Origin: an uncultured Planctomycetales bacterium | Lineage (GTDB): Bacteria; Omnitrophota; Gorgyraeia; Zapsychrales; JAHFFX01 | Length of the DNA: 64,000 bases | Assembly (NCBI GenBank): GCA_964612665.1 | Contig: CAZTCI010000008.1 | Span: 1,083-65,082 of the forward strand | Direction: 5' to 3' | Shown here: piece after piece, positions 1 through 64,000 of the stretch | Position numbering within the stretch: position 1 is the first letter of the stretch | Layout: the number at the start of each line of letters is the position of its first letter | The notes under the pieces: model-generated | What the model saw: only the letters and a program-made list of their open reading frames with translations | Told to the model about the DNA's origin: nothing | Database searches by the model: none | Program-made: the position numbers and the translations under genes

Positions 1-3000
1 ATCACGATTTTAGATAACGGGAATATCGGAATCGGATCGACGCTGCCGCAGCAGGCGTTGGATTTAGGCACAAACAAGATTATTGCGGATGGATCGTTAT
101 TAACAAGTTTGCCTACAGGCGGTTGGACGGACGGTGGGACGAATGTGAATGTGACAACGAACACGGATAACGTGGCGATCGGGACAACAAGTTTTGCGTC
201 GAATGCCAAATTAACAGTGCAAGGGAACGGGACATCGACAAATATCATGGCACAGTTCCAAGCGTCAGGCGGGACGGCGAAGATAACGATTTTGGATAAT
301 GGCAATGTAGGGATCGGCTCGACGGTGCCAACGTCGTTGTTGGATGTGACGAATGGCGTTGTCAAGATCTGGACAGGAGCAGGAACAGATAACAATGCGA
401 CATCCGCCGGGGAATTATACGTCGAAGGAGATTTAGAAGTGGATGGATCGATTTATGGAAACGGAGCGAATATTACAGGTATCAGTGCGGGCGGTTGGAC
501 AGACGGTGGGACGAATGTAAGTTTGACGACGAACGGAGATAATGTCGCGATAGGGACGACAAGTTTTGCGTCGAGTGCGAAGTTGACGGTGGCGGGGAAT
601 GGATCTTCGACGAACATCATGGCGCAGTTCCAGGCGTCGGGTGGAACGGCGAAGGTGACAATTTTAGATAACGGGAATGTGGGAATAGGGACGACGAATT
701 TAGGAGGAATGTTCACGATTCAAGGGGCAGGAACGACGACGGGACTTAACTTTCAGACGAAGAATTCTTCAGCGACAGCGTTGGTAACGATGCAGGACAG
801 CGGTAATGTAGGGTTAGGGTCATCGGTTCCGACGGGAAAATTGATTGTGCAGGGCGCAGGGTCTTCAACGGGAATCACGTTGCAGACGCAGAATTCCTCA
901 GCGACGGCGTTAATGACGGCGCTTGATAACGGAAACGTCGGTATTGGTTCCACGGTACCGGCGCAGCTGTTGGACATTGGAGGATCTGCGGGAAACATGA
1001 CATTCAGCCACGCGACAGGGCCGCACAAAATTACCACAGGAGGAACATCGGACTTGGCATTATTACCGGGAGGCAATGTTGGGATCAATACAACCAGTGT
1101 GGGAGGAAAATTAATTATTCAGGGAACAGGAACATCGACGGCGATCAACTTTCAGACAAAAGATTCAAGCGCGACAGCGCTGGTGACGGGATTAGATAAT
1201 GGCAATGTTGGAATAGGCTCGACGGTACCGGCAGCAAAATTGGATGTCAACGGCAGTATCCAATCTTCAGGATCGTCGGATTCTTATTTTAATAGCAGCG
1301 GCGGAAACGTAGGGATCGGTTCAACTGTACCGGCACAGAAGTTGGATGTGAATGGAACGGTACAGATGACCGGGTTTAAATTAACAACGTCCCCGACGAA
1401 CGCATACGTGTTGACTTCCGACAGCAATGGTGTCGGGACTTGGGCCTCTGCCGTCTCGGCGAATGGTTGGACGGACGGCGGAACAAATATAACCGTGACA
1501 GCCAACGGCGATAATGTGGCGATGGGAACAACATTATTTGCGTCGAATGCGAAGTTGACGGTAATGGGTAACGGTTCATCGACGAATATCATGGCGCAGT
1601 TTCAGGCGAATGGCGGGACGGCAAAAGTGACAATTCTCGATAACGGCAATATTGGGATCGGCTCAACCCTACCTCAGCAGGTGTTGGATTTGGGGGCGGG
1701 AAAAATTATCGGGGACGGTTCGTTGTTAACAAGTCTTCCAAATCAAGGCTGGTCCGACGGCGGGACAAATGTGTTCCTGGCGACGAACGGCGATAACGTG
1801 GCGATTGGAACGACAAGCTTTGCATCGAATGCGAAACTGACCGTGCAGGGCAACGGAACTTCAACCAACATCATGTCGCAGTTCCGCGATTCTTCGGCGA
1901 GCGCCAAGATGACAATACTTGATAATGGTAATGTCGGGATTGGAAGTACCAATCCAGGAAATCTCCTCGATATTTCAACAACATCCAATATATCTGAGCT
2001 TGGAATTTCTCAGCTTGACGGAGGATCTGGAAGCCAGCCGATCGTTATATTCTTAGGAGACGATACAACCGATACAGCGTTTCAGATCAGTTTAAGTGCT
2101 GACACTGTTAAACGCTATAGTATCCTGACTACCGGCGAAATGTCATGGGGGACAGGGAGCGCGACGAGAGATACCCGATTGTACCGTTCCGCGGCAAACA
2201 CTTTCATCATGGATGATAATGCCGCAGGCGCAGAGACTTTGACGGTAACAGGTTCTGCTAATTTCGCCACCGTCTCGGGAAATGTGGGGATCGGCACAAC
2301 TAATTTGACGGGACGATTGACAGTTCAAGGGACAGGAACAACTACGACGCCTAATTTTCAGACGAAAAATTCTAGTGCGACAGCTTTAGTTACGATGCAG
2401 GACAGCGGGAATGTTGGGATCAGTTCATCGGCGCCTCAAGGGAAATTGATAGTCCAAGGCGCGGGAACGTCGACGGGGATTACATTGCAGACGCAGAATT
2501 CTTCAGCGACGGCGCTGGTAACAGGGTTAGATAATGGGAACGTTGGCATCGGCTCGACGGTGCCGGCACAGGCCTTGGATGTGAATGGCGAAATCCGTGT
2601 CGTGACGCTTGCGGCCGCCGCGGCGACGACAGTTTGCCGGGACGCCAGCAATAATCTTTCAACTTGTTCTTCATCGAGGGAATTCAAAGATAATATCGCG
2701 TATCTGAGCGACGAACAAACGGCCGATATTTTAAACCAGATTAGAAATTCAAAGATGGCTTCATTTTATTTTAAGACTGATCATCCGGAGATGAAACGTT
2801 ATGGGATCATTGCGGAAGAAGCGCCGGAACCGCTGAGGTATATCGATGAGCATGGCCATCAGAACTTGGATTTCTACTCGGCCCAGCTGGGTTATAGCTG
2901 GGCGGGAATTCAAGCTTTAATCCATCGGGTAGAGGCGCTTGAATCGATTATTTATTTAAATCATAAAAGAAATTCAACTATTTATGACAACGGGGATTCG

Positions 3001-3285
3001 GGACCGGCATTGACGATCAACTGGAATAATAGCAGGAATCAGAAAGTCAGACTGACGGACAATTGTACATTGACTTTCGCGGCTCCCGACGGCACTGACC
3101 GGCTGCTTTTGCAACTAGTGCAGGATTCAACTGGCTCGCGAACAGTGAGTTGGCCAGATACGGTCAAATGGCCTGGCGGCAATATTCCTAGATTGGCGGC
3201 GACTTCCACGACGGGCATAAACATTATCAGCTGTTTTTACAATGGAATTGATTATTTGTGTACAGATTCCTTGGATTTAAAATGA
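1..3285 (+). CDS. Giant secreted fibre-like repeat protein, 5'-truncated by the window edge (paralog 1). C-terminal intramolecular-chaperone (peptidase S74-like) domain.
   Basis: The reading frame is open from nt 1 (ITILDNGNIGIGSTLPQQALD matches internal repeats of paralog 2). It contains ~75-aa Gly/Asn/Thr-rich repeats (GDNVAIGTTSFASNAKLTV.GNGSSTNIM, DNGNVGIGSTVP..LD). The C-terminus (SSSREFKDNIAYLSDEQTADILNQI..KRYGIIAEEAPEPLRY..) matches the S-x-R-x-x-K..NI / GvIAqEv pattern of endosialidase and T5 L-shaped tail-fibre C-terminal chaperone domains. The stop codon overlaps the paralog 2 start (ATGA). Confidence 0.75.
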   Translation: MTILDNGNIGIGSTLPQQALDLGTNKIIADGSLLTSLPTGGWTDGGTNVNVTTNTDNVAIGTTSFASNAKLTVQGNGTSTNIMAQFQASGGTAKITILDNGNVGIGSTVPTSLLDVTNGVVKIWTGAGTDNNATSAGELYVEGDLEVDGSIYGNGANITGISAGGWTDGGTNVSLTTNGDNVAIGTTSFASSAKLTVAGNGSSTNIMAQFQASGGTAKVTILDNGNVGIGTTNLGGMFTIQGAGTTTGLNFQTKNSSATALVTMQDSGNVGLGSSVPTGKLIVQGAGSSTGITLQTQNSSATALMTALDNGNVGIGSTVPAQLLDIGGSAGNMTFSHATGPHKITTGGTSDLALLPGGNVGINTTSVGGKLIIQGTGTSTAINFQTKDSSATALVTGLDNGNVGIGSTVPAAKLDVNGSIQSSGSSDSYFNSSGGNVGIGSTVPAQKLDVNGTVQMTGFKLTTSPTNAYVLTSDSNGVGTWASAVSANGWTDGGTNITVTANGDNVAMGTTLFASNAKLTVMGNGSSTNIMAQFQANGGTAKVTILDNGNIGIGSTLPQQVLDLGAGKIIGDGSLLTSLPNQGWSDGGTNVFLATNGDNVAIGTTSFASNAKLTVQGNGTSTNIMSQFRDSSASAKMTILDNGNVGIGSTNPGNLLDISTTSNISELGISQLDGGSGSQPIVIFLGDDTTDTAFQISLSADTVKRYSILTTGEMSWGTGSATRDTRLYRSAANTFIMDDNAAGAETLTVTGSANFATVSGNVGIGTTNLTGRLTVQGTGTTTTPNFQTKNSSATALVTMQDSGNVGISSSAPQGKLIVQGAGTSTGITLQTQNSSATALVTGLDNGNVGIGSTVPAQALDVNGEIRVVTLAAAAATTVCRDASNNLSTCSSSREFKDNIAYLSDEQTADILNQIRNSKMASFYFKTDHPEMKRYGIIAEEAPEPLRYIDEHGHQNLDFYSAQLGYSWAGIQALIHRVEALESIIYLNHKRNSTIYDNGDSGPALTINWNNSRNQKVRLTDNCTLTFAAPDGTDRLLLQLVQDSTGSRTVSWPDTVKWPGGNIPRLAATSTTGINIISCFYNGIDYLCTDSLDLK

Positions 3286-6200
3286 TAACGCATTTGAATC
3301 TTAAAAATTTGCACCGTTCGCCAAGACTGAATAAATTTGTTCAGCTGTGGGAATTACTGACTTTTGCATTGCAAAAGTCTAGTACTAGGCCGTTTCTCCC
3401 TAAAAATGATAGAACAACCTTATCTTTGGGAGAGAAAAGGCCAGTAAGGTGGTTTTTTGCAATCGCGATTCTCATCGGATTATTGATGACACCGCGGCTA
3501 GGTTTTGCTGTTTCAGACACGGGATCTGAATCAATTCCTATCGGAACTAATGCCGGGAATAAATTGAATGTTGGTTCAGGAAAGTTTATCCTCGACGGGA
3601 ATACAAGCAACGTTGGAATTGGTTCAACAGTTCCAGCGGCGAAACTGGATGTGAATGGTTCCGTTAAAATTTGGACAGGCGCCGGCACAGATTCGAATGC
3701 CACCTCCGCCGGGGAATTGTATGTGGAAGGAGATTTAGAGGTGGATGGGTCGATTTATGGAAATGGGGCGAATATCAGCATTAGTAGTGGCGGCTGGACA
3801 GACGGCGGGACGAATGTGAATCTGGTAACGAACGGAGATAACGTTGCGATTGGGACAACGGCGTTTGCATCAAACGCAAAATTAACGGTCGCGGGCAACG
3901 GTTCATCGACGGGAATCAATACACAATTTCAAACGAATGCCGGTGCCGCGAAGATCACGATTCTGGATAATGGAAATGTAGGGCTAGGCTCAACGCTGCC
4001 GCAGCAGGTGTTGGACTTGGGATCAGGAAAAATTATTGGTGATGGTTCACTGTTGACAAGCCTGCCGAATCAGGGCTGGACGGACGGCGGGACGAATGTT
4101 TATGCGACGACGAATGGGGATAACGTGGCGATAGGAACGACAGGATTTGCGAGTAATGGAAAATTAACCATTGCGGGTAATGGATCATCGACGGGAATCA
4201 ATACGCAATGGCAGACAAATGTAGGAACACCGATTGTAACAATCTTGGACAATGGAAATATTGGGATAGGATCGACGCTGCCCCAGCAGGCGTTGGATTT
4301 GGGATCAGGAAAAATTATTGGCGATGCGGAATTTTTAACTAATGTGACCTTCGATGGATGGACTGATGGTGGAACAAATGTGTATATGAACTTTATTACA
4401 AACAATGTGGGTATTGGGACGAGTGTTCTTCCAAGTGCAAAGTTGACAATCGCAGGAAATGGATCATCAACGGGGATCAATACGCAGTTTCAGGCGAAGG
4501 GCGCGACAGCGAAGATCACGATTTTGGATAATGGGAATATAGGACTTGGTTCAACGCTGCCGGCGGTATTGTTAGATGTGACGAGTGGTGTTGTGAAGAT
4601 TTGGACAGGAACAGGGACGGACAACAATGCGACGTCAGCTGGCGAACTTTACGTCCAAGGAGATTTGGAAGTTGATGGATCCATATATGGAAATGGGGCG
4701 AACATCAGCAACGTTGACGGCGCAGGGTGGGCGGACGGCGGGACAAATGTTTATATGACGGCCAATGGAGATAACATAGCAATAGGGACAACGTCATTTG
4801 CGTCGAATGCAAAATTAACCGTGCAAGGGAATGGAACATCGACGAACATCATGACACAGTTTCGGGATTCCTCGGCGAATGCGAAGATCACGATTTTGGA
4901 TAATGGGAATGTGGGGATCGGATCAACGCTGCCGGGAACGTTGTTCGATGTAACAAATGGAGTTGTTAAAATTTGGACCGGGGCAGGGACGGATAATAAC
5001 GCGACATCGGCGGGTGAATTGTATGTTGAAGGAGATTTGGAAGTGGATGGATCGATTTATGGAAACGGAGCGAACATTACAAATATCAGTGCCGGCGGTT
5101 GGACAGACGGTGGGACAAATGTGAATTTGTCAACGAATGGAGACAATGTGGCGATCGGAACAACGTTATTTGCGTCGAATGCGAAGTTGACGGTGGCGGG
5201 TAACGGATCATCGACGAATATTATGGCGCAGTTCCAGGCGTCGGGTGGAACGGCGAAGGTGACAATTTTAGATAACGGGAATGTGGGAATAGGGACGACG
5301 AATTTAGGAGGAATGTTCACGATTCAGGGAGCTGGAACAACAACTGGACTTAACTTTCAGACGAAGAATTCTTCGGCAACGGCGTTGGTGACGGCGCAGG
5401 ATAGCGGTAATGTGGGAATAGGGTCATCGGTTCCGACGGGAAAATTGATTGTGCAGGGCGCAGGGTCTTCGACGGGAATCACGTTGCAGACGCAGAATTC
5501 CTCAGCGACGGCGTTAATGACGGCGCTTGATAACGGAAACGTCGGTATTGGTTCCACGGTACCGGCGCAGTTATTAGACATTGGAGGATCAGCAGGGAAC
5601 ATGACGTTCAGCCACGCGACGGGACCGCACAAAATTATCACGGCAGGAACAACGGACTTGGCGTTATCACCGGGAGGGAACGTTGGGATTAATACGACAA
5701 ATGTGACGGGAAAATTAACAATCCAAGGGACAGGAACAACGACGGCGATTAACTTCCAGACAAAAGATTCAAGCGCGACAGCGCTGGTGACGGGATTAGA
5801 TAATGGCAATGTTGGAATAGGTTCGACGGTACCGGCATTTAAATTAGATATAAATGGAGGGATCCAAGCGACCGGTTCATCAGATTCCTATTTAAACAGC
5901 AGCAGTGGAAACGTCGGGATCGGTTCAACGGTTCCGGCCCAGAAGTTGGATGTTAATGGAACAGTGCAGATGACGGGATTTAAATTAACGACATCACCGA
6001 CGAATGGATATGTGTTAGTTTCGGATTCTAACGGTGTTGGAAGTTGGTCAGTCCCCAGTGCTGGCGGCGGCTGGACGGATGGCGGGACAAATGTTTATGT
6101 GACGGCGAACGGCGACAATGTGGCGATAGGGACGACATCGTTTTCAAGTGGGAAACTGACGATTGCCGGCAATGGATCTTCGACGGCAATTAATACGCAA

Positions 6201-9200
6201 TGGCAAACGAATGCAGGCTCAGCGAAGATCACGATTTTAGACAACGGGAATATCGGAATCGGATCGACGCTGCCGCAGCAGGCGTTAGACATGGGGACAA
6301 ATAAGATCATTGCCGACGGATCATTGTTGACGAATCTGAGTGCGGGCGGTTGGATAGACGGCGGGACGAATGTTTATGTGTCAACGAATGGCGATAACGT
6401 GGCGATTGGAACAACATTATTTGCGTCGAACGCGAAATTGACGGTCGCTGGAAATGGATCTTCAACGAATATTATGGCGCAATTTAGAGATTCCTCAGCG
6501 AATGCGAAGATCACGATTTTGGATAACGGGAATGTAGGGATCGGCTCGACGCTGCCTGGAACATTGTTGGATGTGACAAGCGGCGTTGTGAAGATTTGGA
6601 CAGGAGCAGGGACAGATAATAACGCGACATCAGCCGGAGAATTATATGTCGAAGGAGATTTGGAAGTTGATGGGTCGATTTATGGAAATGGGGCGAACAT
6701 TACAAATATCAGTGCCGGCGGATGGACAGACGGCGGAACGAATGTGAACCTGGCGACGAATGGAGATAATGTGGCGATAGGAACGACGTTATTTGCGTCG
6801 AGTGCGAAGTTAACGGTGGCGGGTAACGGATCATCGACGAATATTATGGCGCAGTTCCAGGCGTCGGGTGGGACGGCGAAGGTGACAATTTTAGATAATG
6901 GTAATGTGGGAATAGGGACGACGAATTTGGGAGGAATGTTCACGATTCAAGGGGCAGGAACGACAACAGGGTTGAATTTGCAAACGCGCAATTCCTCGGG
7001 AACCAACTTAATAACGGCGCAAGACAGCGGTAATGTGGGGATCGGATCATCGGTTCCGCAAGGAAAGTTAATTGTGCAGGGAGCAGGGACGACAACGGGG
7101 ATCACGTTGCAGACACAGGATTCATCAGCGGCGGCGTTAGTGACAGGGTTAGATAATGGGAACGTTGGGATAGGCTCGACGGTACCGGCGCAGTTGTTAG
7201 ACATTGGAGGATCAGCAGGGAACATGACGTTCAGCCACGCGACGGGACCGCACAAAATTATCACGGCAGGAACAACGGACTTGGCGTTATCACCGGGAGG
7301 GAACGTTGGGATTAATACGACAAATGTGACGGGAAAATTAACAATCCAAGGGACAGGGACAACGACGGCGATTAACTTCCAGACAAAAGATTCAACCGCC
7401 ACAGCGCTGGTGACGGGATTAGACAATGGGAACGTTGGAATAGGCTCGACGGTGCCTGCCGCAAAATTGGATGTCAACGGCACAATCCAATCGTCGGGCT
7501 CATCAGATTCCTATTTAAACAGTACCGGCGGAAATCTAGGGATCGGTTCAACAACGCCATCACAGAAGTTGGATGTGAATGGAACCGTCCAGATGACCGG
7601 ATTTAAATTGACAACGTCACCAACAAATACATACGTGCTAACTTCCGACAGCAATGGCGTTGGAACTTGGGCAGCGCCGGGTGGAGGAGGATGGTCGGAC
7701 GGCGGAACAAATATATTTGAAATAACCAATAGTGACAATATGGGGATTGGGACATCAATATTAGCTTCTAATGCCAAGTTGACCATCGCTGGTAATGGAA
7801 GCAGCACAAACATCATGACGCAGTTTCGTGATTCTTCAGCGAGTGCCAAGGTGACGTTTTTGGATAACGGCAATATTGGAATTGGGTCAACATTACCGCA
7901 GCAGGTTCTGGATTTGGGATCAGGAAAGATTATTGGTGACGGATCCTTGTTAACTGGCCTCAGTCTCGCTGCCAACGGCTGGACGGACGGCGGGACGAAT
8001 GTGTATGTGACAACGAATGGCGATAACCTGGGTATCGGAACGACCAGCTTTGCAACGAATGCGAAATTGACCGTGCAGGGCAACGGGACTTCAACCAACA
8101 TTATGTCGCAGTTTCGTGATTCTTCGGCGAACGCCAAGGTGACCATTCTTGATAACGGTAACGTAGGGATCGGGAGTTCAAATCCCGGAAGTTTGCTGGA
8201 TATTTCAACAACGGCCAACAATATTGTTTTTCAAGTTTCTCAGCTTGATGGTGGGGCGTCAAGCCAGCCTGCTGTTGTATTGTTAGGAGATGATACAACC
8301 GATACTGCGTTCCAAATAAGTTTAAGTGCAGATACTGTTAAACGTTTTAGTATGCTCACTACCGGTGAAATGTCGTGGGGTTCAGGGAGTGCGACGAGAG
8401 ATACCCGATTGTATCGTTCCGCGACGAGTACGTTCACACTTGATGACAACGCTGGCGGCGCAGGGAACTTGACGGTAACAGGGCCAACAAATTTGGCGAC
8501 CGTTTCTGGAAATGCTGGAATCGGCACAACAAGTTTAAGCGCACGGCTGACCATTCAAGGGACCGGAACCACGACCGCGCCTAATTTTCAGACGAAAAAT
8601 TCTAGCGCGACAGCTTTAGTTACGATGCAGGATAGCGGGAATGTTGGGATTAGCTCATCTGCGCCTCAAGGAAAATTAATTGTGCAGGGCGCAGGAAGTA
8701 CGACGGGGATTACATTGCAGACGCAGAATTCTTCAGGAACAGCATTAGTCACCGCTTTAGACAATGGGAACGTTGGCATCGGCTCGACGGTGCCGGCGCA
8801 GGTCTTGGATGTGAATGGCGAAATCCGCGTCGTGACGCTCGCGGCCGCAGCGGCTACAACTGTTTGCCGTGATGCGAGCAATAATCTTTCGACCTGTTCT
8901 TCATCGCGGGAATTCAAAGACGATATTCAATATCTCGATGAAAAACAAACCACAGATATTTTAGATCAGATTAAAAATTCAAAGATGGCTTCATTTTATT
9001 TTAAGACGGACCATCCTCAGATGAAACGTTACGGGATCATTGCAGAAGAAGCGCCGCAAGCGCTGCGCTATATTGATGAACATGGTCATCCGAATTTAGA
9101 TTTCTACTCGGCTCAGCTAGGTTATACCTGGGAGGGGATTCAAGCTTTGACCCGCTGGATAGAGACACTTGAATCTACTGTTTATTCTAAACAGAAATCG

Positions 9201-9509
9201 AGGCCAGCTATTTATGACAACGGGGATTCGGGATCGGCATTGACGATTAACTGGAAGAATAGAAGGAATCAAAAAGTCAAACTGACGGACAATTGTGCAT
9301 TGACTTTCGCGGCTCCCGACGGGGCTGACAGGCTGCTTTTGCAACTGGTCCAGGACTCGACCGGTTCACGGACAGTGAGTTGGCCACAGACGGTCAAATG
9401 GCCTGGCGGTAATATCCCTAGATTAGCGACGCCGCCAACGACGGGAACAGACATTATCAGCTGTTTTTATGATGGAATTGATTACTTGTGTAGAAATTCT
9501 GGATTTTAG
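3282..9509 (+). CDS. Giant secreted fibre-like repeat protein (paralog 2, ~2075 aa) with C-terminal S74-like intramolecular-chaperone domain.
   Basis: A 6.2-kb ORF. The first ATG (3282) overlaps the paralog 1 stop as ATGA. A signal-peptide-like stretch (FFAIAILIGLLMTPRLGFAVS) is homologous to the paralog 3 N-terminus. The ~570-aa unit is internally duplicated. The C-terminal ~230 aa are nearly identical to paralogs 1 and 3 (SSSREFKDDIQYL..GIIAEEAPQALRY). The exact start is uncertain because a 95-bp repeat element sits at the 5' end. Confidence 0.75.
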   Translation: MITHLNLKNLHRSPRLNKFVQLWELLTFALQKSSTRPFLPKNDRTTLSLGEKRPVRWFFAIAILIGLLMTPRLGFAVSDTGSESIPIGTNAGNKLNVGSGKFILDGNTSNVGIGSTVPAAKLDVNGSVKIWTGAGTDSNATSAGELYVEGDLEVDGSIYGNGANISISSGGWTDGGTNVNLVTNGDNVAIGTTAFASNAKLTVAGNGSSTGINTQFQTNAGAAKITILDNGNVGLGSTLPQQVLDLGSGKIIGDGSLLTSLPNQGWTDGGTNVYATTNGDNVAIGTTGFASNGKLTIAGNGSSTGINTQWQTNVGTPIVTILDNGNIGIGSTLPQQALDLGSGKIIGDAEFLTNVTFDGWTDGGTNVYMNFITNNVGIGTSVLPSAKLTIAGNGSSTGINTQFQAKGATAKITILDNGNIGLGSTLPAVLLDVTSGVVKIWTGTGTDNNATSAGELYVQGDLEVDGSIYGNGANISNVDGAGWADGGTNVYMTANGDNIAIGTTSFASNAKLTVQGNGTSTNIMTQFRDSSANAKITILDNGNVGIGSTLPGTLFDVTNGVVKIWTGAGTDNNATSAGELYVEGDLEVDGSIYGNGANITNISAGGWTDGGTNVNLSTNGDNVAIGTTLFASNAKLTVAGNGSSTNIMAQFQASGGTAKVTILDNGNVGIGTTNLGGMFTIQGAGTTTGLNFQTKNSSATALVTAQDSGNVGIGSSVPTGKLIVQGAGSSTGITLQTQNSSATALMTALDNGNVGIGSTVPAQLLDIGGSAGNMTFSHATGPHKIITAGTTDLALSPGGNVGINTTNVTGKLTIQGTGTTTAINFQTKDSSATALVTGLDNGNVGIGSTVPAFKLDINGGIQATGSSDSYLNSSSGNVGIGSTVPAQKLDVNGTVQMTGFKLTTSPTNGYVLVSDSNGVGSWSVPSAGGGWTDGGTNVYVTANGDNVAIGTTSFSSGKLTIAGNGSSTAINTQWQTNAGSAKITILDNGNIGIGSTLPQQALDMGTNKIIADGSLLTNLSAGGWIDGGTNVYVSTNGDNVAIGTTLFASNAKLTVAGNGSSTNIMAQFRDSSANAKITILDNGNVGIGSTLPGTLLDVTSGVVKIWTGAGTDNNATSAGELYVEGDLEVDGSIYGNGANITNISAGGWTDGGTNVNLATNGDNVAIGTTLFASSAKLTVAGNGSSTNIMAQFQASGGTAKVTILDNGNVGIGTTNLGGMFTIQGAGTTTGLNLQTRNSSGTNLITAQDSGNVGIGSSVPQGKLIVQGAGTTTGITLQTQDSSAAALVTGLDNGNVGIGSTVPAQLLDIGGSAGNMTFSHATGPHKIITAGTTDLALSPGGNVGINTTNVTGKLTIQGTGTTTAINFQTKDSTATALVTGLDNGNVGIGSTVPAAKLDVNGTIQSSGSSDSYLNSTGGNLGIGSTTPSQKLDVNGTVQMTGFKLTTSPTNTYVLTSDSNGVGTWAAPGGGGWSDGGTNIFEITNSDNMGIGTSILASNAKLTIAGNGSSTNIMTQFRDSSASAKVTFLDNGNIGIGSTLPQQVLDLGSGKIIGDGSLLTGLSLAANGWTDGGTNVYVTTNGDNLGIGTTSFATNAKLTVQGNGTSTNIMSQFRDSSANAKVTILDNGNVGIGSSNPGSLLDISTTANNIVFQVSQLDGGASSQPAVVLLGDDTTDTAFQISLSADTVKRFSMLTTGEMSWGSGSATRDTRLYRSATSTFTLDDNAGGAGNLTVTGPTNLATVSGNAGIGTTSLSARLTIQGTGTTTAPNFQTKNSSATALVTMQDSGNVGISSSAPQGKLIVQGAGSTTGITLQTQNSSGTALVTALDNGNVGIGSTVPAQVLDVNGEIRVVTLAAAAATTVCRDASNNLSTCSSSREFKDDIQYLDEKQTTDILDQIKNSKMASFYFKTDHPQMKRYGIIAEEAPQALRYIDEHGHPNLDFYSAQLGYTWEGIQALTRWIETLESTVYSKQKSRPAIYDNGDSGSALTINWKNRRNQKVKLTDNCALTFAAPDGADRLLLQLVQDSTGSRTVSWPQTVKWPGGNIPRLATPPTTGTDIISCFYDGIDYLCRNSGF
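3357..3447 (+). repeat. ~95-bp structured intergenic repeat element, copy 1 (two hairpins: ttttgcattgcaaaa and ggccgtttctccc...gggagagaaaaggcc).
   Basis: Near-identical copies are found at 58697-58788 (+) and 44549-44648 (reverse complement). It contains an internal palindrome and a 13-bp stem flanking a conserved loop (aatgatagaacaaccttatctt). Confidence 0.7.
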
Positions 9510-9611
9510 ATGAAATCAAAAATTTGATCAAAATGATTGTTGCTGACAACAGTGACACGATGGAAAAAGATAATCCGACGGTGTTCGGTCAAACGGACGA
9601 TAAATTGATAT

Positions 9612-12600
9612 ATGACGTTAATGTTTATTTATACTTGCAAGTTTTTTAAGCAAATGAGAATTCATTTATTAAAGAATTGGTTAATGCTATGCCTCATCGG
9701 CCTGTTGATGACGCCGCGGCTGGTTTTAGCCATTTCCGACGGGACGGGATCTGAGACCATTCCTATTGGAACAGGTTCCGGGAATAAATTGGATGTCGGT
9801 TCGGGAAAGTTCATTGTCAACGGCAATACCACTAATGTGGGGATCGGCTCAACGGTGCCGGCGGCGAAACTGGACGTGAATGGTCCCGTTAAAATTTGGA
9901 CAGGCGCCGGCACAGATTCGAATGCCACCTCCGCCGGGGAATTGTATGTGGAAGGAGATTTAGAGGTGGATGGGTCGATTTATGGAAATGGGGCGAATAT
10001 CAGCAGCATTAATATTGGAGGTTGGACGGACGGCGGGACGAATGTGAATCTGGTAACGAACGGTGATAACGTTGCGATTGGGACAACGGCGTTTGCATCG
10101 AACGCAAAATTAACGGTCGCGGGCAACGGTTCATCGACGAACATTATGGCGCAGTTCCAGGCATCGGGCGGCTCAGCGAAAGCGACGATTTTAGACAATG
10201 GAAATGTTGGGTTAGGTTCGACGCTGCCTCAGCAGGTGTTGGACTTGGGATCAGGAAAAATTATTGGTGATGGTTCACTGTTGACAAGCCTGCCGAATCA
10301 GGGCTGGACGGACGGCGGGACGAATGTTTATGCGACGACGAATGGGGATAACGTGGCGATAGGAACGACAGGATTTGCGAGTAATGGAAAATTAACCATT
10401 GCGGGTAATGGATCATCGACGGGAATCAATACGCAATGGCAGACGAATGCAGGCTTGGCGAAGATAACAATTTTAGATAATGGAAATATTGGAATCGGCT
10501 CGACGTTGCCTCAGCAGGCGTTGGATTTGGGAGCAGCTGGAGGCATTGTTGGTGATGGGTCATTGGTATATAACACTACTGGATCAGGTTGGACGCATGG
10601 TAGGACAATTCTGTATCTGGAGACGAATAGCGATAATGTGTCGATCGGGTCAACGAATTCGTCCTTGTCGCCTGGGAAGCTGACGATAGCAGGAAATGGA
10701 TCATCAACCGGAATCAATACGCAGTTTCGGGACGTCTCAGGAACAGCGACAATCACAATTTTGGATAATGGAAATATAGGACTTGGTTCGACGCTGCCAG
10801 CGTCATTATTGGATGTGACGAATGGAGTTGTGAAGGTCTGGACAGGAGGAGGAACGGACAATAACGCGACATCAGCGGGTGAATTGTATGTCGAAGGTGA
10901 TTTGGAAGTGGATGGATCGATTTATGGGGATGGGGCGAATATTTCAGGAATAGCTGGTGCTAACGGCTGGACCGATGGCGGAACGAATGTTTATCTGACG
11001 GCGAATGGAGATAACATAGCCATCGGGACGACAGGTTTTGCCTCGAATGCGAAATTGACGGTCAAGGCCAATGGAAGTTCAACCAACATCAGTACGCAGT
11101 TCCGGGATTCATCGGCGAACGCGAAGGTGACGATTTTGGATAATGGAAATATAGGACTTGGTTCGACGCTGCCAGCGTCATTATTGGATGTGACGAATGG
11201 AGTTGTGAAGGTCTGGACAGGAGGAGGAACGGACAATAACGCGACATCAGCGGGTGAATTGTATGTCGAAGGTGATTTGGAAGTGGATGGATCGATTTAT
11301 GGGGATGGGGTGAATATTACAGGAATCGCTGCTGGTGCGAACGGCTGGACGGACGGTGGGACTAATGTGAATCTGGCAACGAACGGCGATAACGTTGCGA
11401 TTGGGACAACGGCGTTTGCGTCGAATGCGAAGTTGACGGTGGCGGGTAATGGATCATCAACGAACATGATGACACAGTTTCAAACGTCAGGTGGGACGGC
11501 GAAGATGACGATTTTAGATAACGGGAATGTTGGGATTGGGACGACGAATTTGGGAGGCATGTTCTCGATTCAAGGAGCGGGAACAACGACGGGACTTAAT
11601 TTTCAAACAAAAAATTCCTCAGCAACGGCGCTGGTGACGATGCAGGATAGCGGGAATGTGGGGCTCGGGTCATCAGTTCCAACGGGAAAGTTGATCGTCC
11701 AAGGGGCGGGAACGACAACGGGGATCACATTGCAGACACAAAATTCATCAGCGACGGCTCTCGTGACGGCGCTTGATAACGGAAACGTCGGGATCGGTTC
11801 AACTGTGCCGACGCAGTTATTGGACATTGGAGGATCAGCAGGGAATATAACGTTCAGCCATGCGACGGGGCCGCATCAGATTGCAACGGGTGGTTCAAGT
11901 GATTTGTCGTTATCACCTGGAGGCAACGTTGGGATCAATACAACCAGTGTAGGAGGAAAATTAGTTATTCAAGGAGCAGGAACGACGACGGGAATTAATT
12001 TCCAGACAAAAGATTCAAGCGCCACGGCGCTGGTGACGGGATTAGATAACGGGAATGTCGGGATCGGCTCAACCGTTCCGGCGTACAAGTTAGATGTTAA
12101 TGGTGGAATTCAAGCGACGGGAGCCGGAGATTCTTATTTGGCGAGTAGTGGAAACAATGTGGGCATTGGCTCAACCGTTCCGGCGCAGAAATTGGATGTG
12201 AATGGAACCGTGCAGATGACCGGCTTTAAATTAACGACTTCCCCGACAAATGGATATGTATTGACATCGGATGCCAACGGTGTGGGGACATGGTCAGCAT
12301 CCGTAAGTGCCGCCGGAGGCTGGACGGATGGTGGAACGAATGTTTATGTGACGACCAACGGCGACAATGTGGCGATTGGGACAACGTTATTTTCCAGTGG
12401 GAAACTAACCATTGCAGGTAATGGTTCTACGACGGGAATTAATACACAATTCCGGACGAACGCCGGAACAGCGAAGATAACTATTCTTGATAATGGAAAT
12501 ATCGGGATTGGTTCGACCCTCCCTCAGCAGGTGCTGGATATCGGATCAAATAAGATCATCGCAGACGGATCCTTAATGACGAGTGTGCCTGGCTCAGGCT

Positions 12601-15600
12601 GGACCGACGGCGGAACGAATGTTTATATGACGACGAATGGAGACAACGTAGCCATCGGGACGACAAGTTTTGCCTCGAATGCGAAATTAACGGTCAAATC
12701 CAATGGAAGCTCAACCAACATCAGCACACAATTCCGTGATTCCTCGGCGAATGCGAAGGTCACAATTTTGGATAATGGAAATATAGGCATCGGTTCAACA
12801 TTACCGCAGATCAAGTTAGATGTGAATGGCGGAGCGGCGCGGGTTTGGACGGGAGCCGGAACGAATACGAACGCCACGTCTGCTGGAGAGTTGTATGTTG
12901 AAGGTGATGTCGAAGTGGACGGTTCAATTTATGGAGATGGTTCGAATGTCGTGACCAGTAGTGGCGGCTGGACCGACAACGGAACAAATATGAATTTGAC
13001 GGCGAACGGGGACAATGTCGCGATTGGAACAACGTTATTTGCGTCAAATGCGAAATTAACTGTCGCCGGCAATGGAAGCAGTACAAATATTATGACACAA
13101 TTTCAGGCATCTGGCGGGACGGCGAAGGTGACGATTTTGGATAATGGAAACGTCGGGATTGGGACAACAAGTTTGGGAGGGATGTTTACAATTCAAGGGG
13201 GAGGAACCACGACGGGCATCAACTTTCAGACGCAAGATTCAACAGCAACCGCATTGGTAACAGGACAAGACAGTGGCAATGTGGGAATTGGGTCATCGGT
13301 ACCGACGGGAAAATTGATTGTTCAGGGGGCTGGAACAACGACGGGAATTACCTTGCGCACACAAAATTCCTCAGCCACGGCGCTAGTCACGGCACTTGAC
13401 AAAGGCAATGTCGGAATTGGCTCGACGGTGCCTGCGGAGTTATTGGACATTGGAGGTTCAGCGGGCAACATGACGTTTAGCCATTCAACGGGTCCTCATA
13501 AGATCATAACCGGAAGTTCAAGTGATCTTTCATTATCGCCAGGGGGAAATGTCGGCATTAATACAACCAATGTGACGGGCAAGTTGACTATTCAAGGCGC
13601 TGGCACGACGACTGGTATTAATTTCCAAACAAAAGATTCAAGCGCTACAGCGTTAGTGACAGGATTGGATAATGGTAATGTTGGGATTGGTTCAACCGTG
13701 CCCGCGGTCAAATTGGATGTTAACGGAACCATCCAATCAACAGGATCAGGAGATTCTTATTTGAATGTAAGCAGCGGCAATGTTGGTATCGGTTCGACGG
13801 TGCCCGCGGCTAAACTGGATGTTAATGGAACTATCCAAATGACGGGATTTAAGTTAATCGGGTCAGTGGGTGGATACGTGCTGACCTCGGATGCCAATGG
13901 TGTGGGGACATGGACCGCGCCGTCAGCGGCAGCGGGGGGTTGGACCGACGGCGGGACAAATACAAATATGTATCTCACGGCGAATGGTGATAACGTGGCG
14001 ATAGGGACAGCCACATTTGCCACCAATGCAAAGCTGACGGTCAAGGGCAATGGTTCTTCGACAAATATTATGGCGCAGTTTCAGTCTTCTGGCGGGACGG
14101 CGCAGGTAACAATTTTGGATAATGGAAACGTCGGGTTAGGTTCAACATTGCCGCAACAGGCGCTGGATTTAAGTTCAGGAAAAATCAAAGGGGACGGTTC
14201 TTTGTTAACAAGCCTGAATCCCGCCGGCTGGACCGATGGCGGAACGAATGTGAAGCTGACGACGAATGGCGATAATGTGGCCATCGGTACAACCAGCTTT
14301 ACGTCGAACGCAAAATTGACCGTGCAGGGCAACGGCGCTTCAACCAATATCATGGCGAGGTTTCGCGATTCATCGGCAACCATCAGAGTGACGATTCTCG
14401 ACAACGGCAACGTGGGGATCGGAAGCTCGGCGCCAACAAGTCCTCTTGAAATGACGTCAACAGCAAATCAAACGATGCTTACCGTCCGTCAACTTGATAC
14501 AGGCGCCAACAGTGTTCCTATAATGACCACTTTGGGAGACGATGTGAGCGATCGGGCGTTTCAACTCGGGATAAGTTCAGATTCGATTAAACGGTTAAGT
14601 ATTTTAACCACTGGTGAAGCGGCATGGGGAGCGGGGGGTGGATCAACTCGGGATACGCGATTGTATCGTTCAGCGACCAATACTTTAACAATGGATGATA
14701 ATGCCGGCGGCGCAGGAACATTGAAGGCGACAGGAACAACTAATTTGGGGACGGTTTCAGGGAATGTGGGCGTTGGTACAACTAATTTGACGGGACGATT
14801 GACAATCCAAGGGACAGGCACAACCACAGCGCCTAATTTTCAGACGAAAAATTCAAGCGCAACAGCACTGGTGACGATGCAGGACAGCGCAAACGTTGGG
14901 CTTGGGACGTCTGTCCCAGGAGGAAAATTGATTGTGAAAGGCGCCGGGACAACGACGGGGATTACATTGCAGACGCAAAATTCATCGGCAACGGCGCTGA
15001 TTACAGCATTAGATAACGGCAACGTAGGCATCGGCTCGACGGTGCCAGCGCAGGTATTAGATGTCAACGGCGAGATCCGTGTCGCGACGCTCGCCGCCGC
15101 GGCGGCTACAACGGTCTGCCGGGATGCGAGCAATAATCTTTCGACCTGTTCTTCGTCGAGGGAATTTAAAGATGATATTGAATATCTCAGCGCTGAACAA
15201 ACCGCAGATATTCTAAACCAAATTAAGAATTCAAAGATGGCTTCATTTTATTTTAAGACTGATCATCCGGAGATGAAACGTTATGGGATCATTGCGGAAG
15301 AAGCGCCGCAACCGCTGCGTTATATTGATGAGCATGGCCATCAGAATTTGGATTTCTATTCCGCCCAGCTGGGTTATCCGTGGGTGGGGATCCAGGCGTT
15401 GATTCGGCGGATGGAGACAATCGAATCAACGACTTCTTCTGATGGTCGACGCAGCTTAGGCATTTATGATAACGGTAATTCGGGAGCTTTGCTAACGATC
15501 GACTGGAACAAGAGTGATAATCAGAAAGTCCTGTTAACGGACAATTGCACATTGAACTTCTTACCGCCCGACGGCGTTGACAAGCTTTTTTTGAAGTTGG

Positions 15601-15773
15601 TTCAAGATATGATTGGTTCGCGTCAAGTCATCTGGCCAGAAACAGTCAAGTGGCTCGACAACAACGGCCAACCGCCGGTGTTAACGATAACACCAGCAAC
15701 CGGCACTGATTTGATTAGTTGTTTTTACGACGGAAGTGACTATCTGTGTACCTCTTCACTGGATTTTAAATAA
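9612..15773 (+). CDS. Giant secreted fibre-like repeat protein (paralog 3, ~2050 aa) with C-terminal S74-like intramolecular-chaperone domain.
   Basis: A 6.1-kb ORF. The N-terminal signal peptide is (MRIHLLKN)WLMLCLIGLLMTPRLVLAIS. The start is either 9612 or 9654. It carries the same repeat classes as paralogs 1 and 2. The C-terminus is SSSREFKDDIEYLSAEQTADILNQI..KRYGIIAEEAPQPLRY. Confidence 0.8.
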   Translation: MTLMFIYTCKFFKQMRIHLLKNWLMLCLIGLLMTPRLVLAISDGTGSETIPIGTGSGNKLDVGSGKFIVNGNTTNVGIGSTVPAAKLDVNGPVKIWTGAGTDSNATSAGELYVEGDLEVDGSIYGNGANISSINIGGWTDGGTNVNLVTNGDNVAIGTTAFASNAKLTVAGNGSSTNIMAQFQASGGSAKATILDNGNVGLGSTLPQQVLDLGSGKIIGDGSLLTSLPNQGWTDGGTNVYATTNGDNVAIGTTGFASNGKLTIAGNGSSTGINTQWQTNAGLAKITILDNGNIGIGSTLPQQALDLGAAGGIVGDGSLVYNTTGSGWTHGRTILYLETNSDNVSIGSTNSSLSPGKLTIAGNGSSTGINTQFRDVSGTATITILDNGNIGLGSTLPASLLDVTNGVVKVWTGGGTDNNATSAGELYVEGDLEVDGSIYGDGANISGIAGANGWTDGGTNVYLTANGDNIAIGTTGFASNAKLTVKANGSSTNISTQFRDSSANAKVTILDNGNIGLGSTLPASLLDVTNGVVKVWTGGGTDNNATSAGELYVEGDLEVDGSIYGDGVNITGIAAGANGWTDGGTNVNLATNGDNVAIGTTAFASNAKLTVAGNGSSTNMMTQFQTSGGTAKMTILDNGNVGIGTTNLGGMFSIQGAGTTTGLNFQTKNSSATALVTMQDSGNVGLGSSVPTGKLIVQGAGTTTGITLQTQNSSATALVTALDNGNVGIGSTVPTQLLDIGGSAGNITFSHATGPHQIATGGSSDLSLSPGGNVGINTTSVGGKLVIQGAGTTTGINFQTKDSSATALVTGLDNGNVGIGSTVPAYKLDVNGGIQATGAGDSYLASSGNNVGIGSTVPAQKLDVNGTVQMTGFKLTTSPTNGYVLTSDANGVGTWSASVSAAGGWTDGGTNVYVTTNGDNVAIGTTLFSSGKLTIAGNGSTTGINTQFRTNAGTAKITILDNGNIGIGSTLPQQVLDIGSNKIIADGSLMTSVPGSGWTDGGTNVYMTTNGDNVAIGTTSFASNAKLTVKSNGSSTNISTQFRDSSANAKVTILDNGNIGIGSTLPQIKLDVNGGAARVWTGAGTNTNATSAGELYVEGDVEVDGSIYGDGSNVVTSSGGWTDNGTNMNLTANGDNVAIGTTLFASNAKLTVAGNGSSTNIMTQFQASGGTAKVTILDNGNVGIGTTSLGGMFTIQGGGTTTGINFQTQDSTATALVTGQDSGNVGIGSSVPTGKLIVQGAGTTTGITLRTQNSSATALVTALDKGNVGIGSTVPAELLDIGGSAGNMTFSHSTGPHKIITGSSSDLSLSPGGNVGINTTNVTGKLTIQGAGTTTGINFQTKDSSATALVTGLDNGNVGIGSTVPAVKLDVNGTIQSTGSGDSYLNVSSGNVGIGSTVPAAKLDVNGTIQMTGFKLIGSVGGYVLTSDANGVGTWTAPSAAAGGWTDGGTNTNMYLTANGDNVAIGTATFATNAKLTVKGNGSSTNIMAQFQSSGGTAQVTILDNGNVGLGSTLPQQALDLSSGKIKGDGSLLTSLNPAGWTDGGTNVKLTTNGDNVAIGTTSFTSNAKLTVQGNGASTNIMARFRDSSATIRVTILDNGNVGIGSSAPTSPLEMTSTANQTMLTVRQLDTGANSVPIMTTLGDDVSDRAFQLGISSDSIKRLSILTTGEAAWGAGGGSTRDTRLYRSATNTLTMDDNAGGAGTLKATGTTNLGTVSGNVGVGTTNLTGRLTIQGTGTTTAPNFQTKNSSATALVTMQDSANVGLGTSVPGGKLIVKGAGTTTGITLQTQNSSATALITALDNGNVGIGSTVPAQVLDVNGEIRVATLAAAAATTVCRDASNNLSTCSSSREFKDDIEYLSAEQTADILNQIKNSKMASFYFKTDHPEMKRYGIIAEEAPQPLRYIDEHGHQNLDFYSAQLGYPWVGIQALIRRMETIESTTSSDGRRSLGIYDNGNSGALLTIDWNKSDNQKVLLTDNCTLNFLPPDGVDKLFLKLVQDMIGSRQVIWPETVKWLDNNGQPPVLTITPATGTDLISCFYDGSDYLCTSSLDFK

Positions 15774-15787
15774 CTTAAAACCTCCAC

Positions 15788-15825
15788 CAACCGCGGGGAA
15801 TGAACAGGTTCATTCCCCGCGGTTG
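15788..15825. repeat. REP-like perfect palindrome (caaccgcggggaatgaac-ag-gttcattccccgcggttg). It overlaps the 3' end of the RAYT gene and probably acts as a bidirectional terminator.
   Basis: An 18-bp perfect inverted repeat, extended by acctccacc. Related copies are at 16651-16729 and 59359-59400. Confidence 0.8.
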
Positions 15826-16448
15826 AATAGGTATTGGGTCATTGAGTCCTGATAATCGAGGGAATGAATGGGCATCACATCCTGCCATTGGCAAAGACAA
15901 TCAGATGGCGGGATGTTTTCGCAATATTCAGCATAGGAAGAATATTCCCAAGCCCTGGGGGATGTCACAATTTTAGCTTCTACAGGATTCGCATGGAGAT
16001 AGTGAGAAGTTGAAATAAGATCTCCCAGCCCATCAATGTGGCGTCGTCCGAAGCGGCTTTGCCATAATGGCCCACGGCGGTTGCGCAGTAAATTGAAATA
16101 AAGCGAATATCCACCAAAGACTTTATTGATAAATTGGCTGATGCCATTATCAACGGTCTGTTTGAGGATAAAATGAATATGCGTTTTCATAATGCAATAA
16201 GCAATGAGTTGAATAATTTTTTTCTTTTGAGCACTTGAGACAATTAAGCTGGTTTGAAATCCAAGCTGTTGAGTTTGATTGGATTTCAAGAAATGACAAA
16301 AAGGCACCGAAAAATCCCACTGATAATACTGAATGAGTGAAAGCATGCGGATGTAATCTCGAGGCCGGTTAAAAATTTTGTAACCGTAAATACTTTTTGA
16401 ATAAATGTGGTAAATTTCTCCGGTGATGAGTGGTGTTGGTTTTTGCAT
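15810..16448 (-). CDS. REP-associated tyrosine transposase (RAYT; IS200/IS605-family Y1 TnpA-like).
   Basis: The HuH motif (THIHFIL) and the catalytic Tyr motif (SHYLHANPVEAKIV) are present, together with LWQSRF and GYKIF blocks typical of RAYT/TnpA_REP. The gene is flanked on both sides by inverted REP palindromes. The likely start is ATG 16448, preceded by a GGAGG RBS; the longer ORF to 16481 is an alternative. Confidence 0.8.
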   Translation of the reverse strand: MQKPTPLITGEIYHIYSKSIYGYKIFNRPRDYIRMLSLIQYYQWDFSVPFCHFLKSNQTQQLGFQTSLIVSSAQKKKIIQLIAYCIMKTHIHFILKQTVDNGISQFINKVFGGYSLYFNLLRNRRGPLWQSRFGRRHIDGLGDLISTSHYLHANPVEAKIVTSPRAWEYSSYAEYCENIPPSDCLCQWQDVMPIHSLDYQDSMTQYLFNRGE

Positions 16449-16650
16449 TAGAACCTCCTCTGTGTCGGGAGAGAAGCCCATCCCAAAACGCAGAAAATGA
16501 ATAAGTTCATTCCAGCGCGAGCGCGGGGGTTGGTAGAGTTTTTAATTATAATTTTGGGGAGTTTTAAAAGGAAATCTGGGAAGGTATTTTAATGGGCATA
16601 TTATAAATTTTTATTATTCTTCGTCAAGAATCATTTCAACCAATCATTTT

Positions 16651-16729
16651 AACCGCGGGGGTTGAATGAACCTATTCAACCGCGGGGAATGAACAGGTTC
16701 ATTCAACCCCCGCGGTTGGTGGAGGTAAA
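16651..16729. repeat. Nested REP palindrome cluster (BIME-like) on the 5' side of the RAYT, in inverted orientation relative to the 15788 copy.
   Basis: The arm ccgcgggggttgaatgaac pairs with gttcattcaacccccgcgg. An embedded second copy is caaccgcggggaatgaacaggttcattc. The terminal ggtggaggt is the reverse complement of acctccacc at 15779. Confidence 0.75.
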
Positions 16730-16835
16730 ATCTCTTGACAAAATTGTTTAATAGAATTATTTTCTATTCATCATTTCCTGCCGATAGGACGTTGTTTACT
16801 TTGATTCTCAACTGATAAATTGATAGAAATTTAAA

Positions 16836-17237
16836 ATGAAGTCCCCAAAACTCGGTCCACGAAATTTTTTAGTGTTTTGTTTTTTAGGATTGTTTTGCTT
16901 TTTTTTGACACCCGCCGTGCACGCGTTTTTATTGTCATTTGCGCTCACTGACACGGATTGGGATCTCGATAATTCTATTCAAGCGCTCAATTCTCCGACC
17001 GCTGATGTGAATTATATTTTTAAAGCTAACACGCAAGATATTTTGATGAGCAATCAGGATATTGAACCCACTTGGTTTTCTAAAAGTAATTCCAACGAAT
17101 TATTTTCGATTCAAAATGAAAACGCTCATGTCCAGGAGGATGCCTTCCAAAAACTTTTAGATGATGGCGAAGCCGGTTCCTTCAAAGAACCAACGCTCGA
17201 AGAAAGAATGAAAACGAGTTTTATTTTAAAAAAATGA
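16836..17237 (+). CDS. Hypothetical secreted protein (133 aa) with signal peptide.
   Basis: The N-terminus has a hydrophobic signal-like segment (FLVFCFLGLFCFFLTPAVHA). No similarity to known families was recognised. A hairpin terminator follows. Confidence 0.4.
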   Translation: MKSPKLGPRNFLVFCFLGLFCFFLTPAVHAFLLSFALTDTDWDLDNSIQALNSPTADVNYIFKANTQDILMSNQDIEPTWFSKSNSNELFSIQNENAHVQEDAFQKLLDDGEAGSFKEPTLEERMKTSFILKK

Positions 17238-17259
17238 AATGTAATTAAATTATTTATGA

Positions 17260-17300
17260 AAAAAACCCCGCTTCAATATTGAAGCGGGGTTTTTGTTTTT
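17260..17300. terminator. Rho-independent terminator, probably bidirectional, between convergent genes.
   Basis: The hairpin ccccgcttcaatattgaagcgggg is followed by ttttgttttt and preceded by an A-run. Confidence 0.7.
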
Positions 17301-17350
17301 CTCGATCTATTTTTATTATAGATTATTTCCCATGATGTTCGTGATTATGC

Positions 17351-17614
17351 TCAGTTCTTAAGGACATGCTTGATTTCGCCGTATCCTAAATGTTCCTTTC
17401 GCAGATCCGTAATCCGTTTCCCATCGACATTAAATTGTTTCTCAAGTTTTTCAACCACATGTTTTTGACCATCAGGTGATTTTGCCTCGTCATCCATTTT
17501 GGCGTCGTCTTTGCTTTCAGCGTGGTCTTTTTTATCATCCGCATAAACAACGAATGAAGGTGCTGTTAATGTTAGAAACATTCCCAACGTTAAAAACAGA
17601 AGCAATTTTTTCAT
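17351..17614 (-). CDS. Small secreted or periplasmic protein (87 aa), charged and Lys/Asp-rich.
   Basis: The signal peptide is MKKLLLFLTLGMFLTLTAPSFVVYA. It lies downstream of the OMP gene on the same strand. Confidence 0.45.
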   Translation of the reverse strand: MKKLLLFLTLGMFLTLTAPSFVVYADDKKDHAESKDDAKMDDEAKSPDGQKHVVEKLEKQFNVDGKRITDLRKEHLGYGEIKHVLKN

Positions 17615-17637
17615 TTTTTTCCTGTGATTAGGTTTTA

Positions 17638-18468
17638 CTAGAACCGGGCGCTCGCTCCAGCGGTAACCCCGACCGCCGGAGAACCCTTGGATAAGCCAAT
17701 CATCAAATCACCGAAGACTTCATAATCCTGATCAATTTTATGATTGATTGTAAAATCTAAATCCCGCGGATTGGGCCGGCCGCTCACTAAATTTGTCTGT
17801 TCTTCATAAAAAAGTCCGACGGCCGTGTCTTCGGTAAATTGATAGAGTCCGCCGACATCAAAAGAAAATTGATTGTTCAAATCAATGCCTTTGGGATCGC
17901 CAATAAAAGTGTAATAAAGATCAAGGTGTAAACTCCATTCCGTGTTAAGGGTCTTGCTTGTTTCGAGTCCCAACGTCTCGTCCCATTCACCGGTGCCTAA
18001 TCCTTCATCTTTATCAGCGGTGGGAAGTTTGATTTTGGCGACGGGAGAGAGATTGAAGGGAGTCGTTGTTGATTCCGTTAAAAGGTAATAGCTGCCTTTG
18101 ACAAGGACATCGCCAATGCCTTCACTGCTTCTTGTCCCTGAATTGCTTTTGCTCGTTTGAAAAGGACGGCCGGAAAGCGCGCTAATGTTTCGTCCTGATT
18201 CTTGATAAATGTAAGGAATCGTGACCGCCAAATCACCGGCACTGAAATATCGTTTGAGAGTGAAGGGTATGTAGACGGTATTGGTAGTTGCATCTGTTCC
18301 AAAGTCGCCGGAGTCGTAGCTGATGGCCGCTGAGAATTTCCAATCTTTTTGCGCTGTTTCGGTTGAAGGAGTTTCCGTCGAGATGGATTCAGTTTTTTCT
18401 AGAACAGAAGCCCACAGATTTGTGGAACATAGGAGGGTTGCAGCAATAATCAAAACGTGTCGTTTCAT
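17638..18468 (-). CDS. Putative outer-membrane beta-barrel protein (transporter/MetA-pathway-like family).
   Basis: There is a signal peptide (MKRHVLIIAATLLCSTNLWA). The sequence has an amphipathic beta-strand pattern, aromatic girdle residues, and a C-terminal Phe (..ASARF) typical of OMP beta-barrels. ATG 18468 is the preferred start; the ORF opens at 18498. Confidence 0.5.
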   Translation of the reverse strand: MKRHVLIIAATLLCSTNLWASVLEKTESISTETPSTETAQKDWKFSAAISYDSGDFGTDATTNTVYIPFTLKRYFSAGDLAVTIPYIYQESGRNISALSGRPFQTSKSNSGTRSSEGIGDVLVKGSYYLLTESTTTPFNLSPVAKIKLPTADKDEGLGTGEWDETLGLETSKTLNTEWSLHLDLYYTFIGDPKGIDLNNQFSFDVGGLYQFTEDTAVGLFYEEQTNLVSGRPNPRDLDFTINHKIDQDYEVFGDLMIGLSKGSPAVGVTAGASARF

Positions 18469-18747
18469 AGATGTTGTTCTCCTGGGTGTTTTGCGCAAAG
18501 CTGTGATATTGATTATTAAATTGTGTAGTAATAGGCAAAATTATATACGATGAACCAGCGATTGGCAATGTCGAAAAAATAGCGCCCGTCACAATGAAAA
18601 GTCAAGGAGGGCGCAATACAATACAGGAGTAGATTATTATCTTTAAAACTCGCCAGTTTTTTTTCAAAAGATTTTTAAAAATTCCTTCGAAAAAACTTCA
18701 TTCTTATATTGAATAAGTAGACTATTTATTTAATATATAAATGGTTT

Positions 18748-21700
18748 ATGCTGGAAAAAATATATCTTGGGGAATTTTTATTCTCCTTCGCCCCGACGAG
18801 GAATGAATGGAATATAAAACCTCAGTATGATTGTTTTGTGCGGCGAAGTAGGATAGCCAACGGGATAAAACGATTGTTATCTGAGAGCCTTAAGTCCTTG
18901 GTGACAAATAAAAAACGCGAACCAGCGGAAAAATCCATTCTTCTTTCTTTCTTTTTCAGCCATTGTTTCCGTCGGATTTTCTTACCTTTCTGGCCTGCCT
19001 TCATTTTTTCTTTTATAAATTTATTTGTTATAAATAGTCAAACGTCAGTTTGGGCTGATGGTCTTTCAGTTCCAGCATCTTCAAGTGTTAATGTCAATAG
19101 CGGGACGTTGGATGTTCCAGGTAACGTTACGAACTTAGGGACAATCCAAGTTTCAACCGGACGTATTAAAGTCGGCGGCAATTGGGACAATAGTTCTGGG
19201 ACATATACTTCTGGGACAGGTACAACTGAATTTACTAAAGCCTCGGCAACACAAACCCTCAACTCCGGCGGTACAGCTGTCGGTAAAAAGTTTTATAATC
19301 TCACCCACTCCGGCGCAGGCACACTTCAATTTAATGCCAACGACCTAGATCTCGACGGCAGTTTTTCCAATACCGCCGGCACCGTGAACGCCAACGGCAA
19401 AAATATGACCGTAGGTGGTAACTGGGCGAACACAGGAACTTTTACCGCAGGAAGCAACAGTGTTGTCTTTGATGGCGCGAATCAATCCATATCAGGTTCG
19501 ACAACTTTCTATGATTTTGCAAAAACAGTAACCAGCGCGGCAACCTTGACTTTGCCTAGCACCCTCGAACAAATAGTCACACATCACTTAACGTTGCAGG
19601 GCGCTGCCGGACAACTATTGACGATTAAAAGTGATGTTAATGGAAGTCAGCATAAAATCACTTTGCAGTCGGGAGGATTGCAGACGCTTTCGTACTTGAA
19701 TGTGAATGATTCCGACGCCAGCAACGGCCTCGCACTTGTGGCCGGCGCGACTTCAGTCAATACGACGCCGGGAACGAACGTTAACTGGATTTTTGGTGCG
19801 ACCACGATTACTTGGACTGGAAACGTTTCAACTGACTGGGACACGCCGGGCAACTGGAATCTTGGTTTAGTCCCGGGCGCATCCGATGCGGTTGTTATTC
19901 CTAACGTCGCCACGCAGCCAATCTTGGCAACGAATGTGACGATTGCCACTTTAACCATCAATAGCAGCGCGACACTTACTTTAAACGGTAAAAACTTAAC
20001 CGTGACCGGCGCTTTGTCGAACGACGGTACGGTGAGTTTGTTCGGCAGTGAAACCGTTAATATCGGTACCGTTGATCCCGATTCCGGGACATTTTTATTT
20101 ACTGGGGATAACGACGGTATCAGTGAAAACTTTACGATCCCAGATCTCGGCGCGGCCGGGATTGATTACTTTAACGTCGTGATTAATGATACAAGCGGCG
20201 TCAAAGACACCTTCCGCACGAATGCGAATTTAACGATCGCCGGCGCGCTTACCGTCACCGCCGGTACAATCGACGTTTCAACAAACTCCAATACCTTAAC
20301 GACCGCCGGAACACTTACGGTTAACGGCGGCACATTAACGGCGACGAACGGTAACATTGATGCCAACGGCGCCGTGGTTGTTTCATCAGGAACTTTGACT
20401 GCGCCGACAATTGGTAAAACGTTTACCGTCGCTGGTAACTTTACCCACTCCGGCGGCACGTTTACCAATTCTTCTGGAACTCTAACGCTCGACGGAACCA
20501 GCCAGTCCATCAACGGTTCAACGACCTTCTACAATTTGGCCAAGACGGTTGCTAGTACGGCCACGTTGACGTTTGAAAGTTCCGCGACACAAACTGTTAC
20601 CAATAATTTAACCCTGCAAGGAGCTTCCGGGCAATTGCTGGTGCTCGCCGCTTCAACGCCGACCGTCGCGGCCAATCTTATCCTACAATCCGGCGGGTCG
20701 CAGAATATTTCCTACGTCAATGTGGCTGATAACAATGCCAACGGCGGCACCACGCTGGTCGGTCGTAATGGTTCAGTTAATTCCAACGGCAATTCAAACT
20801 GGTTGTTCGGGGCACAGGATGTTACTTGGACTGGGACTTCGTCAACCGACTGGGACACCGCATCAAACTGGGATTTAGGTTTTGTGCCGGGCAGTACAGA
20901 TTCGGTCATTATCCCGTCGGTGGCGACCCAGCCAGTCTTGGCAACGAATGTCACCGTATTGAATCTAACTTTGCAAGCTTCCGCAACACTTGATCTTAAC
21001 GGTAAAAATATGACGGTTTCTGGAACGCTTGATAACAGCGGTAATGTTAGACTTTTTGGCAGTGAAAGCGTGTCGATCAATGTTCCGGACACAAACTCAG
21101 GTACGTTTACTTATCTTGGAAACGGTGACGGCATCGTTGACACAGATACGATTGCGAACATTGGATACTACAATTTGACAATCAATGATTCACATGCAAC
21201 ACCGGATGTCTTTCAGACCAATGCTGATCTTACCGTCAATGGTGCATTAACAGTAACGGGCGGTACAATGGATATTTCCGCCAATGCCAACACCTTAACC
21301 ACGACGGGCGCATTAACAGTCAACGGCGGTACGTTAACGGCGACAAACGGTAATATCGACGCCAATAATTCAGTAACTGTCAGTTCTGGAACTTTGACGG
21401 CTCCTGGTGCGGGAAAGAACTTTACTGTTGCCGGAAACTTTGCGCATTCAGGTGGCACCTTTACAAATTCCAATGGTACCGTCACTTTGGATACGACAAC
21501 CACGGCGACGATTAGCGGTAACACAACATTTTACAATTTAACCGTGACTACTCCCGCAAAAGAAGTCGACTTTACCGCTGGAACAACCCAAACTGTCACC
21601 AACAATGTTAACTTCACTGGAGATTCGTCGAACGATGTGATCCTTCATTCAACCAGCAATACCGGCGTGAAATGGGACATTACATTCCCCAACGGTACGC

Positions 21701-24700
21701 AATCCGCCAGCTATGTGAGTGTCAAAGATTCCAATGCCAATAGCAACACCATTACCTGCTTTAGCTGTACCAACGGCGGCAACAACAACGCCAACTGGAT
21801 TTTTAGCACGCTTTCGATCGCTGTTCCAGCAAACGGAAAAACAGTCGGCCAAACACCGACGATCATTGGTGTCGCTCCGCCTAACACAGCCGTTACAATT
21901 AAAGATATAAGTAACAACACGGTCGCCACTGTAACATCGGATGCTAATGGAAATTTCCGCGTCGCCTCAAGTACGCTGGCGCTGGGCGCCAATTCTTTAA
22001 AACCGTCTGCGGGTATCTTAAATGGAGTGGCGAATAGTTTAACGGTTGTTGCCAGTCCGACAACATCCCAAGTCCCGACGATTACTTCGCATAACAACGG
22101 CGACCGCGTCAATGGTTCTATGCCCACGATACGCGGTCAGGGTAATCCCAGCAGTACGCTCGCTGTGCTGGCCAGTAATGGCACAGGCAGCTTCTTATTA
22201 CAAACTGTTGGCACCGGCACCGTTGATGCCAGCGGCAATTATGAAGTGACCTTAACGACCGCTTTGCCGAAGGGAACAAATTATCTTTCCGTTACGATTG
22301 ATAACGTGGCGACAAGTATTTTGAATGTGGCTTTGACTGATCCGTTTGGTGTGGTCTTTGATTCTTCGACGGGCCAGCCGATTAAGAATGCGGTTGTTAC
22401 TATTTATAATTCTACAGGCGCTGTCGCGACTCCTGGAGTTGAACTTGATGCGTCTGACACTAATCCCTACACAACTGGTGCCGATGGTTATTATTCATTT
22501 TTGGCCGCTAACGGTGATTATACGATGACCGTCAGTGCGACCGGGTATGATTATCCTTCAACTCAGACATCATTCCCATCGAGCCGTACAGTCACGACGG
22601 GTTCAAAAGGCGAAACATTTACAGTCGCGGGTGTTATTTTACAAATTGACCATCCGATGGATGCCAACGGGCAGCTGCTTCGCATTGAAAAAAGCGCAAA
22701 CAAAAAAGAAGTCCACGTCGGTGAACCAGTGACCTACACGGTCACCATGCAGAACATTTCAACTTCTGATGTTTCGGGTGTTATTTTGGAAGACAAGATT
22801 CCGCCCGGCTTCAAGTTCATTCCCAACCGCGTCATTCTTGACGGTAATCCTATCGCGGATACGCAAACCCAGCGGCCGGTGACTTTCCATGTCGGTAATT
22901 TTGTCGCCGGCACCACGAAGACTTTGAAATATCAGCTCATCGTCGGCAGCGGTGTGACACCCGGAAATTATGACAACGTGGCCGTCGGACGTAATGCCAA
23001 TCAGCTGGCGGTTTCAAACCGGGCGAGCGCAAGCGTCAAAGTTGTGCTCGACCCGCTCTTCGATATGGGCGCGGTTATTGGCAAGGTCTTCTGGGACAAA
23101 AATGAAAACGGCGTTCAAGATCCGCCGACGTATTTCGATATGGACCGCGAAACAATCACCGAGACTTCGATTCCAAACGCACAGATCATCATGGAAGACG
23201 GTACGATGATCCGCTGCGATCAAAACGGACAGTTCAGCGTCCCCGGCATTACACCTGGACGGCACTTGTTTAGAATCGATGAAAGCACACTGCCGGACGG
23301 CGCTTATTTAACGACGGACAAAGTTGTTATCGTCGATATTACAAAAGGCCTGACTGCCAAGGTTAATTTCGGCGTGCAGTTAACTGGAACGACGATTCAA
23401 AACGAACAGGATTTCTTCGTGCATGACGTTAACTTGATCCAGGATAAATCCAAACCGCAGCCGCGGCTGAACGTCAGTCTCTTCAAGAATCAAGTGGTTA
23501 TTAGAAATGATACGTTAAGTGCTCCGGCGGAGTTCAGGATCTTTACCAACTACGCGCCGTTTATCGACAGTTGGAAATTAGAAATCCGCGACAAACAAAG
23601 CGGCCGGTTGATCCGGGCCTTTACCGGCGACCGCAGCAACATTTCCGATCCAATTTATTGGGACGGCAAAGACCAGATTGGCAAAATGGTCCTCGATGAC
23701 CGTCATTATGCTTATAAATTAACGGTCGCTGATAAAGATGGTAACCAAGATGAGACAAGTGAACAGCCATTCGATGTTCTCGTGACCAATCCGGAAAAAG
23801 AAAAATTTGTTGAACTGACCAAAACGATTTTGAATGACAAAAATAAATCACTGACACCGGAGACGAACCAGCAGCTGGTTGAAGCGCAAGACCGCGTCAT
23901 TGATTACCGTCAATGGCTGGCGAACGAATACAAAGGCAACCGGCTCGTTAAGCAAACGATTAAAGTAGACGGCGAAACTGTCTTCTTAGATCGTTATTCG
24001 CCGGATGTGCGGAGCGTGCGCGTCATTAAGACCGATGGAAAATCAATGACCGGCAAGAAAGAATTTTATGAAGTCCCGATCGTCGACCGCCAAGGCTTAA
24101 CGGCGACTGAACTCATTAAAACCCCGCAGGATGTTTCATCTCCGACGAATAAACTTGAAATCATTCTGCCTAAAGGTAATTATGAGATTCAAGTCCAAGA
24201 AGGAAGCAAAGAATTATCACCGGCCGTCCCGGCGCCAAACGTGACACCGCTGTCACCGCCGATACTTCCACCCGACGGCATTCCGACACTGAAACCGTTG
24301 CCGATCCAAACGTATTCCAAAAAAGTAAAAGTCGGCGAGGATTACATGATGTTCGTCGGCATGGGCGATGCCAAAATCGGATACACCTTTGACCGTAGTA
24401 AAGTCGAAGATGTTGCCAAAGATGATCAGTATAAAGCCGGCTTTTGGAGCGAAGGGAAACTGGCGTATTTCTTAAAGGGCAAGATCCTCGGGAAATATCT
24501 TGTTACCTCGAGCTTTGACAGCAACCGCGAACAAAAAGAAATCTTTAAGAATATCAATCCGAACCAGTATTATCCAATTTACGGCGATAATTCTTCCAAA
24601 GATTATTCCGCAACGAACACGCAAGGGAAATTATATTTGCTCGTCGAATGGGACAAGTCGTCGGTTATTTGGGGTAACTACAATGTCGGCTTTACGGATA

Positions 24701-27700
24701 CGGAATTCGCTCAATACAACCGGTCGCTTTACGGCGGAAAAATTGATTATCAAACGGTGGCCGCAACACCGTATGGAGAACCGGACACCAGGGTCGTTTT
24801 ATTCCGCGCGAAAGCCCAGCAGAAAGGGGCGCACAACGAATTCGTCGGGACCGGCGGGTCGCTGTTTTATTTGAAAAACAAAGATGTGATTGAAGGTTCA
24901 GAAAAAGTGAGCGTTCAAATCCGCGATAAGATTACGGGTCTGGTTATTTCGTCACGTGATATGAAACCGCGGGTTGATTATGAAATTGATTATAAAGAAG
25001 GCCGCATCCTTTTCTGGAAGCCGGTTAACATTTTGGTTGAAGGCGCGTCGATCATCTCGAGCCAGTTGTTAAGCGGTAATCCTGTCTATGTACTTACTGA
25101 CTATGAGTACGAACCTTCTGATGATTTTCAACAAGCCACAATTGGTGCGCGCGTGGCGCAGGCTGTTTCCGATAACGTTGTTGTTGGCGGAACTTATGTC
25201 AAAGAAAATCAGCAGGGCGGTGAATACAATTTAAAAGCAACAGACACGACGGTACATCTTGGACATGACGCCACGATCAAAGGCGAATATGCGGAGTCGC
25301 AGGCACAGGCAACCGGTACTTTTGTTTCGACCGACGGAGGGTTAACATTTACCGAATTGCAAACGAACCAAGACGCGCAAGGAAAGGCCTATGGTCTGCG
25401 TGGCGACGCGCGGTTGTTTAACCGCATAGGATTGACCAGTTATTATAAATGGATTGATGATGAATTCTCAACGCCCGCCACAACTGCTCAGCAGGGTAAG
25501 GAGTTGGAAGGTGTGGCCTTGGATTACGAAATCTCGCCGAAGACGCGGCTTTCGATGCGTCATGATGTTCAACGGTTGCTTGACAGCGGTAATGCGCAAA
25601 CACAGCTTCAAGTGGGCGCGTCACGCACCGAAACAACGTCGATGCAGATAGTCCATCAAATCCGCCAGCTCACGTTAACAGGTGAATACCGTCATCAACA
25701 AGTAACTGATAAAAATGGACAATTTGTTTCTGAGACAAACACGCAAGGAGATTTGTTAGCGTTAAAAGCTGACTACGCGATTAATGATAACGCCAATGTT
25801 TATCTCGAGCGCCAGCAATCCATCCAAGGCCCATCTAACGCGCAAACAACCGTCGGCGGCGCAATCCGTCCTGACAAAACATTAGAATTGCGCGCGAGTG
25901 AAACGATCGCCGAGAATGGAAACGCGACGAGTTTGGGCGCAACCAAGAATTTCAATGACAAAGTTAAAATCGCGGGTGATTACACAATTGTCAAAAATAA
26001 TGCGGGACGCACGTCGGGCTTAAGCGGTTCAGCCAATCAAGGCAGCCAGTTGAGTCCAGGCGTCAATGTCAGCAGTTCAGCCAGTGATAAAGATGGCGCG
26101 CAAGCTTCTTTAGGTGCTGATATAAAGTTAACTGATAAAACCAGCGTGCAGGGCGCGCTCGGACTCGGACAAACCGTGAGCGGTGAAAAAACAACGACGC
26201 TCGCCCTTGGGGGACGCACTAAAGTTGACAGCCAAACGGATCTCGGCGCCAAAATCGGTATGACTCAGTCTTCCTCCGGCGGAGTCGGGGAAACTCTTGG
26301 CGCCGATGCCACACGTCAAGTTGATGATACAACGCAAGTGACAAGCGGCGTTGATGTCAGTCAGCGGCCCGGCGAATCCAAGATGACGAATTTCAAATTA
26401 GGCGGGCAAAAGCAATTGACCGACGAGGTTAAGATGACATCCGAACGTTCTTTTGGATTTTCGCGCGACATTGTCTCTCAGAACAGCAGTTACGGAATGA
26501 TTCGAGAAAAAGACGGGCATAAACTTCAAGGAACAATCACCCGTCAGCATTCCGAAGGCACGCAAGAAACGTCTGACTCCAACATTTATGGATTGTCCGG
26601 CGATGTGGGCAGCGACAAGTTTGCTTTAAACGGTTCTTATGAACGCGGGATTGTTCAGTCCCATAACGGCCAGCAGTCGGACCGCAATGCAGTCAGCGTC
26701 GGGATGGGATACGTTGATAAAGACAAAGAGACCGGCGTTGAAAAGTTAAAAGCGTCGAGCAAAATTGAATTCCGCAAAGATTCCGGCGACACCGATAAAT
26801 ATCAATATGTTCTTTATAATTCTGCTGAAGGCCGCTTGACACCGGAGATTTCTATTTATTTGAAGACACAATTGTCTAAGACAGAAAATACAAGCAGCAA
26901 TAACAAAGAAGCAGAATACAAAGAAATTATTTTAGGCGGCGCTTACCGTCCGATTTACGCCGACCGTTTAAACATTTTGGGACGCTACACGTATTTGACT
27001 AATTTGTCGCCGGACAGTCAATCTAGTAACGCTAGCGTCGATGAGACGCGGGCCCATGTGTTTGCGGGTGAAGTTGTTTATGATCTTACGCCTCAATGGC
27101 AGCTGTCGGAAAAATTGGCTTTGCGTTTAAATGAAGAAAGAGTCCCGGGCTTTGATTTTACGCAAACTCAGACGTGGCTCATGATTCATCGTTTGAATTA
27201 CAACATCGCGAAGGATTGGCAGGTGAGCGGCGAATACCGCAGATTGGCGCAGATTCAAGCCAAAGACAGCCAAAGCGGTTTTCTCCTTGAGGTTTCACGT
27301 GATGTGAACGACTTTGCTCAGTTGGGCGCTGGATGGAATTTCACTCAGTTTAGTGATGACTTAACTGATTTGGGTTACACGGCGCAAGGGCCATTTTTGC
27401 GGATGACGACGAAACTCTATGACCGCACGCCGCAGGAAAAAGCCCTGGCGCATGAAAGATGGCTGCAGGACAGAATTAATATTTGGGCTTGGGACATCAT
27501 CAATCGTGAATTGGTCAGGCCGGATAGTCCGATTGTAGAACAGCTTAATGAATTCTTTGCAATGGCCAAGCAAGCGCGGGCCGAAGGGAATTTGGAAGAG
27601 GCCCAAAAAATTTATAAAGACATTATTGTAGCGGGCGACATTATGTTTAATGAAGCGTCTCAATATATTTTAGGGCGCGTTTCGTTTGAGGAAAAGCTGC

Positions 27701-27810
27701 AAGATTATGCCTCGATGGCGAACGAACATTTCAAACAAGGTGAGTATGAAGAGGCGAAAAAATTATGGCAAAAAATACTAGAAGAGACAGAAAAGCCTGT
27801 GGTAAAATGA
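18748..27810 (+). CDS. Giant (~3020 aa) cell-surface protein with beta-helix-like repeats, a DUF11-like domain, an SdrD-B-like domain, a long beta-strand-rich C-terminal region and a terminal TPR-like helical tail.
   Basis: Repeated ~150-aa units (NWIFGA..TWTG..STDWDT..NW(N/D)LG.VPG..D.V.IP..ATQP.LATNVT..LT) resemble adhesin passenger repeats. The DUF11-like block is VHVGEPVTYTVTMQNISTSDVSGVILEDKIPPGFKFIPNRV. The SdrD-B-like block is GKVFWDKNENGVQD..NAQIIMEDGT. The stop codon overlaps the next gene's start as ATGA. The start codon is uncertain; the N-terminal ~100 aa are atypical. Confidence 0.7.
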   Translation: MLEKIYLGEFLFSFAPTRNEWNIKPQYDCFVRRSRIANGIKRLLSESLKSLVTNKKREPAEKSILLSFFFSHCFRRIFLPFWPAFIFSFINLFVINSQTSVWADGLSVPASSSVNVNSGTLDVPGNVTNLGTIQVSTGRIKVGGNWDNSSGTYTSGTGTTEFTKASATQTLNSGGTAVGKKFYNLTHSGAGTLQFNANDLDLDGSFSNTAGTVNANGKNMTVGGNWANTGTFTAGSNSVVFDGANQSISGSTTFYDFAKTVTSAATLTLPSTLEQIVTHHLTLQGAAGQLLTIKSDVNGSQHKITLQSGGLQTLSYLNVNDSDASNGLALVAGATSVNTTPGTNVNWIFGATTITWTGNVSTDWDTPGNWNLGLVPGASDAVVIPNVATQPILATNVTIATLTINSSATLTLNGKNLTVTGALSNDGTVSLFGSETVNIGTVDPDSGTFLFTGDNDGISENFTIPDLGAAGIDYFNVVINDTSGVKDTFRTNANLTIAGALTVTAGTIDVSTNSNTLTTAGTLTVNGGTLTATNGNIDANGAVVVSSGTLTAPTIGKTFTVAGNFTHSGGTFTNSSGTLTLDGTSQSINGSTTFYNLAKTVASTATLTFESSATQTVTNNLTLQGASGQLLVLAASTPTVAANLILQSGGSQNISYVNVADNNANGGTTLVGRNGSVNSNGNSNWLFGAQDVTWTGTSSTDWDTASNWDLGFVPGSTDSVIIPSVATQPVLATNVTVLNLTLQASATLDLNGKNMTVSGTLDNSGNVRLFGSESVSINVPDTNSGTFTYLGNGDGIVDTDTIANIGYYNLTINDSHATPDVFQTNADLTVNGALTVTGGTMDISANANTLTTTGALTVNGGTLTATNGNIDANNSVTVSSGTLTAPGAGKNFTVAGNFAHSGGTFTNSNGTVTLDTTTTATISGNTTFYNLTVTTPAKEVDFTAGTTQTVTNNVNFTGDSSNDVILHSTSNTGVKWDITFPNGTQSASYVSVKDSNANSNTITCFSCTNGGNNNANWIFSTLSIAVPANGKTVGQTPTIIGVAPPNTAVTIKDISNNTVATVTSDANGNFRVASSTLALGANSLKPSAGILNGVANSLTVVASPTTSQVPTITSHNNGDRVNGSMPTIRGQGNPSSTLAVLASNGTGSFLLQTVGTGTVDASGNYEVTLTTALPKGTNYLSVTIDNVATSILNVALTDPFGVVFDSSTGQPIKNAVVTIYNSTGAVATPGVELDASDTNPYTTGADGYYSFLAANGDYTMTVSATGYDYPSTQTSFPSSRTVTTGSKGETFTVAGVILQIDHPMDANGQLLRIEKSANKKEVHVGEPVTYTVTMQNISTSDVSGVILEDKIPPGFKFIPNRVILDGNPIADTQTQRPVTFHVGNFVAGTTKTLKYQLIVGSGVTPGNYDNVAVGRNANQLAVSNRASASVKVVLDPLFDMGAVIGKVFWDKNENGVQDPPTYFDMDRETITETSIPNAQIIMEDGTMIRCDQNGQFSVPGITPGRHLFRIDESTLPDGAYLTTDKVVIVDITKGLTAKVNFGVQLTGTTIQNEQDFFVHDVNLIQDKSKPQPRLNVSLFKNQVVIRNDTLSAPAEFRIFTNYAPFIDSWKLEIRDKQSGRLIRAFTGDRSNISDPIYWDGKDQIGKMVLDDRHYAYKLTVADKDGNQDETSEQPFDVLVTNPEKEKFVELTKTILNDKNKSLTPETNQQLVEAQDRVIDYRQWLANEYKGNRLVKQTIKVDGETVFLDRYSPDVRSVRVIKTDGKSMTGKKEFYEVPIVDRQGLTATELIKTPQDVSSPTNKLEIILPKGNYEIQVQEGSKELSPAVPAPNVTPLSPPILPPDGIPTLKPLPIQTYSKKVKVGEDYMMFVGMGDAKIGYTFDRSKVEDVAKDDQYKAGFWSEGKLAYFLKGKILGKYLVTSSFDSNREQKEIFKNINPNQYYPIYGDNSSKDYSATNTQGKLYLLVEWDKSSVIWGNYNVGFTDTEFAQYNRSLYGGKIDYQTVAATPYGEPDTRVVLFRAKAQQKGAHNEFVGTGGSLFYLKNKDVIEGSEKVSVQIRDKITGLVISSRDMKPRVDYEIDYKEGRILFWKPVNILVEGASIISSQLLSGNPVYVLTDYEYEPSDDFQQATIGARVAQAVSDNVVVGGTYVKENQQGGEYNLKATDTTVHLGHDATIKGEYAESQAQATGTFVSTDGGLTFTELQTNQDAQGKAYGLRGDARLFNRIGLTSYYKWIDDEFSTPATTAQQGKELEGVALDYEISPKTRLSMRHDVQRLLDSGNAQTQLQVGASRTETTSMQIVHQIRQLTLTGEYRHQQVTDKNGQFVSETNTQGDLLALKADYAINDNANVYLERQQSIQGPSNAQTTVGGAIRPDKTLELRASETIAENGNATSLGATKNFNDKVKIAGDYTIVKNNAGRTSGLSGSANQGSQLSPGVNVSSSASDKDGAQASLGADIKLTDKTSVQGALGLGQTVSGEKTTTLALGGRTKVDSQTDLGAKIGMTQSSSGGVGETLGADATRQVDDTTQVTSGVDVSQRPGESKMTNFKLGGQKQLTDEVKMTSERSFGFSRDIVSQNSSYGMIREKDGHKLQGTITRQHSEGTQETSDSNIYGLSGDVGSDKFALNGSYERGIVQSHNGQQSDRNAVSVGMGYVDKDKETGVEKLKASSKIEFRKDSGDTDKYQYVLYNSAEGRLTPEISIYLKTQLSKTENTSSNNKEAEYKEIILGGAYRPIYADRLNILGRYTYLTNLSPDSQSSNASVDETRAHVFAGEVVYDLTPQWQLSEKLALRLNEERVPGFDFTQTQTWLMIHRLNYNIAKDWQVSGEYRRLAQIQAKDSQSGFLLEVSRDVNDFAQLGAGWNFTQFSDDLTDLGYTAQGPFLRMTTKLYDRTPQEKALAHERWLQDRINIWAWDIINRELVRPDSPIVEQLNEFFAMAKQARAEGNLEEAQKIYKDIIVAGDIMFNEASQYILGRVSFEEKLQDYASMANEHFKQGEYEEAKKLWQKILEETEKPVVK

Positions 27811-30800
27811 CCGCAATGTCTACGGCAAAAATATTGAAAAATTTTTTAATTGTCTTTTCGCTGCCTTTTTGTATTGTTGCATTCAATACTTTTGCTGCGG
27901 CTGCTGAAACACCTCAAACACAAGACACCCAAACCTCGACGGCAACTACGCCCGTATCAACGCCAAGTTCTACAGCGGATTCCTCCGCTTCTTCTGATAC
28001 ACCATCATCCTCTGATCAACAACCCATGGCCATTCCAACCCTGCCAGAAAAAAAATCACTTTCCTCTAAAGATCAATCCGGTTACACCGTTAATCTTCAA
28101 GAACTTATTAAACGTTCCAAAGAAAAAATAAAGGAAGTTAATAAGAAATTGGAAAACCAGGCCAAGAAAAAACGCAACCAGCAGCGCGAAGAAAAAGCGC
28201 GTCAATATTACGAGCGCGGCAATCAACTCTATGCCGAAGGCCGTTACGATGAAGCCCGACTGGAATGGGAAAAAGCAATTAAGATTACGGAACATCCGGA
28301 AATGAAAGATTATGTGCGTGAAAATCCGGGACTGTTTAATCATGAAGTATCAGCGTTGAAAAAGGCCGCTAACGCCCAGAAAAAACAAATTGCTTTAACT
28401 GAAGAACAGCGCGACAAAGAAGTCTCAACCAGTTATAACGCTGCGGTGTCTTTATATAAACAAAAGAAATTTGAAGCGGCGAAAGAAGAATTTTTACACG
28501 TCGAAGAATTGATGCCCGGCCATAAGGCGACGGAAAGTTATTTAAAGATCATTGACCAGGATATCCTAACCCAAAGAACAGAATTAGATAAAGAGAAAGT
28601 AAAAGAAGAAGAACGCCAGCGCCAGGAAGAAGAGCTCGCCCAGAAAAAAGCCAAAGAAGAATGGCAGAAACGGATCGACAAGCAGGAAAAAGAACGTGAA
28701 CAAAAGCAGTTGGCCCAAGCTGACACTATTTATCGCGAAGCGGTTGTGTTGTATCAGCACAAAAGATTTGTTCAGGCTAAAGAAAAATTTCAGGAAGTCG
28801 AATGGGTGTCACCCAATTATAAGAACACGCAGAAATATTTAAAGAATATAGATAAGGATATTAAGGAAGAAGACCGCCGCGTTATTCTTGAACGCCAGCG
28901 GGAATTGGATGAAGAAAAGAAAAAAACAGACACTCAAAAGAAGAAAGAACAAGATGATCGCGAAGTTCAAATTACGGAGCAGAAACGCGAAGAGTTAAGA
29001 AAATTGACTGATAAAACTGATGCCACCTATGAAGAAGCGGTTGCTTTATATAAACATCAAGATTTTATGGCCGCGCGCAGTAAATTTGTGGAAGTCGAAA
29101 ATTTGGTGGCTGATTATAAAGACACCAATAAATACTTGGATAAAATCGATGTCATTATTGAAAGACAAACCGGCCAGAAGCCTGCCAAAGATGTAAAGAC
29201 GGACACAAAAGAATCTCAACCCGTCGAGGAAAAGACAGCTAAAGCTATTTCCAAATCCGAAAGCTTGCAAGAAGAAGTCAAAAAAGAACCTGCCGCTCAG
29301 GAAGAGTCCGCACCTAAAGAATCTAAAGAGCAAGTCGTTAAAAATGAAAGTGAAGAATCTCAAACTAAAGATGAAAGTTCATCCGCTGAAGAATCCTCAT
29401 CGTCAGTGACGGCGGCGTTAACCAGTTCTGAATCTCAAGAAAAAGTTGAAGAAGCTAAAGAACCAGAAGTTTCAACTGCCAAGAAAGATTCCATTGCTGA
29501 GTCAGCGGAATCTGAAAAAGCTGTTCAAGCTAATAATAATGAAGAATCCGTTGAACTCCGACGGTTGAAAGAAAAACAAAAAGAGTTAGAAGAAAAAGAA
29601 AGAGAAGCAACTCAAAGACAACGCATGCTTCAAGATGCCAAAGCCAAGGCCGAAGAAGCTAAACGTGCCGCCGAGGAAAAAGCCAATCAAGCGCAGGCCG
29701 CTTTAGCGGAAAAAGAAAAAGCTGTCAAGGATTTAGCAAAATTACAAACCGATTTAGAAGCGGCCCGAAAAAAAGTTCAAGAAGAGAAAGTAAAACAAGC
29801 CCGGCTTGCTGAAGAGCAAAAAAGAAAAGAGGCTGTTTTAAATGAAATCGCCGAGGATAAATCTGTGAAAGCGGCTAATGAAAAAGAAATTGCGTTAGCT
29901 CAACAGAAAGCCAACGAAGCGCGTCAGTTAGTTGAAGACAAGACCCGGCTTGAAGAAGCTGCGCGTCATGAAAAAGAAAATGCGTTGGCCCAACAGAAGG
30001 TCTTTGAAGAAAAAGCCCGTCGGGCGCAAGCAAAAATGAAACAGCTTCAGGAAAGACGAGAAAGAATCGTCCAGAATTTAAGAGAAAGAGAAATTTTTGT
30101 AGAATCGCCCACTGACGTCAATCCGGAAACATTTGGCGCGCCTTTGTTGTTTGAGCCGGAGAAAGAAACCCTGCGCTCGCAAGCTGCCCGTTATAAAGCA
30201 GAGCTTCGCCGGGCCAGAGAAGAAAATCGTCAAGAAAAGATTGCTCAACAGGAGAAAGAACGGCTGCGCCAAAAAACCGATGAAGCCCAACTTCGTATTG
30301 AACAAAATGAAAAACGCGCGGAAGCGGTTATGAAAAAGAATGATGAAATCTTACAAAGGCATCTTATTAATAAAGAAGATGCGGAGGATCAGCATTTTAA
30401 CCGTGAAAAATTAGCGCAAGATAAACGTTCGATGAAGGAAATGAACCGCGAAGAATTAAATGAGCAGAAAAGAAAAGGTAAAGAGCTTAAGCGGATGATT
30501 AAGCTGGATGAAGAACGTGAAGCTGAACTTGCCCGTCAACAGGCCGATCAAATCAAATTGCTGGAAAACCGTAACAATCAGCAGGAAATTCAATGTTCCG
30601 AGGAGAACTTACCCATTTTAGAAAGCAGCGGCATGATTCCGGGCAACTGGCACATTATGTGCGAACCGCGCCAGCAGCGTCAGAAGGCGGATGTTTCGTT
30701 ACTGGACCAAGAAAAGAAATTAAAACAATTTTATAACGATTTAAAAGAACACAAATATCCTAAAATTCAAAAGAAGCAAACTTCCCATCAAAAACCAGTG

Positions 30801-33800
30801 AAGCCAGAAGCAGGAAAAGAACCTGCCAAAGAACCGCCCCCAGAAATAAAAGAAGCACCACAGGTCCCTTCTCCTGCAGAGCCGGCGCAGCCTGCGGCGC
30901 AACCTAGCGTTCAAAGTCAAGAAATATCGGCCGCAGCCGTTTCTCCGACGTCAACTGCAAATGAAAAACCCGAACCAAGTATTGAAGATATCTATAAAAA
31001 TGCGATCAATCTTTATAAACAAAAAAATTATGAATTGGCCAAACAGGAATTTGAAGCGATTCAAGTCAAGAATCCGAATTACAAAAAGACCAACACTTAT
31101 CTTTCACGCACTGTCAAGATGATTGAAAAGCAAAAAGAGCAGGTGCGGCTTAATCAGGAAAAATTACGCAATAAATTGATGGCGGCCCAAGAACAACAAG
31201 CACCTTCCTCTATGTCAGCAGGTGAAAGTGCCCAAGGAGCGGGCGCTGCTACGGCCACTGCAAATGCGGAAACCGCGCCACAGGCCAACAATGTTCAAAC
31301 CCCGGAGCCGGCCGCGCCTCATATAGAGGAAGCTAAGGCTGCTGCGCAGCAAGGCAAACATAAATTGACCGAATCCGAGCTTCTCTTAATTAAGCACGCG
31401 GATGAAATGTATCAAAATGCGCTCAATCTTTATCATGATAATAAGATTGAGGAATCGCAGCAGGCGTTTAATGAATTTGAAAAACTGCTAGCAAACAACC
31501 GTTTCCCCGACGATTATTTAAAGAAGATGCGTCTTAAAATAAGGAGTGAACAAAATAAAATCTTGAAAGCTCAGGCTGAAAAGCAAGAGCGCATAAATCG
31601 ACAAAAGCAAAAAGAAGAGCAGCTCGCCAAGAAAAAGGCTGAAGCGGCGCAAAGAATTAAAGACCGCGAAGAAGCCCGCCTTAAAAAACAACAAGAACAG
31701 GCCCAAAAAAAGGCTGAAGCCGAAGCCCGCCAAAAAGAGTGGCAGGAAAAATTGGTCCAGCAAAAAGAAGAACAAAAAAAACAGACCGAGGAAGAAGCCA
31801 AGGTAAAGGCTTTTGAAAAAGAAAATCAAGAAGCAAAAAAGAAAGAACAACAAGAACAAAAACAAGAACAGGCTTCAATCCAAAAGTCCGCTGAAAAACA
31901 AAGCCAGGCTGAAAAAGAAACTCAAACAATAAATCCGCCAGCAGCCCCAGCAACTGCGGCTGCTTCGGAACAAGCCAAAAAAAATGAAGAAAAAAAGCCT
32001 TTAGAAGAAGACAGTTATTTAACGCCTAAACAAAAGGCGATTCTGGCCGCGCAGCAGCGCAAACAAGAGCAAGAAGACCGGCGCAATAAATTGAAGGAAG
32101 AAAAAGAACAGGCCCGTGCCGAATTAGCCCGCCAGCGCGAAGCAGAACGGCAAGAAAAGATACAAAGAAAAGAAGAAGAACGCGAAGCCCGGATTGCCCG
32201 ACGGGAAGAAGAGAAACAGCAAAAAGAAGCCAAACGTCAGGCGGCCCTTCAAAAAAAGTTGGCGCAAGCATCGACCCTTGCCGCTGCTAAAACTTCGGCA
32301 CCAGAATCTTCCGAGAAAACCTCTGACAATTATTCTTTCATGCAAAAAATGAATTCCAGCCAGACGTCAAGCACAGCTTCTCAGCCAGAATCTCAAGCGC
32401 CAGCGCCTAATCCAGCGGAAGAAAAATTAGTGCAGAAACATGAGGCAAAGCAACAGGAATTCGAAGACGGCATAGACTCATTGTATCAAGATGCCCTAAA
32501 ACTTTACAATCAGCGCGACTTGACTTCATCCAAAGTAGTTTTTGAAGAATTAGAAAGCATGAAAAGCAATTACAAAGATACGCGTTCTTATTTGGACAAG
32601 ATCAATCAAGGTTTGACTAAGGGAGAAGAAGGAAAGCAAAATACATTATCGAAAAGTGAGACTGAGCAGCCGCCTGTTGCTGAAATTTCAACTTCTCCGG
32701 CAGAATCAAATTCTGCTCAAGCGAATAACAAGGGAACCACAGAATCACTAGAAACGTCTCCTGTTGAAGTGTCAGGGGAGCCGGTTAAAAATCAGTTAGC
32801 TCAGACTAAAGAAGAAAACACAGCTCTGCCGCCGCCAAACTTTGAAGAAAAAGAATCAAAGAGCGAAGCAACTCCAACAGAAAAACAAGAACAAGCTAAA
32901 CAAGAGAAGAAATTGCGTTCGAATCCTTTGGTCGACAATCTGTATAACGAAGGCGTTAAGATGTATAAAAAAGGGAATTACGCAGAAGCACAGAAAAAGT
33001 TTGATGCAACTGAAACCCTCGCTGGCGATTATAAGCTCACCAAAAAATATCTGGCTGAAATTGAAGAATCCAAATTAAGTCAAAATAAATTAGAAAATGC
33101 CCGTCGGGAAAAGTTGGCGGCTGAACATGAGAGACAGCTCGAAAAAGTAAAGGCAAAAGAAGCTAAAAAACAAGCCAAGCTTGCGCAATTGCAGCAGAAG
33201 CAAGAAGAAAAACTTTTCCGTGAAAAACAAATACAAGAGAAAAAAGAATTAGCCCTTAAGCAAAAGGAAGATCATCTTGCAGCTCAACAGGAAGAGAGAG
33301 AAAAGAAAAAACAATCAAGGCTCGCTTCGCTTCAACAAGGACAAGATGACCAAATTTTACGCGAAAAAGAAACCCAACAATTAGCCGAACGCCAAAAGCA
33401 AGAATCTATGGCCGCTGAAGAGGCCCAATCAGAACGAAAGCAAAAAGTTTTGCTCGAACGCCAGCAAAAAGAAGATGCGAGAAGACAAGCGCTTGAGCAA
33501 AAACAAAAAGAGCAATTATGGCGTGCAAAAGAAAAGCAAGAGCAAAGAGAAATTGCCAGACGTGAAAAAGAAGAACGCCTCGCCGAACTTCAAGAAGAAG
33601 CTGACAGAAAGCATAGAGCGTTAATGGAAAGGCAACAACAAATAGAAGAAGAACAATTTCTGCGTGAACAAAAACAAAGACAAGCCCAAGTAGAGCGGGC
33701 TCAGCTAGACAACGAGCCGTCGACGGATCGCTACAACAATAGACGTAACACTAATCCCCGTTCACTTATTGAACAGACGGAGCAATTTAGAGATGAGGGC

Positions 33801-34385
33801 AGAAGGGCGTTACTTCAACAAAAAGGAGACGAACGGACGTGGCGTGACAGACAAAAACAAGAACAGCAAGATCAAAGACAGCAAATGCTGGCCCTGCAAT
33901 GCGAACAGGAAAAACAAAAAAGAGAATTAAGGGATTTCAGTAAGGCCATGGACACCGAATTGAACCGCGTGGAAAGAAGTTTGGATGAAAATAAAAGAAT
34001 GACTGCCTTGGCATCGTCGAGATATTCCTCAGCGAAGTACGGCCGTCCTTCTTATCCAACCAGGACAAAAGCAAAGCCCAGAAGTTCGGCAGCGTCTTCG
34101 CAGGGGACAGAATTTGATTCTCCTTATAGTAACGATTTAAGAAACCCGAATTGCTTTATTAAAGCCGAGGCGCTTTATAAAGAAGGGCTCCGTTTTTATG
34201 ATCTCCAAGATTTTGAAAGGGCCCAGCGGAAATTTCTAGAGGTCGAACACCTGGTGCCTGGATACAAACGCGTCCGTTATTATTTAAATAATTTACCAAC
34301 CTGCCCTAGGTCTTTAGACTCCCAATCCAAAAGAGAGCAGGGCACTGATAGTCTGATTGCCGAAACGTTAGAAAAAAGACGATGA
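27807..34385 (+). CDS. Giant (~2190 aa) secreted charged coiled-coil protein with nine dispersed single TPR-like modules.
   Basis: ATG 27807 overlaps the upstream stop. The signal peptide is MTAMSTAKILKNFLIVFSLPFCIVAFNTFAAAAE. There are long K/E/Q/R-rich heptad-like stretches. Nine ~45-aa modules fit Y..A..LY....F..A...F..VE.L.P.YK.T..YL..I, for example YEEAVALYKHQDFMAARSKFVEVENLVADYKDTNKYLDKID. Confidence 0.7.
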   Translation: MTAMSTAKILKNFLIVFSLPFCIVAFNTFAAAAETPQTQDTQTSTATTPVSTPSSTADSSASSDTPSSSDQQPMAIPTLPEKKSLSSKDQSGYTVNLQELIKRSKEKIKEVNKKLENQAKKKRNQQREEKARQYYERGNQLYAEGRYDEARLEWEKAIKITEHPEMKDYVRENPGLFNHEVSALKKAANAQKKQIALTEEQRDKEVSTSYNAAVSLYKQKKFEAAKEEFLHVEELMPGHKATESYLKIIDQDILTQRTELDKEKVKEEERQRQEEELAQKKAKEEWQKRIDKQEKEREQKQLAQADTIYREAVVLYQHKRFVQAKEKFQEVEWVSPNYKNTQKYLKNIDKDIKEEDRRVILERQRELDEEKKKTDTQKKKEQDDREVQITEQKREELRKLTDKTDATYEEAVALYKHQDFMAARSKFVEVENLVADYKDTNKYLDKIDVIIERQTGQKPAKDVKTDTKESQPVEEKTAKAISKSESLQEEVKKEPAAQEESAPKESKEQVVKNESEESQTKDESSSAEESSSSVTAALTSSESQEKVEEAKEPEVSTAKKDSIAESAESEKAVQANNNEESVELRRLKEKQKELEEKEREATQRQRMLQDAKAKAEEAKRAAEEKANQAQAALAEKEKAVKDLAKLQTDLEAARKKVQEEKVKQARLAEEQKRKEAVLNEIAEDKSVKAANEKEIALAQQKANEARQLVEDKTRLEEAARHEKENALAQQKVFEEKARRAQAKMKQLQERRERIVQNLREREIFVESPTDVNPETFGAPLLFEPEKETLRSQAARYKAELRRAREENRQEKIAQQEKERLRQKTDEAQLRIEQNEKRAEAVMKKNDEILQRHLINKEDAEDQHFNREKLAQDKRSMKEMNREELNEQKRKGKELKRMIKLDEEREAELARQQADQIKLLENRNNQQEIQCSEENLPILESSGMIPGNWHIMCEPRQQRQKADVSLLDQEKKLKQFYNDLKEHKYPKIQKKQTSHQKPVKPEAGKEPAKEPPPEIKEAPQVPSPAEPAQPAAQPSVQSQEISAAAVSPTSTANEKPEPSIEDIYKNAINLYKQKNYELAKQEFEAIQVKNPNYKKTNTYLSRTVKMIEKQKEQVRLNQEKLRNKLMAAQEQQAPSSMSAGESAQGAGAATATANAETAPQANNVQTPEPAAPHIEEAKAAAQQGKHKLTESELLLIKHADEMYQNALNLYHDNKIEESQQAFNEFEKLLANNRFPDDYLKKMRLKIRSEQNKILKAQAEKQERINRQKQKEEQLAKKKAEAAQRIKDREEARLKKQQEQAQKKAEAEARQKEWQEKLVQQKEEQKKQTEEEAKVKAFEKENQEAKKKEQQEQKQEQASIQKSAEKQSQAEKETQTINPPAAPATAAASEQAKKNEEKKPLEEDSYLTPKQKAILAAQQRKQEQEDRRNKLKEEKEQARAELARQREAERQEKIQRKEEEREARIARREEEKQQKEAKRQAALQKKLAQASTLAAAKTSAPESSEKTSDNYSFMQKMNSSQTSSTASQPESQAPAPNPAEEKLVQKHEAKQQEFEDGIDSLYQDALKLYNQRDLTSSKVVFEELESMKSNYKDTRSYLDKINQGLTKGEEGKQNTLSKSETEQPPVAEISTSPAESNSAQANNKGTTESLETSPVEVSGEPVKNQLAQTKEENTALPPPNFEEKESKSEATPTEKQEQAKQEKKLRSNPLVDNLYNEGVKMYKKGNYAEAQKKFDATETLAGDYKLTKKYLAEIEESKLSQNKLENARREKLAAEHERQLEKVKAKEAKKQAKLAQLQQKQEEKLFREKQIQEKKELALKQKEDHLAAQQEEREKKKQSRLASLQQGQDDQILREKETQQLAERQKQESMAAEEAQSERKQKVLLERQQKEDARRQALEQKQKEQLWRAKEKQEQREIARREKEERLAELQEEADRKHRALMERQQQIEEEQFLREQKQRQAQVERAQLDNEPSTDRYNNRRNTNPRSLIEQTEQFRDEGRRALLQQKGDERTWRDRQKQEQQDQRQQMLALQCEQEKQKRELRDFSKAMDTELNRVERSLDENKRMTALASSRYSSAKYGRPSYPTRTKAKPRSSAASSQGTEFDSPYSNDLRNPNCFIKAEALYKEGLRFYDLQDFERAQRKFLEVEHLVPGYKRVRYYLNNLPTCPRSLDSQSKREQGTDSLIAETLEKRR

Positions 34386-34840
34386 ATTCCAGCAACGTTA
34401 AGCTAAGGATTTTTTATCTATCTGTTTTTTTATTCGGCTTTTTTATCGGCGTTGCCGGCGCCACTCCTCCTTCCGCTATTAATCTTACCTATGATTTAGA
34501 TAACCAAAAATTGCATTTTGATATAACGCATGTCAGCCGCGAACTCCCTCAGCACCGTATCCGTAAAGTTGTTATTTATATAAACGACCAAGAATATAAA
34601 ACCTTAAGATACGTGACTCAAACCAACGGCGCACATTTGATTGATGATCTGACCGTCAATGCCAAGCCTGGTGACAGTATCCGGGTTGTGGCCGTCTGCA
34701 GTGATTCCGGACGTGGAGAACAAACGCTCATTGTCCCAGCGCCGGAGAAAGACAAAACACAGTCAGAAACGCCCGCCCAACCCGCCGTTCAGCTACCAAA
34801 CAATACTCAAAGCAATTCCTCTCCACCAACAAATTATTGA
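34382..34840 (+). CDS. Hypothetical secreted protein (152 aa), translationally coupled to the coiled-coil gene.
   Basis: There is an ATGA overlap with the upstream gene. The N-terminal hydrophobic segment is IFYLSVFLFGFFIGVAGA. The C-terminal tail is Pro/Thr/Gln-rich. Confidence 0.5.
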   Translation: MNSSNVKLRIFYLSVFLFGFFIGVAGATPPSAINLTYDLDNQKLHFDITHVSRELPQHRIRKVVIYINDQEYKTLRYVTQTNGAHLIDDLTVNAKPGDSIRVVAVCSDSGRGEQTLIVPAPEKDKTQSETPAQPAVQLPNNTQSNSSPPTNY

Positions 34841-34922
34841 CATTACTCAATAAACTTAGGAAAATCCTTTGGGCTGATTTATTTTTTTAACGCTCTTAAT
34901 TAAGAAATTTTTAAAGAATTCA

Positions 34923-37106
34923 ATGTCAGATTATTTATCAACGGAAAATAAAAAGTATAGTAACCGGCTGGCCCGCGAAAAAAGTCCTTATCTATTACAG
35001 CACGCGCATAATCCAGTGGATTGGTTTCCGTGGGGTGAGGAAGCTTTTCTTAAAGCCAAAAAAGAAGACAAGCCGATTTTTCTTTCGATTGGTTATTCGA
35101 CCTGCCACTGGTGTCATGTCATGGAACACGAATCATTCAAAGACGAAGAGACCTCCCGGATTTTAAACGAATTTTTTGTACCGATCAAGGTTGATCGGGA
35201 AGAGCGGCCGGACATTGATCATATTTATATGCTTGCCGTGTCATCCATGACGGGTCAGGGCGGCTGGCCGTTAAACGCTTTCTTGACGACCGATTTAAAA
35301 CCGTTTTATGGCGGCACCTATTTTCCTCCCGAAGCGCGTTGGGGCCAGCCAGCCTTTAGAGATGTTTTAAAAGCGATCCATGACGCCTGGCTTAACCGTC
35401 GCGAACAAATCATTGAGTCTAGCGCGTCTTTGATTCAAAACTTACAAGAACGACTCAGCGCCAAGCGCCAAGAAGAAACTCTTAATCCGGATATCCTGGG
35501 TCGTGCCTTTCAACAGTTTCATGGACAATTTGATGAACGCTACGGCGGGTTCGGTGACCAGCCCAAATTTCCGACGGGGCACAATCTTATGTTTCTGCTG
35601 CGCTACTGGCACAGGGAGTTGGAAGATAACGCGCTCATGATGGTTGACAAAACTTTGAGACACATGGCCCGCGGGGGAATTTATGATCAACTCGGCGGTG
35701 GATTTCACCGTTACTCAACGGATTCTCAATGGCAGATCCCGCATTTTGAAAAAATGCTTTATGACCAGGCGATTTTGGCGCGCAGTTACCTTGAAGCTTA
35801 TCAAGCAACGCACAATGAAGAGTATCGGCGGATGGTTGAAGAAATTTCGGATTATGTCCTGCGTGATCTGCGCGATCCGCGGGGCGGATTTTATTCAGCG
35901 GAAGATGCGGATAGTCTTGAAGAGAAGAAACGAGAGACGAATGAGGTGTCGTCCATCGTCCATCGTCCATCGTCTCTCGTTAAAAAAGAAGGCGCTTTTT
36001 ATCTCTGGCGCTTTACTGAAATGGAAACCATATTAGAGAAAGATGCGCTGGTTTTTAATTATTATTTTGGGATTGAAAAAGAAGGCAACGCACAGTTCGA
36101 TCCGCATGGCGAATTTGTTGGTAAGAATGTTTTATACATCGTCCATACTTTGGAAGAAACGGCACAGAAATTCAATATGCCGGTTGAAGAAGTCAAGAGT
36201 CTTATCAAACGTTCCAAAGAAAAACTTTTAAACGCGCGGGAAAAGCGCCCGCGTCCGCATTTAGATGACAAAATCCTCGTCGATTGGAATGGCTTGATGA
36301 TCGGTGCTCTAGCGATCGCTGGCCGGGTTTTGAATGATGACCGTTACAAGAAAGCCGCTGTCAGCGCCGCAGAATTTATATTGAATAATTTAGTTAATAA
36401 CGAAGGCCGGCTTTTGCATCGTTATCGCGATGGTGAATCTGCGATTCAGGGAACGATTGGTGATTACGCGTTTTTTATTCATGGATTATTGGAGTTGTAT
36501 GAAGCAACTTTTGAGGTGAGGTTTCTTGAAGAAGCGCTCAAGTTTGCGGATAAAATGCTCAAATTATTTTGGGATGAGAAAGAAGGCGGATTTTTTATGA
36601 CAGAGTCAACCGGCCCAGACCTTATCTTGCGTCCCAAAGAAATCTACGACGGCGCGATCCCGTCGGGTAATTCAATTGCTTCGTTGGATTTAATCCGGTT
36701 ATATTATCTGACCATGGACAAACGCTGGCTTGATAAGGTTGAAAGCAACTTTGCAGTCTTTGCCCATGAAATCAGCCGGGTCCCCAGCGCTTATGCGCAA
36801 ATGCTGATTGCTTATGATTTTTTTGTTGGCCCAGTCAAAGAAATTGTGATTGTGCCGGGTTCAAAAGAAGATAACGGAACAGTTTTAAACATGATTCAAC
36901 ACGTTTACGCCCGTTTTCTTCCGAATAAAGCTGTGATTGTGAAGCCCTTTGATCCAATATCAAATGAAAAATTGGTTAAACTGATCCCTACCATTAAAGA
37001 TCAGGGGTCAGTTGAAGGAAAGACGAGCGTCTATATTTGTCAAAATCATGTGTGCCAGCGGCCTATTATTAGGGAAGAAGAGCTTGATGTTCTTTTGAAC
37101 GAATGA
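34923..37106 (+). CDS. Thioredoxin-domain-containing protein (DUF255/YyaL family; thioredoxin-like N-domain fused to a six-hairpin N-acylglucosamine-2-epimerase-like domain).
   Basis: The N-terminal signature is [49 protein letters not shown]. The protein is 727 aa. Confidence 0.85.
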
Positions 37107-37152
37107 ATTCAGATAAATTAAAAAACCGCTGGCAAAACTCATCAACGAAGGA

Positions 37153-37181
37153 TTGACAACCCCTGGAGGCTCGATTAGACT
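37153..37181 (+). promoter_or_regulatory. Putative sigma70-type promoter for the AsmA gene.
   Basis: TTGACA, then a 17-nt spacer, then TAGACT, about 65 nt upstream of ATG 37246. Confidence 0.3.
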
Positions 37182-37245
37182 ATAGAAAAAATTTTTGGGA
37201 TTCTTAAAAAAAATACGAATGTTTAAATAAACCGGAGTTTTCGGA

Positions 37246-39495
37246 ATGAAAATATTAAAAATCATTGGCATTGTTATATTAGTATTGATTGTCGTCGGCG
37301 CAGTTGTCCTGGTCATATTTGTTAAAACATTCGATATCGCCCGCTATAAACCGCAAATTTTACAGCAAGCCCAAAAAGCACTCGGTCGGCTGGTTGATTT
37401 TCAAGATATTCATCTTGATATATCTTTCAAAGATGGATTAAGCTTGAACCTTAAGAATTTTACAATCGAAGACGACCCGCGTTTTCAAAAAGGGAATTGC
37501 GTAGCCGTCGACACAATCGCCTTGGGCGTTGATCTTTTCTCGATCATCACCAAACAAAAGGTCCTTGTCTCAAGCGTTCAAATCGAAGCCCCGGACATTG
37601 TTGTCATTAAAGATAAAAACGGTGTCATTAATCTTCAGCAGTTAGGCCAACAGCCAACGGCCCCGGCCGCAACCGGAACACCCACACCAACTCCGACGGG
37701 TGTGGAGTATCCTTCGGCCACTTCGACATCCACTCAAACGACGGCCATGAGCTTACCGCCCATCCTGATTCACACAATCAAAATCAATAACGGCCATCTG
37801 CGATACGTTGATCAGTCATTCAGTCCAGAAGTCAATGCGGATGTAAATCAGCTCGGCATTCAGGTCAATGACTTTTCGTTGGATAAGCCGTTTAGTTTTA
37901 TGGCCGCGGCCGCTGTCTTAAGCGATGCCAAGAATGTACAGGTTTCTGGAAACGCCGAGCTAAATCTGAGAAAAAATGAAGTTCATTTAACCAATGTAAA
38001 GACCAACGTCAATTTAACCCAGATTTCTCTTGGGTCAGTAAGCAAAATTGTTCCGTTACCGCCTAAAACGCCGTTTCCACAAACTTTGCAAGGGATGCTT
38101 GAGGTTGTGGTTAAAGATTTAGTTGTGAATCCTCAGCATCCGCCTTCCCTAATAATAGATGTTCAGTTAACCAACGGACGTGTGGCTTTTAAAGATATCG
38201 CCCCGGGCGTTTCTGTCGACACGTCCTTAATTAATTTCAATGTGAATCAGTTCTCCTTGAATAATCCGTTTTCTTTTAAAGGACAGGCCGCTGTTTTTAG
38301 TACGGAACCTGACATCAACTTGGAGGGTTCGGCTAAATTTGATATGGCCACAAACACCGTCGAGGTTAAAAACACGAATTTGGATGTTGATTTTGCTAAA
38401 GTAACGACCGCGGCGCTCACCTCAGCCATCAGCATGTTAAAAACTGACCAGCTTCCGGAATCAATGACCGGACAGCTGAACGTTAATCTTAAGAGTTTTG
38501 AAACGGGTGGGCCTAAAGGTATTAAAAATTGTGTTTTGATCGGTGATTTGAAAAACGGTAGTGTCAAATTAAGCCAGCTTCTTGTGCCGATTCAAATCGG
38601 CCAGCTTACATTCAATGTGATGGGTACTAAAGCGGACTTTAACACGGTTGTGAATATTGGTGAAGGTAATTTGACCGCCCAAGGCAATTTAAACGATCTT
38701 TTAAGCCAACAAGGTTTTGTGGCAGACATGAAATTGGCTAATTTAGATTTAAGCAAAACCTTAAACCAAGTCAGCCAGCCAGTCAAAATCCAAGGAACTC
38801 TCCTCGGAGAATACTCGCTGAGGGCCGAAGGTCTTGATCCTGATCATTTCATGAAAACACTTTCAGGCAACGGGAATTTTCAAATTAAAGATGGTCGCTT
38901 AACCGATATGAATATTTTGAAAATGGTTTTGGACAAAATTTCGGTTATCCCGAATTTAGGCCAGAAAGTCCAAGCCAATCTGCCGCCCGCTTATCAAACC
39001 AAATTGCAGCAGAAAGACACGATTCTCAATAAAGTTTATATAAATTCACTTTTGCAAAACGCTGCGATCGTGATTCAACCCATGGAAGTGGACGCTGATG
39101 GGTTTTTACTTAATGCTGACGGTAATGTTGGATTTGATTTAAATACTTCTTTAAAAGCGGACTTTATTATACCGGCCGATTTAAGTGAAAAGATCATCGC
39201 CGGTACACCGGAACTGCAGTTATTGACCGATGAGAACAAGCGCATTTCTTTCCCCGGAAAAATTTCCGGAAAATATCCTCAAATCAGTTATTTGCCAGAC
39301 GTAGAATATATCGGTAAACGGATCATTCAAAATAAAGGCAAAGAGCAATTGGAAAAAGTTTTGGACAAAGTCTTTGGTTCTAAAGATTCTTCTTCACAAG
39401 GGACAACCAGCTCCGACGGCCAAAACCCGCAGCCGAAAGAAAAGCGTCCCGAACAACAACTCCTCGAGGGCATTCTGGATAAAGTTTTTAAATGA
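37246..39495 (+). CDS. AsmA-family protein (AsmA/TamB-like outer-membrane assembly or lipid transport).
   Basis: It has an N-terminal TM anchor (IIGIVILVLIVVGAVVLVIFV) followed by DIARYKPQILQQAQKALGRLVDFQDIHLDISFKDGL.. and a long beta-rich body typical of AsmA. Confidence 0.65.
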   Translation: MKILKIIGIVILVLIVVGAVVLVIFVKTFDIARYKPQILQQAQKALGRLVDFQDIHLDISFKDGLSLNLKNFTIEDDPRFQKGNCVAVDTIALGVDLFSIITKQKVLVSSVQIEAPDIVVIKDKNGVINLQQLGQQPTAPAATGTPTPTPTGVEYPSATSTSTQTTAMSLPPILIHTIKINNGHLRYVDQSFSPEVNADVNQLGIQVNDFSLDKPFSFMAAAAVLSDAKNVQVSGNAELNLRKNEVHLTNVKTNVNLTQISLGSVSKIVPLPPKTPFPQTLQGMLEVVVKDLVVNPQHPPSLIIDVQLTNGRVAFKDIAPGVSVDTSLINFNVNQFSLNNPFSFKGQAAVFSTEPDINLEGSAKFDMATNTVEVKNTNLDVDFAKVTTAALTSAISMLKTDQLPESMTGQLNVNLKSFETGGPKGIKNCVLIGDLKNGSVKLSQLLVPIQIGQLTFNVMGTKADFNTVVNIGEGNLTAQGNLNDLLSQQGFVADMKLANLDLSKTLNQVSQPVKIQGTLLGEYSLRAEGLDPDHFMKTLSGNGNFQIKDGRLTDMNILKMVLDKISVIPNLGQKVQANLPPAYQTKLQQKDTILNKVYINSLLQNAAIVIQPMEVDADGFLLNADGNVGFDLNTSLKADFIIPADLSEKIIAGTPELQLLTDENKRISFPGKISGKYPQISYLPDVEYIGKRIIQNKGKEQLEKVLDKVFGSKDSSSQGTTSSDGQNPQPKEKRPEQQLLEGILDKVFK

Positions 39496-40001
39496 CCACC
39501 TATCAATTCAAAGGAAAACTCCTGCGCCTGGTCACTGAAAAAAAACGCCTGCCTAACGGGCATGTTTCCACTCTTGAAATTATTAAACATCCAGGAGCCG
39601 TTTTGATTGTCCCGTTCGTCAGACTGAATGAAATCGCCTTTGTCTACCAATACCGCGCCACGTTAGGCCTTTATCTTTACGAACTTCCCGCCGGCACATT
39701 AAATCCAAATGAAAGTTTGCGGCAATGTGCTTTACGTGAATTAACCGAAGAAACCGGATTTGAGACCAAACGTTTAACCTATCTGGGAAAGATTTTTCCT
39801 GTGCCGGGTTATTCAACGGAAGTTATTTCTATTTTTAAAGGCGAACAACTTAAAGTAAGTCCTTCACCAAAATTCAAAGATAAAGATGAAGTCATTAAAG
39901 TGAAAATTTTGAACCCGACCGAGATAAAAACGCTTTTTAAAAAAGGCCGAATCACCGACGCCAAAACGATTTGCGGATTGGCAATGTGCGGGATTATTTA
40001 G
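39492..40001 (+). CDS. NUDIX hydrolase (ADP-ribose pyrophosphatase-like).
   Basis: The Nudix box is GTLNPNESLRQCALRELTEETGF. There is an ATGA overlap with the AsmA gene. Confidence 0.8.
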   Translation: MTTYQFKGKLLRLVTEKKRLPNGHVSTLEIIKHPGAVLIVPFVRLNEIAFVYQYRATLGLYLYELPAGTLNPNESLRQCALRELTEETGFETKRLTYLGKIFPVPGYSTEVISIFKGEQLKVSPSPKFKDKDEVIKVKILNPTEIKTLFKKGRITDAKTICGLAMCGII

Positions 40002-40029
40002 TTGAGGCATCGGGGCGTTTTTCATGTCG

Positions 40030-40130
40030 GGCCTCATCCTGAGCGAGGCTATCGTTCTTAACTGTGGACCGAGTTGAAGGATCTCACAAAACCCTTCGAC
40101 TCGTCCCTAATGGGCTCGCTCAGGGTGAGA
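40030..40130 (+). promoter_or_regulatory. Structured leader or 3'-UTR region with nested 10-bp stems.
   Basis: cctgagcgag (40038-47) pairs with ctcgctcagg (40116-25). gagttgaagg (40071-80) pairs with ccttcgactc (40093-102). There is also a local hairpin gcctc..gaggc. Confidence 0.3.
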
Positions 40131-40185
40131 CCATTAGAATAAAAAATTCCCGAGGGGGCTCATTTAGCTGAGGAGAGAAGTTACC

Positions 40186-42687
40186 TTGATTTCTGCGAAG
40201 TCGTCTAAGTTGTGGGATTATATTGTTATTTTTTATATTTCCTTCCTTTGTATTTCTCTTGAACTTTTTCTCACCCGGATTCTTAATTTAAAAACCTTCA
40301 ATCACGTCGTCTATGTGGTCATCCCGTTTGCTATCCTGGGCTACGGCATCGGCGCCAATTTGTATCTTTTGGCCGAAGGTTTTGTTTACCGTTTCCGCCG
40401 AGAAAAAGTAATTGCGTTTAATTTAATTCTTTTAAGCGTTTTAATTGTGGCCAGCATTTTGATCATTATTCGTTTGCCGTTGACGATTAAACTGCTGGAA
40501 GAATTTTTCTTAAGCATCCGTCCCGGTTTGATGCTTTCTTTATCTTATTTTGTTTTAATGATTCCATTTGTTGTGATCGGCTTTTTAATTTTATTTTTAT
40601 TTTCAGAAAACCCGGCTGAAAGCCCCAAGTTTTATTTCTGGGATTTAGTCGGCGCCGGCGCTGGTGCGTTCGCATCCTTCTTTCTGATCAACTATCTGCA
40701 GCTTTTTCACGCGATTGTGTTCTTATCGATCACGGTTTTCTTTTTAGGCATTCTTTTTCTTATGCCGCAAAGAAAAGCGGCCGTTCTTATTGGCTGGGCC
40801 ATTATAAGCGCGGCCATTTTACATTTTATTCCCGAGATTAGTAATTATGAAAGCGACGCGAAGGGATGGGAAAATTTTACAAAGTTTTTTAAGCCTACGC
40901 AATTTGAAACCATCAATAGGCGCTGGCATCCGATGGGCCGCACGGATATTTATCATATCCTCGGTCATCAGCGGCAGGATCTTCTGTATTATCAAGCGGA
41001 AGGAACTTTTGAAATTAATTTAAAGCCTAGGCCGGATTTTTCTTATTTCTCGACGAACTTTCTGGGCGGTACACCGGTTTATAAGTTATCAATTGAAGGT
41101 TTAAATGAACGCAACAGCCAGCTGGATTTATTTTCCCAGGCCATGGAATTTCCTTATGTGCTTTTGAAAAATCCGCGGGTCGTTGTGATCGGCGCTGGCG
41201 GCGGGCGCGACATCTTCATGGCCAAAACGCATGGCGCAACAGACATTATCGCCGCTGAAATCAACCCGGAAGTTTACCGTTCTATGTCCCCGGGCGGCCC
41301 CATGTATGAATATTCGGGAAAGATTTATAAGCTCCCAGGTGTTAAGGTCCTTAACATCGACGGCCGTAATATGGTCAAGAATCTGCCATCAGAGAGTTAC
41401 GATTTAATTATTCTAAACGGCGTTGATACATTCTCTGGTCTGTCTTCCGGCGCTTATGCGTATGCAGAAAGTTACCTCTATACTAAAAACGCCATCATGG
41501 ATTATTATCGGCTCCTTAAACCAAGAGGGATGATGAATTTTAACCGCTGGATTTTTATCGACGAGCATTGGGACCGCGAGACGATCCGATTGTTCACGAT
41601 TATTATGGATGCTTTACGCTCGGTCGGTGTCACTCAGCCCTGGCAGAATATTATGGTCGGCGCCCATCACGGATGGGGGATGACACTGGTTAAGAAAACG
41701 CCGTTTACAATCGATGAAAACCTGCTTGTTACTAACTATTGGGACCAGCATAAGACGGATCTGGTTTATCCTTCCAAGGCTTTAAGTAACCGCGAGACAG
41801 ACAAACTGAATTATTTTGATTTGGATGCGCTGGCCTTCATTAATGGGAAAGAAAAAGATTTTATTAAAAGTTACCGTTTTGATATTTCAGTGATCACCGA
41901 TGACAATCCGTTTTTCTATAAATATTATCGGTTCAGTGATTTCAAACCCAAGGAACTGAACAAAGCGTCTGTCGCTTATTCAAATTACGGCGCCGGGTTT
42001 GTTATTTTCTTGACGCAAGGATTGGTTTTGTTTAATGGAACGATCTTTTGCCTGATTTTTATCGGCCTGCCGCTCATTCTTTTACGTCGGGAAAACTTAA
42101 AAAGAATTCCTGGGCTGGCCAGGATTGCTTTTGTTATTTATTACGCGTGTTTAGGCGTTGGCTTTATGTTTATTGAAATTCCAATCATGCAAAAATTCAC
42201 GCTGCTTTTAGGCAGTCCGATTTACGCGATTTCAGTGACACTGGCCGCATTATTAATTTTTGCGGGGATTGGCAGCAATTTTATTAATTTTTTGAAAGTT
42301 AAGCTTGGCTCAGGCCGGTTGATTCTTGGGGCAACGATTCTGACAATCGGATTAATTTTTTCTTTAATCCGTAGCAGTGAATGGATCACTAACCATTTTA
42401 TCGGCTGGCCGTTTGCAATGCGGATTTTGATGGTTTGTTTAATTTTGTTACCCTTTGGTTTGTGCCTCGGGACTTTTTTCCCGACGGGTTTAAGCTTGAT
42501 TCATAACGATGTGAAAGGCGCGATGGCTTGGGCGTGGGGGATCAACTGTGGATTTTCAGTCATCGGTTCTATGCTATCAATTATTCTCGCTCAATTTCAT
42601 GGCTTTAATCTTATTCTCTCAATTGCCGCTGCAATATATCTGGTCGCTGGCCTTATTTTCCAAGTCATGGCCAAGCGCATGACGTAG
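40186..42687 (+). CDS. Polytopic membrane protein with a central spermidine-synthase-like (SAM-MTase fold) domain; fused MFS-like / SpeE-like family.
   Basis: Multiple TM helices flank a soluble domain (VVVIGAGGGRDIFMAKTHGATDIIAAEINPEVY...YDLIILNGVDTFS) characteristic of spermidine synthase-like proteins. The start codon is uncertain. Confidence 0.55.
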   Translation: MISAKSSKLWDYIVIFYISFLCISLELFLTRILNLKTFNHVVYVVIPFAILGYGIGANLYLLAEGFVYRFRREKVIAFNLILLSVLIVASILIIIRLPLTIKLLEEFFLSIRPGLMLSLSYFVLMIPFVVIGFLILFLFSENPAESPKFYFWDLVGAGAGAFASFFLINYLQLFHAIVFLSITVFFLGILFLMPQRKAAVLIGWAIISAAILHFIPEISNYESDAKGWENFTKFFKPTQFETINRRWHPMGRTDIYHILGHQRQDLLYYQAEGTFEINLKPRPDFSYFSTNFLGGTPVYKLSIEGLNERNSQLDLFSQAMEFPYVLLKNPRVVVIGAGGGRDIFMAKTHGATDIIAAEINPEVYRSMSPGGPMYEYSGKIYKLPGVKVLNIDGRNMVKNLPSESYDLIILNGVDTFSGLSSGAYAYAESYLYTKNAIMDYYRLLKPRGMMNFNRWIFIDEHWDRETIRLFTIIMDALRSVGVTQPWQNIMVGAHHGWGMTLVKKTPFTIDENLLVTNYWDQHKTDLVYPSKALSNRETDKLNYFDLDALAFINGKEKDFIKSYRFDISVITDDNPFFYKYYRFSDFKPKELNKASVAYSNYGAGFVIFLTQGLVLFNGTIFCLIFIGLPLILLRRENLKRIPGLARIAFVIYYACLGVGFMFIEIPIMQKFTLLLGSPIYAISVTLAALLIFAGIGSNFINFLKVKLGSGRLILGATILTIGLIFSLIRSSEWITNHFIGWPFAMRILMVCLILLPFGLCLGTFFPTGLSLIHNDVKGAMAWAWGINCGFSVIGSMLSIILAQFHGFNLILSIAAAIYLVAGLIFQVMAKRMT

Positions 42688-42688
42688 G

Positions 42689-42727
42689 AAAAACCTTCCC
42701 AACCCCCGGGGTTGGGAAGGTTTTTTG
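42689..42727 (+). terminator. Rho-independent terminator.
   Basis: A perfect 17-bp stem (aaaaccttcccaacccc-cg-gggttgggaaggtttttt) is followed by a T tract. Confidence 0.75.
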
Positions 42728-42732
42728 CACTA

Positions 42733-44547
42733 ATGAATGCAAACACACAATTCAGCTTGCGTTCTCAAATCTTTTTAGGCGTTGTATTTTTCGTCGGCAT
42801 TATTTTCTTTATCCTGATTAAGTATCAAACGCCTGTCTATATTAAATCACTTTACCAACACCAAAATTATCCGCAACTTAATAAACTCACGCTCAGTAAA
42901 GACACACAAAGTCTCGATTTCTATCTGGGACGGGCTGAAGATGTACTCTGGGGCCCAGCAGCACAGCTGATTAGCGGTTTTATTTTTTTGATTTTTTGTT
43001 TACGGTTCCTTCGAGAATCCAACTGTCTGATTTTTGTTTTGGGTATTGTTCTTTATTTTTGTTTGACCCGTCCTGAAATTCTTTTTTTCCCACCGTATGG
43101 TGATGCGATCGGCGGGCCGTTTGCGGAAGGGTTGTGGCTCGCGGACAACCATTTTGATTATGCCGGATTATTTCATCAACCCGGCTATGCTGAAGGCGGA
43201 CCGCGCGTGTATTTGTTTTCAATTTTCCCGACGTATCTGGCTATTTTATTAAAATTGATTCCATCGACAAGATTATTTTTAGCTGTCGGACATATCGGCA
43301 CATTTATTATGGCGGCCCTGACGATTGCGGTCCTCCGGGACATTGCGGCGCGCTGTTTTTCTCAGGACATTGCCATATTGTTTGCGCTGTCTGTTCTTTT
43401 TATGCCTTTATTTCAAAGTCAAAGCGAAGCGATTAACATGGAAATTCCATCGCTTGTATTTATGATGCTGGCGGCGGATGCGATTGTGAAAAAGAAAATC
43501 CATCTGGCTGGAATAATGGCAATCGCCGCTGTATTAGTGAAGGGCACAGGTGTTCTCGTCTGCATAGCGGTTGCTCTTATTAATCTCATTCTCTTCGCAG
43601 GGGATAATGAGTTGCGCTTTCGTAAGCGGCTTGTTTTCTGGACGGTATTTTTAATTCTGTTTGCCTGGGGAAATCTTTCGCTTAAATATTTCACGCATGA
43701 CCAACACGTTAGCGCTGGCATGGTTAACCTTTTCAAAGGCTGGCCATCGTTTCAGCACACGAAGATGCTGGTGATTTTTCTTTTGGCGTTCTTTGTATTT
43801 GCCGGATGTGCAGTTTATAAGTCATTGATAAATCATTCTGACAAGAATTTCGACGTTCTTAAACAGTTTTGGGAAGCGCTGGTCATGTTTATTTTTGGCG
43901 GCATGTGGTTCGCGCTTTTTTTGAATTTCTTCGCTGTTTCCCCGCGTTACCGTGTGGCTGTCTATCCGTTTTTATTTTTTTGTGTTTTTTATGTCTTGGC
44001 TTTGTTTATCAAATCGAACGCCATTCGAAAATGGGGATTAATTGTTGTCGGGGCTGTCGGGTTAATTATATCGTATGGATTTTACGACGGGCTTAGTGGA
44101 GAACGCAGCCAGGTCATATTGGAAAAAAGTCTGGAATATCGCAACGATCTTAGAGTAAATCAGAAATTGGCGAAACTGATTGAAAACAACTTTTCTCAAT
44201 TCACAATCGGCGCTCCGTTCACAATCGCCCAGATGCTGGCGATCCCCCGGTTAGGATATGTCGATAAAAAATTAAATGTAATGATTTACGGGTTTCGCTG
44301 TTATTATGGTGGCATTAAAAATTACGAAGGCATCGATCATTTGGATATCCGGCACACCGTTTATGTTTCCAAACTCGATGACGAACAGCCGGGCCAAGGA
44401 TTTCCGATTGCGCCTCAGGATAAAGTGATTAATATTCTGGAATATGGCAACAAGAGGGCGTGGATTTTTGTCGGAGGTTTTGGCATAGACCGGCTTTGGC
44501 GCTCTATTTTGTTCAGGCAATTTGAAAATAGTTTAAGAAAGAAATAA
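42733..44547 (+). CDS. Polytopic integral membrane protein, possibly a GT-C-type (ArnT/PMT-like) glycosyltransferase.
   Basis: About 14 predicted TM segments are seen throughout the 604 aa. It lies adjacent to a GT2 polyprenol-phosphate glycosyltransferase gene. No diagnostic motif was recognised confidently. Confidence 0.4.
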   Translation: MNANTQFSLRSQIFLGVVFFVGIIFFILIKYQTPVYIKSLYQHQNYPQLNKLTLSKDTQSLDFYLGRAEDVLWGPAAQLISGFIFLIFCLRFLRESNCLIFVLGIVLYFCLTRPEILFFPPYGDAIGGPFAEGLWLADNHFDYAGLFHQPGYAEGGPRVYLFSIFPTYLAILLKLIPSTRLFLAVGHIGTFIMAALTIAVLRDIAARCFSQDIAILFALSVLFMPLFQSQSEAINMEIPSLVFMMLAADAIVKKKIHLAGIMAIAAVLVKGTGVLVCIAVALINLILFAGDNELRFRKRLVFWTVFLILFAWGNLSLKYFTHDQHVSAGMVNLFKGWPSFQHTKMLVIFLLAFFVFAGCAVYKSLINHSDKNFDVLKQFWEALVMFIFGGMWFALFLNFFAVSPRYRVAVYPFLFFCVFYVLALFIKSNAIRKWGLIVVGAVGLIISYGFYDGLSGERSQVILEKSLEYRNDLRVNQKLAKLIENNFSQFTIGAPFTIAQMLAIPRLGYVDKKLNVMIYGFRCYYGGIKNYEGIDHLDIRHTVYVSKLDDEQPGQGFPIAPQDKVINILEYGNKRAWIFVGGFGIDRLWRSILFRQFENSLRKK

Positions 44548-44548
44548 T

Positions 44549-44648
44549 CCGTTACTGGCCTTTTTTCTCCCCAAGATAAGGTTGTTCTATCATTCTCAGG
44601 GAGAAAAGGCCTAGTCCTAGACTTTTGCAATGCAAAAGTCAGTAACGA
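44549..44648 (-). repeat. ~95-bp structured repeat element, copy 2 (reverse orientation). It fills the whole spacer between two genes.
   Basis: Its reverse complement aligns with copies 1 and 3 (ctgacttttgcattgcaaaagtctag.actaggcc.tttctccc...gggaga.aaaaggccagtaa). Confidence 0.7.
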
Positions 44649-44651
44649 TCG

Positions 44652-45593
44652 ATGATGAATTCTAATACCGACATAGATCTTTCAATTGTGACTCCGATTT
44701 TCAACGAAGAAGAGGGGATTGAGGCTTTCTTTAAGCGTATGAGCGAAGTTTTAGCTCAAACTCATTTGGATTATGAGATTGTTTTTGTCGACGACGGGAG
44801 CCGGGACCGTTCGTTTGAATTGCTTAAAAAATTTAAGAAACAAGACCTGCGTCACGTGCGCATTGTTAAACTCGCCCGTAATTTTGGTCATCAGCTGGCG
44901 ATTACCGCCGGGCTTAAAGCCGCCCAAGGACAGGCGGTTGTTGTGACTGACAGCGATCTGCAAGATCCGCCCGAAGTCATTTTGGAATTTATAAGAAAAT
45001 GGCAGGAAGGCTATCAAATTGTGTACGGCGTCCGGACGCAGCGTGAAGGCGAACGCTTTTTTAAAAAGTGGACCGCGAGTCTGTTTTATAAAGCGATAAG
45101 ATGTTTAACGACGATTGATATCCCCGAAGACGCCGGAGATTTTTATCTTTTGGACCGCAAAGTGGTTGATCTTTTAAATAATATGGAAGAGCGGCACCGT
45201 TTTTTACGAGGGCTCATTGTTTGGGTTGGGTTTAAACGCGCTGCGGTTGGTTATGAACGCAAAGCGCGTTTCGCCGGCCGGACAAAATTCGGATTATGGC
45301 GCATGGTTAAGTTTTCTTTTGATGCCGCGACATCTTTTTCATTTATGCCGCTCAGGTTTATTTTATTTATGGGCTGGGTGATTTCTTGCTTTGCGTTTTT
45401 AGGAATTCTGATCAGTATTTATATGAAACTTTTTACCGACAAAACGGTCGTCGGCTGGACATCGCTTATGTCTGCCGTTCTTTTCATCGGCGGGATTCAG
45501 CTTATTTCAATTGGCATTATCGGCGAATACATCGCCCGGATTGGTGATGACGTCAAGAAACGCCCGTTGTATATTGTGGAAGAAGTTCTTTAA
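44652..45593 (+). CDS. GT2 polyprenol-phosphate glycosyltransferase (ArnC/DPM1-like) with C-terminal TM helices.
   Basis: The signature is LSIVTPIFNEEEGIEAFF..YEIVFVDDGSRDRS..VVVTDSDLQDPPEVI, followed by two C-terminal TM segments. Confidence 0.8.
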   Translation: MMNSNTDIDLSIVTPIFNEEEGIEAFFKRMSEVLAQTHLDYEIVFVDDGSRDRSFELLKKFKKQDLRHVRIVKLARNFGHQLAITAGLKAAQGQAVVVTDSDLQDPPEVILEFIRKWQEGYQIVYGVRTQREGERFFKKWTASLFYKAIRCLTTIDIPEDAGDFYLLDRKVVDLLNNMEERHRFLRGLIVWVGFKRAAVGYERKARFAGRTKFGLWRMVKFSFDAATSFSFMPLRFILFMGWVISCFAFLGILISIYMKLFTDKTVVGWTSLMSAVLFIGGIQLISIGIIGEYIARIGDDVKKRPLYIVEEVL

Positions 45594-45602
45594 ATCGGTA
45601 AT

Positions 45603-45706
45603 GGTTAAGGTTGCGTAGCTGGTATCGTTAAACGTTAATCGGTAATTTAAAATTTCTTTATTACGTTACCTCAACCGCATAACGATACGAGCTACGAAAA
45701 CGTAAC
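45603..45706. repeat. Imperfect ~47-bp inverted-repeat pair forming a long hairpin (MITE-like element or long-stem terminator) between the GT2 gene and recG.
   Basis: The left arm is ggttaaggttgcgtagctggtatcgttaaacg. The reverse complement of the right arm is ggttacgttttcgtagctcgtatcgttatgcg. They share the core cgtagctNgtatcgtta. Confidence 0.45.
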
Positions 45707-45750
45707 CTTTATACGAAACCTGCCTTTTCATAATCTATCAATCCCAAATC

Positions 45751-47832
45751 ATGCGAAATCTTCAAGACATATCCGTTCAATATTTAAAAGGCGTTGGACC
45801 AGCCCGCAAGAAAATCCTTTCAAACCTCGGTATCGAGTCAATTGAAGATCTACTTTATTTTTTCCCCCGGCGCTACGAAGACCGCACACAGGTCACGCCT
45901 TTAAACCAAATTAAAATCGGTGAATTTCAAACCGTGACTGGCAAAGTGATCGTCGGAGGCGGCCACCGCAGCTGGTTTACCAAGAAACATGTGTTTGAAA
46001 CTGCGGTAGGGGATGAAAGCGGACGGCTTTTTTGCGTGTGGTTTAATCAACCGTTTCTGGAAAACTATTTTCGAATTGGCGAGCAAGTTGTTTTGCATGG
46101 GAAGGTTGAGATTTATAAAAACCGTTTGCAGATGGTTTCACCCGAATATGAAATGATTAGCCCCGAAGATCAAAGCTTGAGCATGGGCCGCATTGTTCCG
46201 ATTTATTCTTTAACAAAAGGAATCTCTCAGCGGTATCTCCGTCGGATTATCCGCGCCGCATTGGATCAATATGCGGGCCAAATTCAAGAAGTGTTGCCTT
46301 ATGATATTCGCAAACGCCATAATCTTTCGAACATCGTTTACAGCATCAATAATATTCATTTCCCCGAGAATGTCTCAATCCAAGATCAATCCTACAAACG
46401 GATTGCGTTTGAAGAATTCTTTTTCTTTCAAGTCTCGGTCATCATGCGCCGGTTGAGTTTAATCCAAAAAAAAGGAATCGCTCACAAGATTCCCGACGGC
46501 ATGATTCATAATTTTTCCCAAATCTTTCCTTTTAATTTGACCAAAGCCCAGCAGCGCGTTATTGGAGAGATGATCACCGATATGAAAAAAACCGTGCCGA
46601 TGCTGCGGCTTTTGCAAGGTGATGTCGGATCCGGTAAAACACTGGTCGCTTTCTTCGGATGCGTGGCCGCAATCGAAAACGGTTTTCAGGCCGCGGTCAT
46701 GGCGCCGACGGAGATTCTGGCGCGTCAGCATTTTGAAAATATGACACGGCTCGCGAAGCGTTGGTCATTTAAAGAAATTCGAACCGCACTTTTAGTCAGT
46801 ACTCTAAAAAAAGTTGAACGCGAAGACATTCTTCAGAAAGTAAAAGAAGGCACGGTTGATTTGCTTATCGGCACGCACGCGCTTTTAGAAAAAGAGGTTC
46901 AATTTAAAAATTTAAGTTTTGCCGTCGTGGATGAACAGCATAAATTCGGTATCCGCCAGCGGGCGCTTTTGTCTGACAAAGGAACAAATCCGGATGTCTT
47001 GATTATGACCGCAACGCCGATCCCGCGCACGCTTTGTCTGACATTGTACGGCGATCTCGATGTTTCCGTCTTGGATGAATTGCCGCCGGGCCGCGGTCAA
47101 GTTGAAACGCGATTGGCATCTCAGGAAAAAGCCGCGGAAATTTATAACGAAGTGAATGCCTTTATTAAGGAAGGCCGCCAGGCGTTTATTGTTTATCCAT
47201 TGATTGAAGAATCGGAGAAAGTGGATTTGAAAGCCGCTGTGAAACAGTTTCAGCACTTCGGCAAACATGAGTTTAAGGACTGGCGTTTAGGATTGGTTCA
47301 TGGCCAGATGAGCCGTCAGGAAACACAAGCGGTCATGGACAATTTTAAAAATAAGAAAATCGATATTTTGGTTGCGACAACAGTTGTTGAAGTCGGCGTC
47401 GATGTGCCGAAAGCGAGCGTTATGATTATTGAACACGCCGAACGCTTTGGGCTGGCGCAGCTGCATCAGTTGCGCGGGCGGATTGGGCGAGGAAGTGCGA
47501 AAGGATATTGCTTTCTAATCGCTGACCCGCAAACCGAAGAAGCACAGGCGCGGCTAAAAGCGATTTTATCGATGAGTGATGGGTTTAAAATCGCTCAAGC
47601 GGATTTGGAAATCCGAGGGCCGGGTGAATTTTTCGGCCGGCATCAGCATGGGCTTAATGAATTAAAAGTCGCAAATCCTGCAACCCAGATCGACATTTTA
47701 GAAGCCGCCCGTAAAGAAGCGATTGCGCTCGCCGGTTCGGATCCGCGTTTAGAAAAAGATCAGCATCCGGTGATCCGGAGCGTGATTCAAAAACGTTACC
47801 CGAATTATTTGTCAGCGGTTTCCGCGGGGTAA
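45751..47832 (+). CDS. recG: ATP-dependent DNA helicase RecG.
   Basis: Walker A is DVGSGKT. The helicase motifs TATPIPRTL and VDVPKASVMIIEHAERFGLAQLHQLRGRIGRG are present. It has an N-terminal wedge domain and is 693 aa. Confidence 0.9.
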   Translation: MRNLQDISVQYLKGVGPARKKILSNLGIESIEDLLYFFPRRYEDRTQVTPLNQIKIGEFQTVTGKVIVGGGHRSWFTKKHVFETAVGDESGRLFCVWFNQPFLENYFRIGEQVVLHGKVEIYKNRLQMVSPEYEMISPEDQSLSMGRIVPIYSLTKGISQRYLRRIIRAALDQYAGQIQEVLPYDIRKRHNLSNIVYSINNIHFPENVSIQDQSYKRIAFEEFFFFQVSVIMRRLSLIQKKGIAHKIPDGMIHNFSQIFPFNLTKAQQRVIGEMITDMKKTVPMLRLLQGDVGSGKTLVAFFGCVAAIENGFQAAVMAPTEILARQHFENMTRLAKRWSFKEIRTALLVSTLKKVEREDILQKVKEGTVDLLIGTHALLEKEVQFKNLSFAVVDEQHKFGIRQRALLSDKGTNPDVLIMTATPIPRTLCLTLYGDLDVSVLDELPPGRGQVETRLASQEKAAEIYNEVNAFIKEGRQAFIVYPLIEESEKVDLKAAVKQFQHFGKHEFKDWRLGLVHGQMSRQETQAVMDNFKNKKIDILVATTVVEVGVDVPKASVMIIEHAERFGLAQLHQLRGRIGRGSAKGYCFLIADPQTEEAQARLKAILSMSDGFKIAQADLEIRGPGEFFGRHQHGLNELKVANPATQIDILEAARKEAIALAGSDPRLEKDQHPVIRSVIQKRYPNYLSAVSAG

Positions 47833-47833
47833 T

Positions 47834-47926
47834 CGTCGTTCGTTGTTCGTCGTTTGAGGAATTCGTTTTTTTCTTCGGGTATAAAAGAACGCTATAACGA
47901 ACAACGAAAGCACGAACAACGAAATT
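47834..47926. repeat. Solo ('empty') copy of the inverted-repeat element that bounds the four-helix-bundle cassette at 51894-52363.
   Basis: tcgtcgttcgttgttcg..tgaggaattcgttttttt is followed by the inverted aaaagaacg..cgaacaacgaaagcacgaacaacgaa. It shares the cgttgttcg and gaggaattcgttctttt cores with the inverted repeats flanking the four-helix-bundle gene. Confidence 0.6.
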
Positions 47927-47937
47927 GGAGAATTCAC

Positions 47938-48561
47938 ATGAAAATTTTAGGGGGTACACTCAAAGGCCGTAATTTCTACATGCCTCCGGACATCCGTCCG
48001 ACTCAAAACGTTGTCCGTAAAGCGATTTTTGACATCTTAGGCGATGTCGAGGGCTTGGATTTTCTCGAACTTTTTGCCGGGAGCGGGGCGGTTGGTTTTG
48101 AGGCGTACTCGCGCGGCGCCAAAAGTGTTACCTTTATTGAAAAAAATCCGAGCTGCCTTGAAGTGATTCAGGAGAACTGCCGGCTTTTAGGGATTGATAT
48201 CATGGATCCGACGCAGACGCCCGTCAGAGTCAGAGTCGGCGATGTCTTTGAACAAATCCCGCGTTTGGCCCAGCAAAAGCAAAAATTTGATATCATTTTT
48301 TGCGATCCGCCTTTTTTACTGGAAGACCAAGATTCGGCGCAGGAACCGCAAACGGAGGTCCGTCGTCGAAAAATTGAGTCCGAAACGGCAAAAAAAACCT
48401 TGAAATGCCTGGGGGCCCATGATATATTAACGCCCAATTGTCTAATTATTGTCCAGTGTTATAGACGAGAAACTCTACCTGAAGCCGAAGGTAGAGTTCT
48501 TGCTGTAAGGGAAAGATTTTACGGAGCATCTTTATTGAAGATTTATAAAGTTGCGAGTTAA
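47938..48561 (+). CDS. rsmD: 16S rRNA (guanine966-N2)-methyltransferase RsmD.
   Basis: The sequence MKILGGTLKGRNFYMPPDIRPTQNVVRKAIFDILGD...LFAGSGAVGFEAYSRGA..FDIIFCDPPF is diagnostic. ATG 47938 has a GGAG RBS. The longer ORF from 47854 reads through the inverted-repeat element. Confidence 0.85.
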   Translation: MKILGGTLKGRNFYMPPDIRPTQNVVRKAIFDILGDVEGLDFLELFAGSGAVGFEAYSRGAKSVTFIEKNPSCLEVIQENCRLLGIDIMDPTQTPVRVRVGDVFEQIPRLAQQKQKFDIIFCDPPFLLEDQDSAQEPQTEVRRRKIESETAKKTLKCLGAHDILTPNCLIIVQCYRRETLPEAEGRVLAVRERFYGASLLKIYKVAS

Positions 48562-48567
48562 ATTCAA

Positions 48568-49047
48568 ATGAGTCAAGCTGCTATATATCCTGGTACTTTT
48601 GACCCTGTTACCTACGGTCACATTGATATCATTAAACGCGCCAGCCGGATTTTTAGTCCCGTGATCGTCGCGGTTTCAGTCAATTCTAAGAAAAATACTC
48701 TTTTTTCAATTGAAGAACGTCTTGCCATGTTACGCGAAGCCACCAAAGGCATCAAAAATGTAAAAGTCGATACTTTCGACGGATTAGTCATCGAATACGC
48801 CCGCCGGAAAAAGATTCACGTCCTCATCCGTGGTTTACGCATGATTTCCGATTTTGAATATGAACTGCAAATGGCTTTAACCAACCGTCGTCTTGCCGAA
48901 GACATAGAGACGGTTTTTTTAATGCCTTCCGAAGGTTATTCATTTTTATCCTCGACTTTATTAAAGGAAGCCGCTTCGCTGGGCGCGAATATCTCATCTT
49001 TTGTTCCAGGTTTTGTTGAAAAAAGACTTAAAGAAATTTTGAAGTAA
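48568..49047 (+). CDS. coaD: Phosphopantetheine adenylyltransferase.
   Basis: IYPGTFDPVTYGHIDIIKRA is the nucleotidyltransferase H/T-x-G-H motif. The protein is 159 aa. Confidence 0.9.
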   Translation: MSQAAIYPGTFDPVTYGHIDIIKRASRIFSPVIVAVSVNSKKNTLFSIEERLAMLREATKGIKNVKVDTFDGLVIEYARRKKIHVLIRGLRMISDFEYELQMALTNRRLAEDIETVFLMPSEGYSFLSSTLLKEAASLGANISSFVPGFVEKRLKEILK

Positions 49048-49463
49048 TGAAATTGATTGTTAAAGATATCCCTAAAAAAGGGCTTGAGCTTACTGAAAAT
49101 ATTTCCGCGGCAGATATTGGTCTTTTAGAACAAGAATTAAAATGTTTGTCGCCTTTAAATATCAAGGCTAAGATTTCGCGGGTTGATAATACGATTTTGG
49201 CACACTTTGATATCCACGGGCAATATGAATTCGCCTGCGCGCGTTGTCTGGAACCGGTGACCGACACGCATAGTGACAGTTTTGATTTCGATTATCCGAT
49301 TGAAAGCAGTATGCAGGAAATAAATCTTGGTGAGGATATCCGTCAAGAAATGATTATGCGCTTACCGACGAGGATTTTGTGCAAACCGGATTGTTTAGGA
49401 CTGTGTTCGAAGTGCGGTGTGAATTTAAATAAAGAAAAATGCAAGTGTTCTTCAGGGAAGTAA
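49047..49463 (+). CDS. yceD: YceD/DUF177-family protein (large-subunit rRNA accumulation).
   Basis: There is a C-terminal Cys cluster (CARCLEPV...CKPDCLGLCSKCGVNLNKEKCKC). The synteny is conserved immediately upstream of rpmF. Confidence 0.8.
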   Translation: MKLIVKDIPKKGLELTENISAADIGLLEQELKCLSPLNIKAKISRVDNTILAHFDIHGQYEFACARCLEPVTDTHSDSFDFDYPIESSMQEINLGEDIRQEMIMRLPTRILCKPDCLGLCSKCGVNLNKEKCKCSSGK

Positions 49464-49556
49464 AATAATTGGACACAAGGCACAGAACACCAGCACATAT
49501 TAAAGCTTGTGTCATGTGTCTTTCAATTTGTGTCTAGATAACTAAAGGAGCAACAA

Positions 49557-49757
49557 ATGGCCCTACCCAAACGACAGCATTCCCGGCAGCGTGGCCGCAA
49601 ACGACGGACGCATTGGAAACTTAAAGTTCCGTCTTTAGCGGTTTGTCCCAATTGCCAAAAACAAATTATTTCTCATCGCGTTTGTCCTTTTTGTGGTTAT
49701 TATAAAGGACAACAAATCGTGGCACTTAAAGTCAAGAAGCAAAACAGCAGATCTTAA
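49557..49757 (+). CDS. rpmF: 50S ribosomal protein L32.
   Basis: The sequence MALPKRQHSRQRGRKRRTHWKL..CPNCQKQIISHRVCPFCGYY identifies L32. Confidence 0.9.
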   Translation: MALPKRQHSRQRGRKRRTHWKLKVPSLAVCPNCQKQIISHRVCPFCGYYKGQQIVALKVKKQNSRS

Positions 49758-49909
49758 AGCAATTTTTAAAATTCGAATTTCTAAATTCTAAACAATCTCT
49801 AAATTCAGAAACACCAATGTTTCAAACTTTGAATTGTTTGGAATTTGGAAATTAGGATTTCGAATTTGTTTAGGATTTAGAAGAATTTTACTAAACTTAG
49901 GAGATTTCC

Positions 49910-50905
49910 GTGAAGATAATCGTTGACGCGATGGGAGGCGATCACGCTCCGCAAGCCATTATTGCGGGTGTGGTTGAAGCCATTAAAGAATTTCATCCGC
50001 ATATTGTCCTCGTCGGTGACCAGGCCCGCGTTGAAACAGAGCTTAAAAAACATACCTTTCCCCGAGACTACATCGAAATCGTTCATGCGCCTGAATCAAT
50101 CGATATGCATGAACCCGCGACCGCCAGTATCCGTAAGAAAAAAAATTCCTCAATCTCAATCGGAATTAATCTTTTAAAAGATCCAAAATACAGCGCCTTT
50201 ATCAGTGCCGGCAACACCGGCGCGGTTGTGTGCGCTTCCACTGTTTATCTGGGAATGATTCCCGGCGTTGAACGCCCGGGCATTGGACTTGCCATTCCAA
50301 CCTTGGATAAATTGTCGCTCTTGCTTGATATCGGTGCGAACGCGGATCCCAAGGCGCCGCATCTTTTGCAGTATGCGGTTATGGCCAGTGTCTATGTGCG
50401 TGAGGTTTTAGATATTCCGAATCCGCGCATCGGGCTGGTTAATATCGGTGAGGAAGAAGGCAAGGGAACGGAGTTTCAAAAAGAAACGTATAAGCTCATG
50501 GCTGATAAATTAAAGAATTTTATCGGCAACATTGAACCTAACGAAATTTTTTCCGGAAAGTGCGATTGTATTATTTGCGATGGGTTCGTCGGGAATGTCA
50601 TGATCAAAGTCTCCGAAGGTTTAACCGAATCCGCCGGCACGCTTATTAAACGTGAAATTGGAAAAAGTCCGCTTGCACTCCTCGGCGCGTGGCTTATGAA
50701 ATCCCGCTTAATGCATGTTAAAAAATTAGTCGATTATTCTGAATACGGCGGCGCGCCGCTGCTCGGTGTTAACGGTGTTGTTATGATCAGCCACGGGCGC
50801 TCAAGTCCAAAGGCAATTAAAAACGCGATCCGCTCAACCCAGCGCGAAATTGAACACAATATTCTTTCTACCTTAAAGACTGAGGTCTCTGGGACATCCG
50901 CATGA
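49910..50905 (+). CDS. plsX: Phosphate acyltransferase PlsX.
   Basis: The start is GTG. The N-terminus is MKIIVDAMGGDHAPQAII. It shows the classic rpmF-plsX-fabH linkage. Confidence 0.9.
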   Translation: MKIIVDAMGGDHAPQAIIAGVVEAIKEFHPHIVLVGDQARVETELKKHTFPRDYIEIVHAPESIDMHEPATASIRKKKNSSISIGINLLKDPKYSAFISAGNTGAVVCASTVYLGMIPGVERPGIGLAIPTLDKLSLLLDIGANADPKAPHLLQYAVMASVYVREVLDIPNPRIGLVNIGEEEGKGTEFQKETYKLMADKLKNFIGNIEPNEIFSGKCDCIICDGFVGNVMIKVSEGLTESAGTLIKREIGKSPLALLGAWLMKSRLMHVKKLVDYSEYGGAPLLGVNGVVMISHGRSSPKAIKNAIRSTQREIEHNILSTLKTEVSGTSA

Positions 50906-51879
50906 AAAATATTGGTATTATTGGCCTCGGACATTACCTGCCGCATCGACGTCTCACCAATTCTGATCTTGAAAAAATAGTTGATACGACCGATGAATGG
51001 ATCACGAGCCGCACGGGTATCAAAGAGCGCCGCATCGCCGCTCAAGGCGAGAAGACGAGTCACTTGGCGGTTATGGCCGCTCAGGAAGCATTAAAGAACG
51101 CCCATCTTTCACCGGAAGCAATCGACTTAATCATCGTCGCGACGGTCAGTCCCGACAGCAATTTCCCTTCAACCGCTTGTCTTGTCCAAAAAACAATCGG
51201 CGCCAAAAACGCCGCGGCCTTTGATTTAAGCGCCGCGTGCGCCGGTTATCTTTATGCCATCACCACTGGCAAACAATTTATTCAAAGTGGACTTTACAAA
51301 AAAGTTTTAGTTATCGCATCCGAACGCATCACGTCTTTACTTGATTGGAAAGACAGAAATACTTGCGTGCTTTTCGGCGATGGCGCTGGCGCTTGTGTTC
51401 TTTCTGAAGTTGACAAAGGCGGCATTGTTTCTGAATATCTTTTTAGTCAGGGTGAGTATGGTGATTTGATGACGGTTATGGTGGATGATAGCCGCGACGT
51501 CATGGACCAAGACACGCTGCATGTCAAAATCCCGTCGGTTGTGATGCAGGGAAAGGAACTTTTTAAATTTGCGGTGAATTCCATGGCGGATGCCGTCGAG
51601 ATGGTCGTTAAAAAAGCCGGGATTCATCTTTCCGACATTAACTGTGTTGTGCCGCATCAGGCGAACGACCGGATTATCTCGGCGGTGGCGAAGAAACTTG
51701 AAATTCCGAAAGAAAAAATTTTTGTAAACATTCATCGCTATGGAAATATGTCAGCGGCGTCGATCGCCGTTGCTTTGTACGAGGCGGTTGAACAGGGACG
51801 GATTCGAAAGGGAGACACGGTTGTCTTGGTTGCGTTTGGGGCGGGGTTGGTGAGTGGGGCTAGTGTGGTGGTGTGGTAG
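50902..51879 (+). CDS. fabH: 3-oxoacyl-ACP synthase III (FabH).
   Basis: The N-terminus is IGIIGLGHYLPHRRLTNSDLEKIVDTTDEWITSRTGIKERRIA, and the active-site region follows. There is an ATGA overlap with plsX. Confidence 0.9.
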   Translation: MKNIGIIGLGHYLPHRRLTNSDLEKIVDTTDEWITSRTGIKERRIAAQGEKTSHLAVMAAQEALKNAHLSPEAIDLIIVATVSPDSNFPSTACLVQKTIGAKNAAAFDLSAACAGYLYAITTGKQFIQSGLYKKVLVIASERITSLLDWKDRNTCVLFGDGAGACVLSEVDKGGIVSEYLFSQGEYGDLMTVMVDDSRDVMDQDTLHVKIPSVVMQGKELFKFAVNSMADAVEMVVKKAGIHLSDINCVVPHQANDRIISAVAKKLEIPKEKIFVNIHRYGNMSAASIAVALYEAVEQGRIRKGDTVVLVAFGAGLVSGASVVVW

Positions 51880-51893
51880 TTTCGTCTTAATTG

Positions 51894-51937
51894 GTCGTTC
51901 GTTTTTCGTTGTTCGAGGAATTCGTTCTTTTAAAAGT
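51894..51937. repeat. Left terminal inverted repeat of the four-helix-bundle gene cassette.
   Basis: tcgttcgtttttcgttgttcgaggaattcgttcttttaaaag. The reverse complement of 52328-52363 matches a 26-bp perfect core (cgttgttcgaggaattcgttctttta). Confidence 0.7.
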
Positions 51938-51952
51938 ATTCAACAAGAGGAG

Positions 51953-52324
51953 ATGACAACTATGAAAGTAAAGAATTATAAAGACTTGGATGTTTGGAAC
52001 AAAGGCATCGATATTGTGGATAGCATTTATGATCTTACTGAAAATTATCCTGCGAAAGAACAATACGGTTTGGTTGTCCAGATGCGAAAAGCTGCTGTCA
52101 ATATTCCCTCGAATATCGCTGAAGGATTTATTCGTCAGCATAATAAAGAGTTTGTTCAATTCTTATATGTATCATTAGGTTCAGCCGCAGAATTAGAAAC
52201 TCAACTGATCATTTCTTACAGACGAAAGTTTATTCAAGAATCCAACTTAATTGATTTACAAGAAGCCCTTGATCATGAGAGCCGTATGCTGATGAATTTT
52301 ATTAAAAGTTTAAAACAAAAATAA
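51953..52324 (+). CDS. Four-helix-bundle protein (TIGR02436, the '23S rRNA intervening-sequence protein' family).
   Basis: The family signature is (MTT)MKVKNYKDLDVWNKGIDIVDSIYDLTENYPAKEQYGLVVQMRKAAVNIPSNIAEGF..SLGSAAELETQLIIS. There is an AAGAGGAG RBS. The protein is ~123 aa. Confidence 0.8.
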   Translation: MTTMKVKNYKDLDVWNKGIDIVDSIYDLTENYPAKEQYGLVVQMRKAAVNIPSNIAEGFIRQHNKEFVQFLYVSLGSAAELETQLIISYRRKFIQESNLIDLQEALDHESRMLMNFIKSLKQK

Positions 52325-52327
52325 CAA

Positions 52328-52363
52328 CTAAAAGAACGAATTCCTCGAACAACGAACGACGAA
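52328..52363. repeat. Right terminal inverted repeat of the four-helix-bundle gene cassette; it abuts the fabD start.
   Basis: ctaaaagaacgaattcctcgaacaacgaacgacgaa is the reverse complement of the left inverted repeat. Confidence 0.7.
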
Positions 52364-53287
52364 ATGACAAATATAGCTCTAATTTTCCCCGGCCAAGGCG
52401 CCCAGCGCGTCGGCATGGGCAGGGAATTTTACGAAAACTCCGCCGAAGCGCGCGCGGTTTTTGATGCGGCTGATAAAATTCTAGGTAACGGTCTAAGCTC
52501 CGTTATCTTCAACGGCCCGCCGGAGCAATTGACGTCGACTACTTTTTGCCAGTCAGGGATTCTAACTTGTAGTGTTGCCATTCTTAAAGCTTTTCAACAG
52601 CATTCTAAATTTAAAGAAGTGAATGTGAAGTTTACCGCGGGTTTAAGTCTTGGCGAATATCCGGCGCTTGTCGCGGCGGATGCCTTGGGATTTGAAGAAG
52701 CGTTGCGTTTGGTTGAACGCCGTTCGTTTTTTATGGAAGAAGCGACCAAACTCGAAAAAGGCGCGATGGCGGCGGTGATTGGATTTAATAAGGAACGTTT
52801 GGTTGCGATTTGTCAGCAAACCGGCGCGCAAATCGCCAATTACAATTCACCCGAACAAATTGTTATTACCGGTCAAGCCGCGAAAGTTGAGGCGGCCTGC
52901 CGCCTTATTAAGGAAGAGGGAGCGAAGACGGTTATTCCGCTTGATGTGAGCGGCGCTTTTCATTCGAGTCTCATGCAGTCCGCTTCCGATAAGTTCGCCC
53001 AGGAATTAAAAAATTTTAAATTCACGCGGGCGGCCATCGACGTTATTTCCAACGTAAATGGCCGCCCACAGCGCGACCCCGCCGAAATCCAAAACAATCT
53101 CGCCCAACAAATCGTTTCTTCAGTCCAATGGGAACAATCCGTCCGTTATATCGCCGGTTGTGGCGTCACAACATTTATTGAAATAGGTCCTGGAAAAGTT
53201 TTAAAAGGTCTTCTGCGCAAAACCGATCCCAATCTCCGTGTTTTTAATATTGAAACGCCAGGAGATTTAGAAAATTTAGTATTATAA
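52364..53287 (+). CDS. fabD: Malonyl-CoA:ACP transacylase (FabD).
   Basis: IALIFPGQGAQRVGMG is followed by the GLSLGEYPALVAADAL active-site serine motif. Confidence 0.9.
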   Translation: MTNIALIFPGQGAQRVGMGREFYENSAEARAVFDAADKILGNGLSSVIFNGPPEQLTSTTFCQSGILTCSVAILKAFQQHSKFKEVNVKFTAGLSLGEYPALVAADALGFEEALRLVERRSFFMEEATKLEKGAMAAVIGFNKERLVAICQQTGAQIANYNSPEQIVITGQAAKVEAACRLIKEEGAKTVIPLDVSGAFHSSLMQSASDKFAQELKNFKFTRAAIDVISNVNGRPQRDPAEIQNNLAQQIVSSVQWEQSVRYIAGCGVTTFIEIGPGKVLKGLLRKTDPNLRVFNIETPGDLENLVL

Positions 53288-53312
53288 AGAAAGTCTTTTC
53301 TATCGTAATAAG

Positions 53313-53361
53313 CGCGGGGCTGGTCGATCAAAAAACGGATCGACCAGCCCCGCGCGTTTTT
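53313..53361. terminator. Bidirectional rho-independent terminator between convergent genes.
   Basis: cgcggggctggtcgatc-aaaaaacg-gatcgaccagccccgcg is followed by ttttt and preceded by aaa. Confidence 0.75.
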
Positions 53362-53404
53362 ATGATTTTTCTAATCGCCAAACTCGAGTAGCTGTTACTG
53401 CCGG

Positions 53405-56400
53405 TTAGTTTTTTATCGTCAAACTAACCGCTGTTGTGCTCGTTGAATTGCCAGCGGCATCACGAGCGACAGCCGTTAAACTGTGCGTTCCATTGCCAAC
53501 CGTAGTTGTGTTCCAAATGACCGAGAAGGGCACAGAAGTCACTTCACTTCCTAAATTATTTCCATCAAGTTTAAATTGAACACCAACCACTCCAGCATTG
53601 TTAGAAGAACTGGTCAAAACATTCACGCTGGTCCCGGACACCGTGCTGGCGTTGACCGGCGTTGTTATGGAAACAGACGGCGGCTTCGGGTCATCGAGAA
53701 TGCCGATATCCGGTGCATTTTTCATGTAAGTGATTGTCTGAGTTAATCCAGTTGTGGGATCAATATAAGATTCTTGAACACCGGTTTGCGCCGATGGTCC
53801 ACCTGGTTTTGCCGTGAATGCCGTACGGATCGTGTTTTGCACGAAAGCCACTTTCTGAGCGATCGTAGTGACACTCGCTGGAAAATTGACCACAATCTTA
53901 CCCGAACTATCTTTAAAAACCGCAGGATTAATCAGATAGGGGGTGGCGGTTAAATCATCCTTGAGATTATTGGAACAGGCAGGCGTCAGACAACCGGATA
54001 TCTGCAGAAGTTTATTGACCGGCGCAAGCAGATCGATGTTGTTCTTGAATTTCGTAATGAGAACTGGATGCGCAATCCAGATACCCGAGGTGGTGTTATC
54101 AATGTCTATATTATTGAGTGCTGTCACTCCGTCTACACGAAGACTAAATCCCTCGTGATTATGGTAACTGATATTGTTGATATAAGCGTCATTATTTACG
54201 TATTGAAAAACTTTAAACCCGTTAGGCCCTGTCCCGGAGTGAATGGAACAGCAGTCCATCGCAACGTTGTCTTTGACCAACGAATCAGAGAACGAGAAGT
54301 CATAAATATCATCTGAATTGTGAAGACCGACATTGCCGGAGATGGTATTGTACTGACAATAAGTCACGGGAGGTGTCACGGTATTGTCCTGGCACCCTTT
54401 GTAAACGGTCAGGCCGTCAGAATTGCCGCCGCCATCCGTATCGCCAGCCGCTTTTAACACCACATTGCCGTCGGGCTGGTAGCCGTTATCGTGAAGATAT
54501 GAATCTGCAATGACGTTGTAATCCGCGCGTTTTTTGTCATCGGGCCGTATAAGAATGCCGCTGCCATGACGGTTACGATAAGATTCAACGTTCTTGACGG
54601 TATTATGGCTGCTGGCCATATAAATTCCAGCTTCCCAATTATCATGAACGTTCATGTTCTCGACGTAGCTGTAGTCGCCATTGATGTAAACGCCCCAACG
54701 ATTGGCGTTGGTTACCTCGAGTCCTTTGACTTGATTGTAGCTGGCTTCGATGTCGATCAGCTTTTCGTTGGTACTGGAACTGGTAGGGCCGTCAGCCAAA
54801 CCATCATTGTTTAAGTCCCGGTCTTCAAACCCGCGGCCGACAAGGACCACTTGTTCGTTCGCATAATTCTGAACAACGATGGGCGCTGTTGCCGTTCCGG
54901 GAATCGCGAGTTTGAAAAATTCCCGGTTGGCGTCGTTATGAACATAGGTCCCGCCCCGGATCAAGACCGTCGTCCCAGGTGTTAAGATTGTTTCAACGCT
55001 GTTTAGGTCTTTGTAAGCTTTTTGCGTTCCTGCTCCGCAGCTTCGTGCCGCGACAGAATAATTAACGCAGGACGCGAGTGTTAGCTGACCGTCAACGTAG
55101 ATGTAACTGACAGCCGACGTACTGATACTGATCGTGATAACACTTGATGTCGTCGAATTGCCGACGGCATCGCGGGCCACAGCGGTTAATGTATGAGACC
55201 CGCTGGAAAATTGCGTTGCGTCCATAATGATACTGTAGGGCGGCGCAGTCACTTCACTCCCTAAATTATTTCCATCCATTTTAAATTGAACTCCGACTAC
55301 ACCGACATTGTCCGAAGCGCTGGCGGATACCGGAACATTGGTTCCGGAGACGATTGAATTGTTGCCCGGCGCTGTTATTGAAACGGCCGGTGGTGTCCAA
55401 TCATTGTTGACATTAACCGTCACCGTCGAAGATACGGCTGTATTTCCAACGGTATCGCGGGCCACGGCTTTGAGGATATGCAAACCATTGGCGATTTTTG
55501 TTGTATCAAACAGGACGCTGTAGGGAGAAGTTGTATCTTCATCGCCCAAATTGGAACTATCCATCAAAAATTGAACACCAACGACACCAACATTGTCAGA
55601 AGCATTGGCGGAAACCATAACGCCCGCGCCCGAAACAGTAATATTGTTGGTCGGCGCCGAAATAGAAACGGTTGGAGGCGTGTTGTCAATGGTCACGGTG
55701 ATGCTCGATGAAGTCGTAGAATTCCCGGCGGCATCGCGGGCCACGGCGGTAAGTTTGTGAACGCCGCTCGTGAATTGTGTTGAATCCATGACGATGCTGT
55801 AAGGATACGCGGTGTCTTCCGCGCCCAAATTATTATCATCGAGTTTAAATTGAACGCCGGCAACTCCGATGTTATCCGAGACGCTGGCAGAAACGGTGAC
55901 ATTTGTTCCAGCAACCGTAACACCGGTGGCTGGGGCCGTGATTGAAACAGCTGGTGGAATCTGGTCCACGGGGCCAATATCAAAAGATGTTCCCGTATAC
56001 ACGGAGGCAATCAGACCCGTTGTTGGATCGATGTAAGTTGTTTGGGTTCCGGCTGATTTCGCGGGACTGTTAGAGACAGGAGAAAAAGCCGCCCGGACCG
56101 TTGTTTGTATGTAATCTACTTGCTGGGCAATGGTTGTGCGATCCGCAGGAAAAGTTACCACAAGATTGCCTGATGAATCCTTGAAGACAGAAGGATTAAC
56201 TAAATAACTACCCGGGTTGCTGTAAACGGCTAAATTGTTGGAGCAGACCGTTGTGCTACAGGGCTGAATCAAAAGCAGTTTCGCCGACGGAGCCATCATA
56301 TCGAGATTGTTTTTTAGGCTGATTGTGTCCGACGGAAAAGCCAGCCACATCCCAGTGATGCTGTTGTCGAGGCCAAGATTGTTAAGATATGTTCCGCCAT

Positions 56401-57457
56401 GAACACGGAAGTTGAACGCGTTGTTGTTATGATAACTGATGTTATTGACGTAGACTTGATTGAAACTGGGAATATTAACTGTGAATCCGTTTGCCGCGTT
56501 TCCGGTCGTACCGGATCCCATGGCAATATTGTCTTTGATAAGAGTGTTGGCCATCGTAATGTTGACGCCGTCACCGATATTGTGAAGAAGCACGTTGCCA
56601 ACAATCGCGTTATAGTTGCAGAGATTATCTGGATAAGTTACGGATGTCCCGCATCCGTTAAATCCAGTGATGCCAGTTGAAACACCTCCGCCGGTAGGAT
56701 CACCCGCCGCTGGCAAAACTTTTGTTCCATCTGCTTGATATCCATTATCATGAAAGAAAGATTGGGAAACAATATTGTGATCGATTCGTTCGAGGGCGAT
56801 GGGACGGAAAGCTAGACCACTGCCGTGCCGGTTATGATGGGATTCGACATTTTTGACGGTATTCGAACTTCCGTCGAGGGTGATACCGGCGTCCCAATTA
56901 TCATGAACGATAGAGTTTTCGATATTATTAAAGTTTCCAGCGACATAGACACCCCAACGGTTGGAATTCGTAACTTCCAGGCCTTTGATCTGATTGTAGT
57001 TTGATTCAACGTCAATCAGCTTTTCATTTGTATATGAGCCGCTGGAGCCGTCGGCGTAGCCGTCATTGTTTAAATCTTGGTCCAAAAACCCACGGCCTTT
57101 AAGGATGACTTGTTCGTTGCCGTAGTTTTGAAAAACGATGGGAGCCAAACTTGTTCCGGAAACCGAAAGTTTAAGAAATTCCCGGTTAGTGTCATTATGA
57201 ACATAAGTCCCGCTCCGGATAAAGACTGTGGTCCCCGCCGCAGCAACAGCCGCGGCTTCCTGAAGCGTTTTATAAGCGGTGCCGTCGGTCCCGGAACAAT
57301 TCCGGCCGGCGATTGAATAATTCCCGTTGCAGGTTGTTGTCAATTTGTTGTCGACGTAAAACACCGGAGAGGCAGAAATGGCGTCCGGCACACCGTGTAC
57401 CCAAAAAAATAGAATAAAAATAAAAAGACACAAAGAATCCCATATATGCTTTTTCAT
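53405..57457 (-). CDS. Secreted 1350-aa protein with two tandem right-handed beta-helix (pectate-lyase-fold-like) modules, each followed by three Ig-like domains.
   Basis: The signal peptide is MKKHIWDSLCLFIFILFFWVHG. The two halves are ~55% identical (..TVFIRSGTYVHNDTNREFLKL.. versus ..TVLIRGGTYVHNDANREFFKL..). It has the NxxG(D/N) turn pattern of parallel beta-helices. Six Ig-like domains repeat V(S/A)ITAP..TV(S/A)G..V.VSA.ASDN.GV.GVQF..D..NLG.E. Confidence 0.7.
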   Translation of the reverse strand: MKKHIWDSLCLFIFILFFWVHGVPDAISASPVFYVDNKLTTTCNGNYSIAGRNCSGTDGTAYKTLQEAAAVAAAGTTVFIRSGTYVHNDTNREFLKLSVSGTSLAPIVFQNYGNEQVILKGRGFLDQDLNNDGYADGSSGSYTNEKLIDVESNYNQIKGLEVTNSNRWGVYVAGNFNNIENSIVHDNWDAGITLDGSSNTVKNVESHHNRHGSGLAFRPIALERIDHNIVSQSFFHDNGYQADGTKVLPAAGDPTGGGVSTGITGFNGCGTSVTYPDNLCNYNAIVGNVLLHNIGDGVNITMANTLIKDNIAMGSGTTGNAANGFTVNIPSFNQVYVNNISYHNNNAFNFRVHGGTYLNNLGLDNSITGMWLAFPSDTISLKNNLDMMAPSAKLLLIQPCSTTVCSNNLAVYSNPGSYLVNPSVFKDSSGNLVVTFPADRTTIAQQVDYIQTTVRAAFSPVSNSPAKSAGTQTTYIDPTTGLIASVYTGTSFDIGPVDQIPPAVSITAPATGVTVAGTNVTVSASVSDNIGVAGVQFKLDDNNLGAEDTAYPYSIVMDSTQFTSGVHKLTAVARDAAGNSTTSSSITVTIDNTPPTVSISAPTNNITVSGAGVMVSANASDNVGVVGVQFLMDSSNLGDEDTTSPYSVLFDTTKIANGLHILKAVARDTVGNTAVSSTVTVNVNNDWTPPAVSITAPGNNSIVSGTNVPVSASASDNVGVVGVQFKMDGNNLGSEVTAPPYSIIMDATQFSSGSHTLTAVARDAVGNSTTSSVITISISTSAVSYIYVDGQLTLASCVNYSVAARSCGAGTQKAYKDLNSVETILTPGTTVLIRGGTYVHNDANREFFKLAIPGTATAPIVVQNYANEQVVLVGRGFEDRDLNNDGLADGPTSSSTNEKLIDIEASYNQVKGLEVTNANRWGVYINGDYSYVENMNVHDNWEAGIYMASSHNTVKNVESYRNRHGSGILIRPDDKKRADYNVIADSYLHDNGYQPDGNVVLKAAGDTDGGGNSDGLTVYKGCQDNTVTPPVTYCQYNTISGNVGLHNSDDIYDFSFSDSLVKDNVAMDCCSIHSGTGPNGFKVFQYVNNDAYINNISYHNHEGFSLRVDGVTALNNIDIDNTTSGIWIAHPVLITKFKNNIDLLAPVNKLLQISGCLTPACSNNLKDDLTATPYLINPAVFKDSSGKIVVNFPASVTTIAQKVAFVQNTIRTAFTAKPGGPSAQTGVQESYIDPTTGLTQTITYMKNAPDIGILDDPKPPSVSITTPVNASTVSGTSVNVLTSSSNNAGVVGVQFKLDGNNLGSEVTSVPFSVIWNTTTVGNGTHSLTAVARDAAGNSTSTTAVSLTIKN

Positions 57458-57655
57458 CTCGATAAAGCTCCTTTATTGTATAAAATCTTTAATAATAAGA
57501 ACTGTTATTCGGCTATTCCGCCGACTTTCCATGGCGCTGAGTTACTTTTAAAATCAATCCCAAGAAGAAACCATCCCAAGATGATAAGTGAACCGTTATG
57601 AACCAAAGGGATATTAAAAGTAACGGTTTTATCCGCAGTTATTTTTATAGAAGTC

Positions 57656-57785
57656 ATCTCATAAATGGCATTGAGCGGGCAGCGGGTGGCACGGCGAGCC
57701 GATTGTGGGAGGATCCACGCCGGGCGGAGGGGCCCACAAGCGGTTTGCCGTGACAGGACCCGCTGTCTTCGGCTATTTATGAGAT
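57656..57785 (+). ncRNA. Candidate structured small RNA or GC-rich rod-like hairpin element (strand unknown).
   Basis: A ~130-nt GC-rich island sits in an AT-rich divergent intergenic region. It is bounded by the inverted repeat atctcataaatgg/ctatttatgagat. Nested stems are cagcgggtggcacggc/gccgtgacaggacccgctg and ccgattgtggg/cccacaagcgg, with a 22-nt apical region. Confidence 0.3.
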
Positions 57786-58091
57786 ACGTTCTAGATTGTT
57801 GATTAGATAATTAAAGTATAGAATGCTGTTTACAGCGGATGCAAGTATTGTGGAGCAGAATGAGAAAATGTTTTCTCGTCGGAGAAATAAAGGATATCGT
57901 ACGCTTATAAATGCGGCATTTATTCAATTGTCAATCATCAAAAAAGTTTTTAACAGGCCGACTCTTTAATTGACTTTTAAAAAGGCTTAGGATATAAAAG
58001 CAATCAGGTTATCAATTTTCAGTGTAAGATTATTGTCTTATTCAATACCTATTCAATTTCCTACTTGATTGAATGGGGTTAAATCATCAAC

Positions 58092-58637
58092 ATGCCAATA
58101 AAAAAATCTCCCATCATTTATACAATCGGCCATTCCACGCACCCAATCGAAAAGTTTGTGGTGATTCTGAAAAACTTTAAGATCAAAGAATTAATTGATG
58201 TGCGCACGATTCCAAAATCCCGTTTTAATCCGCAGTTCAATCAAGAGGCGCTTTCGCGCAAACTAAAATTAGAACATATAATCTGCGAACATATGCCTGG
58301 CCTCGGCGGGCTGAGGCACGCTAAAAAAGATTCCATCAACAAAGCCTGGCGCAACGCCTCGTTTAGGGGATTCGCCGATTACATGCAGACCCCAGAGTTC
58401 GATGAGAATCTGCACCAACTTATCAAAAAATCTAAAAAACACCGGACCGTTATCATGTGCGCCGAAGCTGTGCCCTGGCGCTGCCACCGTTCGCTTATCG
58501 CGGATGCGTTGACTGCAGATGGGTTTGAAGTAAGAGACATCATGAGCGCGCATCAAGATACCGTGCATAAAATAAATCCAATGGCCAAGATTAAGGAAGG
58601 GAAAGTGCATTATCCAGGGGAACAGATGGAATTTTAA
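58092..58637 (+). CDS. DUF488-family protein.
   Basis: The N-terminus IYTIGHSTHPIEKFVVILKNFKIKELIDVRTIPKSRFNPQFN...GLGGLRH matches the DUF488 signature. Confidence 0.7.
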   Translation: MPIKKSPIIYTIGHSTHPIEKFVVILKNFKIKELIDVRTIPKSRFNPQFNQEALSRKLKLEHIICEHMPGLGGLRHAKKDSINKAWRNASFRGFADYMQTPEFDENLHQLIKKSKKHRTVIMCAEAVPWRCHRSLIADALTADGFEVRDIMSAHQDTVHKINPMAKIKEGKVHYPGEQMEF

Positions 58638-58696
58638 ATGATCAGGACTTTCGCGTTTGGCTGTTCTCTCACGGAGAACCTGTTCTGCCTTTTCTA

Positions 58697-58788
58697 CTGA
58701 CTTTTGCAATGCAAAAAGTCTAGTACTAAGGCCTTTTCTCCCCGAGAATGATAGAACAACTTTATCTTTGGGAGAGAAAAGGCCAGCA
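58697..58788 (+). repeat. ~95-bp structured repeat element, copy 3, immediately upstream of a signal-peptide gene.
   Basis: It aligns with copies 1 and 2: tactgacttttgcaatgcaaaaagtctagtactaaggccttttctcccc...gggagagaaaaggccagcaa. Confidence 0.7.
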
Positions 58789-58908
58789 ATACTAATGAAG
58801 GCAGAGCTGGTTCTCAGTTCGTTCACAACCAAACGCGAAAGTCCTAATGATGTAACAATTACAGAAATCGGCTCAGTTGTGAACTTAACATTAACGAAAG
58901 GAGACTTC

Positions 58909-59343
58909 ATGAGGACGAAATTAACCGGTGTGATTTTAGGTGTAGCGATTTTTGCGTTTTGCCGGATCGGCGCAGCGGCGGACGATGGTTTTGTGGCGAG
59001 CAAAGGTTCCGATAAATACCACGTTACGACCTGCAGTGTCGCGAAACAAATTAAGCCAGAAAAACGTATTCATTTCAATTCAGAAAGTGAAGCCGTTAAA
59101 GCCGGCTACACGCCTTGTAAGCTTTGTATTAAAAGAAACGCTAAAAAAATTGCCTTTGTGGCCAGCAAAGATTCGGATAAATACCATTTACCGACGTGCA
59201 AAATGGCTGCCAAGATTAATTCTAATAAACAGGTGACCTTTGCTAGTCAAGAGGAAGCCGAGAAAGCTGGCTATAAACCCTGCCAGATTTGTCTTCCTTC
59301 GGCGCCGGCTGCGAATGATATGAAGAAAAAGTCGAAGAAATAA
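58909..59343 (+). CDS. Secreted protein with two tandem Ada-type Zn-binding-like (Cys4) domains.
   Basis: ATG 58909 has an AAAGGAGA RBS. The signal peptide is MRTKLTGVILGVAIFAFCRIGAAA. The two repeats are SKGSDKYHVTTCSVAK..FNSESEAVKAGYTPCKLC and SKDSDKYHLPTCKMAA..FASQEEAEKAGYKPCQIC, which resemble the Ada N-terminal E.A..AG.RPCK.C motif. Confidence 0.55.
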   Translation: MRTKLTGVILGVAIFAFCRIGAAADDGFVASKGSDKYHVTTCSVAKQIKPEKRIHFNSESEAVKAGYTPCKLCIKRNAKKIAFVASKDSDKYHLPTCKMAAKINSNKQVTFASQEEAEKAGYKPCQICLPSAPAANDMKKKSKK

Positions 59344-59358
59344 TGACTTTGACCAAAT

Positions 59359-59400
59359 CAACCGCGGGGGTTGAATGAATTCATTCAACCCCCGCGGTTG
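59359..59400. repeat. Orphan REP palindrome (same family as the RAYT-flanking REPs); probable terminator.
   Basis: caaccgcgggggttgaatgaa-t-tcattcaacccccgcggttg is a 20-bp perfect inverted repeat. Confidence 0.8.
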
Positions 59401-59423
59401 AAGGGTCAAGAGGGAGAGGAACA

Positions 59424-60047
59424 ATGAGAAGAATTTTAGGAAATACCTTAATGAAAGTATTAGTGCCCGCCGTTATTGCGCTGGGATCGGGCGGCGCTTT
59501 TGAAAATAATCTTTGGGCGGAAGTTTCTAAACAGCCCCAAGATAAACCCAAACAATATTCAAAACAATAAATTGAACGCGGGCGTTATCTTGTCCGTACG
59601 ACCGGTTGTAACGATTGCCACACGCCTTTGATCATGAAAGAAACCGGACCCGAACCCGATATGACAAAGATGTTATCGGGACATCCATCGTCGCTTAAAA
59701 TGCCAGCGCCGCCAAAACTTCCTGAAGGCCCATGGGTCTGGTTAGGAGCTGGCACCAATACCGCATTCGCCGGACCATGGGGTATCAGTTACGCCACTAA
59801 TTTAACACCCGACGAGAATACTGGTATCGGCGTTTGGACTGAAGACATTTTTGTGAACACCATCCGTACTGGCAAACACTGGGGTGTTGCCCGTCCGATC
59901 CTCACGCCTATGCCCTGGCAAGATTTTGCGCAAATGTCCGACGAGGATTTAAAATCTATTTATGCTTATCTAAAAACCTTAACGCCCATTCATAACCAAG
60001 TGCCCGAAGCGGTTGTGGCACAGCCGCCGGCCAAGGAGGAAAAATAA
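59424..60047 (+). pseudogene. Mono-haem c-type cytochrome (class I-like) interrupted by an in-frame TAA at 59568-59570.
   Basis: A strong RBS (AGGGAGAGGA) precedes ATG 59424. The signal peptide is MRRILGNTLMKVLVPAVIALGSGGAFE. An in-frame TAA follows. The same frame continues as ERGRYLVRTTGCNDCHTP (a CxxCH haem site), then a C-terminal DEDLKSIYAYLKTL typical of class I cytochrome c. The ORF finder reports only 59628-60047, which begins after the CxxCH. Confidence 0.5.
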
Positions 60048-60274
60048 TGCGCCTCGTTAGTTTATTCGTGGCCATCATGTTGATTGCAACGGCCGCTTTC
60101 GCCGGAGAATTGACCTGGCGTGATCTTGCCGCAAAGCCTGAGCTTCTACCCAGCCAGTGTACAATCAAGCAAGGGTTTCAGTTTCAAAGCGGGTTAAGTG
60201 TGAAGTATAAAAATTTTAAGGAGAACCATCTTGAATCCCGAAACGAATTCAACCCAACTTGCCCAAGGTATTAA
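60047..60274 (+). CDS. Small hypothetical secreted protein (75 aa).
   Basis: The signal peptide is MRLVSLFVAIMLIATAAFA. Its start overlaps the cytochrome stop as TAATG. Confidence 0.35.
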   Translation: MRLVSLFVAIMLIATAAFAGELTWRDLAAKPELLPSQCTIKQGFQFQSGLSVKYKNFKENHLESRNEFNPTCPRY

Positions 60275-61169
60275 ATCTATTCTATCTGCACCCGGTATGC
60301 CGTTTATGGCGACGGATTATGGTTGGGCGATTGGGATTTATGAGGGGGCTTCGCCGTTTGATCTTCGGGCCCCCAGATTTTTAAACCCGGTCTTAAAAGC
60401 CCACGATGTGACTGACGTTAAAGCGGAGTTTGTGGCTGATCCTTTTTTAGTTAAAAAGAATGCCAGATATTATTTATTCTTTGAAGTGTTAAATGCCGGA
60501 AATTCCCGCGGCGAAATTGGTCTGGCCATCAGTCTCGACGCAAAGCGCTGGCATTATGAGCGGATTATTTTAAAAGAGCCGTTTCATTTGTCTTACCCTC
60601 ACGTTTTTGAGTGGCAAAATGAATTTTATATGATTCCGGAATCAAAAGAGGCCAACGCCGTGCGTCTTTATCGCGCTCAAAAATTTCCCGAAGTTTGGGA
60701 ATGCATCGCGACTTTGTTTCCTGACCAATTTTCGGACCATGCCCTTCTTTATTACCAAAACCGCTGGTGGCTGTGGCTTGCCAAAGGCAATGATTCGGTT
60801 TATCTGTTTTATGCCGATAAACTTACCGGCCCGTGGCAAGAACACCCCCGCAGTCCGTTGATGAAAGACAATGCTAATTACGCGCGTCCCGCCGGGCGGT
60901 TGATTGAATGGAACAATCAAATCATCCGCTTTGTGCAGGATGACGGGGCGCATTACGGCCATCAGGTCTTTGCTTTTCGGGTCACGACTTTAACGCCGGA
61001 TGAATACCGCGAAGAGCTGGTTTCGGAAAAACCGTTTCTTGCCCCCAGCGGCAAAGGGTGGAACGCCCGCAAGATGCACCATGTTTCTCTTCTGGAAGAC
61101 CGGCCTGGATGCTGGATCGCCGTCGTCGATGGTATGGGTAAAAATATTTTTTTTGGTTTTAGAAAGTAA
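60231..61169 (+). CDS. Putative beta-propeller glycosidase-like protein (GH43/GH130-like fold). The start is possibly at 60297.
   Basis: The ADPF..YYLFFE..W...EPF..SYPHVFEW..YMIPES pattern resembles five-bladed beta-propeller glycoside hydrolases or phosphorylases. The identification is weak. Confidence 0.35.
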   Translation: MNPETNSTQLAQGIKSILSAPGMPFMATDYGWAIGIYEGASPFDLRAPRFLNPVLKAHDVTDVKAEFVADPFLVKKNARYYLFFEVLNAGNSRGEIGLAISLDAKRWHYERIILKEPFHLSYPHVFEWQNEFYMIPESKEANAVRLYRAQKFPEVWECIATLFPDQFSDHALLYYQNRWWLWLAKGNDSVYLFYADKLTGPWQEHPRSPLMKDNANYARPAGRLIEWNNQIIRFVQDDGAHYGHQVFAFRVTTLTPDEYREELVSEKPFLAPSGKGWNARKMHHVSLLEDRPGCWIAVVDGMGKNIFFGFRK

Positions 61170-61190
61170 TCTGAATTTTATGACACACCT

Positions 61191-62405
61191 ATGAATATCT
61201 GCTATCTTTGCCGAACCTTCCACCGCTCAAGAGGTGGGGTCGAAACAACCTATTATCTTTTGGCCAAACATCTGGCCGCGCGAGGGCACACGGTCCACAT
61301 CATTACCCTCAAAGGGCAAGAGCGGTTTTATTTGCAGGATTTAGGGAAGCGGGTTTTTATTCACAAAATTGATTTTACCGAACGCCCCTTTCCTGGCTAC
61401 TGGCATATTGACCATATCTTACCGCTTACAAATTTTCGATACGCTAAAGCTGTTTCCCAGAAACTCAAAGAGATCACTCGAACATATCCCATTGACATCG
61501 TCGTCACCCCGGACGGTTTTGGCGAAGCCATTTTTGTATTGTGGGAGAAAAAATTCCCCGTGCATTTGCGTCTGCACGGGCACAAAGGTTTGTTGCAGCG
61601 GTATCACACACAGAACCTTTACCGCGGGATGCGGGACCGTGTCTTGTGGTTAAGTGAATGGTATATTTTAAAAAATGCGCACGGCATAACGGCAGTTTCA
61701 TCTGAATTTGCAGATCTGGTTAAAAAAGTTTGGCGGTTCAAAGATCTCGATGTCTCAATCGTTCATTCTGGCGTTGATCAAACTGTTTTCAACTCTGATC
61801 AACAGATTAACGTGAGAAAAGACGTCTTTTTCGTCGGGCGTCTTGAAGAAAATAAAGGGATCGGTATATTAATTCAAGCCATACCAGTCATTCTTAAAGC
61901 GTTTCCGACCTTAAAATTTTGTTTTGCTGGGGCGGACGGTCCGTGCGGAACCGGAGGCGGAAACTGGAGGGAGTTTATATTAAGTAAAATTCCCAAAGAA
62001 AATGTTTTGTTCTTAGGACAAATACCGACGGAAGAACTCATTCAGTATTATCAGAAATCCGCTGTTACGGTTTTTCCTTCACTCTATGAAGCGGGCGGCA
62101 ATGCAGCGCTTGAGTCGATGGCGTGCGGATGTCCGACGGTTGCCAGTAATTTGGGGGGATTCGCGGAGTTTATTTGTAGCCGTGAGGACGGTATTTTGAT
62201 TCCACCCCAAGATGTTGAAAGGCTTGTTCAGTCAGTTTGTGAAATATTAACAAATCCACATCTGGCAGGAAAATTGTCGCAAAATTCCGTGGCAAAAGTG
62301 ACCAATCATTTTAATATTGAAAAAATTTGCGACAAAACAATTGAAGCGTATCAGTCCACAATCAATAACTTTAACTGTCGCCAAAGAGTTCAACGTAAGG
62401 TTTGA
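61191..62405 (+). CDS. Glycosyltransferase family 4 (GT-B; group 1).
   Basis: FVGRLEENKGIGILIQAI...E-x7-E region: EAGGNAALESMACGCPTVASNLGGFAEFI. Confidence 0.8.
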   Translation: MNICYLCRTFHRSRGGVETTYYLLAKHLAARGHTVHIITLKGQERFYLQDLGKRVFIHKIDFTERPFPGYWHIDHILPLTNFRYAKAVSQKLKEITRTYPIDIVVTPDGFGEAIFVLWEKKFPVHLRLHGHKGLLQRYHTQNLYRGMRDRVLWLSEWYILKNAHGITAVSSEFADLVKKVWRFKDLDVSIVHSGVDQTVFNSDQQINVRKDVFFVGRLEENKGIGILIQAIPVILKAFPTLKFCFAGADGPCGTGGGNWREFILSKIPKENVLFLGQIPTEELIQYYQKSAVTVFPSLYEAGGNAALESMACGCPTVASNLGGFAEFICSREDGILIPPQDVERLVQSVCEILTNPHLAGKLSQNSVAKVTNHFNIEKICDKTIEAYQSTINNFNCRQRVQRKV

Positions 62406-62412
62406 TCTTTTC

Positions 62413-62619
62413 ATGCTTTCCTTCAGACTAAAAACCGATTTCATAACTCTCGCTCAACTCCTTAAAGCCGCCGACCTTTGCGCCAGCGGCGGGGAAGCGG
62501 GGCGTTATATAGATGAAGGTGAAGTCAAGGTGGGTGGTCAGGTTGAAACGCGTCGAGGGCGAAAGATTCGCGCCGGGCAGGCGGTTGAATTTCGAGACGA
62601 GAAGATTGTGGTGGAATGA
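62413..62619 (+). CDS. S4-domain RNA-binding protein (YbcJ-like, ribosome-associated).
   Basis: The sequence is MLSFRLKTDFITLAQLLKAADLCASGGEAGRYIDEGEVKVGGQVETRRGRKIRAGQAV. The protein is ~68 aa. Confidence 0.7.
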   Translation: MLSFRLKTDFITLAQLLKAADLCASGGEAGRYIDEGEVKVGGQVETRRGRKIRAGQAVEFRDEKIVVE

Positions 62620-62704
62620 AAGAAAACAGTTTCGCCCATTGAGGCCTACGGTCTGGTTTGGCAGGCGGCCGAAGAAAAGTTAAAAATAAAAGACAAACAA
62701 CAAA

Positions 62705-64000
62705 TTATTTCCCTAAAAACCAGCTGACTTTTTTGCGCGGCTGTTCTTCGACGGATGGTTTGGTTTGTTTTTCTTTAAGTTTTCTGCGGTTGAACTCTTC
62801 GACCAGGGCCGATTGTTCGGCGGTTTCTTCTAGTTCTTCTTTGATGGGCTGTTGAGGCGGCGCTGGTGGCGCTGGTGGTTTTTCACCCAGGATAATGCGA
62901 TTAAAGATTTCTTGAAAGGCGTTGATTGTTTTGTCGGACAACGTAATTTGGGTGCCTTTGGATTTCTCATGAAAACGCCGCGCGGCGAACACATCGTTGA
63001 TATTCTTAGTGCGCAGATATTGAGAATTTAAAACATTGGCGTTGCGGTTCGCCGGTAGCATTTCGGTTTCGCCCGGCACAATGAACGTGTAGAAATCGTT
63101 TAGCGAAAATAAATCTTCGGTCGATAATCCTGCTTGCAGCGGAATATAAACAATACTCTTTTCATCCAAGCCAAAAGTGTTTTTAAGTTCAGTCCTTGTC
63201 TGATCACCTTCCTGCGGATACCGCAAAACAACCCGGAAATCAAAATTAAACCCTTTTAAAAGCGAAACAAGTTGTTCCAGCTGTCCATCGCTGGGGCAGG
63301 GGATCAAATTGATTTCCTTTTGGTCCGGCAATTCAATGTACTGTTTCAAAATGTCGAGCAGATAATAATCAACCATATTGGGGACCACAATATTCCATTT
63401 GCCGGCAAAAGGAAGGGACCCGGCGTTTTCCATCTGTAACGCCGTGTGAATCGGAATCATCGTATCAGCGTCGACATCCTTCGGAATGTGATTGCTGATC
63501 ATGGAACCGTCCTCAGGTGTCTTCATGATGAGACGCACTCGGTCTAAGCGAATCGGATTAATGAAATAAGGAGAATGGGTGCTTAAGATGACATGAGATT
63601 GCGGGGCGATTCTGCGTTCTAAAACTCTTAAAATTTCTCGCTGTGCCTTGGCATGGAGATTCATCCCCGGTTCATCGATCAAAATAATATTATTTTTAGA
63701 TTCCTGCGCAGCCAACCGAAGATAAAAAGACAGAAACCATTGAAATCCTTTACTGCGCTGTTCAATTTTAAAGATGTCTGTGCGGTCCTTTTCTTTGACG
63801 CCAAACAAAATCATATCGCCTTCTGGTTTTACGACGATCTCAATGCGGTTTTGCTGCCAGTAATCGCAGAATTCTCCGTTAAGAACCGCGGAATGATGCC
63901 CAAGGATATTAATCCGGCGCTGAATATCCTGAACATTAATAATCTTATCCAAATCCAAACCGCAGATCCGGGCAAAATCGCGCAGCGGTTCGACTTCTTT
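62705..64000 (-). CDS. C-terminal part of an SMC/ABC-type AAA ATPase (AAA_15/AAA_21-like) with a C-terminal Toprim/DUF4435-like region. The N-terminus lies beyond the window edge.
   Basis: The Walker B/D-loop is IILIDEPGMNLHAKAQ and the H-loop is LSTHSPYFI. The reading frame continues past nt 64000, so no Walker A is visible. Such ATPases are frequently OLD-family or abortive-infection proteins. Confidence 0.55.
   Translation of the reverse strand, partial: KEVEPLRDFARICGLDLDKIINVQDIQRRINILGHHSAVLNGEFCDYWQQNRIEIVVKPEGDMILFGVKEKDRTDIFKIEQRSKGFQWFLSFYLRLAAQESKNNIILIDEPGMNLHAKAQREILRVLERRIAPQSHVILSTHSPYFINPIRLDRVRLIMKTPEDGSMISNHIPKDVDADTMIPIHTALQMENAGSLPFAGKWNIVVPNMVDYYLLDILKQYIELPDQKEINLIPCPSDGQLEQLVSLLKGFNFDFRVVLRYPQEGDQTRTELKNTFGLDEKSIVYIPLQAGLSTEDLFSLNDFYTFIVPGETEMLPANRNANVLNSQYLRTKNINDVFAARRFHEKSKGTQITLSDKTINAFQEIFNRIILGEKPPAPPAPPQQPIKEELEETAEQSALVEEFNRRKLKEKQTKPSVEEQPRKKVSWFLGK

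Follow-up and report, generated by a model that had tools for sequence, protein, structure and literature searches.

A 94-nucleotide repeat is present in three copies within the window, the whole 64-kb stretch of DNA analyzed here, and is probably a non-autonomous MITE-type mobile repeat of uncultured Candidatus Omnitrophota. A MITE was one of the options raised in an earlier note on this DNA. That option is supported by the discrete unit, the terminal inverted repeat, the TA ends, the unrelated flanks, the insertion at copy 2, and the breaks in independent assemblies. The element looks like a new family of a known type of repeat and not a regulatory RNA gene.

Copies and Boundaries of the Element

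Copy 1 is located at positions 3354 to 3447 of the forward strand and is 94 nucleotides in length. Copy 2 (44552 to 44645, reverse strand) is inverted with respect to the forward-strand genes that flank it. Copy 3 (58694 to 58789, forward strand) is 96 nucleotides in length owing to two 1-nucleotide insertions. Searches with nhmmer --max and blastn-short identified exactly three copies in the 64-kb stretch and no further degenerate copies. Pairwise identity among the three is 89.6 to 93.6%. The earlier note had counted three copies at about 90% identity, and both statements hold, with its coordinates off by a few bases.

The edges of the copies are sharp and the DNA flanking them is unrelated. 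Matches to either half of the element were expected 0.00 times in shuffled sequence. The copies are present in both orientations, and all three are intergenic or at a gene boundary, in a window that is gene-dense. The element, 94 to 96 bp in size, has no transposase gene and falls within the size range of bacterial MITEs, non-autonomous derivatives of DDE transposons that measure roughly 50 to 500 bp. The only internal ORFs are a 13-amino-acid mini-ORF and an open 31-codon frame, both without homologs. The mini-ORF (MIEQPYLWERKGQ) was considered as a gene and dropped, having neither an SD sequence nor homologs.

Ends of the Element

The element ends in a terminal inverted repeat, with TTACTG on the left (3354 to 3359 in copy 1, forward strand) and CAGTAA on the right (3442 to 3447, forward strand). 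This repeat is a perfect 6 bp in copies 1 and 2, while the right end of copy 3 reads CAGCAA. Without gaps, 11 of the 16 terminal positions match in copy 1, and 9 to 11 of 16 match over all copies. The terminal inverted repeat coincides with the limits of homology between the copies.

The ends can be read as T-TA-CTG...CAG-TA-A. The CTG...CAG sequence is flanked by TA...TA in copies 1 and 2, and by TA...CA in copy 3. At the left boundary, two copies have the tetranucleotide TTAC and the third has CTAC. The termini are also written TTACTGRCYTTT. Because the T-TA...TA-A pattern is conserved in all copies, it could belong to the element itself and not represent a TA target-site duplication. Protein identity to the nearest homolog is 71%.

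The shortness of the terminal inverted repeat was counted against the MITE-type reading. Its 6 bp are comparable in length to the inverted repeats of RUP, the repeat unit of pneumococcus (9 bp), ERIC (7 bp), and RU-3 (4 bp) (Table 1, PMC2229807). TTACTG/CAGTAA was also considered as a closing RNA helix and rejected, as both changes found there in copy 3 break pairs.

Locations of the Copies

Copy 2 lies 4 nucleotides after the stop codon (44545 to 44547) of a gene for a 611-amino-acid membrane protein and 6 nucleotides before the ATG (44652) of a family-2 glycosyltransferase gene. The intergenic spacer that holds it is 104 nucleotides long (94 + 10); the earlier note was correct that copy 2 fills this spacer, although it gave the length as 100 bp. 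The orthologs of these two genes lie side by side in two related Omnitrophota, separated by 12 nucleotides in one and overlapping as ATGA in the other. The ortholog of the membrane protein, about 600 amino acids in length, is 44% identical in the two relatives (E = 1e-179 and 2e-172), and the orthologous glycosyltransferase is 69% identical. Because the junction is 12 nucleotides or overlapping in the relatives and 104 nucleotides here, copy 2 is, by sequence comparison, an insertion relative to the orthologous loci. Three independent short-read Logan assemblies break inside this copy. A metagenome check for an empty-site allele found no record of the 611-amino-acid protein.

Copy 3 starts 56 nucleotides after the stop codon of a DUF488 gene and ends 119 nucleotides before the ATG (58909) of a gene for an Ada-Zn-domain protein. 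This ATG has a strong SD of its own (AAGGAG). The copy is carried in the apical loop of a 126-nucleotide palindrome (58634 to 58855) with arms at 58634 to 58691 and 58798 to 58855. The arms are 58 nucleotides long and 79% complementary, and the palindrome without the element folds at −65.2 kcal/mol. An empty-site allele of copy 3 was sought in the same metagenomes. The adjoining Logan contig (L020) ends at 58674, which is 20 nucleotides short of copy 3 and inside the left arm of the palindrome. Two start variants of the gene downstream of copy 3 were not on record.

Copy 1 begins 68 nucleotides after the stop codon (3283 to 3285) of fibre paralog 1 and runs right up to the codons that encode the hydrophobic core of the paralog 2 signal peptide. 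An in-frame TTG (3426 to 3428, forward strand), a candidate start of paralog 2, is located inside the 3’ arm of hairpin 2. A start at this codon would yield MGEKRPVRWFFAIAILIGLLMTPRLGFA, a canonical-looking signal peptide with its charged N-region taken from the element. Copy 1 may in this way supply both the TTG start and the charged signal-peptide N-terminus of paralog 2. The alternative candidate is the ATG at 3282, which overlaps the stop codon of paralog 1 as ATGA and would give a 76-amino-acid leader reading through the element. A search with the N-terminal 173 amino acids of paralog 2 for its annotated start did not return the protein itself; it returned only repeat-region fragments of 57 to 67% identity.

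Fibre paralog 3 has a native-type start and signal peptide (9654 to 9731, forward strand; MRIHLLKNWLMLCLIGLLMTPRLVLA) and serves as the comparison for the segment displaced by copy 1. An 85-nucleotide segment of paralog 3 corresponds to 15 + 94 + 23 nucleotides in paralog 2. Paralog 3 was rejected as an empty site for copy 1, as the segment is replaced and not cleanly interrupted. The earlier suggestion that paralog 2 lost its native start to copy 1 is reasonable, although the comparison with paralog 3 points to a replacement of sequence and not to a clean insertion. The related statement that places two copies directly at the 5’ ends of signal-peptide genes is true of copy 1, which abuts its gene, but not of copy 3, given its distance from the ATG.

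Hairpin Structures

The element contains two hairpin structures. Hairpin 1 of copy 1 (3356 to 3383, forward strand) is composed of a core palindrome, GACTTTTGCA-T-TGCAAAAGTC (3359 to 3379), with an ACU/AGU extension across a bulged U. Hairpin 2 of copy 1 (3384 to 3445, forward strand) is composed of the stem GGCCgUUUCUCCCUAAA / UUUGGGaGAGAAAaGGCC, an inner 5-bp helix, and a 7-nucleotide apical loop. Both the palindrome and the stem noted earlier, GGCC(T/G)TTTCTCCC / GGGAGAGAAAAGGCC, are present. The predicted RNA folds of the copies range from −36.7 kcal/mol (copy 1, z = −6.2) to −40.2 kcal/mol (copy 3, z = −7.4). The element strand folds 2 to 5 kcal/mol better than its complement by means of G-U pairs, a modeled difference that is weakly suggestive of a strand-specific (RNA or ssDNA) constraint.

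In helix 1, 11 of 12 pairs are invariant and one is broken in copy 2. Helices 2 and 3 show three one-sided changes, four pair-breaking cells, and no double changes. For the whole structure over the three copies, this amounts to 0 double, 3 one-sided, and 5 pair-breaking changes, a count that rests on three near-identical sequences and has almost no power (the shuffle control is likewise uninformative). There are 13 variable columns among the three copies, of which 8 fall in the 74 paired columns and 5 in the 22 unpaired columns (Fisher p = 0.17). The compensatory stem changes that the earlier note proposed to look for are absent among these three near-identical copies. The same note had held that a total of three copies, together with a lack of compensatory changes, would reduce the element to a short dispersed repeat, and this combination is what was found within the window searched.

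The covariance-model search proposed earlier gave no family match. Rfam 15 returned 0 matches over the whole window at gathering thresholds, and at E ≤ 5 returned only spurious matches to miRNA-type hairpins, with 13 to 19 bits against thresholds of 84 to 279. No sigma-70-like promoter overlaps or adjoins any copy, with the reservation that Omnitrophota promoters may differ from the scanned consensus, and no intrinsic terminator was found in or beside any copy. The element itself was rejected as an intrinsic terminator (no T-run) and as an integron attC site (no GTTRRRY core, and no integrase among the scanned ORFs).

Open Reading Frame

The same peptide had been described within a long ORF in all three copies. 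Copy 1 does lie in an ORF of 2083 amino acids and copy 3 in one of 228 amino acids. The description does not fit copy 2, whose frame occurs only in a 71-amino-acid ORF antisense to a real gene. The open frame of copy 3 is a mosaic of three copy 1 frames because of its two 1-nucleotide insertions. The open frame of copy 1 matches the phase of paralog 2, at the 5’ edge of that gene. The frame of copy 3 also matches its downstream gene but precedes the SD-ATG start, and copy 2 is out of phase.

One forward frame is open in 29% of shuffles of copy 1, and the shared peptide follows trivially because the copies are about 90% identical in DNA. The two co-oriented copies both have an open frame that keeps the phase of the gene downstream, which is estimated to be a mild coincidence (about 1%). 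Four reading frames of the element, concatenated and compared with 5.8 billion proteins in search of more copies, gave no match.

Database Searches and Candidate Transposases

Two conserved cores of the element were used as queries. Among 185,579 GTDB species genomes, the first core had 0 matches and the second had 10 chance matches to the pattern itself only. One core had two matches among JGI metagenome contigs, both by chance, and the two cores had 0 matches in IMG/VR. The element had no blastn match among plasmids and phages.

No DDE transposase was found among the scanned ORFs of the window, and neither a cognate transposase nor a full-length IS with the ends of the element was seen in the window. 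A RAYT-like Y1 transposase ORF is located at 15810 to 16481 on the reverse strand. It matches Pfam Y1_Tnp (3.3e-7) and NCBIfam REP_Tyr_transpos with 56.7 bits, which is under the 80-bit cut-off of the latter model. This ORF is flanked by its own REP-like palindromes (CAACCGCGGGG...CCCCGCGGTTG) and not by the 94-nucleotide element. The 5’ ends of the 94-nucleotide element on its two strands read TTACTG and TTACTGG, and there is no GT(A/G)G head.

Alternative Explanations

It is unlikely that the element moved as single-stranded DNA by means of a Y1 (HUH) transposase, either as an IS200/IS605-derived palindrome-associated element or as a unit resembling REP/BIME and moved by a RAYT. In that case one hairpin would be the structure recognized at the left end and the other that at the right end, and TTAC would be the left target or cleavage site. 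Elements derived from IS200/IS605 are characterized by a hairpin near each end and a fixed tetranucleotide 5’ of the left one. Each end of the element does bear one hairpin, and TTAC, the target of IS608, forms the left boundary of two copies (CTAC in the third). The loop of the long palindrome in which copy 3 lies is a natural single-stranded target; a RAYT-like Y1 transposase is encoded in the window, and the genome is rich in other palindromic repeats. Against this, hairpin 1 begins only 2 nucleotides from the boundary, where the hairpin offset of IS608 is about 19 nucleotides. The palindrome flanking the RAYT-like gene is a different one, and the GT(A/G)G head is absent. Members of the IS200/IS605 family have no terminal inverted repeats (PMC2817692), unlike this element with its perfect 6-bp repeat. 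The strong folds, and the greater stability of the element strand, would also suit a functional structured RNA, either a 5’ leader controlling the translation or stability of downstream genes for secreted proteins, in which hairpin 2 of copy 1 would mask the TTG start, or a multi-copy small RNA. Three one-sided changes retain pairs as G-U or C-G, and two of the three copies are co-oriented and upstream of genes with N-terminal hydrophobic signal sequences. We consider such an RNA quite unlikely. Stable hairpins are expected of any inverted-repeat element. Among the three near-identical copies, no change is compensatory, five cells break pairs, and substitutions are not depleted in the stems. 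There is no Rfam match, promoter, or terminator. Copy 2 is antisense at an operon junction, close to both neighboring genes, and the element is absent from the orthologous junction of the relatives and from all collections searched. The cis-regulatory RNA and small RNA family put forward in the earlier note consequently find no support in the Rfam search, the covariation, the promoter and terminator scans, or the antisense position of copy 2.

Two further readings are very unlikely. In the first, the element is translated, and its peptide (RPFLP(K/E)NDRTTLSLGEKRP), inserted in frame or extending the N-terminus, is under protein-level selection, as are the Rickettsia palindromic elements. Every copy has one open frame, which in copies 1 and 3 keeps the phase of the gene that follows, and the ATG at 3282 would read through copy 1. 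Differences in the shared frame number 4 synonymous and 3 to 4 non-synonymous by hand count, which is not significant. The frame of copy 3, however, stays open only through two frame shifts, and the gene beyond it has its own AAGGAG-ATG start 119 nucleotides downstream. The ORF over copy 2 is antisense and spurious, no frame of the element occurs in the 5.8-billion-sequence protein database, and shuffled copies have an open frame in the proportion given above. The other reading, which we hold to be just as improbable, is of a mobile 5’ module that goes beyond selfish DNA and reprograms genes for secreted proteins, donating on insertion a start codon and a charged signal-peptide N-region with the start embedded in a stable hairpin, or else of a two-hairpin class that is transposed as a single strand and targets palindrome loops. 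Were the 5’ module real, the translation of giant surface fibres would be controlled through structure, with dependence on temperature or a helicase, for example.

Proposed Origin and Relation to Known Elements

As a MITE-type repeat, the element was probably spread by a transposase encoded elsewhere and would have landed in AT-rich, TTAA-like sites in intergenic DNA. Once inserted, it would be passively co-transcribed with its neighbors. The two stable hairpins would be a by-product of the inverted-repeat architecture and may incidentally affect mRNA stability or translation. The open frame would likewise be incidental, as in other bacterial MITEs, and would let copies survive at the 5’ ends of genes. 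In fibre paralog 2, the native start region appears to have been displaced by copy 1, which probably now gives this gene its start codon and the positively charged N-region of its signal peptide. Counted against a MITE-type origin, besides the short inverted repeat and the ambiguous TA, are the small number of copies (three), the absence from the window of a transposase or IS with matching ends, the better folding of the element strand, the in-phase frames of the two co-oriented copies, and the replaced segment at copy 1.

Bacterial MITEs are about 100 to 200 bp long, form stable stem-loops, and often have TA at their termini (PMC2229807). Judged by these analogs, no new mechanism is involved, as stable hairpins, TA ends, an open frame, and fusion to a signal peptide are all precedented in bacterial MITEs. 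Among the closest known systems are RUP (107 bp), which is thought to be mobilized by IS630-Spn1, and the Correia/NEMIS elements of Neisseria (107/155 bp). The element shares with them a size of about 100 bp, short terminal inverted repeats, TA termini, mostly intergenic dispersal, stable stem-loops, and co-transcription with neighboring genes, the last of which is proposed for the Omnitrophota element (PMC2229807). Fusion of open frames to host ORFs is also known for the 107-bp Correia species (PMC2229807). In sequence, the present element resembles neither system, and its host is an uncultured Omnitrophota. The Omnitrophota element has two separate hairpins instead of one long end-to-end stem, its inverted repeat is perfect over just 6 bp (11/16), and both an IS630-type partner and a TA duplication are putative.

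Two independent stem-loops are found in the CIR family (PMC2229807), the CcrM-associated intergenic repeat of Caulobacter and Brucella, which has independent 5’ and 3’ stem-loops and TA termini like the present element (Table 1, PMC2229807). CIR is listed as having neither a terminal inverted repeat nor an open frame, and it carries a methyltransferase-site motif (PMC2229807). The Omnitrophota element has both features, the inverted repeat being short, and a motif of that kind was not identified in it. The REP/BIME/REPIN sequences associated with RAYT are also short palindromic intergenic repeats, and the window has a RAYT-like gene with REP-like palindromes of its own. These sequences are single palindromes of 20 to 40 nucleotides with a GT(A/G)G head (PMC2817692), whereas the element is a 94-nucleotide, two-hairpin unit with a terminal inverted repeat.

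The frames of MITEs can fuse in frame to host genes, and the signal peptide of YPO1552 is partly formed by a MITE (PMC2229807). This Yersinia YPAL/RU-2 case parallels copy 1 and fibre paralog 2. In the Rickettsia palindromic elements (RPE), the frame of the repeat is also fused in frame to host ORFs. RPEs lie inside conserved protein genes and their translation is demonstrated, whereas here a single copy reaches a coding region, at the very 5’ end, and any translation of it is putative. The element would add to the cases in which a small repeat has been recruited to form the 5’ end of a gene for a secreted protein.

Few descriptions exist of the mobile DNA of the uncultured Omnitrophota, which makes a cataloged repeat family useful in practice. 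Since the element breaks short-read contigs, knowing it aids assembly and binning. It also aids the annotation of gene starts, because ORF callers can run through the element.

Copies and Structure of the Element

The two-hairpin element is real: a small dispersed repeat of this Omnitrophota genome that had not been catalogued before. It has three copies in the window: copy 1 at 3354-3447(+), copy 2 at 44552-44645(-), and copy 3 at 58694-58789(+), aligned over 94-96 nt. Copies 1 and 2 are 93.6% identical, and copy 3 is 89.6% identical to either. Dinucleotide shuffles of the window give 0.00 expected matches to either half of the element, and the three-copy repeat of about 90% identity described in the earlier note is confirmed. 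No degenerate or partial further copies were found in the window by a profile search at maximum sensitivity and short-word blastn, leaving the total at exactly three. Homology between copies ends sharply on both sides and the flanks are unrelated among the three, so the copies are independent placements of a discrete unit. Segmental duplication as their source is ruled out by the same abrupt ends and unrelated flanks. The surrounding sequence is an ordinary chromosomal region containing recG, an rsmD-like gene, coaD, yceD, rpmF, plsX, fabH, fabD, glycosyltransferases, and three tandem giant fibre paralogs.

The element consensus is TTACTG-ACTTTTGCA(T)TGCAAAAGT-CTAGTACTA-GGCCTTTTCTCCC-[27 nt]-GGGAGAGAAAAGGCC-AGTAA. 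RNA folding gives two hairpins in every copy: a palindrome near the left end (hairpin 1) and a longer right-hand stem-loop (hairpin 2). The element strand folds at -36.7 to -40.2 kcal/mol (z = -6.2 to -7.4) and the complement at -34.5 to -35.6 kcal/mol (z = -4.8 to -5.6). The termini form a perfect 6-bp inverted repeat, TTACTG...CAGTAA, with an ungapped match at 11 of 16 terminal positions. They can also be parsed as T-TA-CTG...CAG-TA-A, which places TA at each end; the termini of copy 3 are TA...CA. The G+C content is 38-41%, compared with 45.6% for the window.

Distribution

Across 185,579 species, each represented by a single genome, the first invariant core of the element had 0 matches and the second had 10, which were pattern-only. 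One core gave only two chance matches in JGI metagenome contigs, two cores gave 0 in IMG/VR, and blastn against plasmids and phages gave none. The element is also absent from the related loci retrieved for comparison. Because none of these sets gave a true match, the family appears to be lineage-restricted.

Insertion at an Operon Junction and in a Palindrome

Copy 2 begins 4 nt past the stop codon of a 611-aa membrane-protein gene and ends 6 nt ahead of a glycosyltransferase ATG, inverted with respect to both. In two related Omnitrophota the orthologous genes (membrane proteins 44% identical, E = 1e-179 and 2e-172; glycosyltransferases 69% identical) abut directly, with a 12-nt spacer containing an SD in one and an ATGA overlap in the other. 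The spacer in the window is 104 nt, equal to the 94-nt element plus 10 nt. This difference is the clearest evidence that the element was inserted. In all three Logan short-read assemblies (SRR12313477-79), a contig begins within hairpin 1 of copy 2, as a de Bruijn assembler behaves at sequence repeated over more than k bases. The adjoining glycosyltransferase is present as an exact sequence in NCBI and in these three assemblies; its named homologs are all from Candidatus Omnitrophota/Omnitrophica MAGs, the closest only 71% identical.

Copy 3 runs from 56 nt past a DUF488 gene to 119 nt ahead of the ATG of an Ada-Zn-domain protein gene that has its own AAGGAG SD. It occupies the apical loop of a 126-nt palindrome (58634-58693 plus 58790-58855) with 58-nt arms, which begins directly behind the DUF488 stop codon and folds at -65.2 kcal/mol without the element. 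A Logan contig found in three samples (L020) ends at 58674, within the left arm, which suggests that this host palindrome is itself repeated or polymorphic; the window contains no second copy of it.

The 5' End of Fibre Paralog 2

The three tandem giant fibre-like paralogs at 58-15773 are 1075 aa (partial), about 2030-2080 aa, and 2040 aa in length, and are composed of many repeats of ~93-124 aa (GGWTDGGTNV...NGDNVAIGTT). Paralogs 1 and 2 have homologous 3' ends and downstream spacers, and near the C-terminus of paralog 2 there is a weak match to Peptidase_S74 (endosialidase chaperone).

Copy 1 starts 68 nt past the stop codon of paralog 1 and leads directly into the WFFAIAILIGLLMTPRLGFA codons, which specify the hydrophobic core of the paralog 2 signal peptide; paralog 3 has MRIHLLKNWLMLCLIGLLMTPRLVLA at the matching position. 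DNA homology between paralogs 2 and 3 is present upstream (around ...GTTCG..ATAAATT...) and picks up again at CTCATCGG. The intervening 85 nt of paralog 3, start codon included, have 15 + 94 + 23 nt as their counterpart in paralog 2. The native start region of paralog 2 is gone, as the earlier note had proposed, but by replacement of a segment rather than a clean insertion.

Two candidate in-frame starts are left. ATG 3282 overlaps the paralog 1 stop (TGA 3283-3285) as ATGA and would give a 76-aa leader reading through the element. The codons that follow it (MITHLNLKN) resemble the paralog 3 start MRIHLLKN, either by chance or as a remnant of the native start that was moved upstream. TTG 3426 lies in the 3' arm of hairpin 2 and would give MGEKRPVRWFFAIAILIGLLMTPRLGFA; this looks like a canonical signal peptide, with a K/R-rich N-region encoded by the element. 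Neither start has an SD, which is uninformative in this genome since a recognisable SD lies within 3-13 nt at no more than about a third of the ~26 gene starts examined in the window. The choice between the two is one of inference. Copy 1 may have been co-opted as the 5' end of paralog 2.

RNA and Coding Potential

The cis-regulatory or small RNA suggested earlier found no support. Rfam gave no match at gathering thresholds and, at E<=5, only spurious miRNA-like hairpin matches far under threshold. Compensatory change on both sides was found in 0 of 37 pairs, in an alignment of three near-identical copies with little statistical power; one-sided change occurred in three pairs (to G-U or C-G), and five cells break a pair. 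Of the 13 variable columns, 8 are among the 74 paired positions and 5 among the 22 unpaired ones (p = 0.17), so the stems show no sign of protection. None of the three copies is overlapped by a promoter-like or terminator-like site, and copy 2 is antisense to its operon with no room for signals of its own. That the element strand folds slightly better is the sole hint of strand-specific constraint. The evidence is against a functional RNA, as absence of support rather than disproof given the low power of the alignment.

Each copy has one open forward frame, as do 29% of composition-matched shuffles. Because of two 1-nt insertions, the open frame of copy 3 is a mosaic of the three copy 1 frames, and that of copy 2 lies within an ORF of 71 aa on the strand opposite a real gene. 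No frame of the element occurs in any of 5.8 billion proteins. In both co-oriented copies the frame is open and keeps phase with the gene downstream, a coincidence estimated at ~1%, which is noted but not compelling. Many bacterial MITEs have contiguous open frames that have been seen fused in frame to host ORFs, and the signal peptide of YPO1552 is formed in part by a MITE (PMC2229807); an open frame at a signal-peptide gene is therefore a documented MITE trait.

Probable Mode of Transposition

The element is probably a MITE-type non-autonomous element, the option favoured among those first raised for it. This reading rests on architecture, dispersal, and insertion; two defining features of MITEs, a target-site duplication and a cognate transposase, are putative here. 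A terminal inverted repeat, TA ends, dispersed copies in both orientations, intergenic placement, insertion relative to orthologous loci, and collapse in assemblies are all in place. The element works like the bacterial MITEs of the RUP, Correia, ERIC, CIR, and YPAL type. CIR, with two independent stem-loops and TA termini, has the nearest architecture, and YPAL and RPE are nearest for the in-frame/signal-peptide aspect (PMC2229807); none of them is related to the element in sequence. Mobilisation would be in trans, through a transposase whose gene lies elsewhere. An IS630-type enzyme, as proposed for RUP (PMC2229807), would suit TA within a TTAA-like site and is a lead only. Once inserted, the element would be passively co-transcribed, and its hairpins may have incidental effects on the mRNA.

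The main rival, single-strand transposition by a Y1 enzyme, is unlikely. A hairpin at either end of the element, the left boundary TTAC, the insertion in a palindrome loop, and a RAYT-like gene within the window would all fit such an enzyme. However, the terminal inverted repeat of the element is a feature missing from the IS200/IS605 family (PMC2817692), and the palindrome flanking the RAYT-like gene differs from the element.

Other Repeats in the Window

The RAYT-like ORF (15810-16481(-), 223 aa) has an IS200-like Y1 transposase domain and matches Pfam Y1_Tnp (3.3e-7) and the NCBIfam REP-associated tyrosine transposase (56.7 bits, under the 80-bit cut-off). Within 15780-16726, REP-like palindromes flank this ORF: CAACCGCGGGGAATGAACAGGTTCATTCCCCGCGGTTG at 15788-15826, and a doublet at 16648-16726. 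Such a pairing of RAYT and REP is the classical one, and it occurs here in an Omnitrophota genome. A solo copy of the palindrome lies at 59358-59402 (region 59352-59402), right behind the Ada-like gene.

An almost perfect G+C-rich hairpin of 143 nt (57650-57792), with a folding energy of -82.4 kcal/mol (z = -8.4), lies inside an intergenic region of 635 nt. It has an AT-rich closing stem of 14 nt (ATCTCATAAATGGC/GCTATTTATGAGAT) and no Rfam match. Logan contigs break either side of its centre (L003 ends near 57677 and L020 starts at 57766), so the hairpin sequence is present more than once or varies within the metagenome. It could represent a further REPIN- or MITE-like family.

A gene at 51962-52324 encodes a four-helix-bundle member of the 23S rRNA intervening-sequence protein family and is enclosed by inverted repeats of 35 nt (51898-51932 and 52329-52363, 94% complementary). 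The resulting ~466-bp unit (51898-52363) exactly fills the fabH-fabD spacer and looks like a small mobile cassette. A solo arm of its inverted repeat is found at 47839-47872, just past recG.

Follow-up and report, generated by a model that had tools for sequence, protein, structure and literature searches.

The 64 kb window analysed here, by which we mean the whole stretch of DNA under study, is part of a Candidatus Omnitrophota chromosome and carries two adjacent genes whose products, judged from sequence comparisons, appear to constitute a conserved two-component envelope module of the Omnitrophota: a giant outer-membrane protein (gene 1) and a Sec-exported partner with dispersed TPR-like modules (gene 2). 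We favour the reading that the gene 2 product docks on a periplasmic tail of the gene 1 barrel to form, anchored in this way to the outer membrane, a scaffold or tether in the periplasm, and give it a probability of roughly 45%. Whatever the function, the co-occurrence of tail and partner, together with fusions of barrel and modules, provides a clean prediction of a protein-protein interaction. If the scaffold reading is true, the pair would be a part of the cell envelope, widespread yet wholly unstudied, in an uncultured phylum whose members are ultra-small and possibly predatory; papers on the giant genes and lifestyle of the Omnitrophota do not describe it.

Organization of the locus

The genes of the locus considered here are as follows.

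18748..27810, + strand: gene 1, giant outer-membrane protein, 3020 aa counted from the first ATG
27807..34385, + strand: gene 2, Sec-exported protein of 2192 aa with TPR-like nodes, charged helices and disordered linkers
34382..34840, + strand: gene 3, 152 aa, with a signal peptide and an ATGA overlap with gene 2
34923..37106, + strand: DsbH/DUF255 thioredoxin-like gene, often lying between gene 2 and the AsmA-like gene
37246..39495, + strand: AsmA-like gene (Pfam AsmA, DUF748 and YhdP), the most recurrent further neighbour of the pair

The first three reading frames are those of the first-pass annotation, and the ATGA overlaps it described are present at both junctions (gene 1/gene 2 and gene 2/gene 3); neither a terminator nor intergenic space, which would speak against an operon, separates the genes. 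The length given for gene 2 needs amending, from 2190 to 2192 aa. The signal peptide of gene 1, as read from the sequence, has a hydrophobic h-region and is cleaved after SVWA and before DG (at about aa 103), and the orthologues have standard signal peptides at the matching point; because these orthologues start about 30 aa ahead of the cleavage site, the true start of gene 1 is probably the TTG at 18898 or the GTG at 18901 rather than the first ATG. In gene 2 there is also an in-frame ATG upstream, at 27765, and the signal peptide begins directly after 27807.

The gene 3 product is, as had been reported, a small protein with a signal peptide encoded by an ATGA-coupled gene, and this coupling throughout the locus, along with the gene 3 homologue shared by the closest relatives (loci L005 and L007), might indicate a fixed three-gene system, with a fibre at the surface, a coiled-coil scaffold in the periplasm and, as the third subunit, a small secreted protein. 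We consider this quite improbable, since gene 3 is lacking at the other loci that keep the pair (at least 20), at several of which the DsbH gene follows gene 2 directly, and since no heptad periodicity was found in the gene 2 product (see below). The homologues at L005 and L007, two related loci, are 39% identical to gene 3, and a search of 5.8 billion proteins returned the identical sequence alone. The idea of a conserved trio thus gives way to that of a conserved pair, with gene 3 a lineage-specific accessory gene outside the module.

Gene 1: repeats, stalk, giant barrel and tail

Full-length orthologues of gene 1, of 2900-3400 aa, are present at many Omnitrophota loci. The regions of gene 1 are listed below.

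19468..21477, + strand: tandem duplication of ~335 aa in the G/S/T/N-rich N-terminal region (aa 241-577, aa 581-910, then a partial third copy)
22108..22995, + strand: Ig-like stalk (Big_6, aa 1121-1185; CarboxypepD_reg, aa 1201-1269; DUF11/CLIPPER, aa 1311-1416)
24445..25077, + strand: pre-barrel domain (aa 1900-2110), modelled as beta-rich with pLDDT 80-90, with invariant columns
25078..27411, + strand: giant beta-barrel region (aa 2111-2888, ~780 residues), ~42 long antiparallel strands predicted
27412..27807, + strand: C-terminal helical tail of ~130 aa, four helices, weak TPR_2

The N-terminal repeats noted in the first pass are real: the two ~335-aa copies are 60% identical over 337 aa (E = 1.7e-130) when the sub-segments are compared directly, whereas two self-BLAST comparisons of the whole protein, one at default settings and the other with SEG and composition-based statistics switched off, showed no internal repeat. 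This region is without a Pfam match; the Pfam matches of gene 1 are Big_6, CarboxypepD_reg, DUF11 and a weak terminal TPR (TPR_2), and NCBIfam matched only the DUF11 repeat. DUF11, which had been recognized in the first pass, is the isopeptide-type CLIPPER domain (PMC12617251). It is followed by an SdrD-B-like and then a FlgD-Ig-like segment that reach to about aa 1700. Pfam does not call the SdrD-B-like domain in gene 1, but the segment and its counterpart in the orthologues share 50-69% identity, and Pfam assigns PF17210 (SdrD_B) to many members of the family. The pre-barrel domain is the best-conserved segment of the whole family, with 41-73% identity across phyla.

The beta-rich C-terminal part, for which an outer-membrane barrel had been suggested and structure prediction recommended, belongs, on the evidence of homology and modelling, to the BAM-type outer-membrane beta-barrels and has ~42 predicted strands. 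The AF2 model, of moderate confidence (pLDDT 68.7, pTM 0.55) and of low confidence in the G/S/T-rich model residues 540-700, has 42 long strands in which every second inter-strand connection is short, at 2-7 residues, and the region has an alternation moment of 0.94, against 0.69 for shuffled sequence, the number of strands and their closure into a single barrel being putative. Its best structural neighbours (SprA, the FimD usher, SlpA and LptD) are all outer-membrane barrels, and among the 338 homologues some are named outer membrane beta-barrel protein or carry PF13505. The family extends to at least 576 species genomes in several phyla. Relatives without a tail terminate exactly in GWFINLVGKF/Y, a classic C-terminal beta-signal; the last barrel strand of gene 1, GPFLRMTTKLY, is homologous to this signal but is internal, with the tail following it.

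To our knowledge SprA, with 36 strands, is the largest solved single-chain barrel, and gene 1 is a candidate for the largest single-chain outer-membrane barrel. It has no sequence similarity to this type 9 secretion translocon, whose accessory domains differ and whose strands are fewer than those predicted here, and T9SS genes are absent nearby. Single barrels above any solved size have also been predicted computationally by Solan et al. (PNAS 2021; PMC8346858), for whose 'superfamily of large OMBBs' the predictions are 38 and 40 strands, and the gene 1 family may belong to this superfamily. Chains with multiple barrels are also known from that paper, which weighs against taking a single barrel in gene 1 for granted. 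The main-text passages of that paper mention neither Omnitrophota, Planctomycetes and DUF11 nor a tail or a partner gene. Sequence and profile comparisons of the barrel, gene 2 and gene 3 with the PDB gave nothing beyond generic TPR matches.

Members of the OmpA family are also outer-membrane barrels with periplasmic anchoring parts, although with 8 strands rather than the ~42 predicted for gene 1. A genuine OmpA peptidoglycan-binding domain does occur in distant members of the barrel family, but N-terminal to the barrel and not C-terminal; PF00691 is found only in tail-less gammaproteobacterial, acidobacterial and Desulfobulbaceae relatives, and neither gene 1 nor any tail-bearing locus has it. 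Autotransporters of types Va and Ve likewise combine a repetitive or Ig-like passenger-like region with a barrel in one chain, the passenger-like region of gene 1 being N-terminal and its barrel C-terminal, and relatives carry Big_1 and Invasin_D3 domains. Autotransporter barrels have 12 strands, however, against ~42 here, and relatives of gene 1 have an OmpA domain between stalk and barrel. Gene 1 is not a classical type Va autotransporter, having no match to PF03797 in Pfam or NCBIfam searches and a barrel region of ~780 aa, nor an inverse (type Ve, intimin/invasin) autotransporter, since the domain order is reversed and no intimin-barrel match was obtained. An identity as an exopolysaccharide porin (BcsC, PgaA or PelB) was also rejected, there being no family match, a TPR gene that is separate and non-tandem, and no conserved synthase nearby.

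The first-pass annotation had gene 1 end in a TPR-like helical tail, and this is borne out: a four-helix tail follows the barrel, and in an hhalign comparison its last hairpin corresponds to the A and B helices of the gene 2 module with a probability of 87.6% (E = 3.5e-6). The tail is inferred to be periplasmic.

The partner protein and its association with the tailed barrel

All nine of the dispersed TPR-like modules described earlier for gene 2 were recovered, starting at aa 135, 210, 309, 408, 1063, 1202, 1560, 1713 and 2124, with spacings of 75-655 aa.

28080..28346, + strand: basic head helix and first canonical TPR (aa ~92-180; TPR_2, 53 bits)
28434..28571, + strand: module 2 (aa 210-255)
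28731..28868, + strand: module 3 (aa 309-354)
29028..29165, + strand: module 4 (aa 408-453)
30993..31130, + strand: module 5 (aa 1063-1108)
31410..31547, + strand: module 6, a degenerate copy (aa 1202-1247)
32484..32621, + strand: module 7 (aa 1560-1605)
32943..33080, + strand: module 8 (aa 1713-1758)
34176..34313, + strand: module 9, the conserved C-terminal module (aa 2124-2169)

The head, with an invariant RNQxREEKAR...ITEHPEM motif, is the most conserved part of the protein, and the homologues likewise end in a module. By sequence the modules conform to the 34-aa helix-turn-helix TPR motif (TPR_2, for which the cut-off is 27, scores 53.2 bits in gene 2 and 98.9 bits in the homologue at L003), but they do not stack into the superhelix of a tandem TPR array. 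In the AF2 model of aa 85-460 (pLDDT 87.5) they are isolated three-helix nodes on long continuous helices of 45-78 aa joined by B helices of 14 aa, and in this monomer model they do not pack against one another, which had been raised as a possibility. When the model was compared with Foldseek, TPR proteins alone matched, and weakly; there was no global structural match, the rmsd to TPR arrays being 50-80 A. TPR units that serve as isolated nodes, spaced out along long single helices and not arranged in tandem arrays, would be a new use of the motif.

The composition is K/E/Q/R-rich (45%), in agreement with the first pass, although the coiled coil proposed there finds no support: a crude scan of windows for heptads gave almost no coiled-coil periodicity, with 11 residues heptad-like against 832 charged and hydrophobic-poor, and ~38% of the protein looks like charged single helix and ~20% is P/G/S/T-rich linker. 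In these respects gene 2 resembles two eukaryotic designs, the spectrin-repeat rod, in which the last helix of a node runs into the first of the next, and the ER/K single-alpha-helix spacer, with its long, charged, hydrophobic-poor helices; unlike these, its nodes are TPR-derived with a 14-aa B helix and its predicted setting is the bacterial periplasm, and there is no homology.

Secretion of gene 2 had been proposed and is supported by a signal peptide for Sec export; its product would then stay in the periplasm, as do the TPR proteins CpoB/YbgF, BamD, NlpI and LbcA. CpoB similarly joins an N-terminal helical oligomerization region to TPRs. These known adaptors are compact tandem domains of 100-300 aa, however, in contrast to the nine isolated nodes here, and gene 2 lacks the hallmarks of CpoB, namely an N-terminal coiled coil that forms trimers, TPRs in a compact C-terminal domain and a place in a tol-pal operon. 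A CpoB/YbgF identity was rejected, the profile comparison with the PDB reaching only E = 0.05-0.06 and the window containing no tol-pal genes; an SMC-like identity was rejected as well, there being a signal peptide and no ATPase, SMC_N or hinge match in Pfam or NCBIfam. Pfam and NCBIfam searches also gave no peptidoglycan-binding or inner-membrane-anchoring domain in gene 2, a point against the tether reading discussed below. The earlier statement that gene 2 resembles no characterized family therefore stands, its similarity to CpoB (E = 0.05) being that of generic TPRs. The family itself comprises 205 representative clusters at E <= 1e-30, with homologues that have 4-19 isolated nodes over 600-2200 aa, and this 3.6-fold range of partner length argues against a simple periplasmic ruler.

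The association of gene 2 with the tail of gene 1 is close. Using a module HMM, we found a gene 2-type gene directly downstream in about 24 of the 26 tail-bearing loci with enough downstream DNA, these genes carrying 7-19 modules, while the tail-less loci (~38) have none within +/-10 kb. An immediate gene 2-type downstream gene is thus confined to the tail-bearing Omnitrophota form of the barrel family. At the tail-bearing loci barrel and partner are adjacent and co-directional, with gaps of -4 to +205 nt, and every partner has a signal peptide. Furthermore, P0039 (Ca. Scalindua), P0069, P0067 and locus L028 are fusions that bear one or two gene 2-type modules C-terminal to the barrel. The suggestion that genes 1 and 2 are a dedicated, functionally linked pair is thereby strengthened. 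The head helix of gene 2 is basic (mean +5) and the tail of gene 1 about neutral, so there is no charge complementarity between them, which speaks against the scaffold reading.

It is very improbable that gene 2 has merely diverged within a known family of periplasmic TPR or long-helix proteins (CpoB/YbgF, TolA domain II, BamD or NlpI) and that its adjacency to gene 1 is incidental. One homologue has been named 'TolA-binding protein' by a source, and the weak CpoB/YbgF matches are accompanied by a YfiO/BamD match below threshold, but the similarity is generic to TPRs and under every family threshold, tol-pal genes are absent, and the near-perfect co-occurrence with tailed barrels together with the fusions excludes incidental adjacency.

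A putative periplasmic scaffold and its alternatives

In the scaffold reading, gene 1 would be inserted by BAM, its ~780 C-terminal residues forming one very large barrel, with Ig-like domains and repeats making up a variable stalk or fibre N-terminal to the conserved pre-barrel domain, and the four-helix, 130-aa tail reaching into the periplasm after the last strand. Following Sec export, gene 2 would reside in the periplasm, extended as a chain of three-helix, TPR-like nodes. Between one node and the next, helix C would be prolonged to helix A by a long charged single helix or by a disordered linker. The conserved head of gene 2, and perhaps more modules, would dock onto the TPR-like end of the tail, so that beneath the outer membrane each barrel would bear a helical strand that is long and flexible, or several barrels would be cross-linked by one. 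Such a role would be analogous to that of the periplasmic parts of OmpA, OmpM or SlpA, but divided between two polypeptides, and gene 3 would be a recent add-on.

The closest parallels are OmpM of the Negativicutes and SlpA of Deinococcus, in which a large outer-membrane barrel (of 30 strands in SlpA, among the best structural neighbours of the gene 1 barrel) is also coupled to a long helical periplasmic element and links the outer membrane to the layers beneath, as we propose for the pair. There is no sequence homology, however, and the predicted barrel of gene 1 is larger; genes 1 and 2 are without an SLH domain; the OmpM/SlpA element is an N-terminal coiled coil in the same chain, whereas here a separate polypeptide would dock on a C-terminal tail; and the helices of gene 2 are charged, lack heptads and are interrupted by TPR-like nodes. 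These comparisons of family and structure uphold the first-pass view that no characterized system matches. The pair is a concrete candidate for outer-membrane coupling in the PVC group (the Planctomycetes-Verrucomicrobia-Chlamydiae superphylum), which is without recognizable Lpp, Pal or OmpM systems. In the Planctomycetes, a related phylum, Witwinowski et al. (10.1101/2021.05.31.446380) could detect none of the known outer-membrane tethers, an absence on which the tethering reading, if true, would bear. It is unlikely that the pair is a new tethering system or sub-membrane skeleton of the Omnitrophota in its fullest form, with the largest single-chain barrel (~42 strands), nodes on single helices that cross-link barrels or connect them to the wall, and fused versions in anammox Planctomycetota.

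The pair could instead be a machine for secretion and display, akin to two-partner or autotransporter secretion, the giant barrel serving as a wide translocon that exports the N-terminal fibre of gene 1, and perhaps the gene 2 protein, and anchors it at the cell surface, and the tail as a docking receptor for the gene 2 head, as POTRA is for a TPS domain. Domains typical of surface proteins (DUF11/CLIPPER, Big_6 and SdrD_B, with Big_1, Invasin_D3 and choice-of-anchor in relatives) would suit this role, as would the strong conservation of the gene 2 head and the two-partner layout in Thiotrichales, where a gene of its own, upstream, encodes the Ig-like fibre and the barrel starts with a separate signal peptide; attachment to host cells is also suspected for Omnitrophota (PMC10066038). 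We nevertheless regard it as rather unlikely. In the fusions one or two modules are a permanent part of the barrel's periplasmic C-terminus, which is hard to reconcile with the module as an export substrate, and the OmpA domain between Ig domains and barrel in relatives indicates that at least that part is periplasmic. An unfolded, charged substrate, moreover, needs no ~42-strand barrel, and POTRA, TPS and autotransporter domains are absent from the Pfam matches.

A channel for large substrates, either exporting polysaccharide or taking up macromolecules by the logic of BcsC, PgaA, PelB or AlgK-AlgE, with gene 2 guiding the polymer or recruiting enzymes between inner membrane and barrel, is improbable. 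The combination of a TPR protein and an outer-membrane barrel is a hallmark of synthase-dependent exopolysaccharide export, PgaA, AlgE and PelB barrels are among the structural neighbours, and a Glucodextran_B domain adjoins the barrel in relatives, but the known systems use tandem TPR superhelices and barrels of 16-18 strands rather than isolated nodes. Glycosyltransferases do lie further downstream in the window (PMT_2 at 42712 and GT2 at 44652), yet they are without synteny to the pair at other loci, and no synthase or polymer-modifying enzyme is conserved beside it.

Next to the tail-less paralogue of the Omnitrophota, the conserved genes (dapF, dapA, dapB, uvrA and ftsH) give no functional clue. 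The DsbH/DUF255 gene accompanies the pair at nine tail-bearing loci, and its link to genes 1 and 2 is uncertain. The AsmA-like gene has a homologue downstream of the pair, in the same orientation, at 18 tail-bearing loci; it would fit a cluster for outer-membrane biogenesis, and the ~42 predicted strands raise the question of how BAM assembles such a barrel, perhaps aided by this adjacent protein.

Gene arrangement and the barrel of gene 1

An ORF scan and inspection of the junction sequences bear out the three-gene organization proposed in the first-pass annotation, with the following features:

17261..17294, + strand, terminator-like site, a perfect G+C-rich 15-bp hairpin with a T run after it, the strongest in the region
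18748..27810, + strand, gene 1 ORF, 3020 aa
27765/27807..34385, + strand, gene 2 ORF, 2192 aa counted from 27807
34382..34840, + strand, gene 3 ORF

Both junctions are ATGA overlaps, the gene 2 ATG at 27807 overlapping the gene 1 TGA stop (27808-27810) and the gene 3 ATG at 34382 overlapping the gene 2 stop (34383-34385). Read from 27807, gene 2 begins with a signal peptide and encodes 2192 aa, a small correction to the 2190 aa reported previously. Separate terminators, which would have argued against coupling, have no intergenic space to occupy between genes 1, 2 and 3; the sole strong terminator-like hairpin nearby is that at 17261-17294, upstream of gene 1 and after a small ORF (16836..17237). 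The true start of gene 1 is probably TTG 18898 or GTG 18901 rather than ATG 18748, since in its orthologues approximately 30 aa precede the point of signal-peptide cleavage.

The suggestion that the beta-strand-rich C-terminal region of gene 1 could be an outer-membrane beta-barrel is supported by homologues, a beta-signal and an AF2 model. For the last 1140 aa, 338 homologues were obtained, most of them in Omnitrophota and others in Planctomycetota (Scalindua, Brocadiia), Nitrospirota, Acidobacteriota, Desulfobulbaceae and the Gammaproteobacteria (Thiotrichales, Cocleimonas, Sedimenticola), and some of these are annotated as outer membrane beta-barrel proteins or carry PF13505; with each species represented by one genome, a scan located at least 576 stretches encoding the family. 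Tail-less relatives terminate precisely in ...GWFINLVGKF/Y, an ending of the type that constitutes the classical C-terminal beta-signal of BAM substrates, while the equivalent strand of gene 1 is GPFLRMTTKLY and is followed by 130 residues more. The AF2 model of this part (36 sequences; pLDDT 68.7, pTM 0.55) begins with a beta-rich pre-barrel domain, continues through 42 long antiparallel strands and ends in four helices. Alternate strand connections are short throughout the modelled barrel (2-7 residues), as periplasmic turns would be, and side-chain alternation in the strands exceeds that of shuffled sequence. On this modelling gene 1 is predicted to end in a giant outer-membrane barrel, for which the strand number of 42 is approximate. 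The largest solved single-chain barrel, SprA, has 36 strands (10.64898/2026.03.07.710327), and PMC8346858 reports, on computational grounds, a superfamily of barrels predicted to have 38 and 40 strands.

A tail-less barrel paralogue of about 1600 aa is encoded in some 15-20 Omnitrophota genomes (loci L050-L079, e.g. L053:4289-5386, L079:5187-6260 and L054:8319-11771), with dapF, dapA and dapB upstream and uvrA and ftsH downstream; the conservation of this housekeeping neighbourhood suggests that it is a core envelope protein.

Full-length gene 1 orthologues of 2900-3400 aa that contain every segment are present in many Omnitrophota genomes, and across phyla conservation is highest in the pre-barrel segment. 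Pfam matches Big_6, CarboxypepD_reg and DUF11 in the middle of the protein and, weakly, TPR at its extreme C-terminus, in agreement with the DUF11-like domain and TPR-like tail recognized earlier; an NCBIfam search of genes 1-3 returned nothing beyond the Pfam matches. The N-terminal region includes a tandem duplication of about 335 aa (60 % identity).

Gene 2 and its link to the barrel

A pattern scan of gene 2 gives exactly the nine dispersed TPR-like modules described previously, at aa 135, 210, 309, 408, 1063, 1202, 1560, 1713 and 2124; TPR_2 is the only Pfam match. The description of the remainder as a K/E/Q/R coiled coil is right as to composition, but a crude window scan detects almost no heptad-like hydrophobic periodicity, and classifies about 38 % of the protein as charged, hydrophobic-poor and single-helix-like, about 20 % as P/G/S/T-rich linker and 19 % as modules. 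An AF2 model of aa 85-460 is locally confident (pLDDT 87.5) and extended (pTM 0.35), with B helices of 14 aa connecting long helices of 45-78 aa, because of which we interpret each module as a TPR-like three-helix node whose third helix is predicted to run on into the next node. The question of whether the dispersed modules pack intramolecularly is answered negatively in this monomer model, in which they do not pack against one another. Foldseek with the model finds only weak local TPR similarity, and similarity to CpoB/YbgF is marginal (E = 0.05). An SMC-like or Tol-Pal-type identity, which would have left gene 2 unrelated to gene 1, is very unlikely, no features of either kind being found.

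At E <= 1e-30, a library of 1.84 billion proteins yields 205 representative clusters of the gene 2 family. Homologues are 600-2200 aa long and carry 4-19 modules, some with a tight 63-aa module period, and share a nearly invariant N-terminal head, Y.YDLK.LI.KS..NIK.VN.KIK.QA..KRNQ.REEKAREYY...ITEHPEM.

A module HMM made from 37 modules was applied to all of the fetched loci, and counts nine modules in the window gene 2 and four in the short homologue at L002. In tailed loci with enough downstream DNA, a + strand ORF with 7-19 modules lies immediately downstream of the barrel gene, with two exceptions, L021 (a truncated 249-aa ORF) and L028, whose barrel tail runs on in the same ORF into about 180 aa more TPR-like sequence. 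Within +/-10 kb, module genes are missing from all of the approximately 38 tail-less loci. The gap between the two genes varies from -4 nt (ATGA, as also in L005 and L007) to +205 nt, and every gene 2 partner starts with a signal peptide. Genuine gene 2-type modules also occur at the C-termini of three barrel proteins, P0039 (Ca. Scalindua), P0069 and P0067, with E values down to 8e-18, and in a profile-profile comparison the last hairpin of the tail aligns to module helices A and B (probability 87.6 %). The fusions and the co-occurrence of tail and partner provide strong genomic evidence that the modules would work attached to the periplasmic end of the barrel, and it is very probable that barrel and partner form a conserved, functionally linked unit, as had been proposed for genes 1 and 2.

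The inclusion of gene 3 in one conserved system did not survive the comparison. Its homologues (39 % identical) were found among the fetched loci only in L005 and L007, with gene 2 elsewhere succeeded directly by DsbH or AsmA; it has no Pfam match, and among 5.8 billion proteins nothing but the identical sequence was recovered. Contigs of metagenome runs SRR12313477-79 carry an identical copy of gene 3. The commonest third gene is AsmA-like (18 tail-bearing loci), accompanied by a DsbH-like gene in nine of these.

A docking model and its alternatives

Since BAM substrates have the C-terminal end of their last strand on the periplasmic side, the gene 1 tail is likely to be periplasmic. The gene 2 product is expected in the same compartment, given its Sec signal peptide and the absence of both a lipobox and a linked secretion system. 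Combining these locations with the tail/partner co-occurrence and the fusions, the likeliest model, to which we assign a probability of roughly 45 %, is one in which the gene 2 product would dock on the barrel tail and extend under the outer membrane as a long, flexible helical strand with many nodes, serving there as a scaffold or tether. Counting against docking is the lack of charge complementarity between the gene 2 head (+5) and the gene 1 tail (about neutral), and further weak points are the highly variable length of the partner and the absence from gene 2 of any detected peptidoglycan-binding or inner-membrane-binding domain.

The main rival, that the barrel serves in secretion and display of the fibre, appears unlikely. 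The N-terminal fibre domains of gene 1 are of typical surface-protein kinds, and in Thiotrichales (L004:1-7537, Cocleimonas) the barrel is encoded by itself, in a 1200-aa gene that has a signal peptide of its own and is preceded by a separate 1262-aa Ig-like gene (Big_6, Big_13, CshA_repeat, SdrD_B); this two-gene layout is a split version of gene 1, and the separate upstream fibre gene is consistent with the barrel having a role in export or anchoring. However, in distant tail-less relatives in Gammaproteobacteria, Acidobacteriota and Desulfobulbaceae (P0087, P0100, P0104, P0117 and P0118; L040, L042, L048, L062, L068, L078 and L081) the Ig-like stalk is separated from the barrel by one or two genuine OmpA peptidoglycan-binding domains, so that in these proteins at least the N-terminal base is periplasmic.

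By function the closest systems to the pair are OmpM and SlpA (barrel plus helical stalk tethers) and OmpA; by structure gene 1 is closest to SprA and the predicted 38/40-strand barrels, and gene 2 to CpoB and similar periplasmic TPR adaptors, with a node connectivity like that of spectrin repeats and single-helix rods. Of the defining features of the families compared, the pair shows only an outer-membrane beta-barrel and TPR motifs. The pair, of which the searchable Omnitrophota literature has no description, extends a known arrangement in which an outer-membrane barrel has a partner in the periplasm. That it represents a truly new tethering or skeleton system is doubtful, a reading of interest because Witwinowski et al. 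(10.1101/2021.05.31.446380) detected no known outer-membrane tether in Planctomycetes and suggested that attachment there may depend on a novel system.

Genomic setting

The closest homologues and loci are from Candidatus Omnitrophota metagenome-assembled genomes, and the remainder of the window contains chromosomal housekeeping genes (recG, rsmD, coaD, plsX, fabH and fabD). Three giant fibre-like ORFs (58..15773, + strand; 1075, 2083 and 2053 aa) have a strongly G-rich coding strand (GC skew 0.1-0.3), 'GNVGIGSTxP..LDV' repeats and weak C-terminal matches to Peptidase_S74, an intramolecular chaperone, like phage tail fibres; an ORF of 54-60 % identity is found upstream of the L006 gene 1 orthologue. 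Next comes a Y1 transposase gene of the IS200-like type (15810..16481, - strand), and distantly related homologues of it (21-32 % identity) are encoded upstream of the gene 1 orthologues of L001, L005, L009, L010 and L011, a recurrence that is unexpected for a mobile element. Divergent from gene 1 is a MetA-pathway-type (Phenol_MetA_deg) outer-membrane protein gene (17638..18498, - strand) that is not kept in synteny in related loci. An 833-aa ORF (40186..42687, + strand) has no Pfam or NCBIfam match and no homologue among the related loci. A 1350-aa protein encoded at 53405..57457 (- strand), with four Big_7 domains together with Big_13 and Big_3_3 Ig-like domains, is putatively another large surface protein.

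Follow-up and report, generated by a model that had tools for sequence, protein, structure and literature searches.

A probable IVS-type cassette with heptamer-array arms at the fabH–fabD junction of an Omnitrophota operon

In the window (the whole 64-kb stretch of DNA analyzed), the complete fabH–fabD spacer is one 484-nt element (positions 51880–52363), a promoter-less PF05635 gene set between inverted tandem arrays of ~7-nt units that extends exactly from stop codon to start codon. We consider this element to be, more likely than not, an IVS-type cassette that resides in an mRNA operon and not in 23S rRNA; it would be transcribed by read-through, form an RNase III-type stem, and be one member of a family of heptamer hairpins resembling REPINs. 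The small conserved ORF of IVSs and scattered loci and the abundant heptamers of cyanobacteria and Xanthomonas, each puzzling for more than 30 years, may pose a single question. Full-text searches of the literature found nothing linking PF05635 to heptamer arrays, apart from a Coxiella-specific remark.

The element between fabH and fabD

The order within the element is 5′ arm, ribosome-binding site, a 120-aa gene of the PF05635/TIGR02436 family, and 3′ arm, and fabH is preceded by plsX at this locus (Table 1). The paired arms (51898–51932 and 52329–52363) are 35 nt each, 94% complementary and separated by 396 nt, and their match far exceeds that of shuffled flanks (z = 26). Their perfect core of 26 nt, CGTTGTTCGAGGAATTCGTTCTTTTA, occurs exactly twice, once per strand, where 100 shuffles gave an expectation of 0. 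At the outermost ends TTTCGTC (51880–51886), just past the fabH stop codon, pairs with GACGAAA (52357–52363), just before the fabD ATG. Inverted repeats of ~35 bp with a 26-bp perfect core, and an element running from the fabH stop to the fabD ATG, had both been proposed in the preliminary description and were both recovered. The long stem was present in the MFE as well as the centroid structure (z = -3.6).

Heptad periodicity is weak in the window cassette, with ~3 clear units and a TRF score of 31 (period 7 at 51897–51915 in the 5′ arm), and the heptads are recognizable mainly through comparison with relatives. The unit is GT-rich and free of G-runs. The start of fabD is buried in the predicted stem and no Shine-Dalgarno sequence is visible before it; inside the cassette no promoter-like site was found. 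From 45.5 to 53.5 kb the strongest terminator-like site of the + strand is a hairpin that comes only after fabD, which makes it probable that transcripts of the gene string run on across the cassette. The 64-kb window contained no rRNA or other Rfam family at gathering threshold, and a tRNA scan of it gave no matches. An identical contig, found via the 120-aa protein and fabD, is present in four Logan samples.

Table 1. Features of the fabH–fabD cassette, its host genes and the gene-less hairpins of the window
Feature	Position	Strand	Basis and remarks
Heptad-arm hairpin, glycosyltransferase gene–recG spacer	45599–45711	+	Unit of ATCGTTA/GGTAATG type; inverted repeat 32 nt, 84% complementary; TRF period 7
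Solo hairpin, recG–rsmD spacer	47833–47926	+	5′ arm ~47833–47872, 3′ arm ~47881–47926; related to cassette arms
Heptad-arm hairpin, rpmF–plsX spacer	49764–49868	+	AAATTCT / TTTGGAA, other unit, opposite polarity; TRF
fabH (3-oxoacyl-ACP synthase III), upstream host gene	50902–51879	+	ORF; Pfam ACP_syn_III and ACP_syn_III_C (PF08545/PF08541); stop TAG 51877–51879
Cassette 5′ arm	51880–51932	+	Degenerate heptads, TTCG phase: TCGTTCG TTTTTCG TTGTTCG, then GAGGAATTCGTTCTTTTA segment
Perfect core of 5′ arm	51907–51932	+	Inverted-repeat search
GAGGAG, Shine-Dalgarno-like, for four-helix-bundle gene	51946–51951	+	Loop just past 5′ arm; sequence reading
Four-helix-bundle gene ("23S rRNA IVS protein"), 120 aa	51962–52324	+	PF05635/TIGR02436; alternative ATG 51953
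Cassette 3′ arm	52329–52363	+	Reverse complement of 5′ arm; last base adjoins fabD ATG
fabD (malonyl-CoA:ACP transacylase), downstream host gene	52364–53287	+	PF00698; initiation region within 3′ arm
Intrinsic-terminator-like hairpin after fabD	53312–53355	+	18 pairs, 14 G-C

The cassette gene matched PF05635 (E = 1.1e-34, 119.3 bits, cut-off 33.8) and TIGR02436 (E = 8e-33, 112.9 bits, cut-off 24). For the 123-aa TIGR02436 gene within plsX-fabH-fabD of the preliminary description, family and neighbors stand but the length likely does not: translation probably starts at ATG 51962 (120 aa) and not at 51953, since gene callers pick the former, homologues start with MKVKxYK at that point, and GAGGAG lies 10 nt upstream. 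Four-helix-bundle genes are mis-started by gene callers or extended by them into the repeat arms.

The AlphaFold model of the protein (pLDDT 95.9) is a four-helix bundle. Foldseek matched it to PDB 2GSC (TM 0.90, rmsd 0.9 Å) and 2RLD (TM 0.8), and a TM of 0.77 was obtained against the Avd structure 4DWL; 2GSC and 2RLD, closer homologues than Avd, were each solved with five chains. "Avd of DGR" was also the sole PHROGs match, a weak one, and the Avd equivalog NF033474 scored the window protein at 17.6 bits, below its cut-off of 80. As read from its sequence the protein is not basic, in contrast to Avd. No reverse transcriptase was found among the genes from 7 kb upstream to 5 kb downstream of the four-helix-bundle gene, nor any template repeat or variable repeat near it, and with no reverse transcriptase nearby and a protein under the Avd cut-off a DGR identity was rejected. 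No transposase family matched the cassette gene, no catalytic motif for DNA cleavage is recognizable in the PF05635 family, PADLOC returned no matches, and no relatives were found on viral contigs.

Gene-less, empty and loaded junctions

Between 44 and 54 kb of the window, TRF reported period 7 in six of seven arrays, every one of them in a spacer. The hairpin without a gene (solo) between recG and rsmD shares 34 of 38 positions of its 5′ arm with the cassette 5′ arm and has period 7 at 47833–47854 and 47896–47923. All exact copies in the 64 kb of TTCGTTGTTCG (5/5) and of GAGGAATTCGTT (3/3) fall in the cassette or in this solo. Its 3′ arm lacks the GAGGAATT segment and the hairpin is imperfect (MFE z = -1.9); the solo copy that had been described here as the same inverted-repeat pair is therefore real and related, but incomplete on its 3′ side. 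The 64 kb of the home genome hold one loaded copy and one related solo of the cassette arms. Folded as RNA, the rpmF–plsX hairpin reached -42.2 kcal/mol (z = -5.5). Short-motif matches at 10652 and 24830 lie within coding sequence and were discarded as chance. The 20-nt core was not found in a comparable context in 185,579 reference genomes, a set that does not include the home genome; the five matches to it in these genomes fall within GC-rich coding sequence and were likewise rejected as chance.

Related Omnitrophota contigs differ in the state of this junction. In L093, L097 and L098 fabH and fabD abut or overlap and the junction is empty, reading TGGTAATGA or similar, which answers the call of the preliminary description to compare these spacers in relatives. 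Two others, L092 and L094, are loaded and have arms in both cases; no relative was found with the gene at this junction and without inverted repeats, the case that the preliminary description had held to be damaging. The window cassette is an insertion into the conserved fabH–fabD junction. L092 has a ~70%-identical pseudogene copy there, with CGTGACT-type arms that are diverged yet still paired; the cassette is old at this junction, in place since lineages of 69% FabD identity split. L094 has a divergent four-helix-bundle gene with arms of different sequence.

The solo of L092, likewise at recG–rsmD, has TCGTGACTCGTCGCTCGT exactly as in the L092 cassette. Similarity of arms between genomes is weak. 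The L092 paralogues, all on one contig, have three units (CGTGACT, GGGTGAG and GGATCAG). At the HK–RR junction L092 has a loaded copy and L097 a solo; in L097 solo hairpins are present and no four-helix-bundle gene was found within 20 kb. As a separate observation, a genuine MITE-like insertion with clear TIRs lies inside the four-helix-bundle pseudogene of L092, at 9700–9840.

Heptamer arms were scored in 60 homologous metagenomic cassettes, namely the homologues with at least 160 nt on each side. An inverted-repeat score of at least 30 was reached by 40 of the 60 (67%) versus 1 of 383 control positions (0.3%), and a score of at least 24 by 50 versus 13. Period 7 was the top flank period in 97 of 120 cassette flanks versus 93 of 766 controls; tandem arrays in 358 kb numbered 104 for period 7 and at most 20 for any other period, and 54.8 kb of control loci contained none. 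In the homologous cassettes the median arm is 32 nt long and 82% complementary, with a length of ~4–5 units. Median distances were 1 nt from the stop of the upstream gene to the 5′ arm, 19 nt from the end of that arm to the ATG, 3 nt from the gene stop to the 3′ arm, and 15 nt from the end of the 3′ arm to the next gene start. Both neighbors are co-directional with the four-helix-bundle gene in 29 of 36 cases and both antisense in one. Arm mismatches show a modest bias towards G·U-compatible pairs (69 versus 42 A·C, p = 0.013).

The repeat unit varies from cassette to cassette, and within each cassette the arms are complementary. The more similar two proteins are, the more similar their arms tend to be (rho 0.38, 0/1000 permutations), and the units have a weak common core, xGT(A/C)T, of 3.85 bits versus 2.62 ± 0.21 for shuffled units. 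Gene-less hairpins often have the same unit as the cassette of their genome, and 8 of 42 distant arrays matched the cassette of their own locus best among 47 candidates (0.9 expected). A second cargo family was rejected, the other ORFs between arrays being host genes (response regulator, pseudouridine synthase, ClpX, ABC ATPase). G-quadruplexes were rejected as a general explanation, G-runs being missing from most units, including that of the window.

The design was found in Omnitrophota, Xanthomonadales, cyanobacteria, Bacteroidota and Gemmatimonadota, at host junctions that include fabH–fabD, accB–accC, nrdB–nrdA, parA–parB and cmr2–cmr3. Plasmid loci had both arms in 8 of 10 cases (Nostoc, Calothrix, Geminocystis, Picosynechococcus, Riemerella, Gemmatirosa). 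The four-helix-bundle genes of Nostoc and Calothrix have G-rich heptamers on both sides, and cassettes antisense to the host operon were seen in Nostoc edaphicum (nrdB–nrdA) and Calothrix PCC 7716. In Xanthomonas campestris, X. sacchari, Stenotrophomonas and Dyella the gene lies between accB and accC and is bracketed by arms of GGGAATC units; in X. sacchari 7 nt separate the end of the 3′ arm from the accC ATG, and in the other three the arm reaches right up to this ATG. This unit is constant across Xanthomonadales genera where protein identity is 78–90%, and solo hairpins occur at groES–groEL in three Xanthomonadales genera. The accB–accC gene of X. campestris is XCC0516 (PDB 2GSC), at whose start the supplement of Rehm 2015 places GGGAATC array #15. 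The function of the protein becomes testable here, in a cultured organism and with a solved structure. Where the family seems to be associated with other systems, CRISPR modules for instance, the explanation may be trivial.

Explanations for the cassette

Under the IVS-type explanation that we favor, read-through from the host operon would transcribe the cassette, and the arms would pair in the RNA to a stem of at least 35 bp, looping out the ORF and bringing the fabH stop beside the fabD start. RNase III would be expected to cut the predicted stem, by analogy with the excision of IVSs in Coxiella, Leptospira and Salmonella (PMC4990558). The cut would release a monocistronic four-helix-bundle mRNA, and host messages would stay usable. 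Arms built of tandem repeats could gain or lose whole units with no loss of pairing. At the DNA level the arms would come from a family of heptamer hairpins, some with the gene and some without, whose members stay alike within one genome; the parallel would be to REPINs, and the four-helix-bundle gene would take the place of their associated gene. By analogy, the protein most likely binds its own repeat arms, since its only characterized relative, the DGR Avd, forms a pentamer and binds an RNA stem-loop (bioRxiv 10.1101/2023.10.23.563531). Read-through expression does not account for the antisense cassettes of Nostoc edaphicum and Calothrix PCC 7716. Selection on the RNA stem alone accounts neither for the likeness of solos and cassettes within genomes nor for the conservation of GGGAATC across genera, so a DNA-level or protein-level process is needed. 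The faint heptads of the window cassette, the modest G·U bias, the buried fabD start, the decaying ORF of Coxiella and the solos of L097 also speak against this explanation.

We regard as possible, if unlikely, that the four-helix-bundle protein is a dedicated trans-acting partner of the heptamer arrays, comparable to RAYT for REP/REPIN or TRAP for its repeat RNA. A pentamer would bind the 7-nt repeats, as RNA or DNA, by its own gene and at solos, serving autoregulation or the maintenance or spread of arrays; this is compatible with the IVS-type explanation and would add a role for the protein. In a broader version, to which we give the same tentative credence, PF05635 proteins would be the dedicated partners of heptamer hairpins in general (cyanobacterial STRR, Xanthomonas GGGAATC and window-type arms), each lineage binding its own unit as a pentamer. 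Gene and arms would then be an autonomous element, and gene-less hairpins at operon junctions and in structural RNAs its non-autonomous copies, in a REPIN-RAYT-like arrangement where an RNA- or DNA-binding bundle replaces the transposase; the DGR Avd would derive from the PF05635 "23S IVS protein" family. A gene flanked by repeats that are dispersed in the genome is the signature by which RAYTs were identified, and Xanthomonas has 186 GGGAATC arrays with 70 inverted pairs (PMC4692102), the unit that its accB–accC four-helix-bundle gene also has. The different units of paralogues within the L092 contig, the agreement of unit similarity with protein similarity, the conservation of the unit across genera at 78–90% protein identity and the weak common core xGT(A/C)T all point the same way, as do arms of ~4–5 units, the five-chain crystals of relatives (2GSC, 2RLD) and the Avd pentamer on its RNA stem-loop. 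However, shared descent of gene and arms predicts the correlations equally well, the protein is not basic as Avd is, L097 has solos with no four-helix-bundle gene nearby, and the family has no recognizable DNA-cleavage motif. Xanthomonas arrays most often have 4 units and not 5, and the idea of one pentamer per five repeats was dropped as unsupported by these counts.

It is improbable that the hairpins are host devices (mRNA stabilizers or signals for translational coupling or processing, like REP/BIME) whose loops were secondarily invaded by the gene. In favor of this, conserved junctions are occupied by solos (recG–rsmD in both the window and L092, groES–groEL in three genera of Xanthomonadales), the state of a given junction varies among genomes between empty, solo and loaded (at HK–RR, loaded in L092 and solo in L097), and IVSs take the place of the tetraloops of helices 9, 25 and 45 (PMC4990558). 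Yet at the empty fabH–fabD sites the stop and start codons overlap and there is no hairpin whatsoever, and the separate unit of each paralogue together with the co-divergence of gene and arms is in keeping with a cassette that arrives with arms of its own.

A slightly poorer prospect still is that of a classical non-autonomous transposon (MITE) with TIRs and a foreign transposase, in which the four-helix-bundle gene would be a passenger and the recG–rsmD copy an empty MITE. It agrees with the bounding of the unit by inverted repeats, with the existence of a gene-less relative and with the empty sites of related genomes, and L092 does contain a true MITE-like insertion whose TIRs are clear. The preliminary description had suggested a MITE-like capture of the gene, of which the insertion (three empty junctions) and the gene-less relative survive, whereas a fixed TIR, a target duplication and a transposase are lacking. 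No transposase was seen for the window cassette, and the target-site duplications that had been suggested as a check are absent at 51880/52363, where the flanks (…GGTAG, element, ATGAC…) have no direct repeat. The arms are heptad arrays varying by cassette, not one conserved TIR, and such arms accompany the same gene family in at least five phyla, so that the gene is the constant part and the arm sequence the variable one. Across several phyla most family members have such arms on both sides, so the gene is no passenger that a single MITE happened to carry. Further evidence against a MITE is that arm similarity follows protein similarity, that the cassette has been kept at fabH–fabD since the split of lineages with 69% FabD identity, and that no reference genome showed the exact 20-nt core in a comparable context. 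An integron cassette was also rejected, the element having two arms instead of one attC and neither integrase nor cassette array. Chance or neutral slippage in AT-rich spacers, with a coincidental inverted repeat, has next to no probability left and is already refuted by the controls, for all that the spacers are of low complexity and the heptad signal of the window is weak: the perfect 26-nt core had an expectation of 0, high inverted-repeat scores are frequent in cassettes and nearly absent from controls, and period 7 alone is enriched, with no arrays in the control loci.

Comparison with known systems

The DGR Avd has the same fold as the window protein, and its pentamer corresponds to the five chains of 2GSC and 2RLD; unlike Avd, the window protein falls below the equivalog cut-off, is not basic, and has no reverse transcriptase or TR/VR nearby. 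The Correia/nemis MITEs of Neisseria are reportedly, from the work of De Gregorio et al., RNase III-processed hairpins in mRNAs. Correia RNA hairpins are cleaved by RNase III, which alters the stability of the flanking messages. They resemble the cassette as inverted-repeat elements in transcribed spacers that form long RNA hairpins, and differ in having no ORF, fixed TIRs, a TA target duplication and a distribution restricted to Neisseria. Compared with MITEs as a class, the window element has the terminal inverted repeats and no target-site duplication.

REP/REPIN elements and their RAYT gene are said to have been treated by Nunvar (2010) and by Bertels and Rainey (2011). They too are dispersed intergenic inverted-repeat hairpins, and the one gene associated with them has inverted copies of the dispersed repeats on both sides, as in the window, L092 and Xanthomonadales; the repeat sequence is particular to each class of the gene, and the elements persist vertically at conserved positions. 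The RAYT protein is a transposase of HUH/Y1 type, a known DNA-cleaving fold, whereas the cassette gene encodes a PF05635 four-helix bundle without known enzymatic activity, and the arms here are tandem heptads and not a single palindrome as in REPINs.

The STRR heptamers of heterocystous cyanobacteria were reportedly described by Mazel et al. in 1990. The GGGGAYT repeats of these cyanobacteria and the GGGAATC repeats of Xanthomonas share with the cassette arms the period of 7, the intergenic location and a frequent length of 4–5 units, and exactly the GGGAATC unit brackets XCC0516. In Xanthomonas the heptamers often form convergent inverted pairs, 70–75 per genome (PMC4692102). Both have been read as G-quadruplex-forming simple repeats with no associated gene, unlike the arms described here.

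The 23S IVSs of Coxiella burnetii and Leptospira contain the same gene family. The Coxiella IVS is of the same size class (444 nt, versus 484 nt here) and likewise forms a long terminal stem (28 bp, versus 35 bp here) whose loop contains the ORF, S23p; this stem is cut mid-stem by RNase III, tandem GACAGAT heptamers precede the ORF in the 5′ stem region, and the ORF is apparently untranslated and decaying (PMC4990558). This agreement in size and layout upholds the bearing on the 23S IVS puzzle that the preliminary description had claimed. Sense orientation in a highly transcribed host unit and a sporadic distribution are further likenesses. RNase III cleavage has been demonstrated for IVSs and is predicted for the window cassette. 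The window element has the terminal complementary long stem of a 23S IVS and lacks the 23S rRNA location, its host being the mRNA operon junction fabH–fabD and not helix 9, 25 or 45. Compared with earlier IVS descriptions, the gene-less copies and the family-wide heptad architecture are new here, and the IVS would be the rRNA-resident case of a widespread hairpin cassette that wedges into conserved operons, after the stop codon of one gene and before the start codon of the next.

Cassette and spacer hairpins in the window

The entire fabH-fabD spacer is a single unit of 484 nt that runs from the fabH stop to the fabD ATG, which bears out the inverted-repeat cassette proposed for this junction in the preliminary description. 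The arms (35 nt, 94% complementary) contain the 26-nt perfect core noted there, which occurs exactly twice in the 64 kb (expected by chance, 0), and the outermost heptamers of the cassette pair too (TTTCGTC with GACGAAA). Profile matching makes the enclosed gene a clear member of PF05635/TIGR02436. The earlier reading of 123 aa is three codons too long at its 5' end; the start used both by gene callers and in homologues is the ATG at 51962, giving 120 aa. The predicted structure of this protein is a confident four-helix bundle, and the model superposes on Xanthomonas XCC0516 (PDB 2GSC, TM 0.9) and on the DGR protein Avd (TM 0.77). In the predicted RNA fold the arms form a long outer stem in the MFE and centroid structures alike (z = -3.6). 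No promoter-like site was found within the cassette. The 13-kb stretch carrying it was base-for-base identical in Logan assemblies from four sequencing runs. Judged by how its nearest FabD and four-helix-bundle homologues are named, the source is an uncultured Omnitrophota member.

The gene-less relative reported between recG and rsmD is likewise real. Its 5' arm is identical to that of the cassette at 34 of 38 positions, and every exact copy of TTCGTTGTTCG and of GAGGAATTCGTT within the window sits in one of these two elements; the hairpin is imperfect because its 3' arm is eight bases short. Two further spacer hairpins in the same co-directional gene string have arm sequences unlike those of the cassette. 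Tandem Repeats Finder returned seven arrays between 44 and 54 kb, six of them with period 7, and all six lie within four spacers (before recG, recG-rsmD, rpmF-plsX and fabH-fabD). The sole period-7 array of the window outside a spacer lies within a long ORF (34923-37106).

Features of the window and their positions
Feature	Position	Strand	Remarks
Heptad array	35942-35984		CGTCCAT x3
Spacer hairpin	45599-45711		before recG
Solo hairpin	within 47833-47937		recG-rsmD spacer
Spacer hairpin	49764-49868		rpmF-plsX spacer; z = -5.5
fabH stop	51877-51879	+	TAG, directly 5' of 5' arm
Cassette	51880-52363	+	
5' arm	51880-51932	+	starts straight after fabH stop
Ribosome-binding site	between 5' arm and ORF	+	GAGGAG
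Four-helix-bundle ORF	51962-52324	+	
3' arm	52329-52363	+	last base adjoins fabD ATG
Terminator-like hairpin	53312-53355	+	18 pairs, 14 G-C; just 3' of fabD; only strong one on + strand in 45.5-53.5 kb
GC-rich palindromes	15788-15825, 16651-16718, 59358-59401		just 3' of gene ends
GC-rich palindrome	53307-53360		just 3' of gene end; same family
Longest inverted repeat	58634-58691 / 58798-58855		58 nt, 79% complementary, 106 nt apart

The GC-rich palindromes, of the form CAACCGCGGGG(G/A)TGAA...TTCA..CCCCGCGGTTG, are a separate family without relation to the heptad hairpins and have a REP-like or terminator-like appearance. The longest inverted repeat is at the junction of ORFs 58092-58637 and 58657-59343. 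Four very long consecutive + strand ORFs (1075, 2083, 2053 and 3020 aa) plus one of 2206 aa lie in 58-34385 and fill more than half of the window, and a 1350-aa protein with Big_7/Pel9A-like repeats is encoded downstream of fabD on the - strand.

Insertion and concerted change of the arms in Omnitrophota

Five other Omnitrophota contigs with the recG-rsmD-coaD-yceD-rpmF-plsX-fabH-fabD string (FabD 64-69% identical) were compared with the window. The site is empty in three of them (L093, L097 and L098), where fabH and fabD overlap or abut. The fourth, L092, has a pseudogene copy at this junction, ~70% identical to the window gene, with ATA as start codon and flanked by arms of CGTGACT/CGTGATT type, and the fifth, L094, has a divergent member of the family whose arms (GTCACAA / TTGTGAC) are quite unlike these. 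These empty, pseudogene and divergent-copy states demonstrate that the cassette is an insertion. The comparison also shows that it has occupied fabH-fabD ever since the lineages of the window and of L092 diverged, and that hits or replacements at this site have happened at least twice. The L092 pseudogene is itself split by a ~140-nt MITE-like insertion (9700-9840) with terminal inverted repeats GTGTCCACTGAAAAAG / CTTTTTCAGTGGGAAC and a possible TAATTA duplication.

A solo hairpin occupies the recG-rsmD spacer of L092 as it does in the window, and the exact 18-mer TCGTGACTCGTCGCTCGT is common to this solo and the L092 cassette arm. Arms are thus alike within a genome and, between window and L092, only weakly alike, so that arms 4 kb apart change together within one genome. 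For arrays separated from a cassette by more than 250 nt, the best match among 47 candidates was the cassette arm of the same locus in 8 of 42 cases (expected 0.9). Paralogues on one contig have differing units, and arm similarity follows protein similarity (rho 0.38, 0/1000 permutations).

Two single arrays in L094, 5546-5584 (AGCGGAT-type) and 9968-10004 (ACGCTAT-type), are complementary at 19/23 positions, 4.4 kb apart, and enclose rsmD to fabH together with the four-helix-bundle cassette; they could reflect long-range pairing or rearrangement between hairpins. Hairpins with TAGCG(N)A units recur in several Omnitrophota contigs (L033 1958-2182, L038 543-825, L094 5546-5584, L097 19004-19084), and the histidine-kinase/response-regulator junction holds such a hairpin in L097 and a four-helix-bundle cassette in L092.

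Heptad arms as a property of the gene family

Inverted heptad arrays as arms are a property of the gene family. Nearly all of 80 metagenomic loci encoding homologues (38-65% identity) have units of ~7 nt repeated in tandem upstream of the gene and the reverse complement of this run downstream, with a unit that varies among loci (e.g. CGTGATT, AGTGAAT, GTATCTC, GGACTCG, AGCAGAA). Inverted-repeat scores of at least 30 were reached by 40/60 cassettes vs. 1/383 controls, and scores of at least 24 by 50/60 vs. 13/383. The best flank period was 7 in 97/120 cassette flanks vs. 93/766 control flanks. Across 358 kb there were 104 tandem arrays of period 7 and at most 20 of any other period (4 to 12); no heptad arrays were found in 54.8 kb of control loci. 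Ordinary host genes account for the ORFs that other pairs of arrays enclose, so a second type of cargo is absent.

Cassette geometry is tight: median arm length is 32 nt, and complementarity is 82%. Median distances are 1 nt from the upstream gene's stop to the 5' arm, 19 nt from that arm to the start codon, 3 nt from the gene's stop to the 3' arm, and 15 nt from there to the next gene's start. Both neighbours are on the gene's strand in 29/36 cases and both on the opposite strand in 1/36. In 41/47 cassettes G and T predominate in the 5' arm and A and C in the 3' arm, and a weak core, xGT(A/C)T, is common to the units (3.85 bits vs. 2.62 +/- 0.21 in shuffled units).

In X. campestris, X. sacchari, Stenotrophomonas and Dyella the accB-accC junction houses the gene in sense orientation, with GGGAATC as arm unit. 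The 5' arm, GGGAATCGGGAGTGGAGAATCGGGAATC, begins a few bases 3' of the accB stop, and the 3' arm (e.g. CCCATTCCCCATTCTCGACTCCCTATTCCC) reaches the accC ATG in 3/4, stopping 7 nt short in X. sacchari. Solo GGGAATC hairpins lie in the groES-groEL spacer of three genera. Rehm et al. (PMC4692102) counted 186 arrays of this heptamer in X. campestris, 70 as convergent inverted pairs, and their supplementary table enters array #15 for XCC0516 as "overlapping the start codon"; the four-helix-bundle protein family goes unmentioned in that study. XCC0516 itself is annotated with a GTG start codon that lies within the GGGAATC array. Called starts of the Xanthomonadales genes vary (L095 9929-10001; L096, L099 and L100 near 10001), some lying within the 5' arm, and database N-termini of the family are therefore unreliable.

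A tblastn search of PLSDB yielded 26 plasmids, mainly from Nostoc, Calothrix and Anabaena, and both arms were present at 8/10 loci inspected.

Plasmid loci and their arms
Plasmid host	Location	Arms
Nostoc edaphicum	nrdB-nrdA	GGGAGTA x8 / CCCTACT x4
N. punctiforme	between hypothetical genes	CAGGAGT / GACTCCT
Calothrix brevissima	3' of integrase-family gene	GGGTGTA / TACACCC
Calothrix PCC 7716	hlyD-ABC	TTAGCTG / AGCTAAA
Geminocystis	parA-parB	AAGGGAA / TTTTCCC
Picosynechococcus	cmr2-cmr3	GGAGATA / TATCTCC
Riemerella	3' of Fe-S cluster accessory gene	AAGGTTC / GAACCTT
Gemmatirosa	unannotated record	GGGCAGGA / TCCTGCCC

The cassette on the Picosynechococcus sp. PCC 7003 plasmid (L110, 1201-1557) separates cas10/cmr2 from cmr3 in a type III-B CRISPR operon. 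Insertions of this kind could be the source of the '23S rRNA IVP' listed among CRISPR-associated genes by Altae-Tran et al. 2023. Plasmids alpha and gamma of Nostoc sp. PCC 7120 (L107, L108) carry identical genes that keep the 3' arm alone (CTCTGCC x5), with an ISL3-family transposase gene where the 5' arm would be, and the four-helix-bundle gene may be moving here within an IS-bounded segment.

Proposed mechanism and known systems

The computations establish the architecture, insertion, sense orientation in co-directional strings and stop-to-start-codon fit of the cassette, as well as matching arms of variable sequence, unit-sharing solos and phylogenetic breadth. We propose that the cassette has no promoter of its own and would be transcribed by read-through from the host operon, and that its arms would pair in the RNA, looping out the ORF. 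Mismatches between the arms are G.U-compatible somewhat more often than A.C (69 vs. 42, p = 0.013), which favors pairing in the sense RNA. By analogy with rRNA IVSs, RNase III would cut the paired arms. Arms of tandem units would stay paired despite gain or loss of whole units (cf. the Coxiella strains below). Because the stem spans the upstream stop to the downstream start, a ribosome ending fabH would, speculatively, melt the stem base and expose the fabD start, and the design may in this way preserve translational coupling.

RNA pairing alone leaves unaccounted the likeness of solo and cassette arms within a genome, the conservation of GGGAATC across genera and the common core; DNA-level exchange, sequence-specific recognition, or both are therefore needed. 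The encoded protein is the obvious candidate for this role; Avd, its sole characterised relative, is pentameric and binds an RNA stem-loop (bioRxiv 10.1101/2023.10.23.563531). As one idea on the arm polarity, Rho would be loaded by a 5' arm that was C-rich, unpaired and untranslated.

The MITE-like element of the preliminary description stands as far as inverted repeats, a gene-less relative and empty sites go, but failed the MITE test in that no target-site duplication was found. A DGR was rejected, as no reverse transcriptase is encoded within 7 kb upstream or 5 kb downstream and the score of the protein is under the Avd cut-off. Beyond a remark on Coxiella, full-text search of a literature collection with few of the subscription journals found no published link of the PF05635 family to heptamer arrays, which may have been described elsewhere. 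The arrangement is like that of REPIN-RAYT systems, from which it differs in that the cassette gene is not a RAYT. The best-studied relative is the Coxiella IVS, which spans 444 nt; RNase III cleaves its 28-bp terminal stem in the middle, and tandem GACAGAT heptamers, in copy numbers that differ among strains, lie 5' of the S23p ORF (PMC4990558). Its location sets the cassette apart from a 23S IVS, which it would nevertheless resemble in its working.
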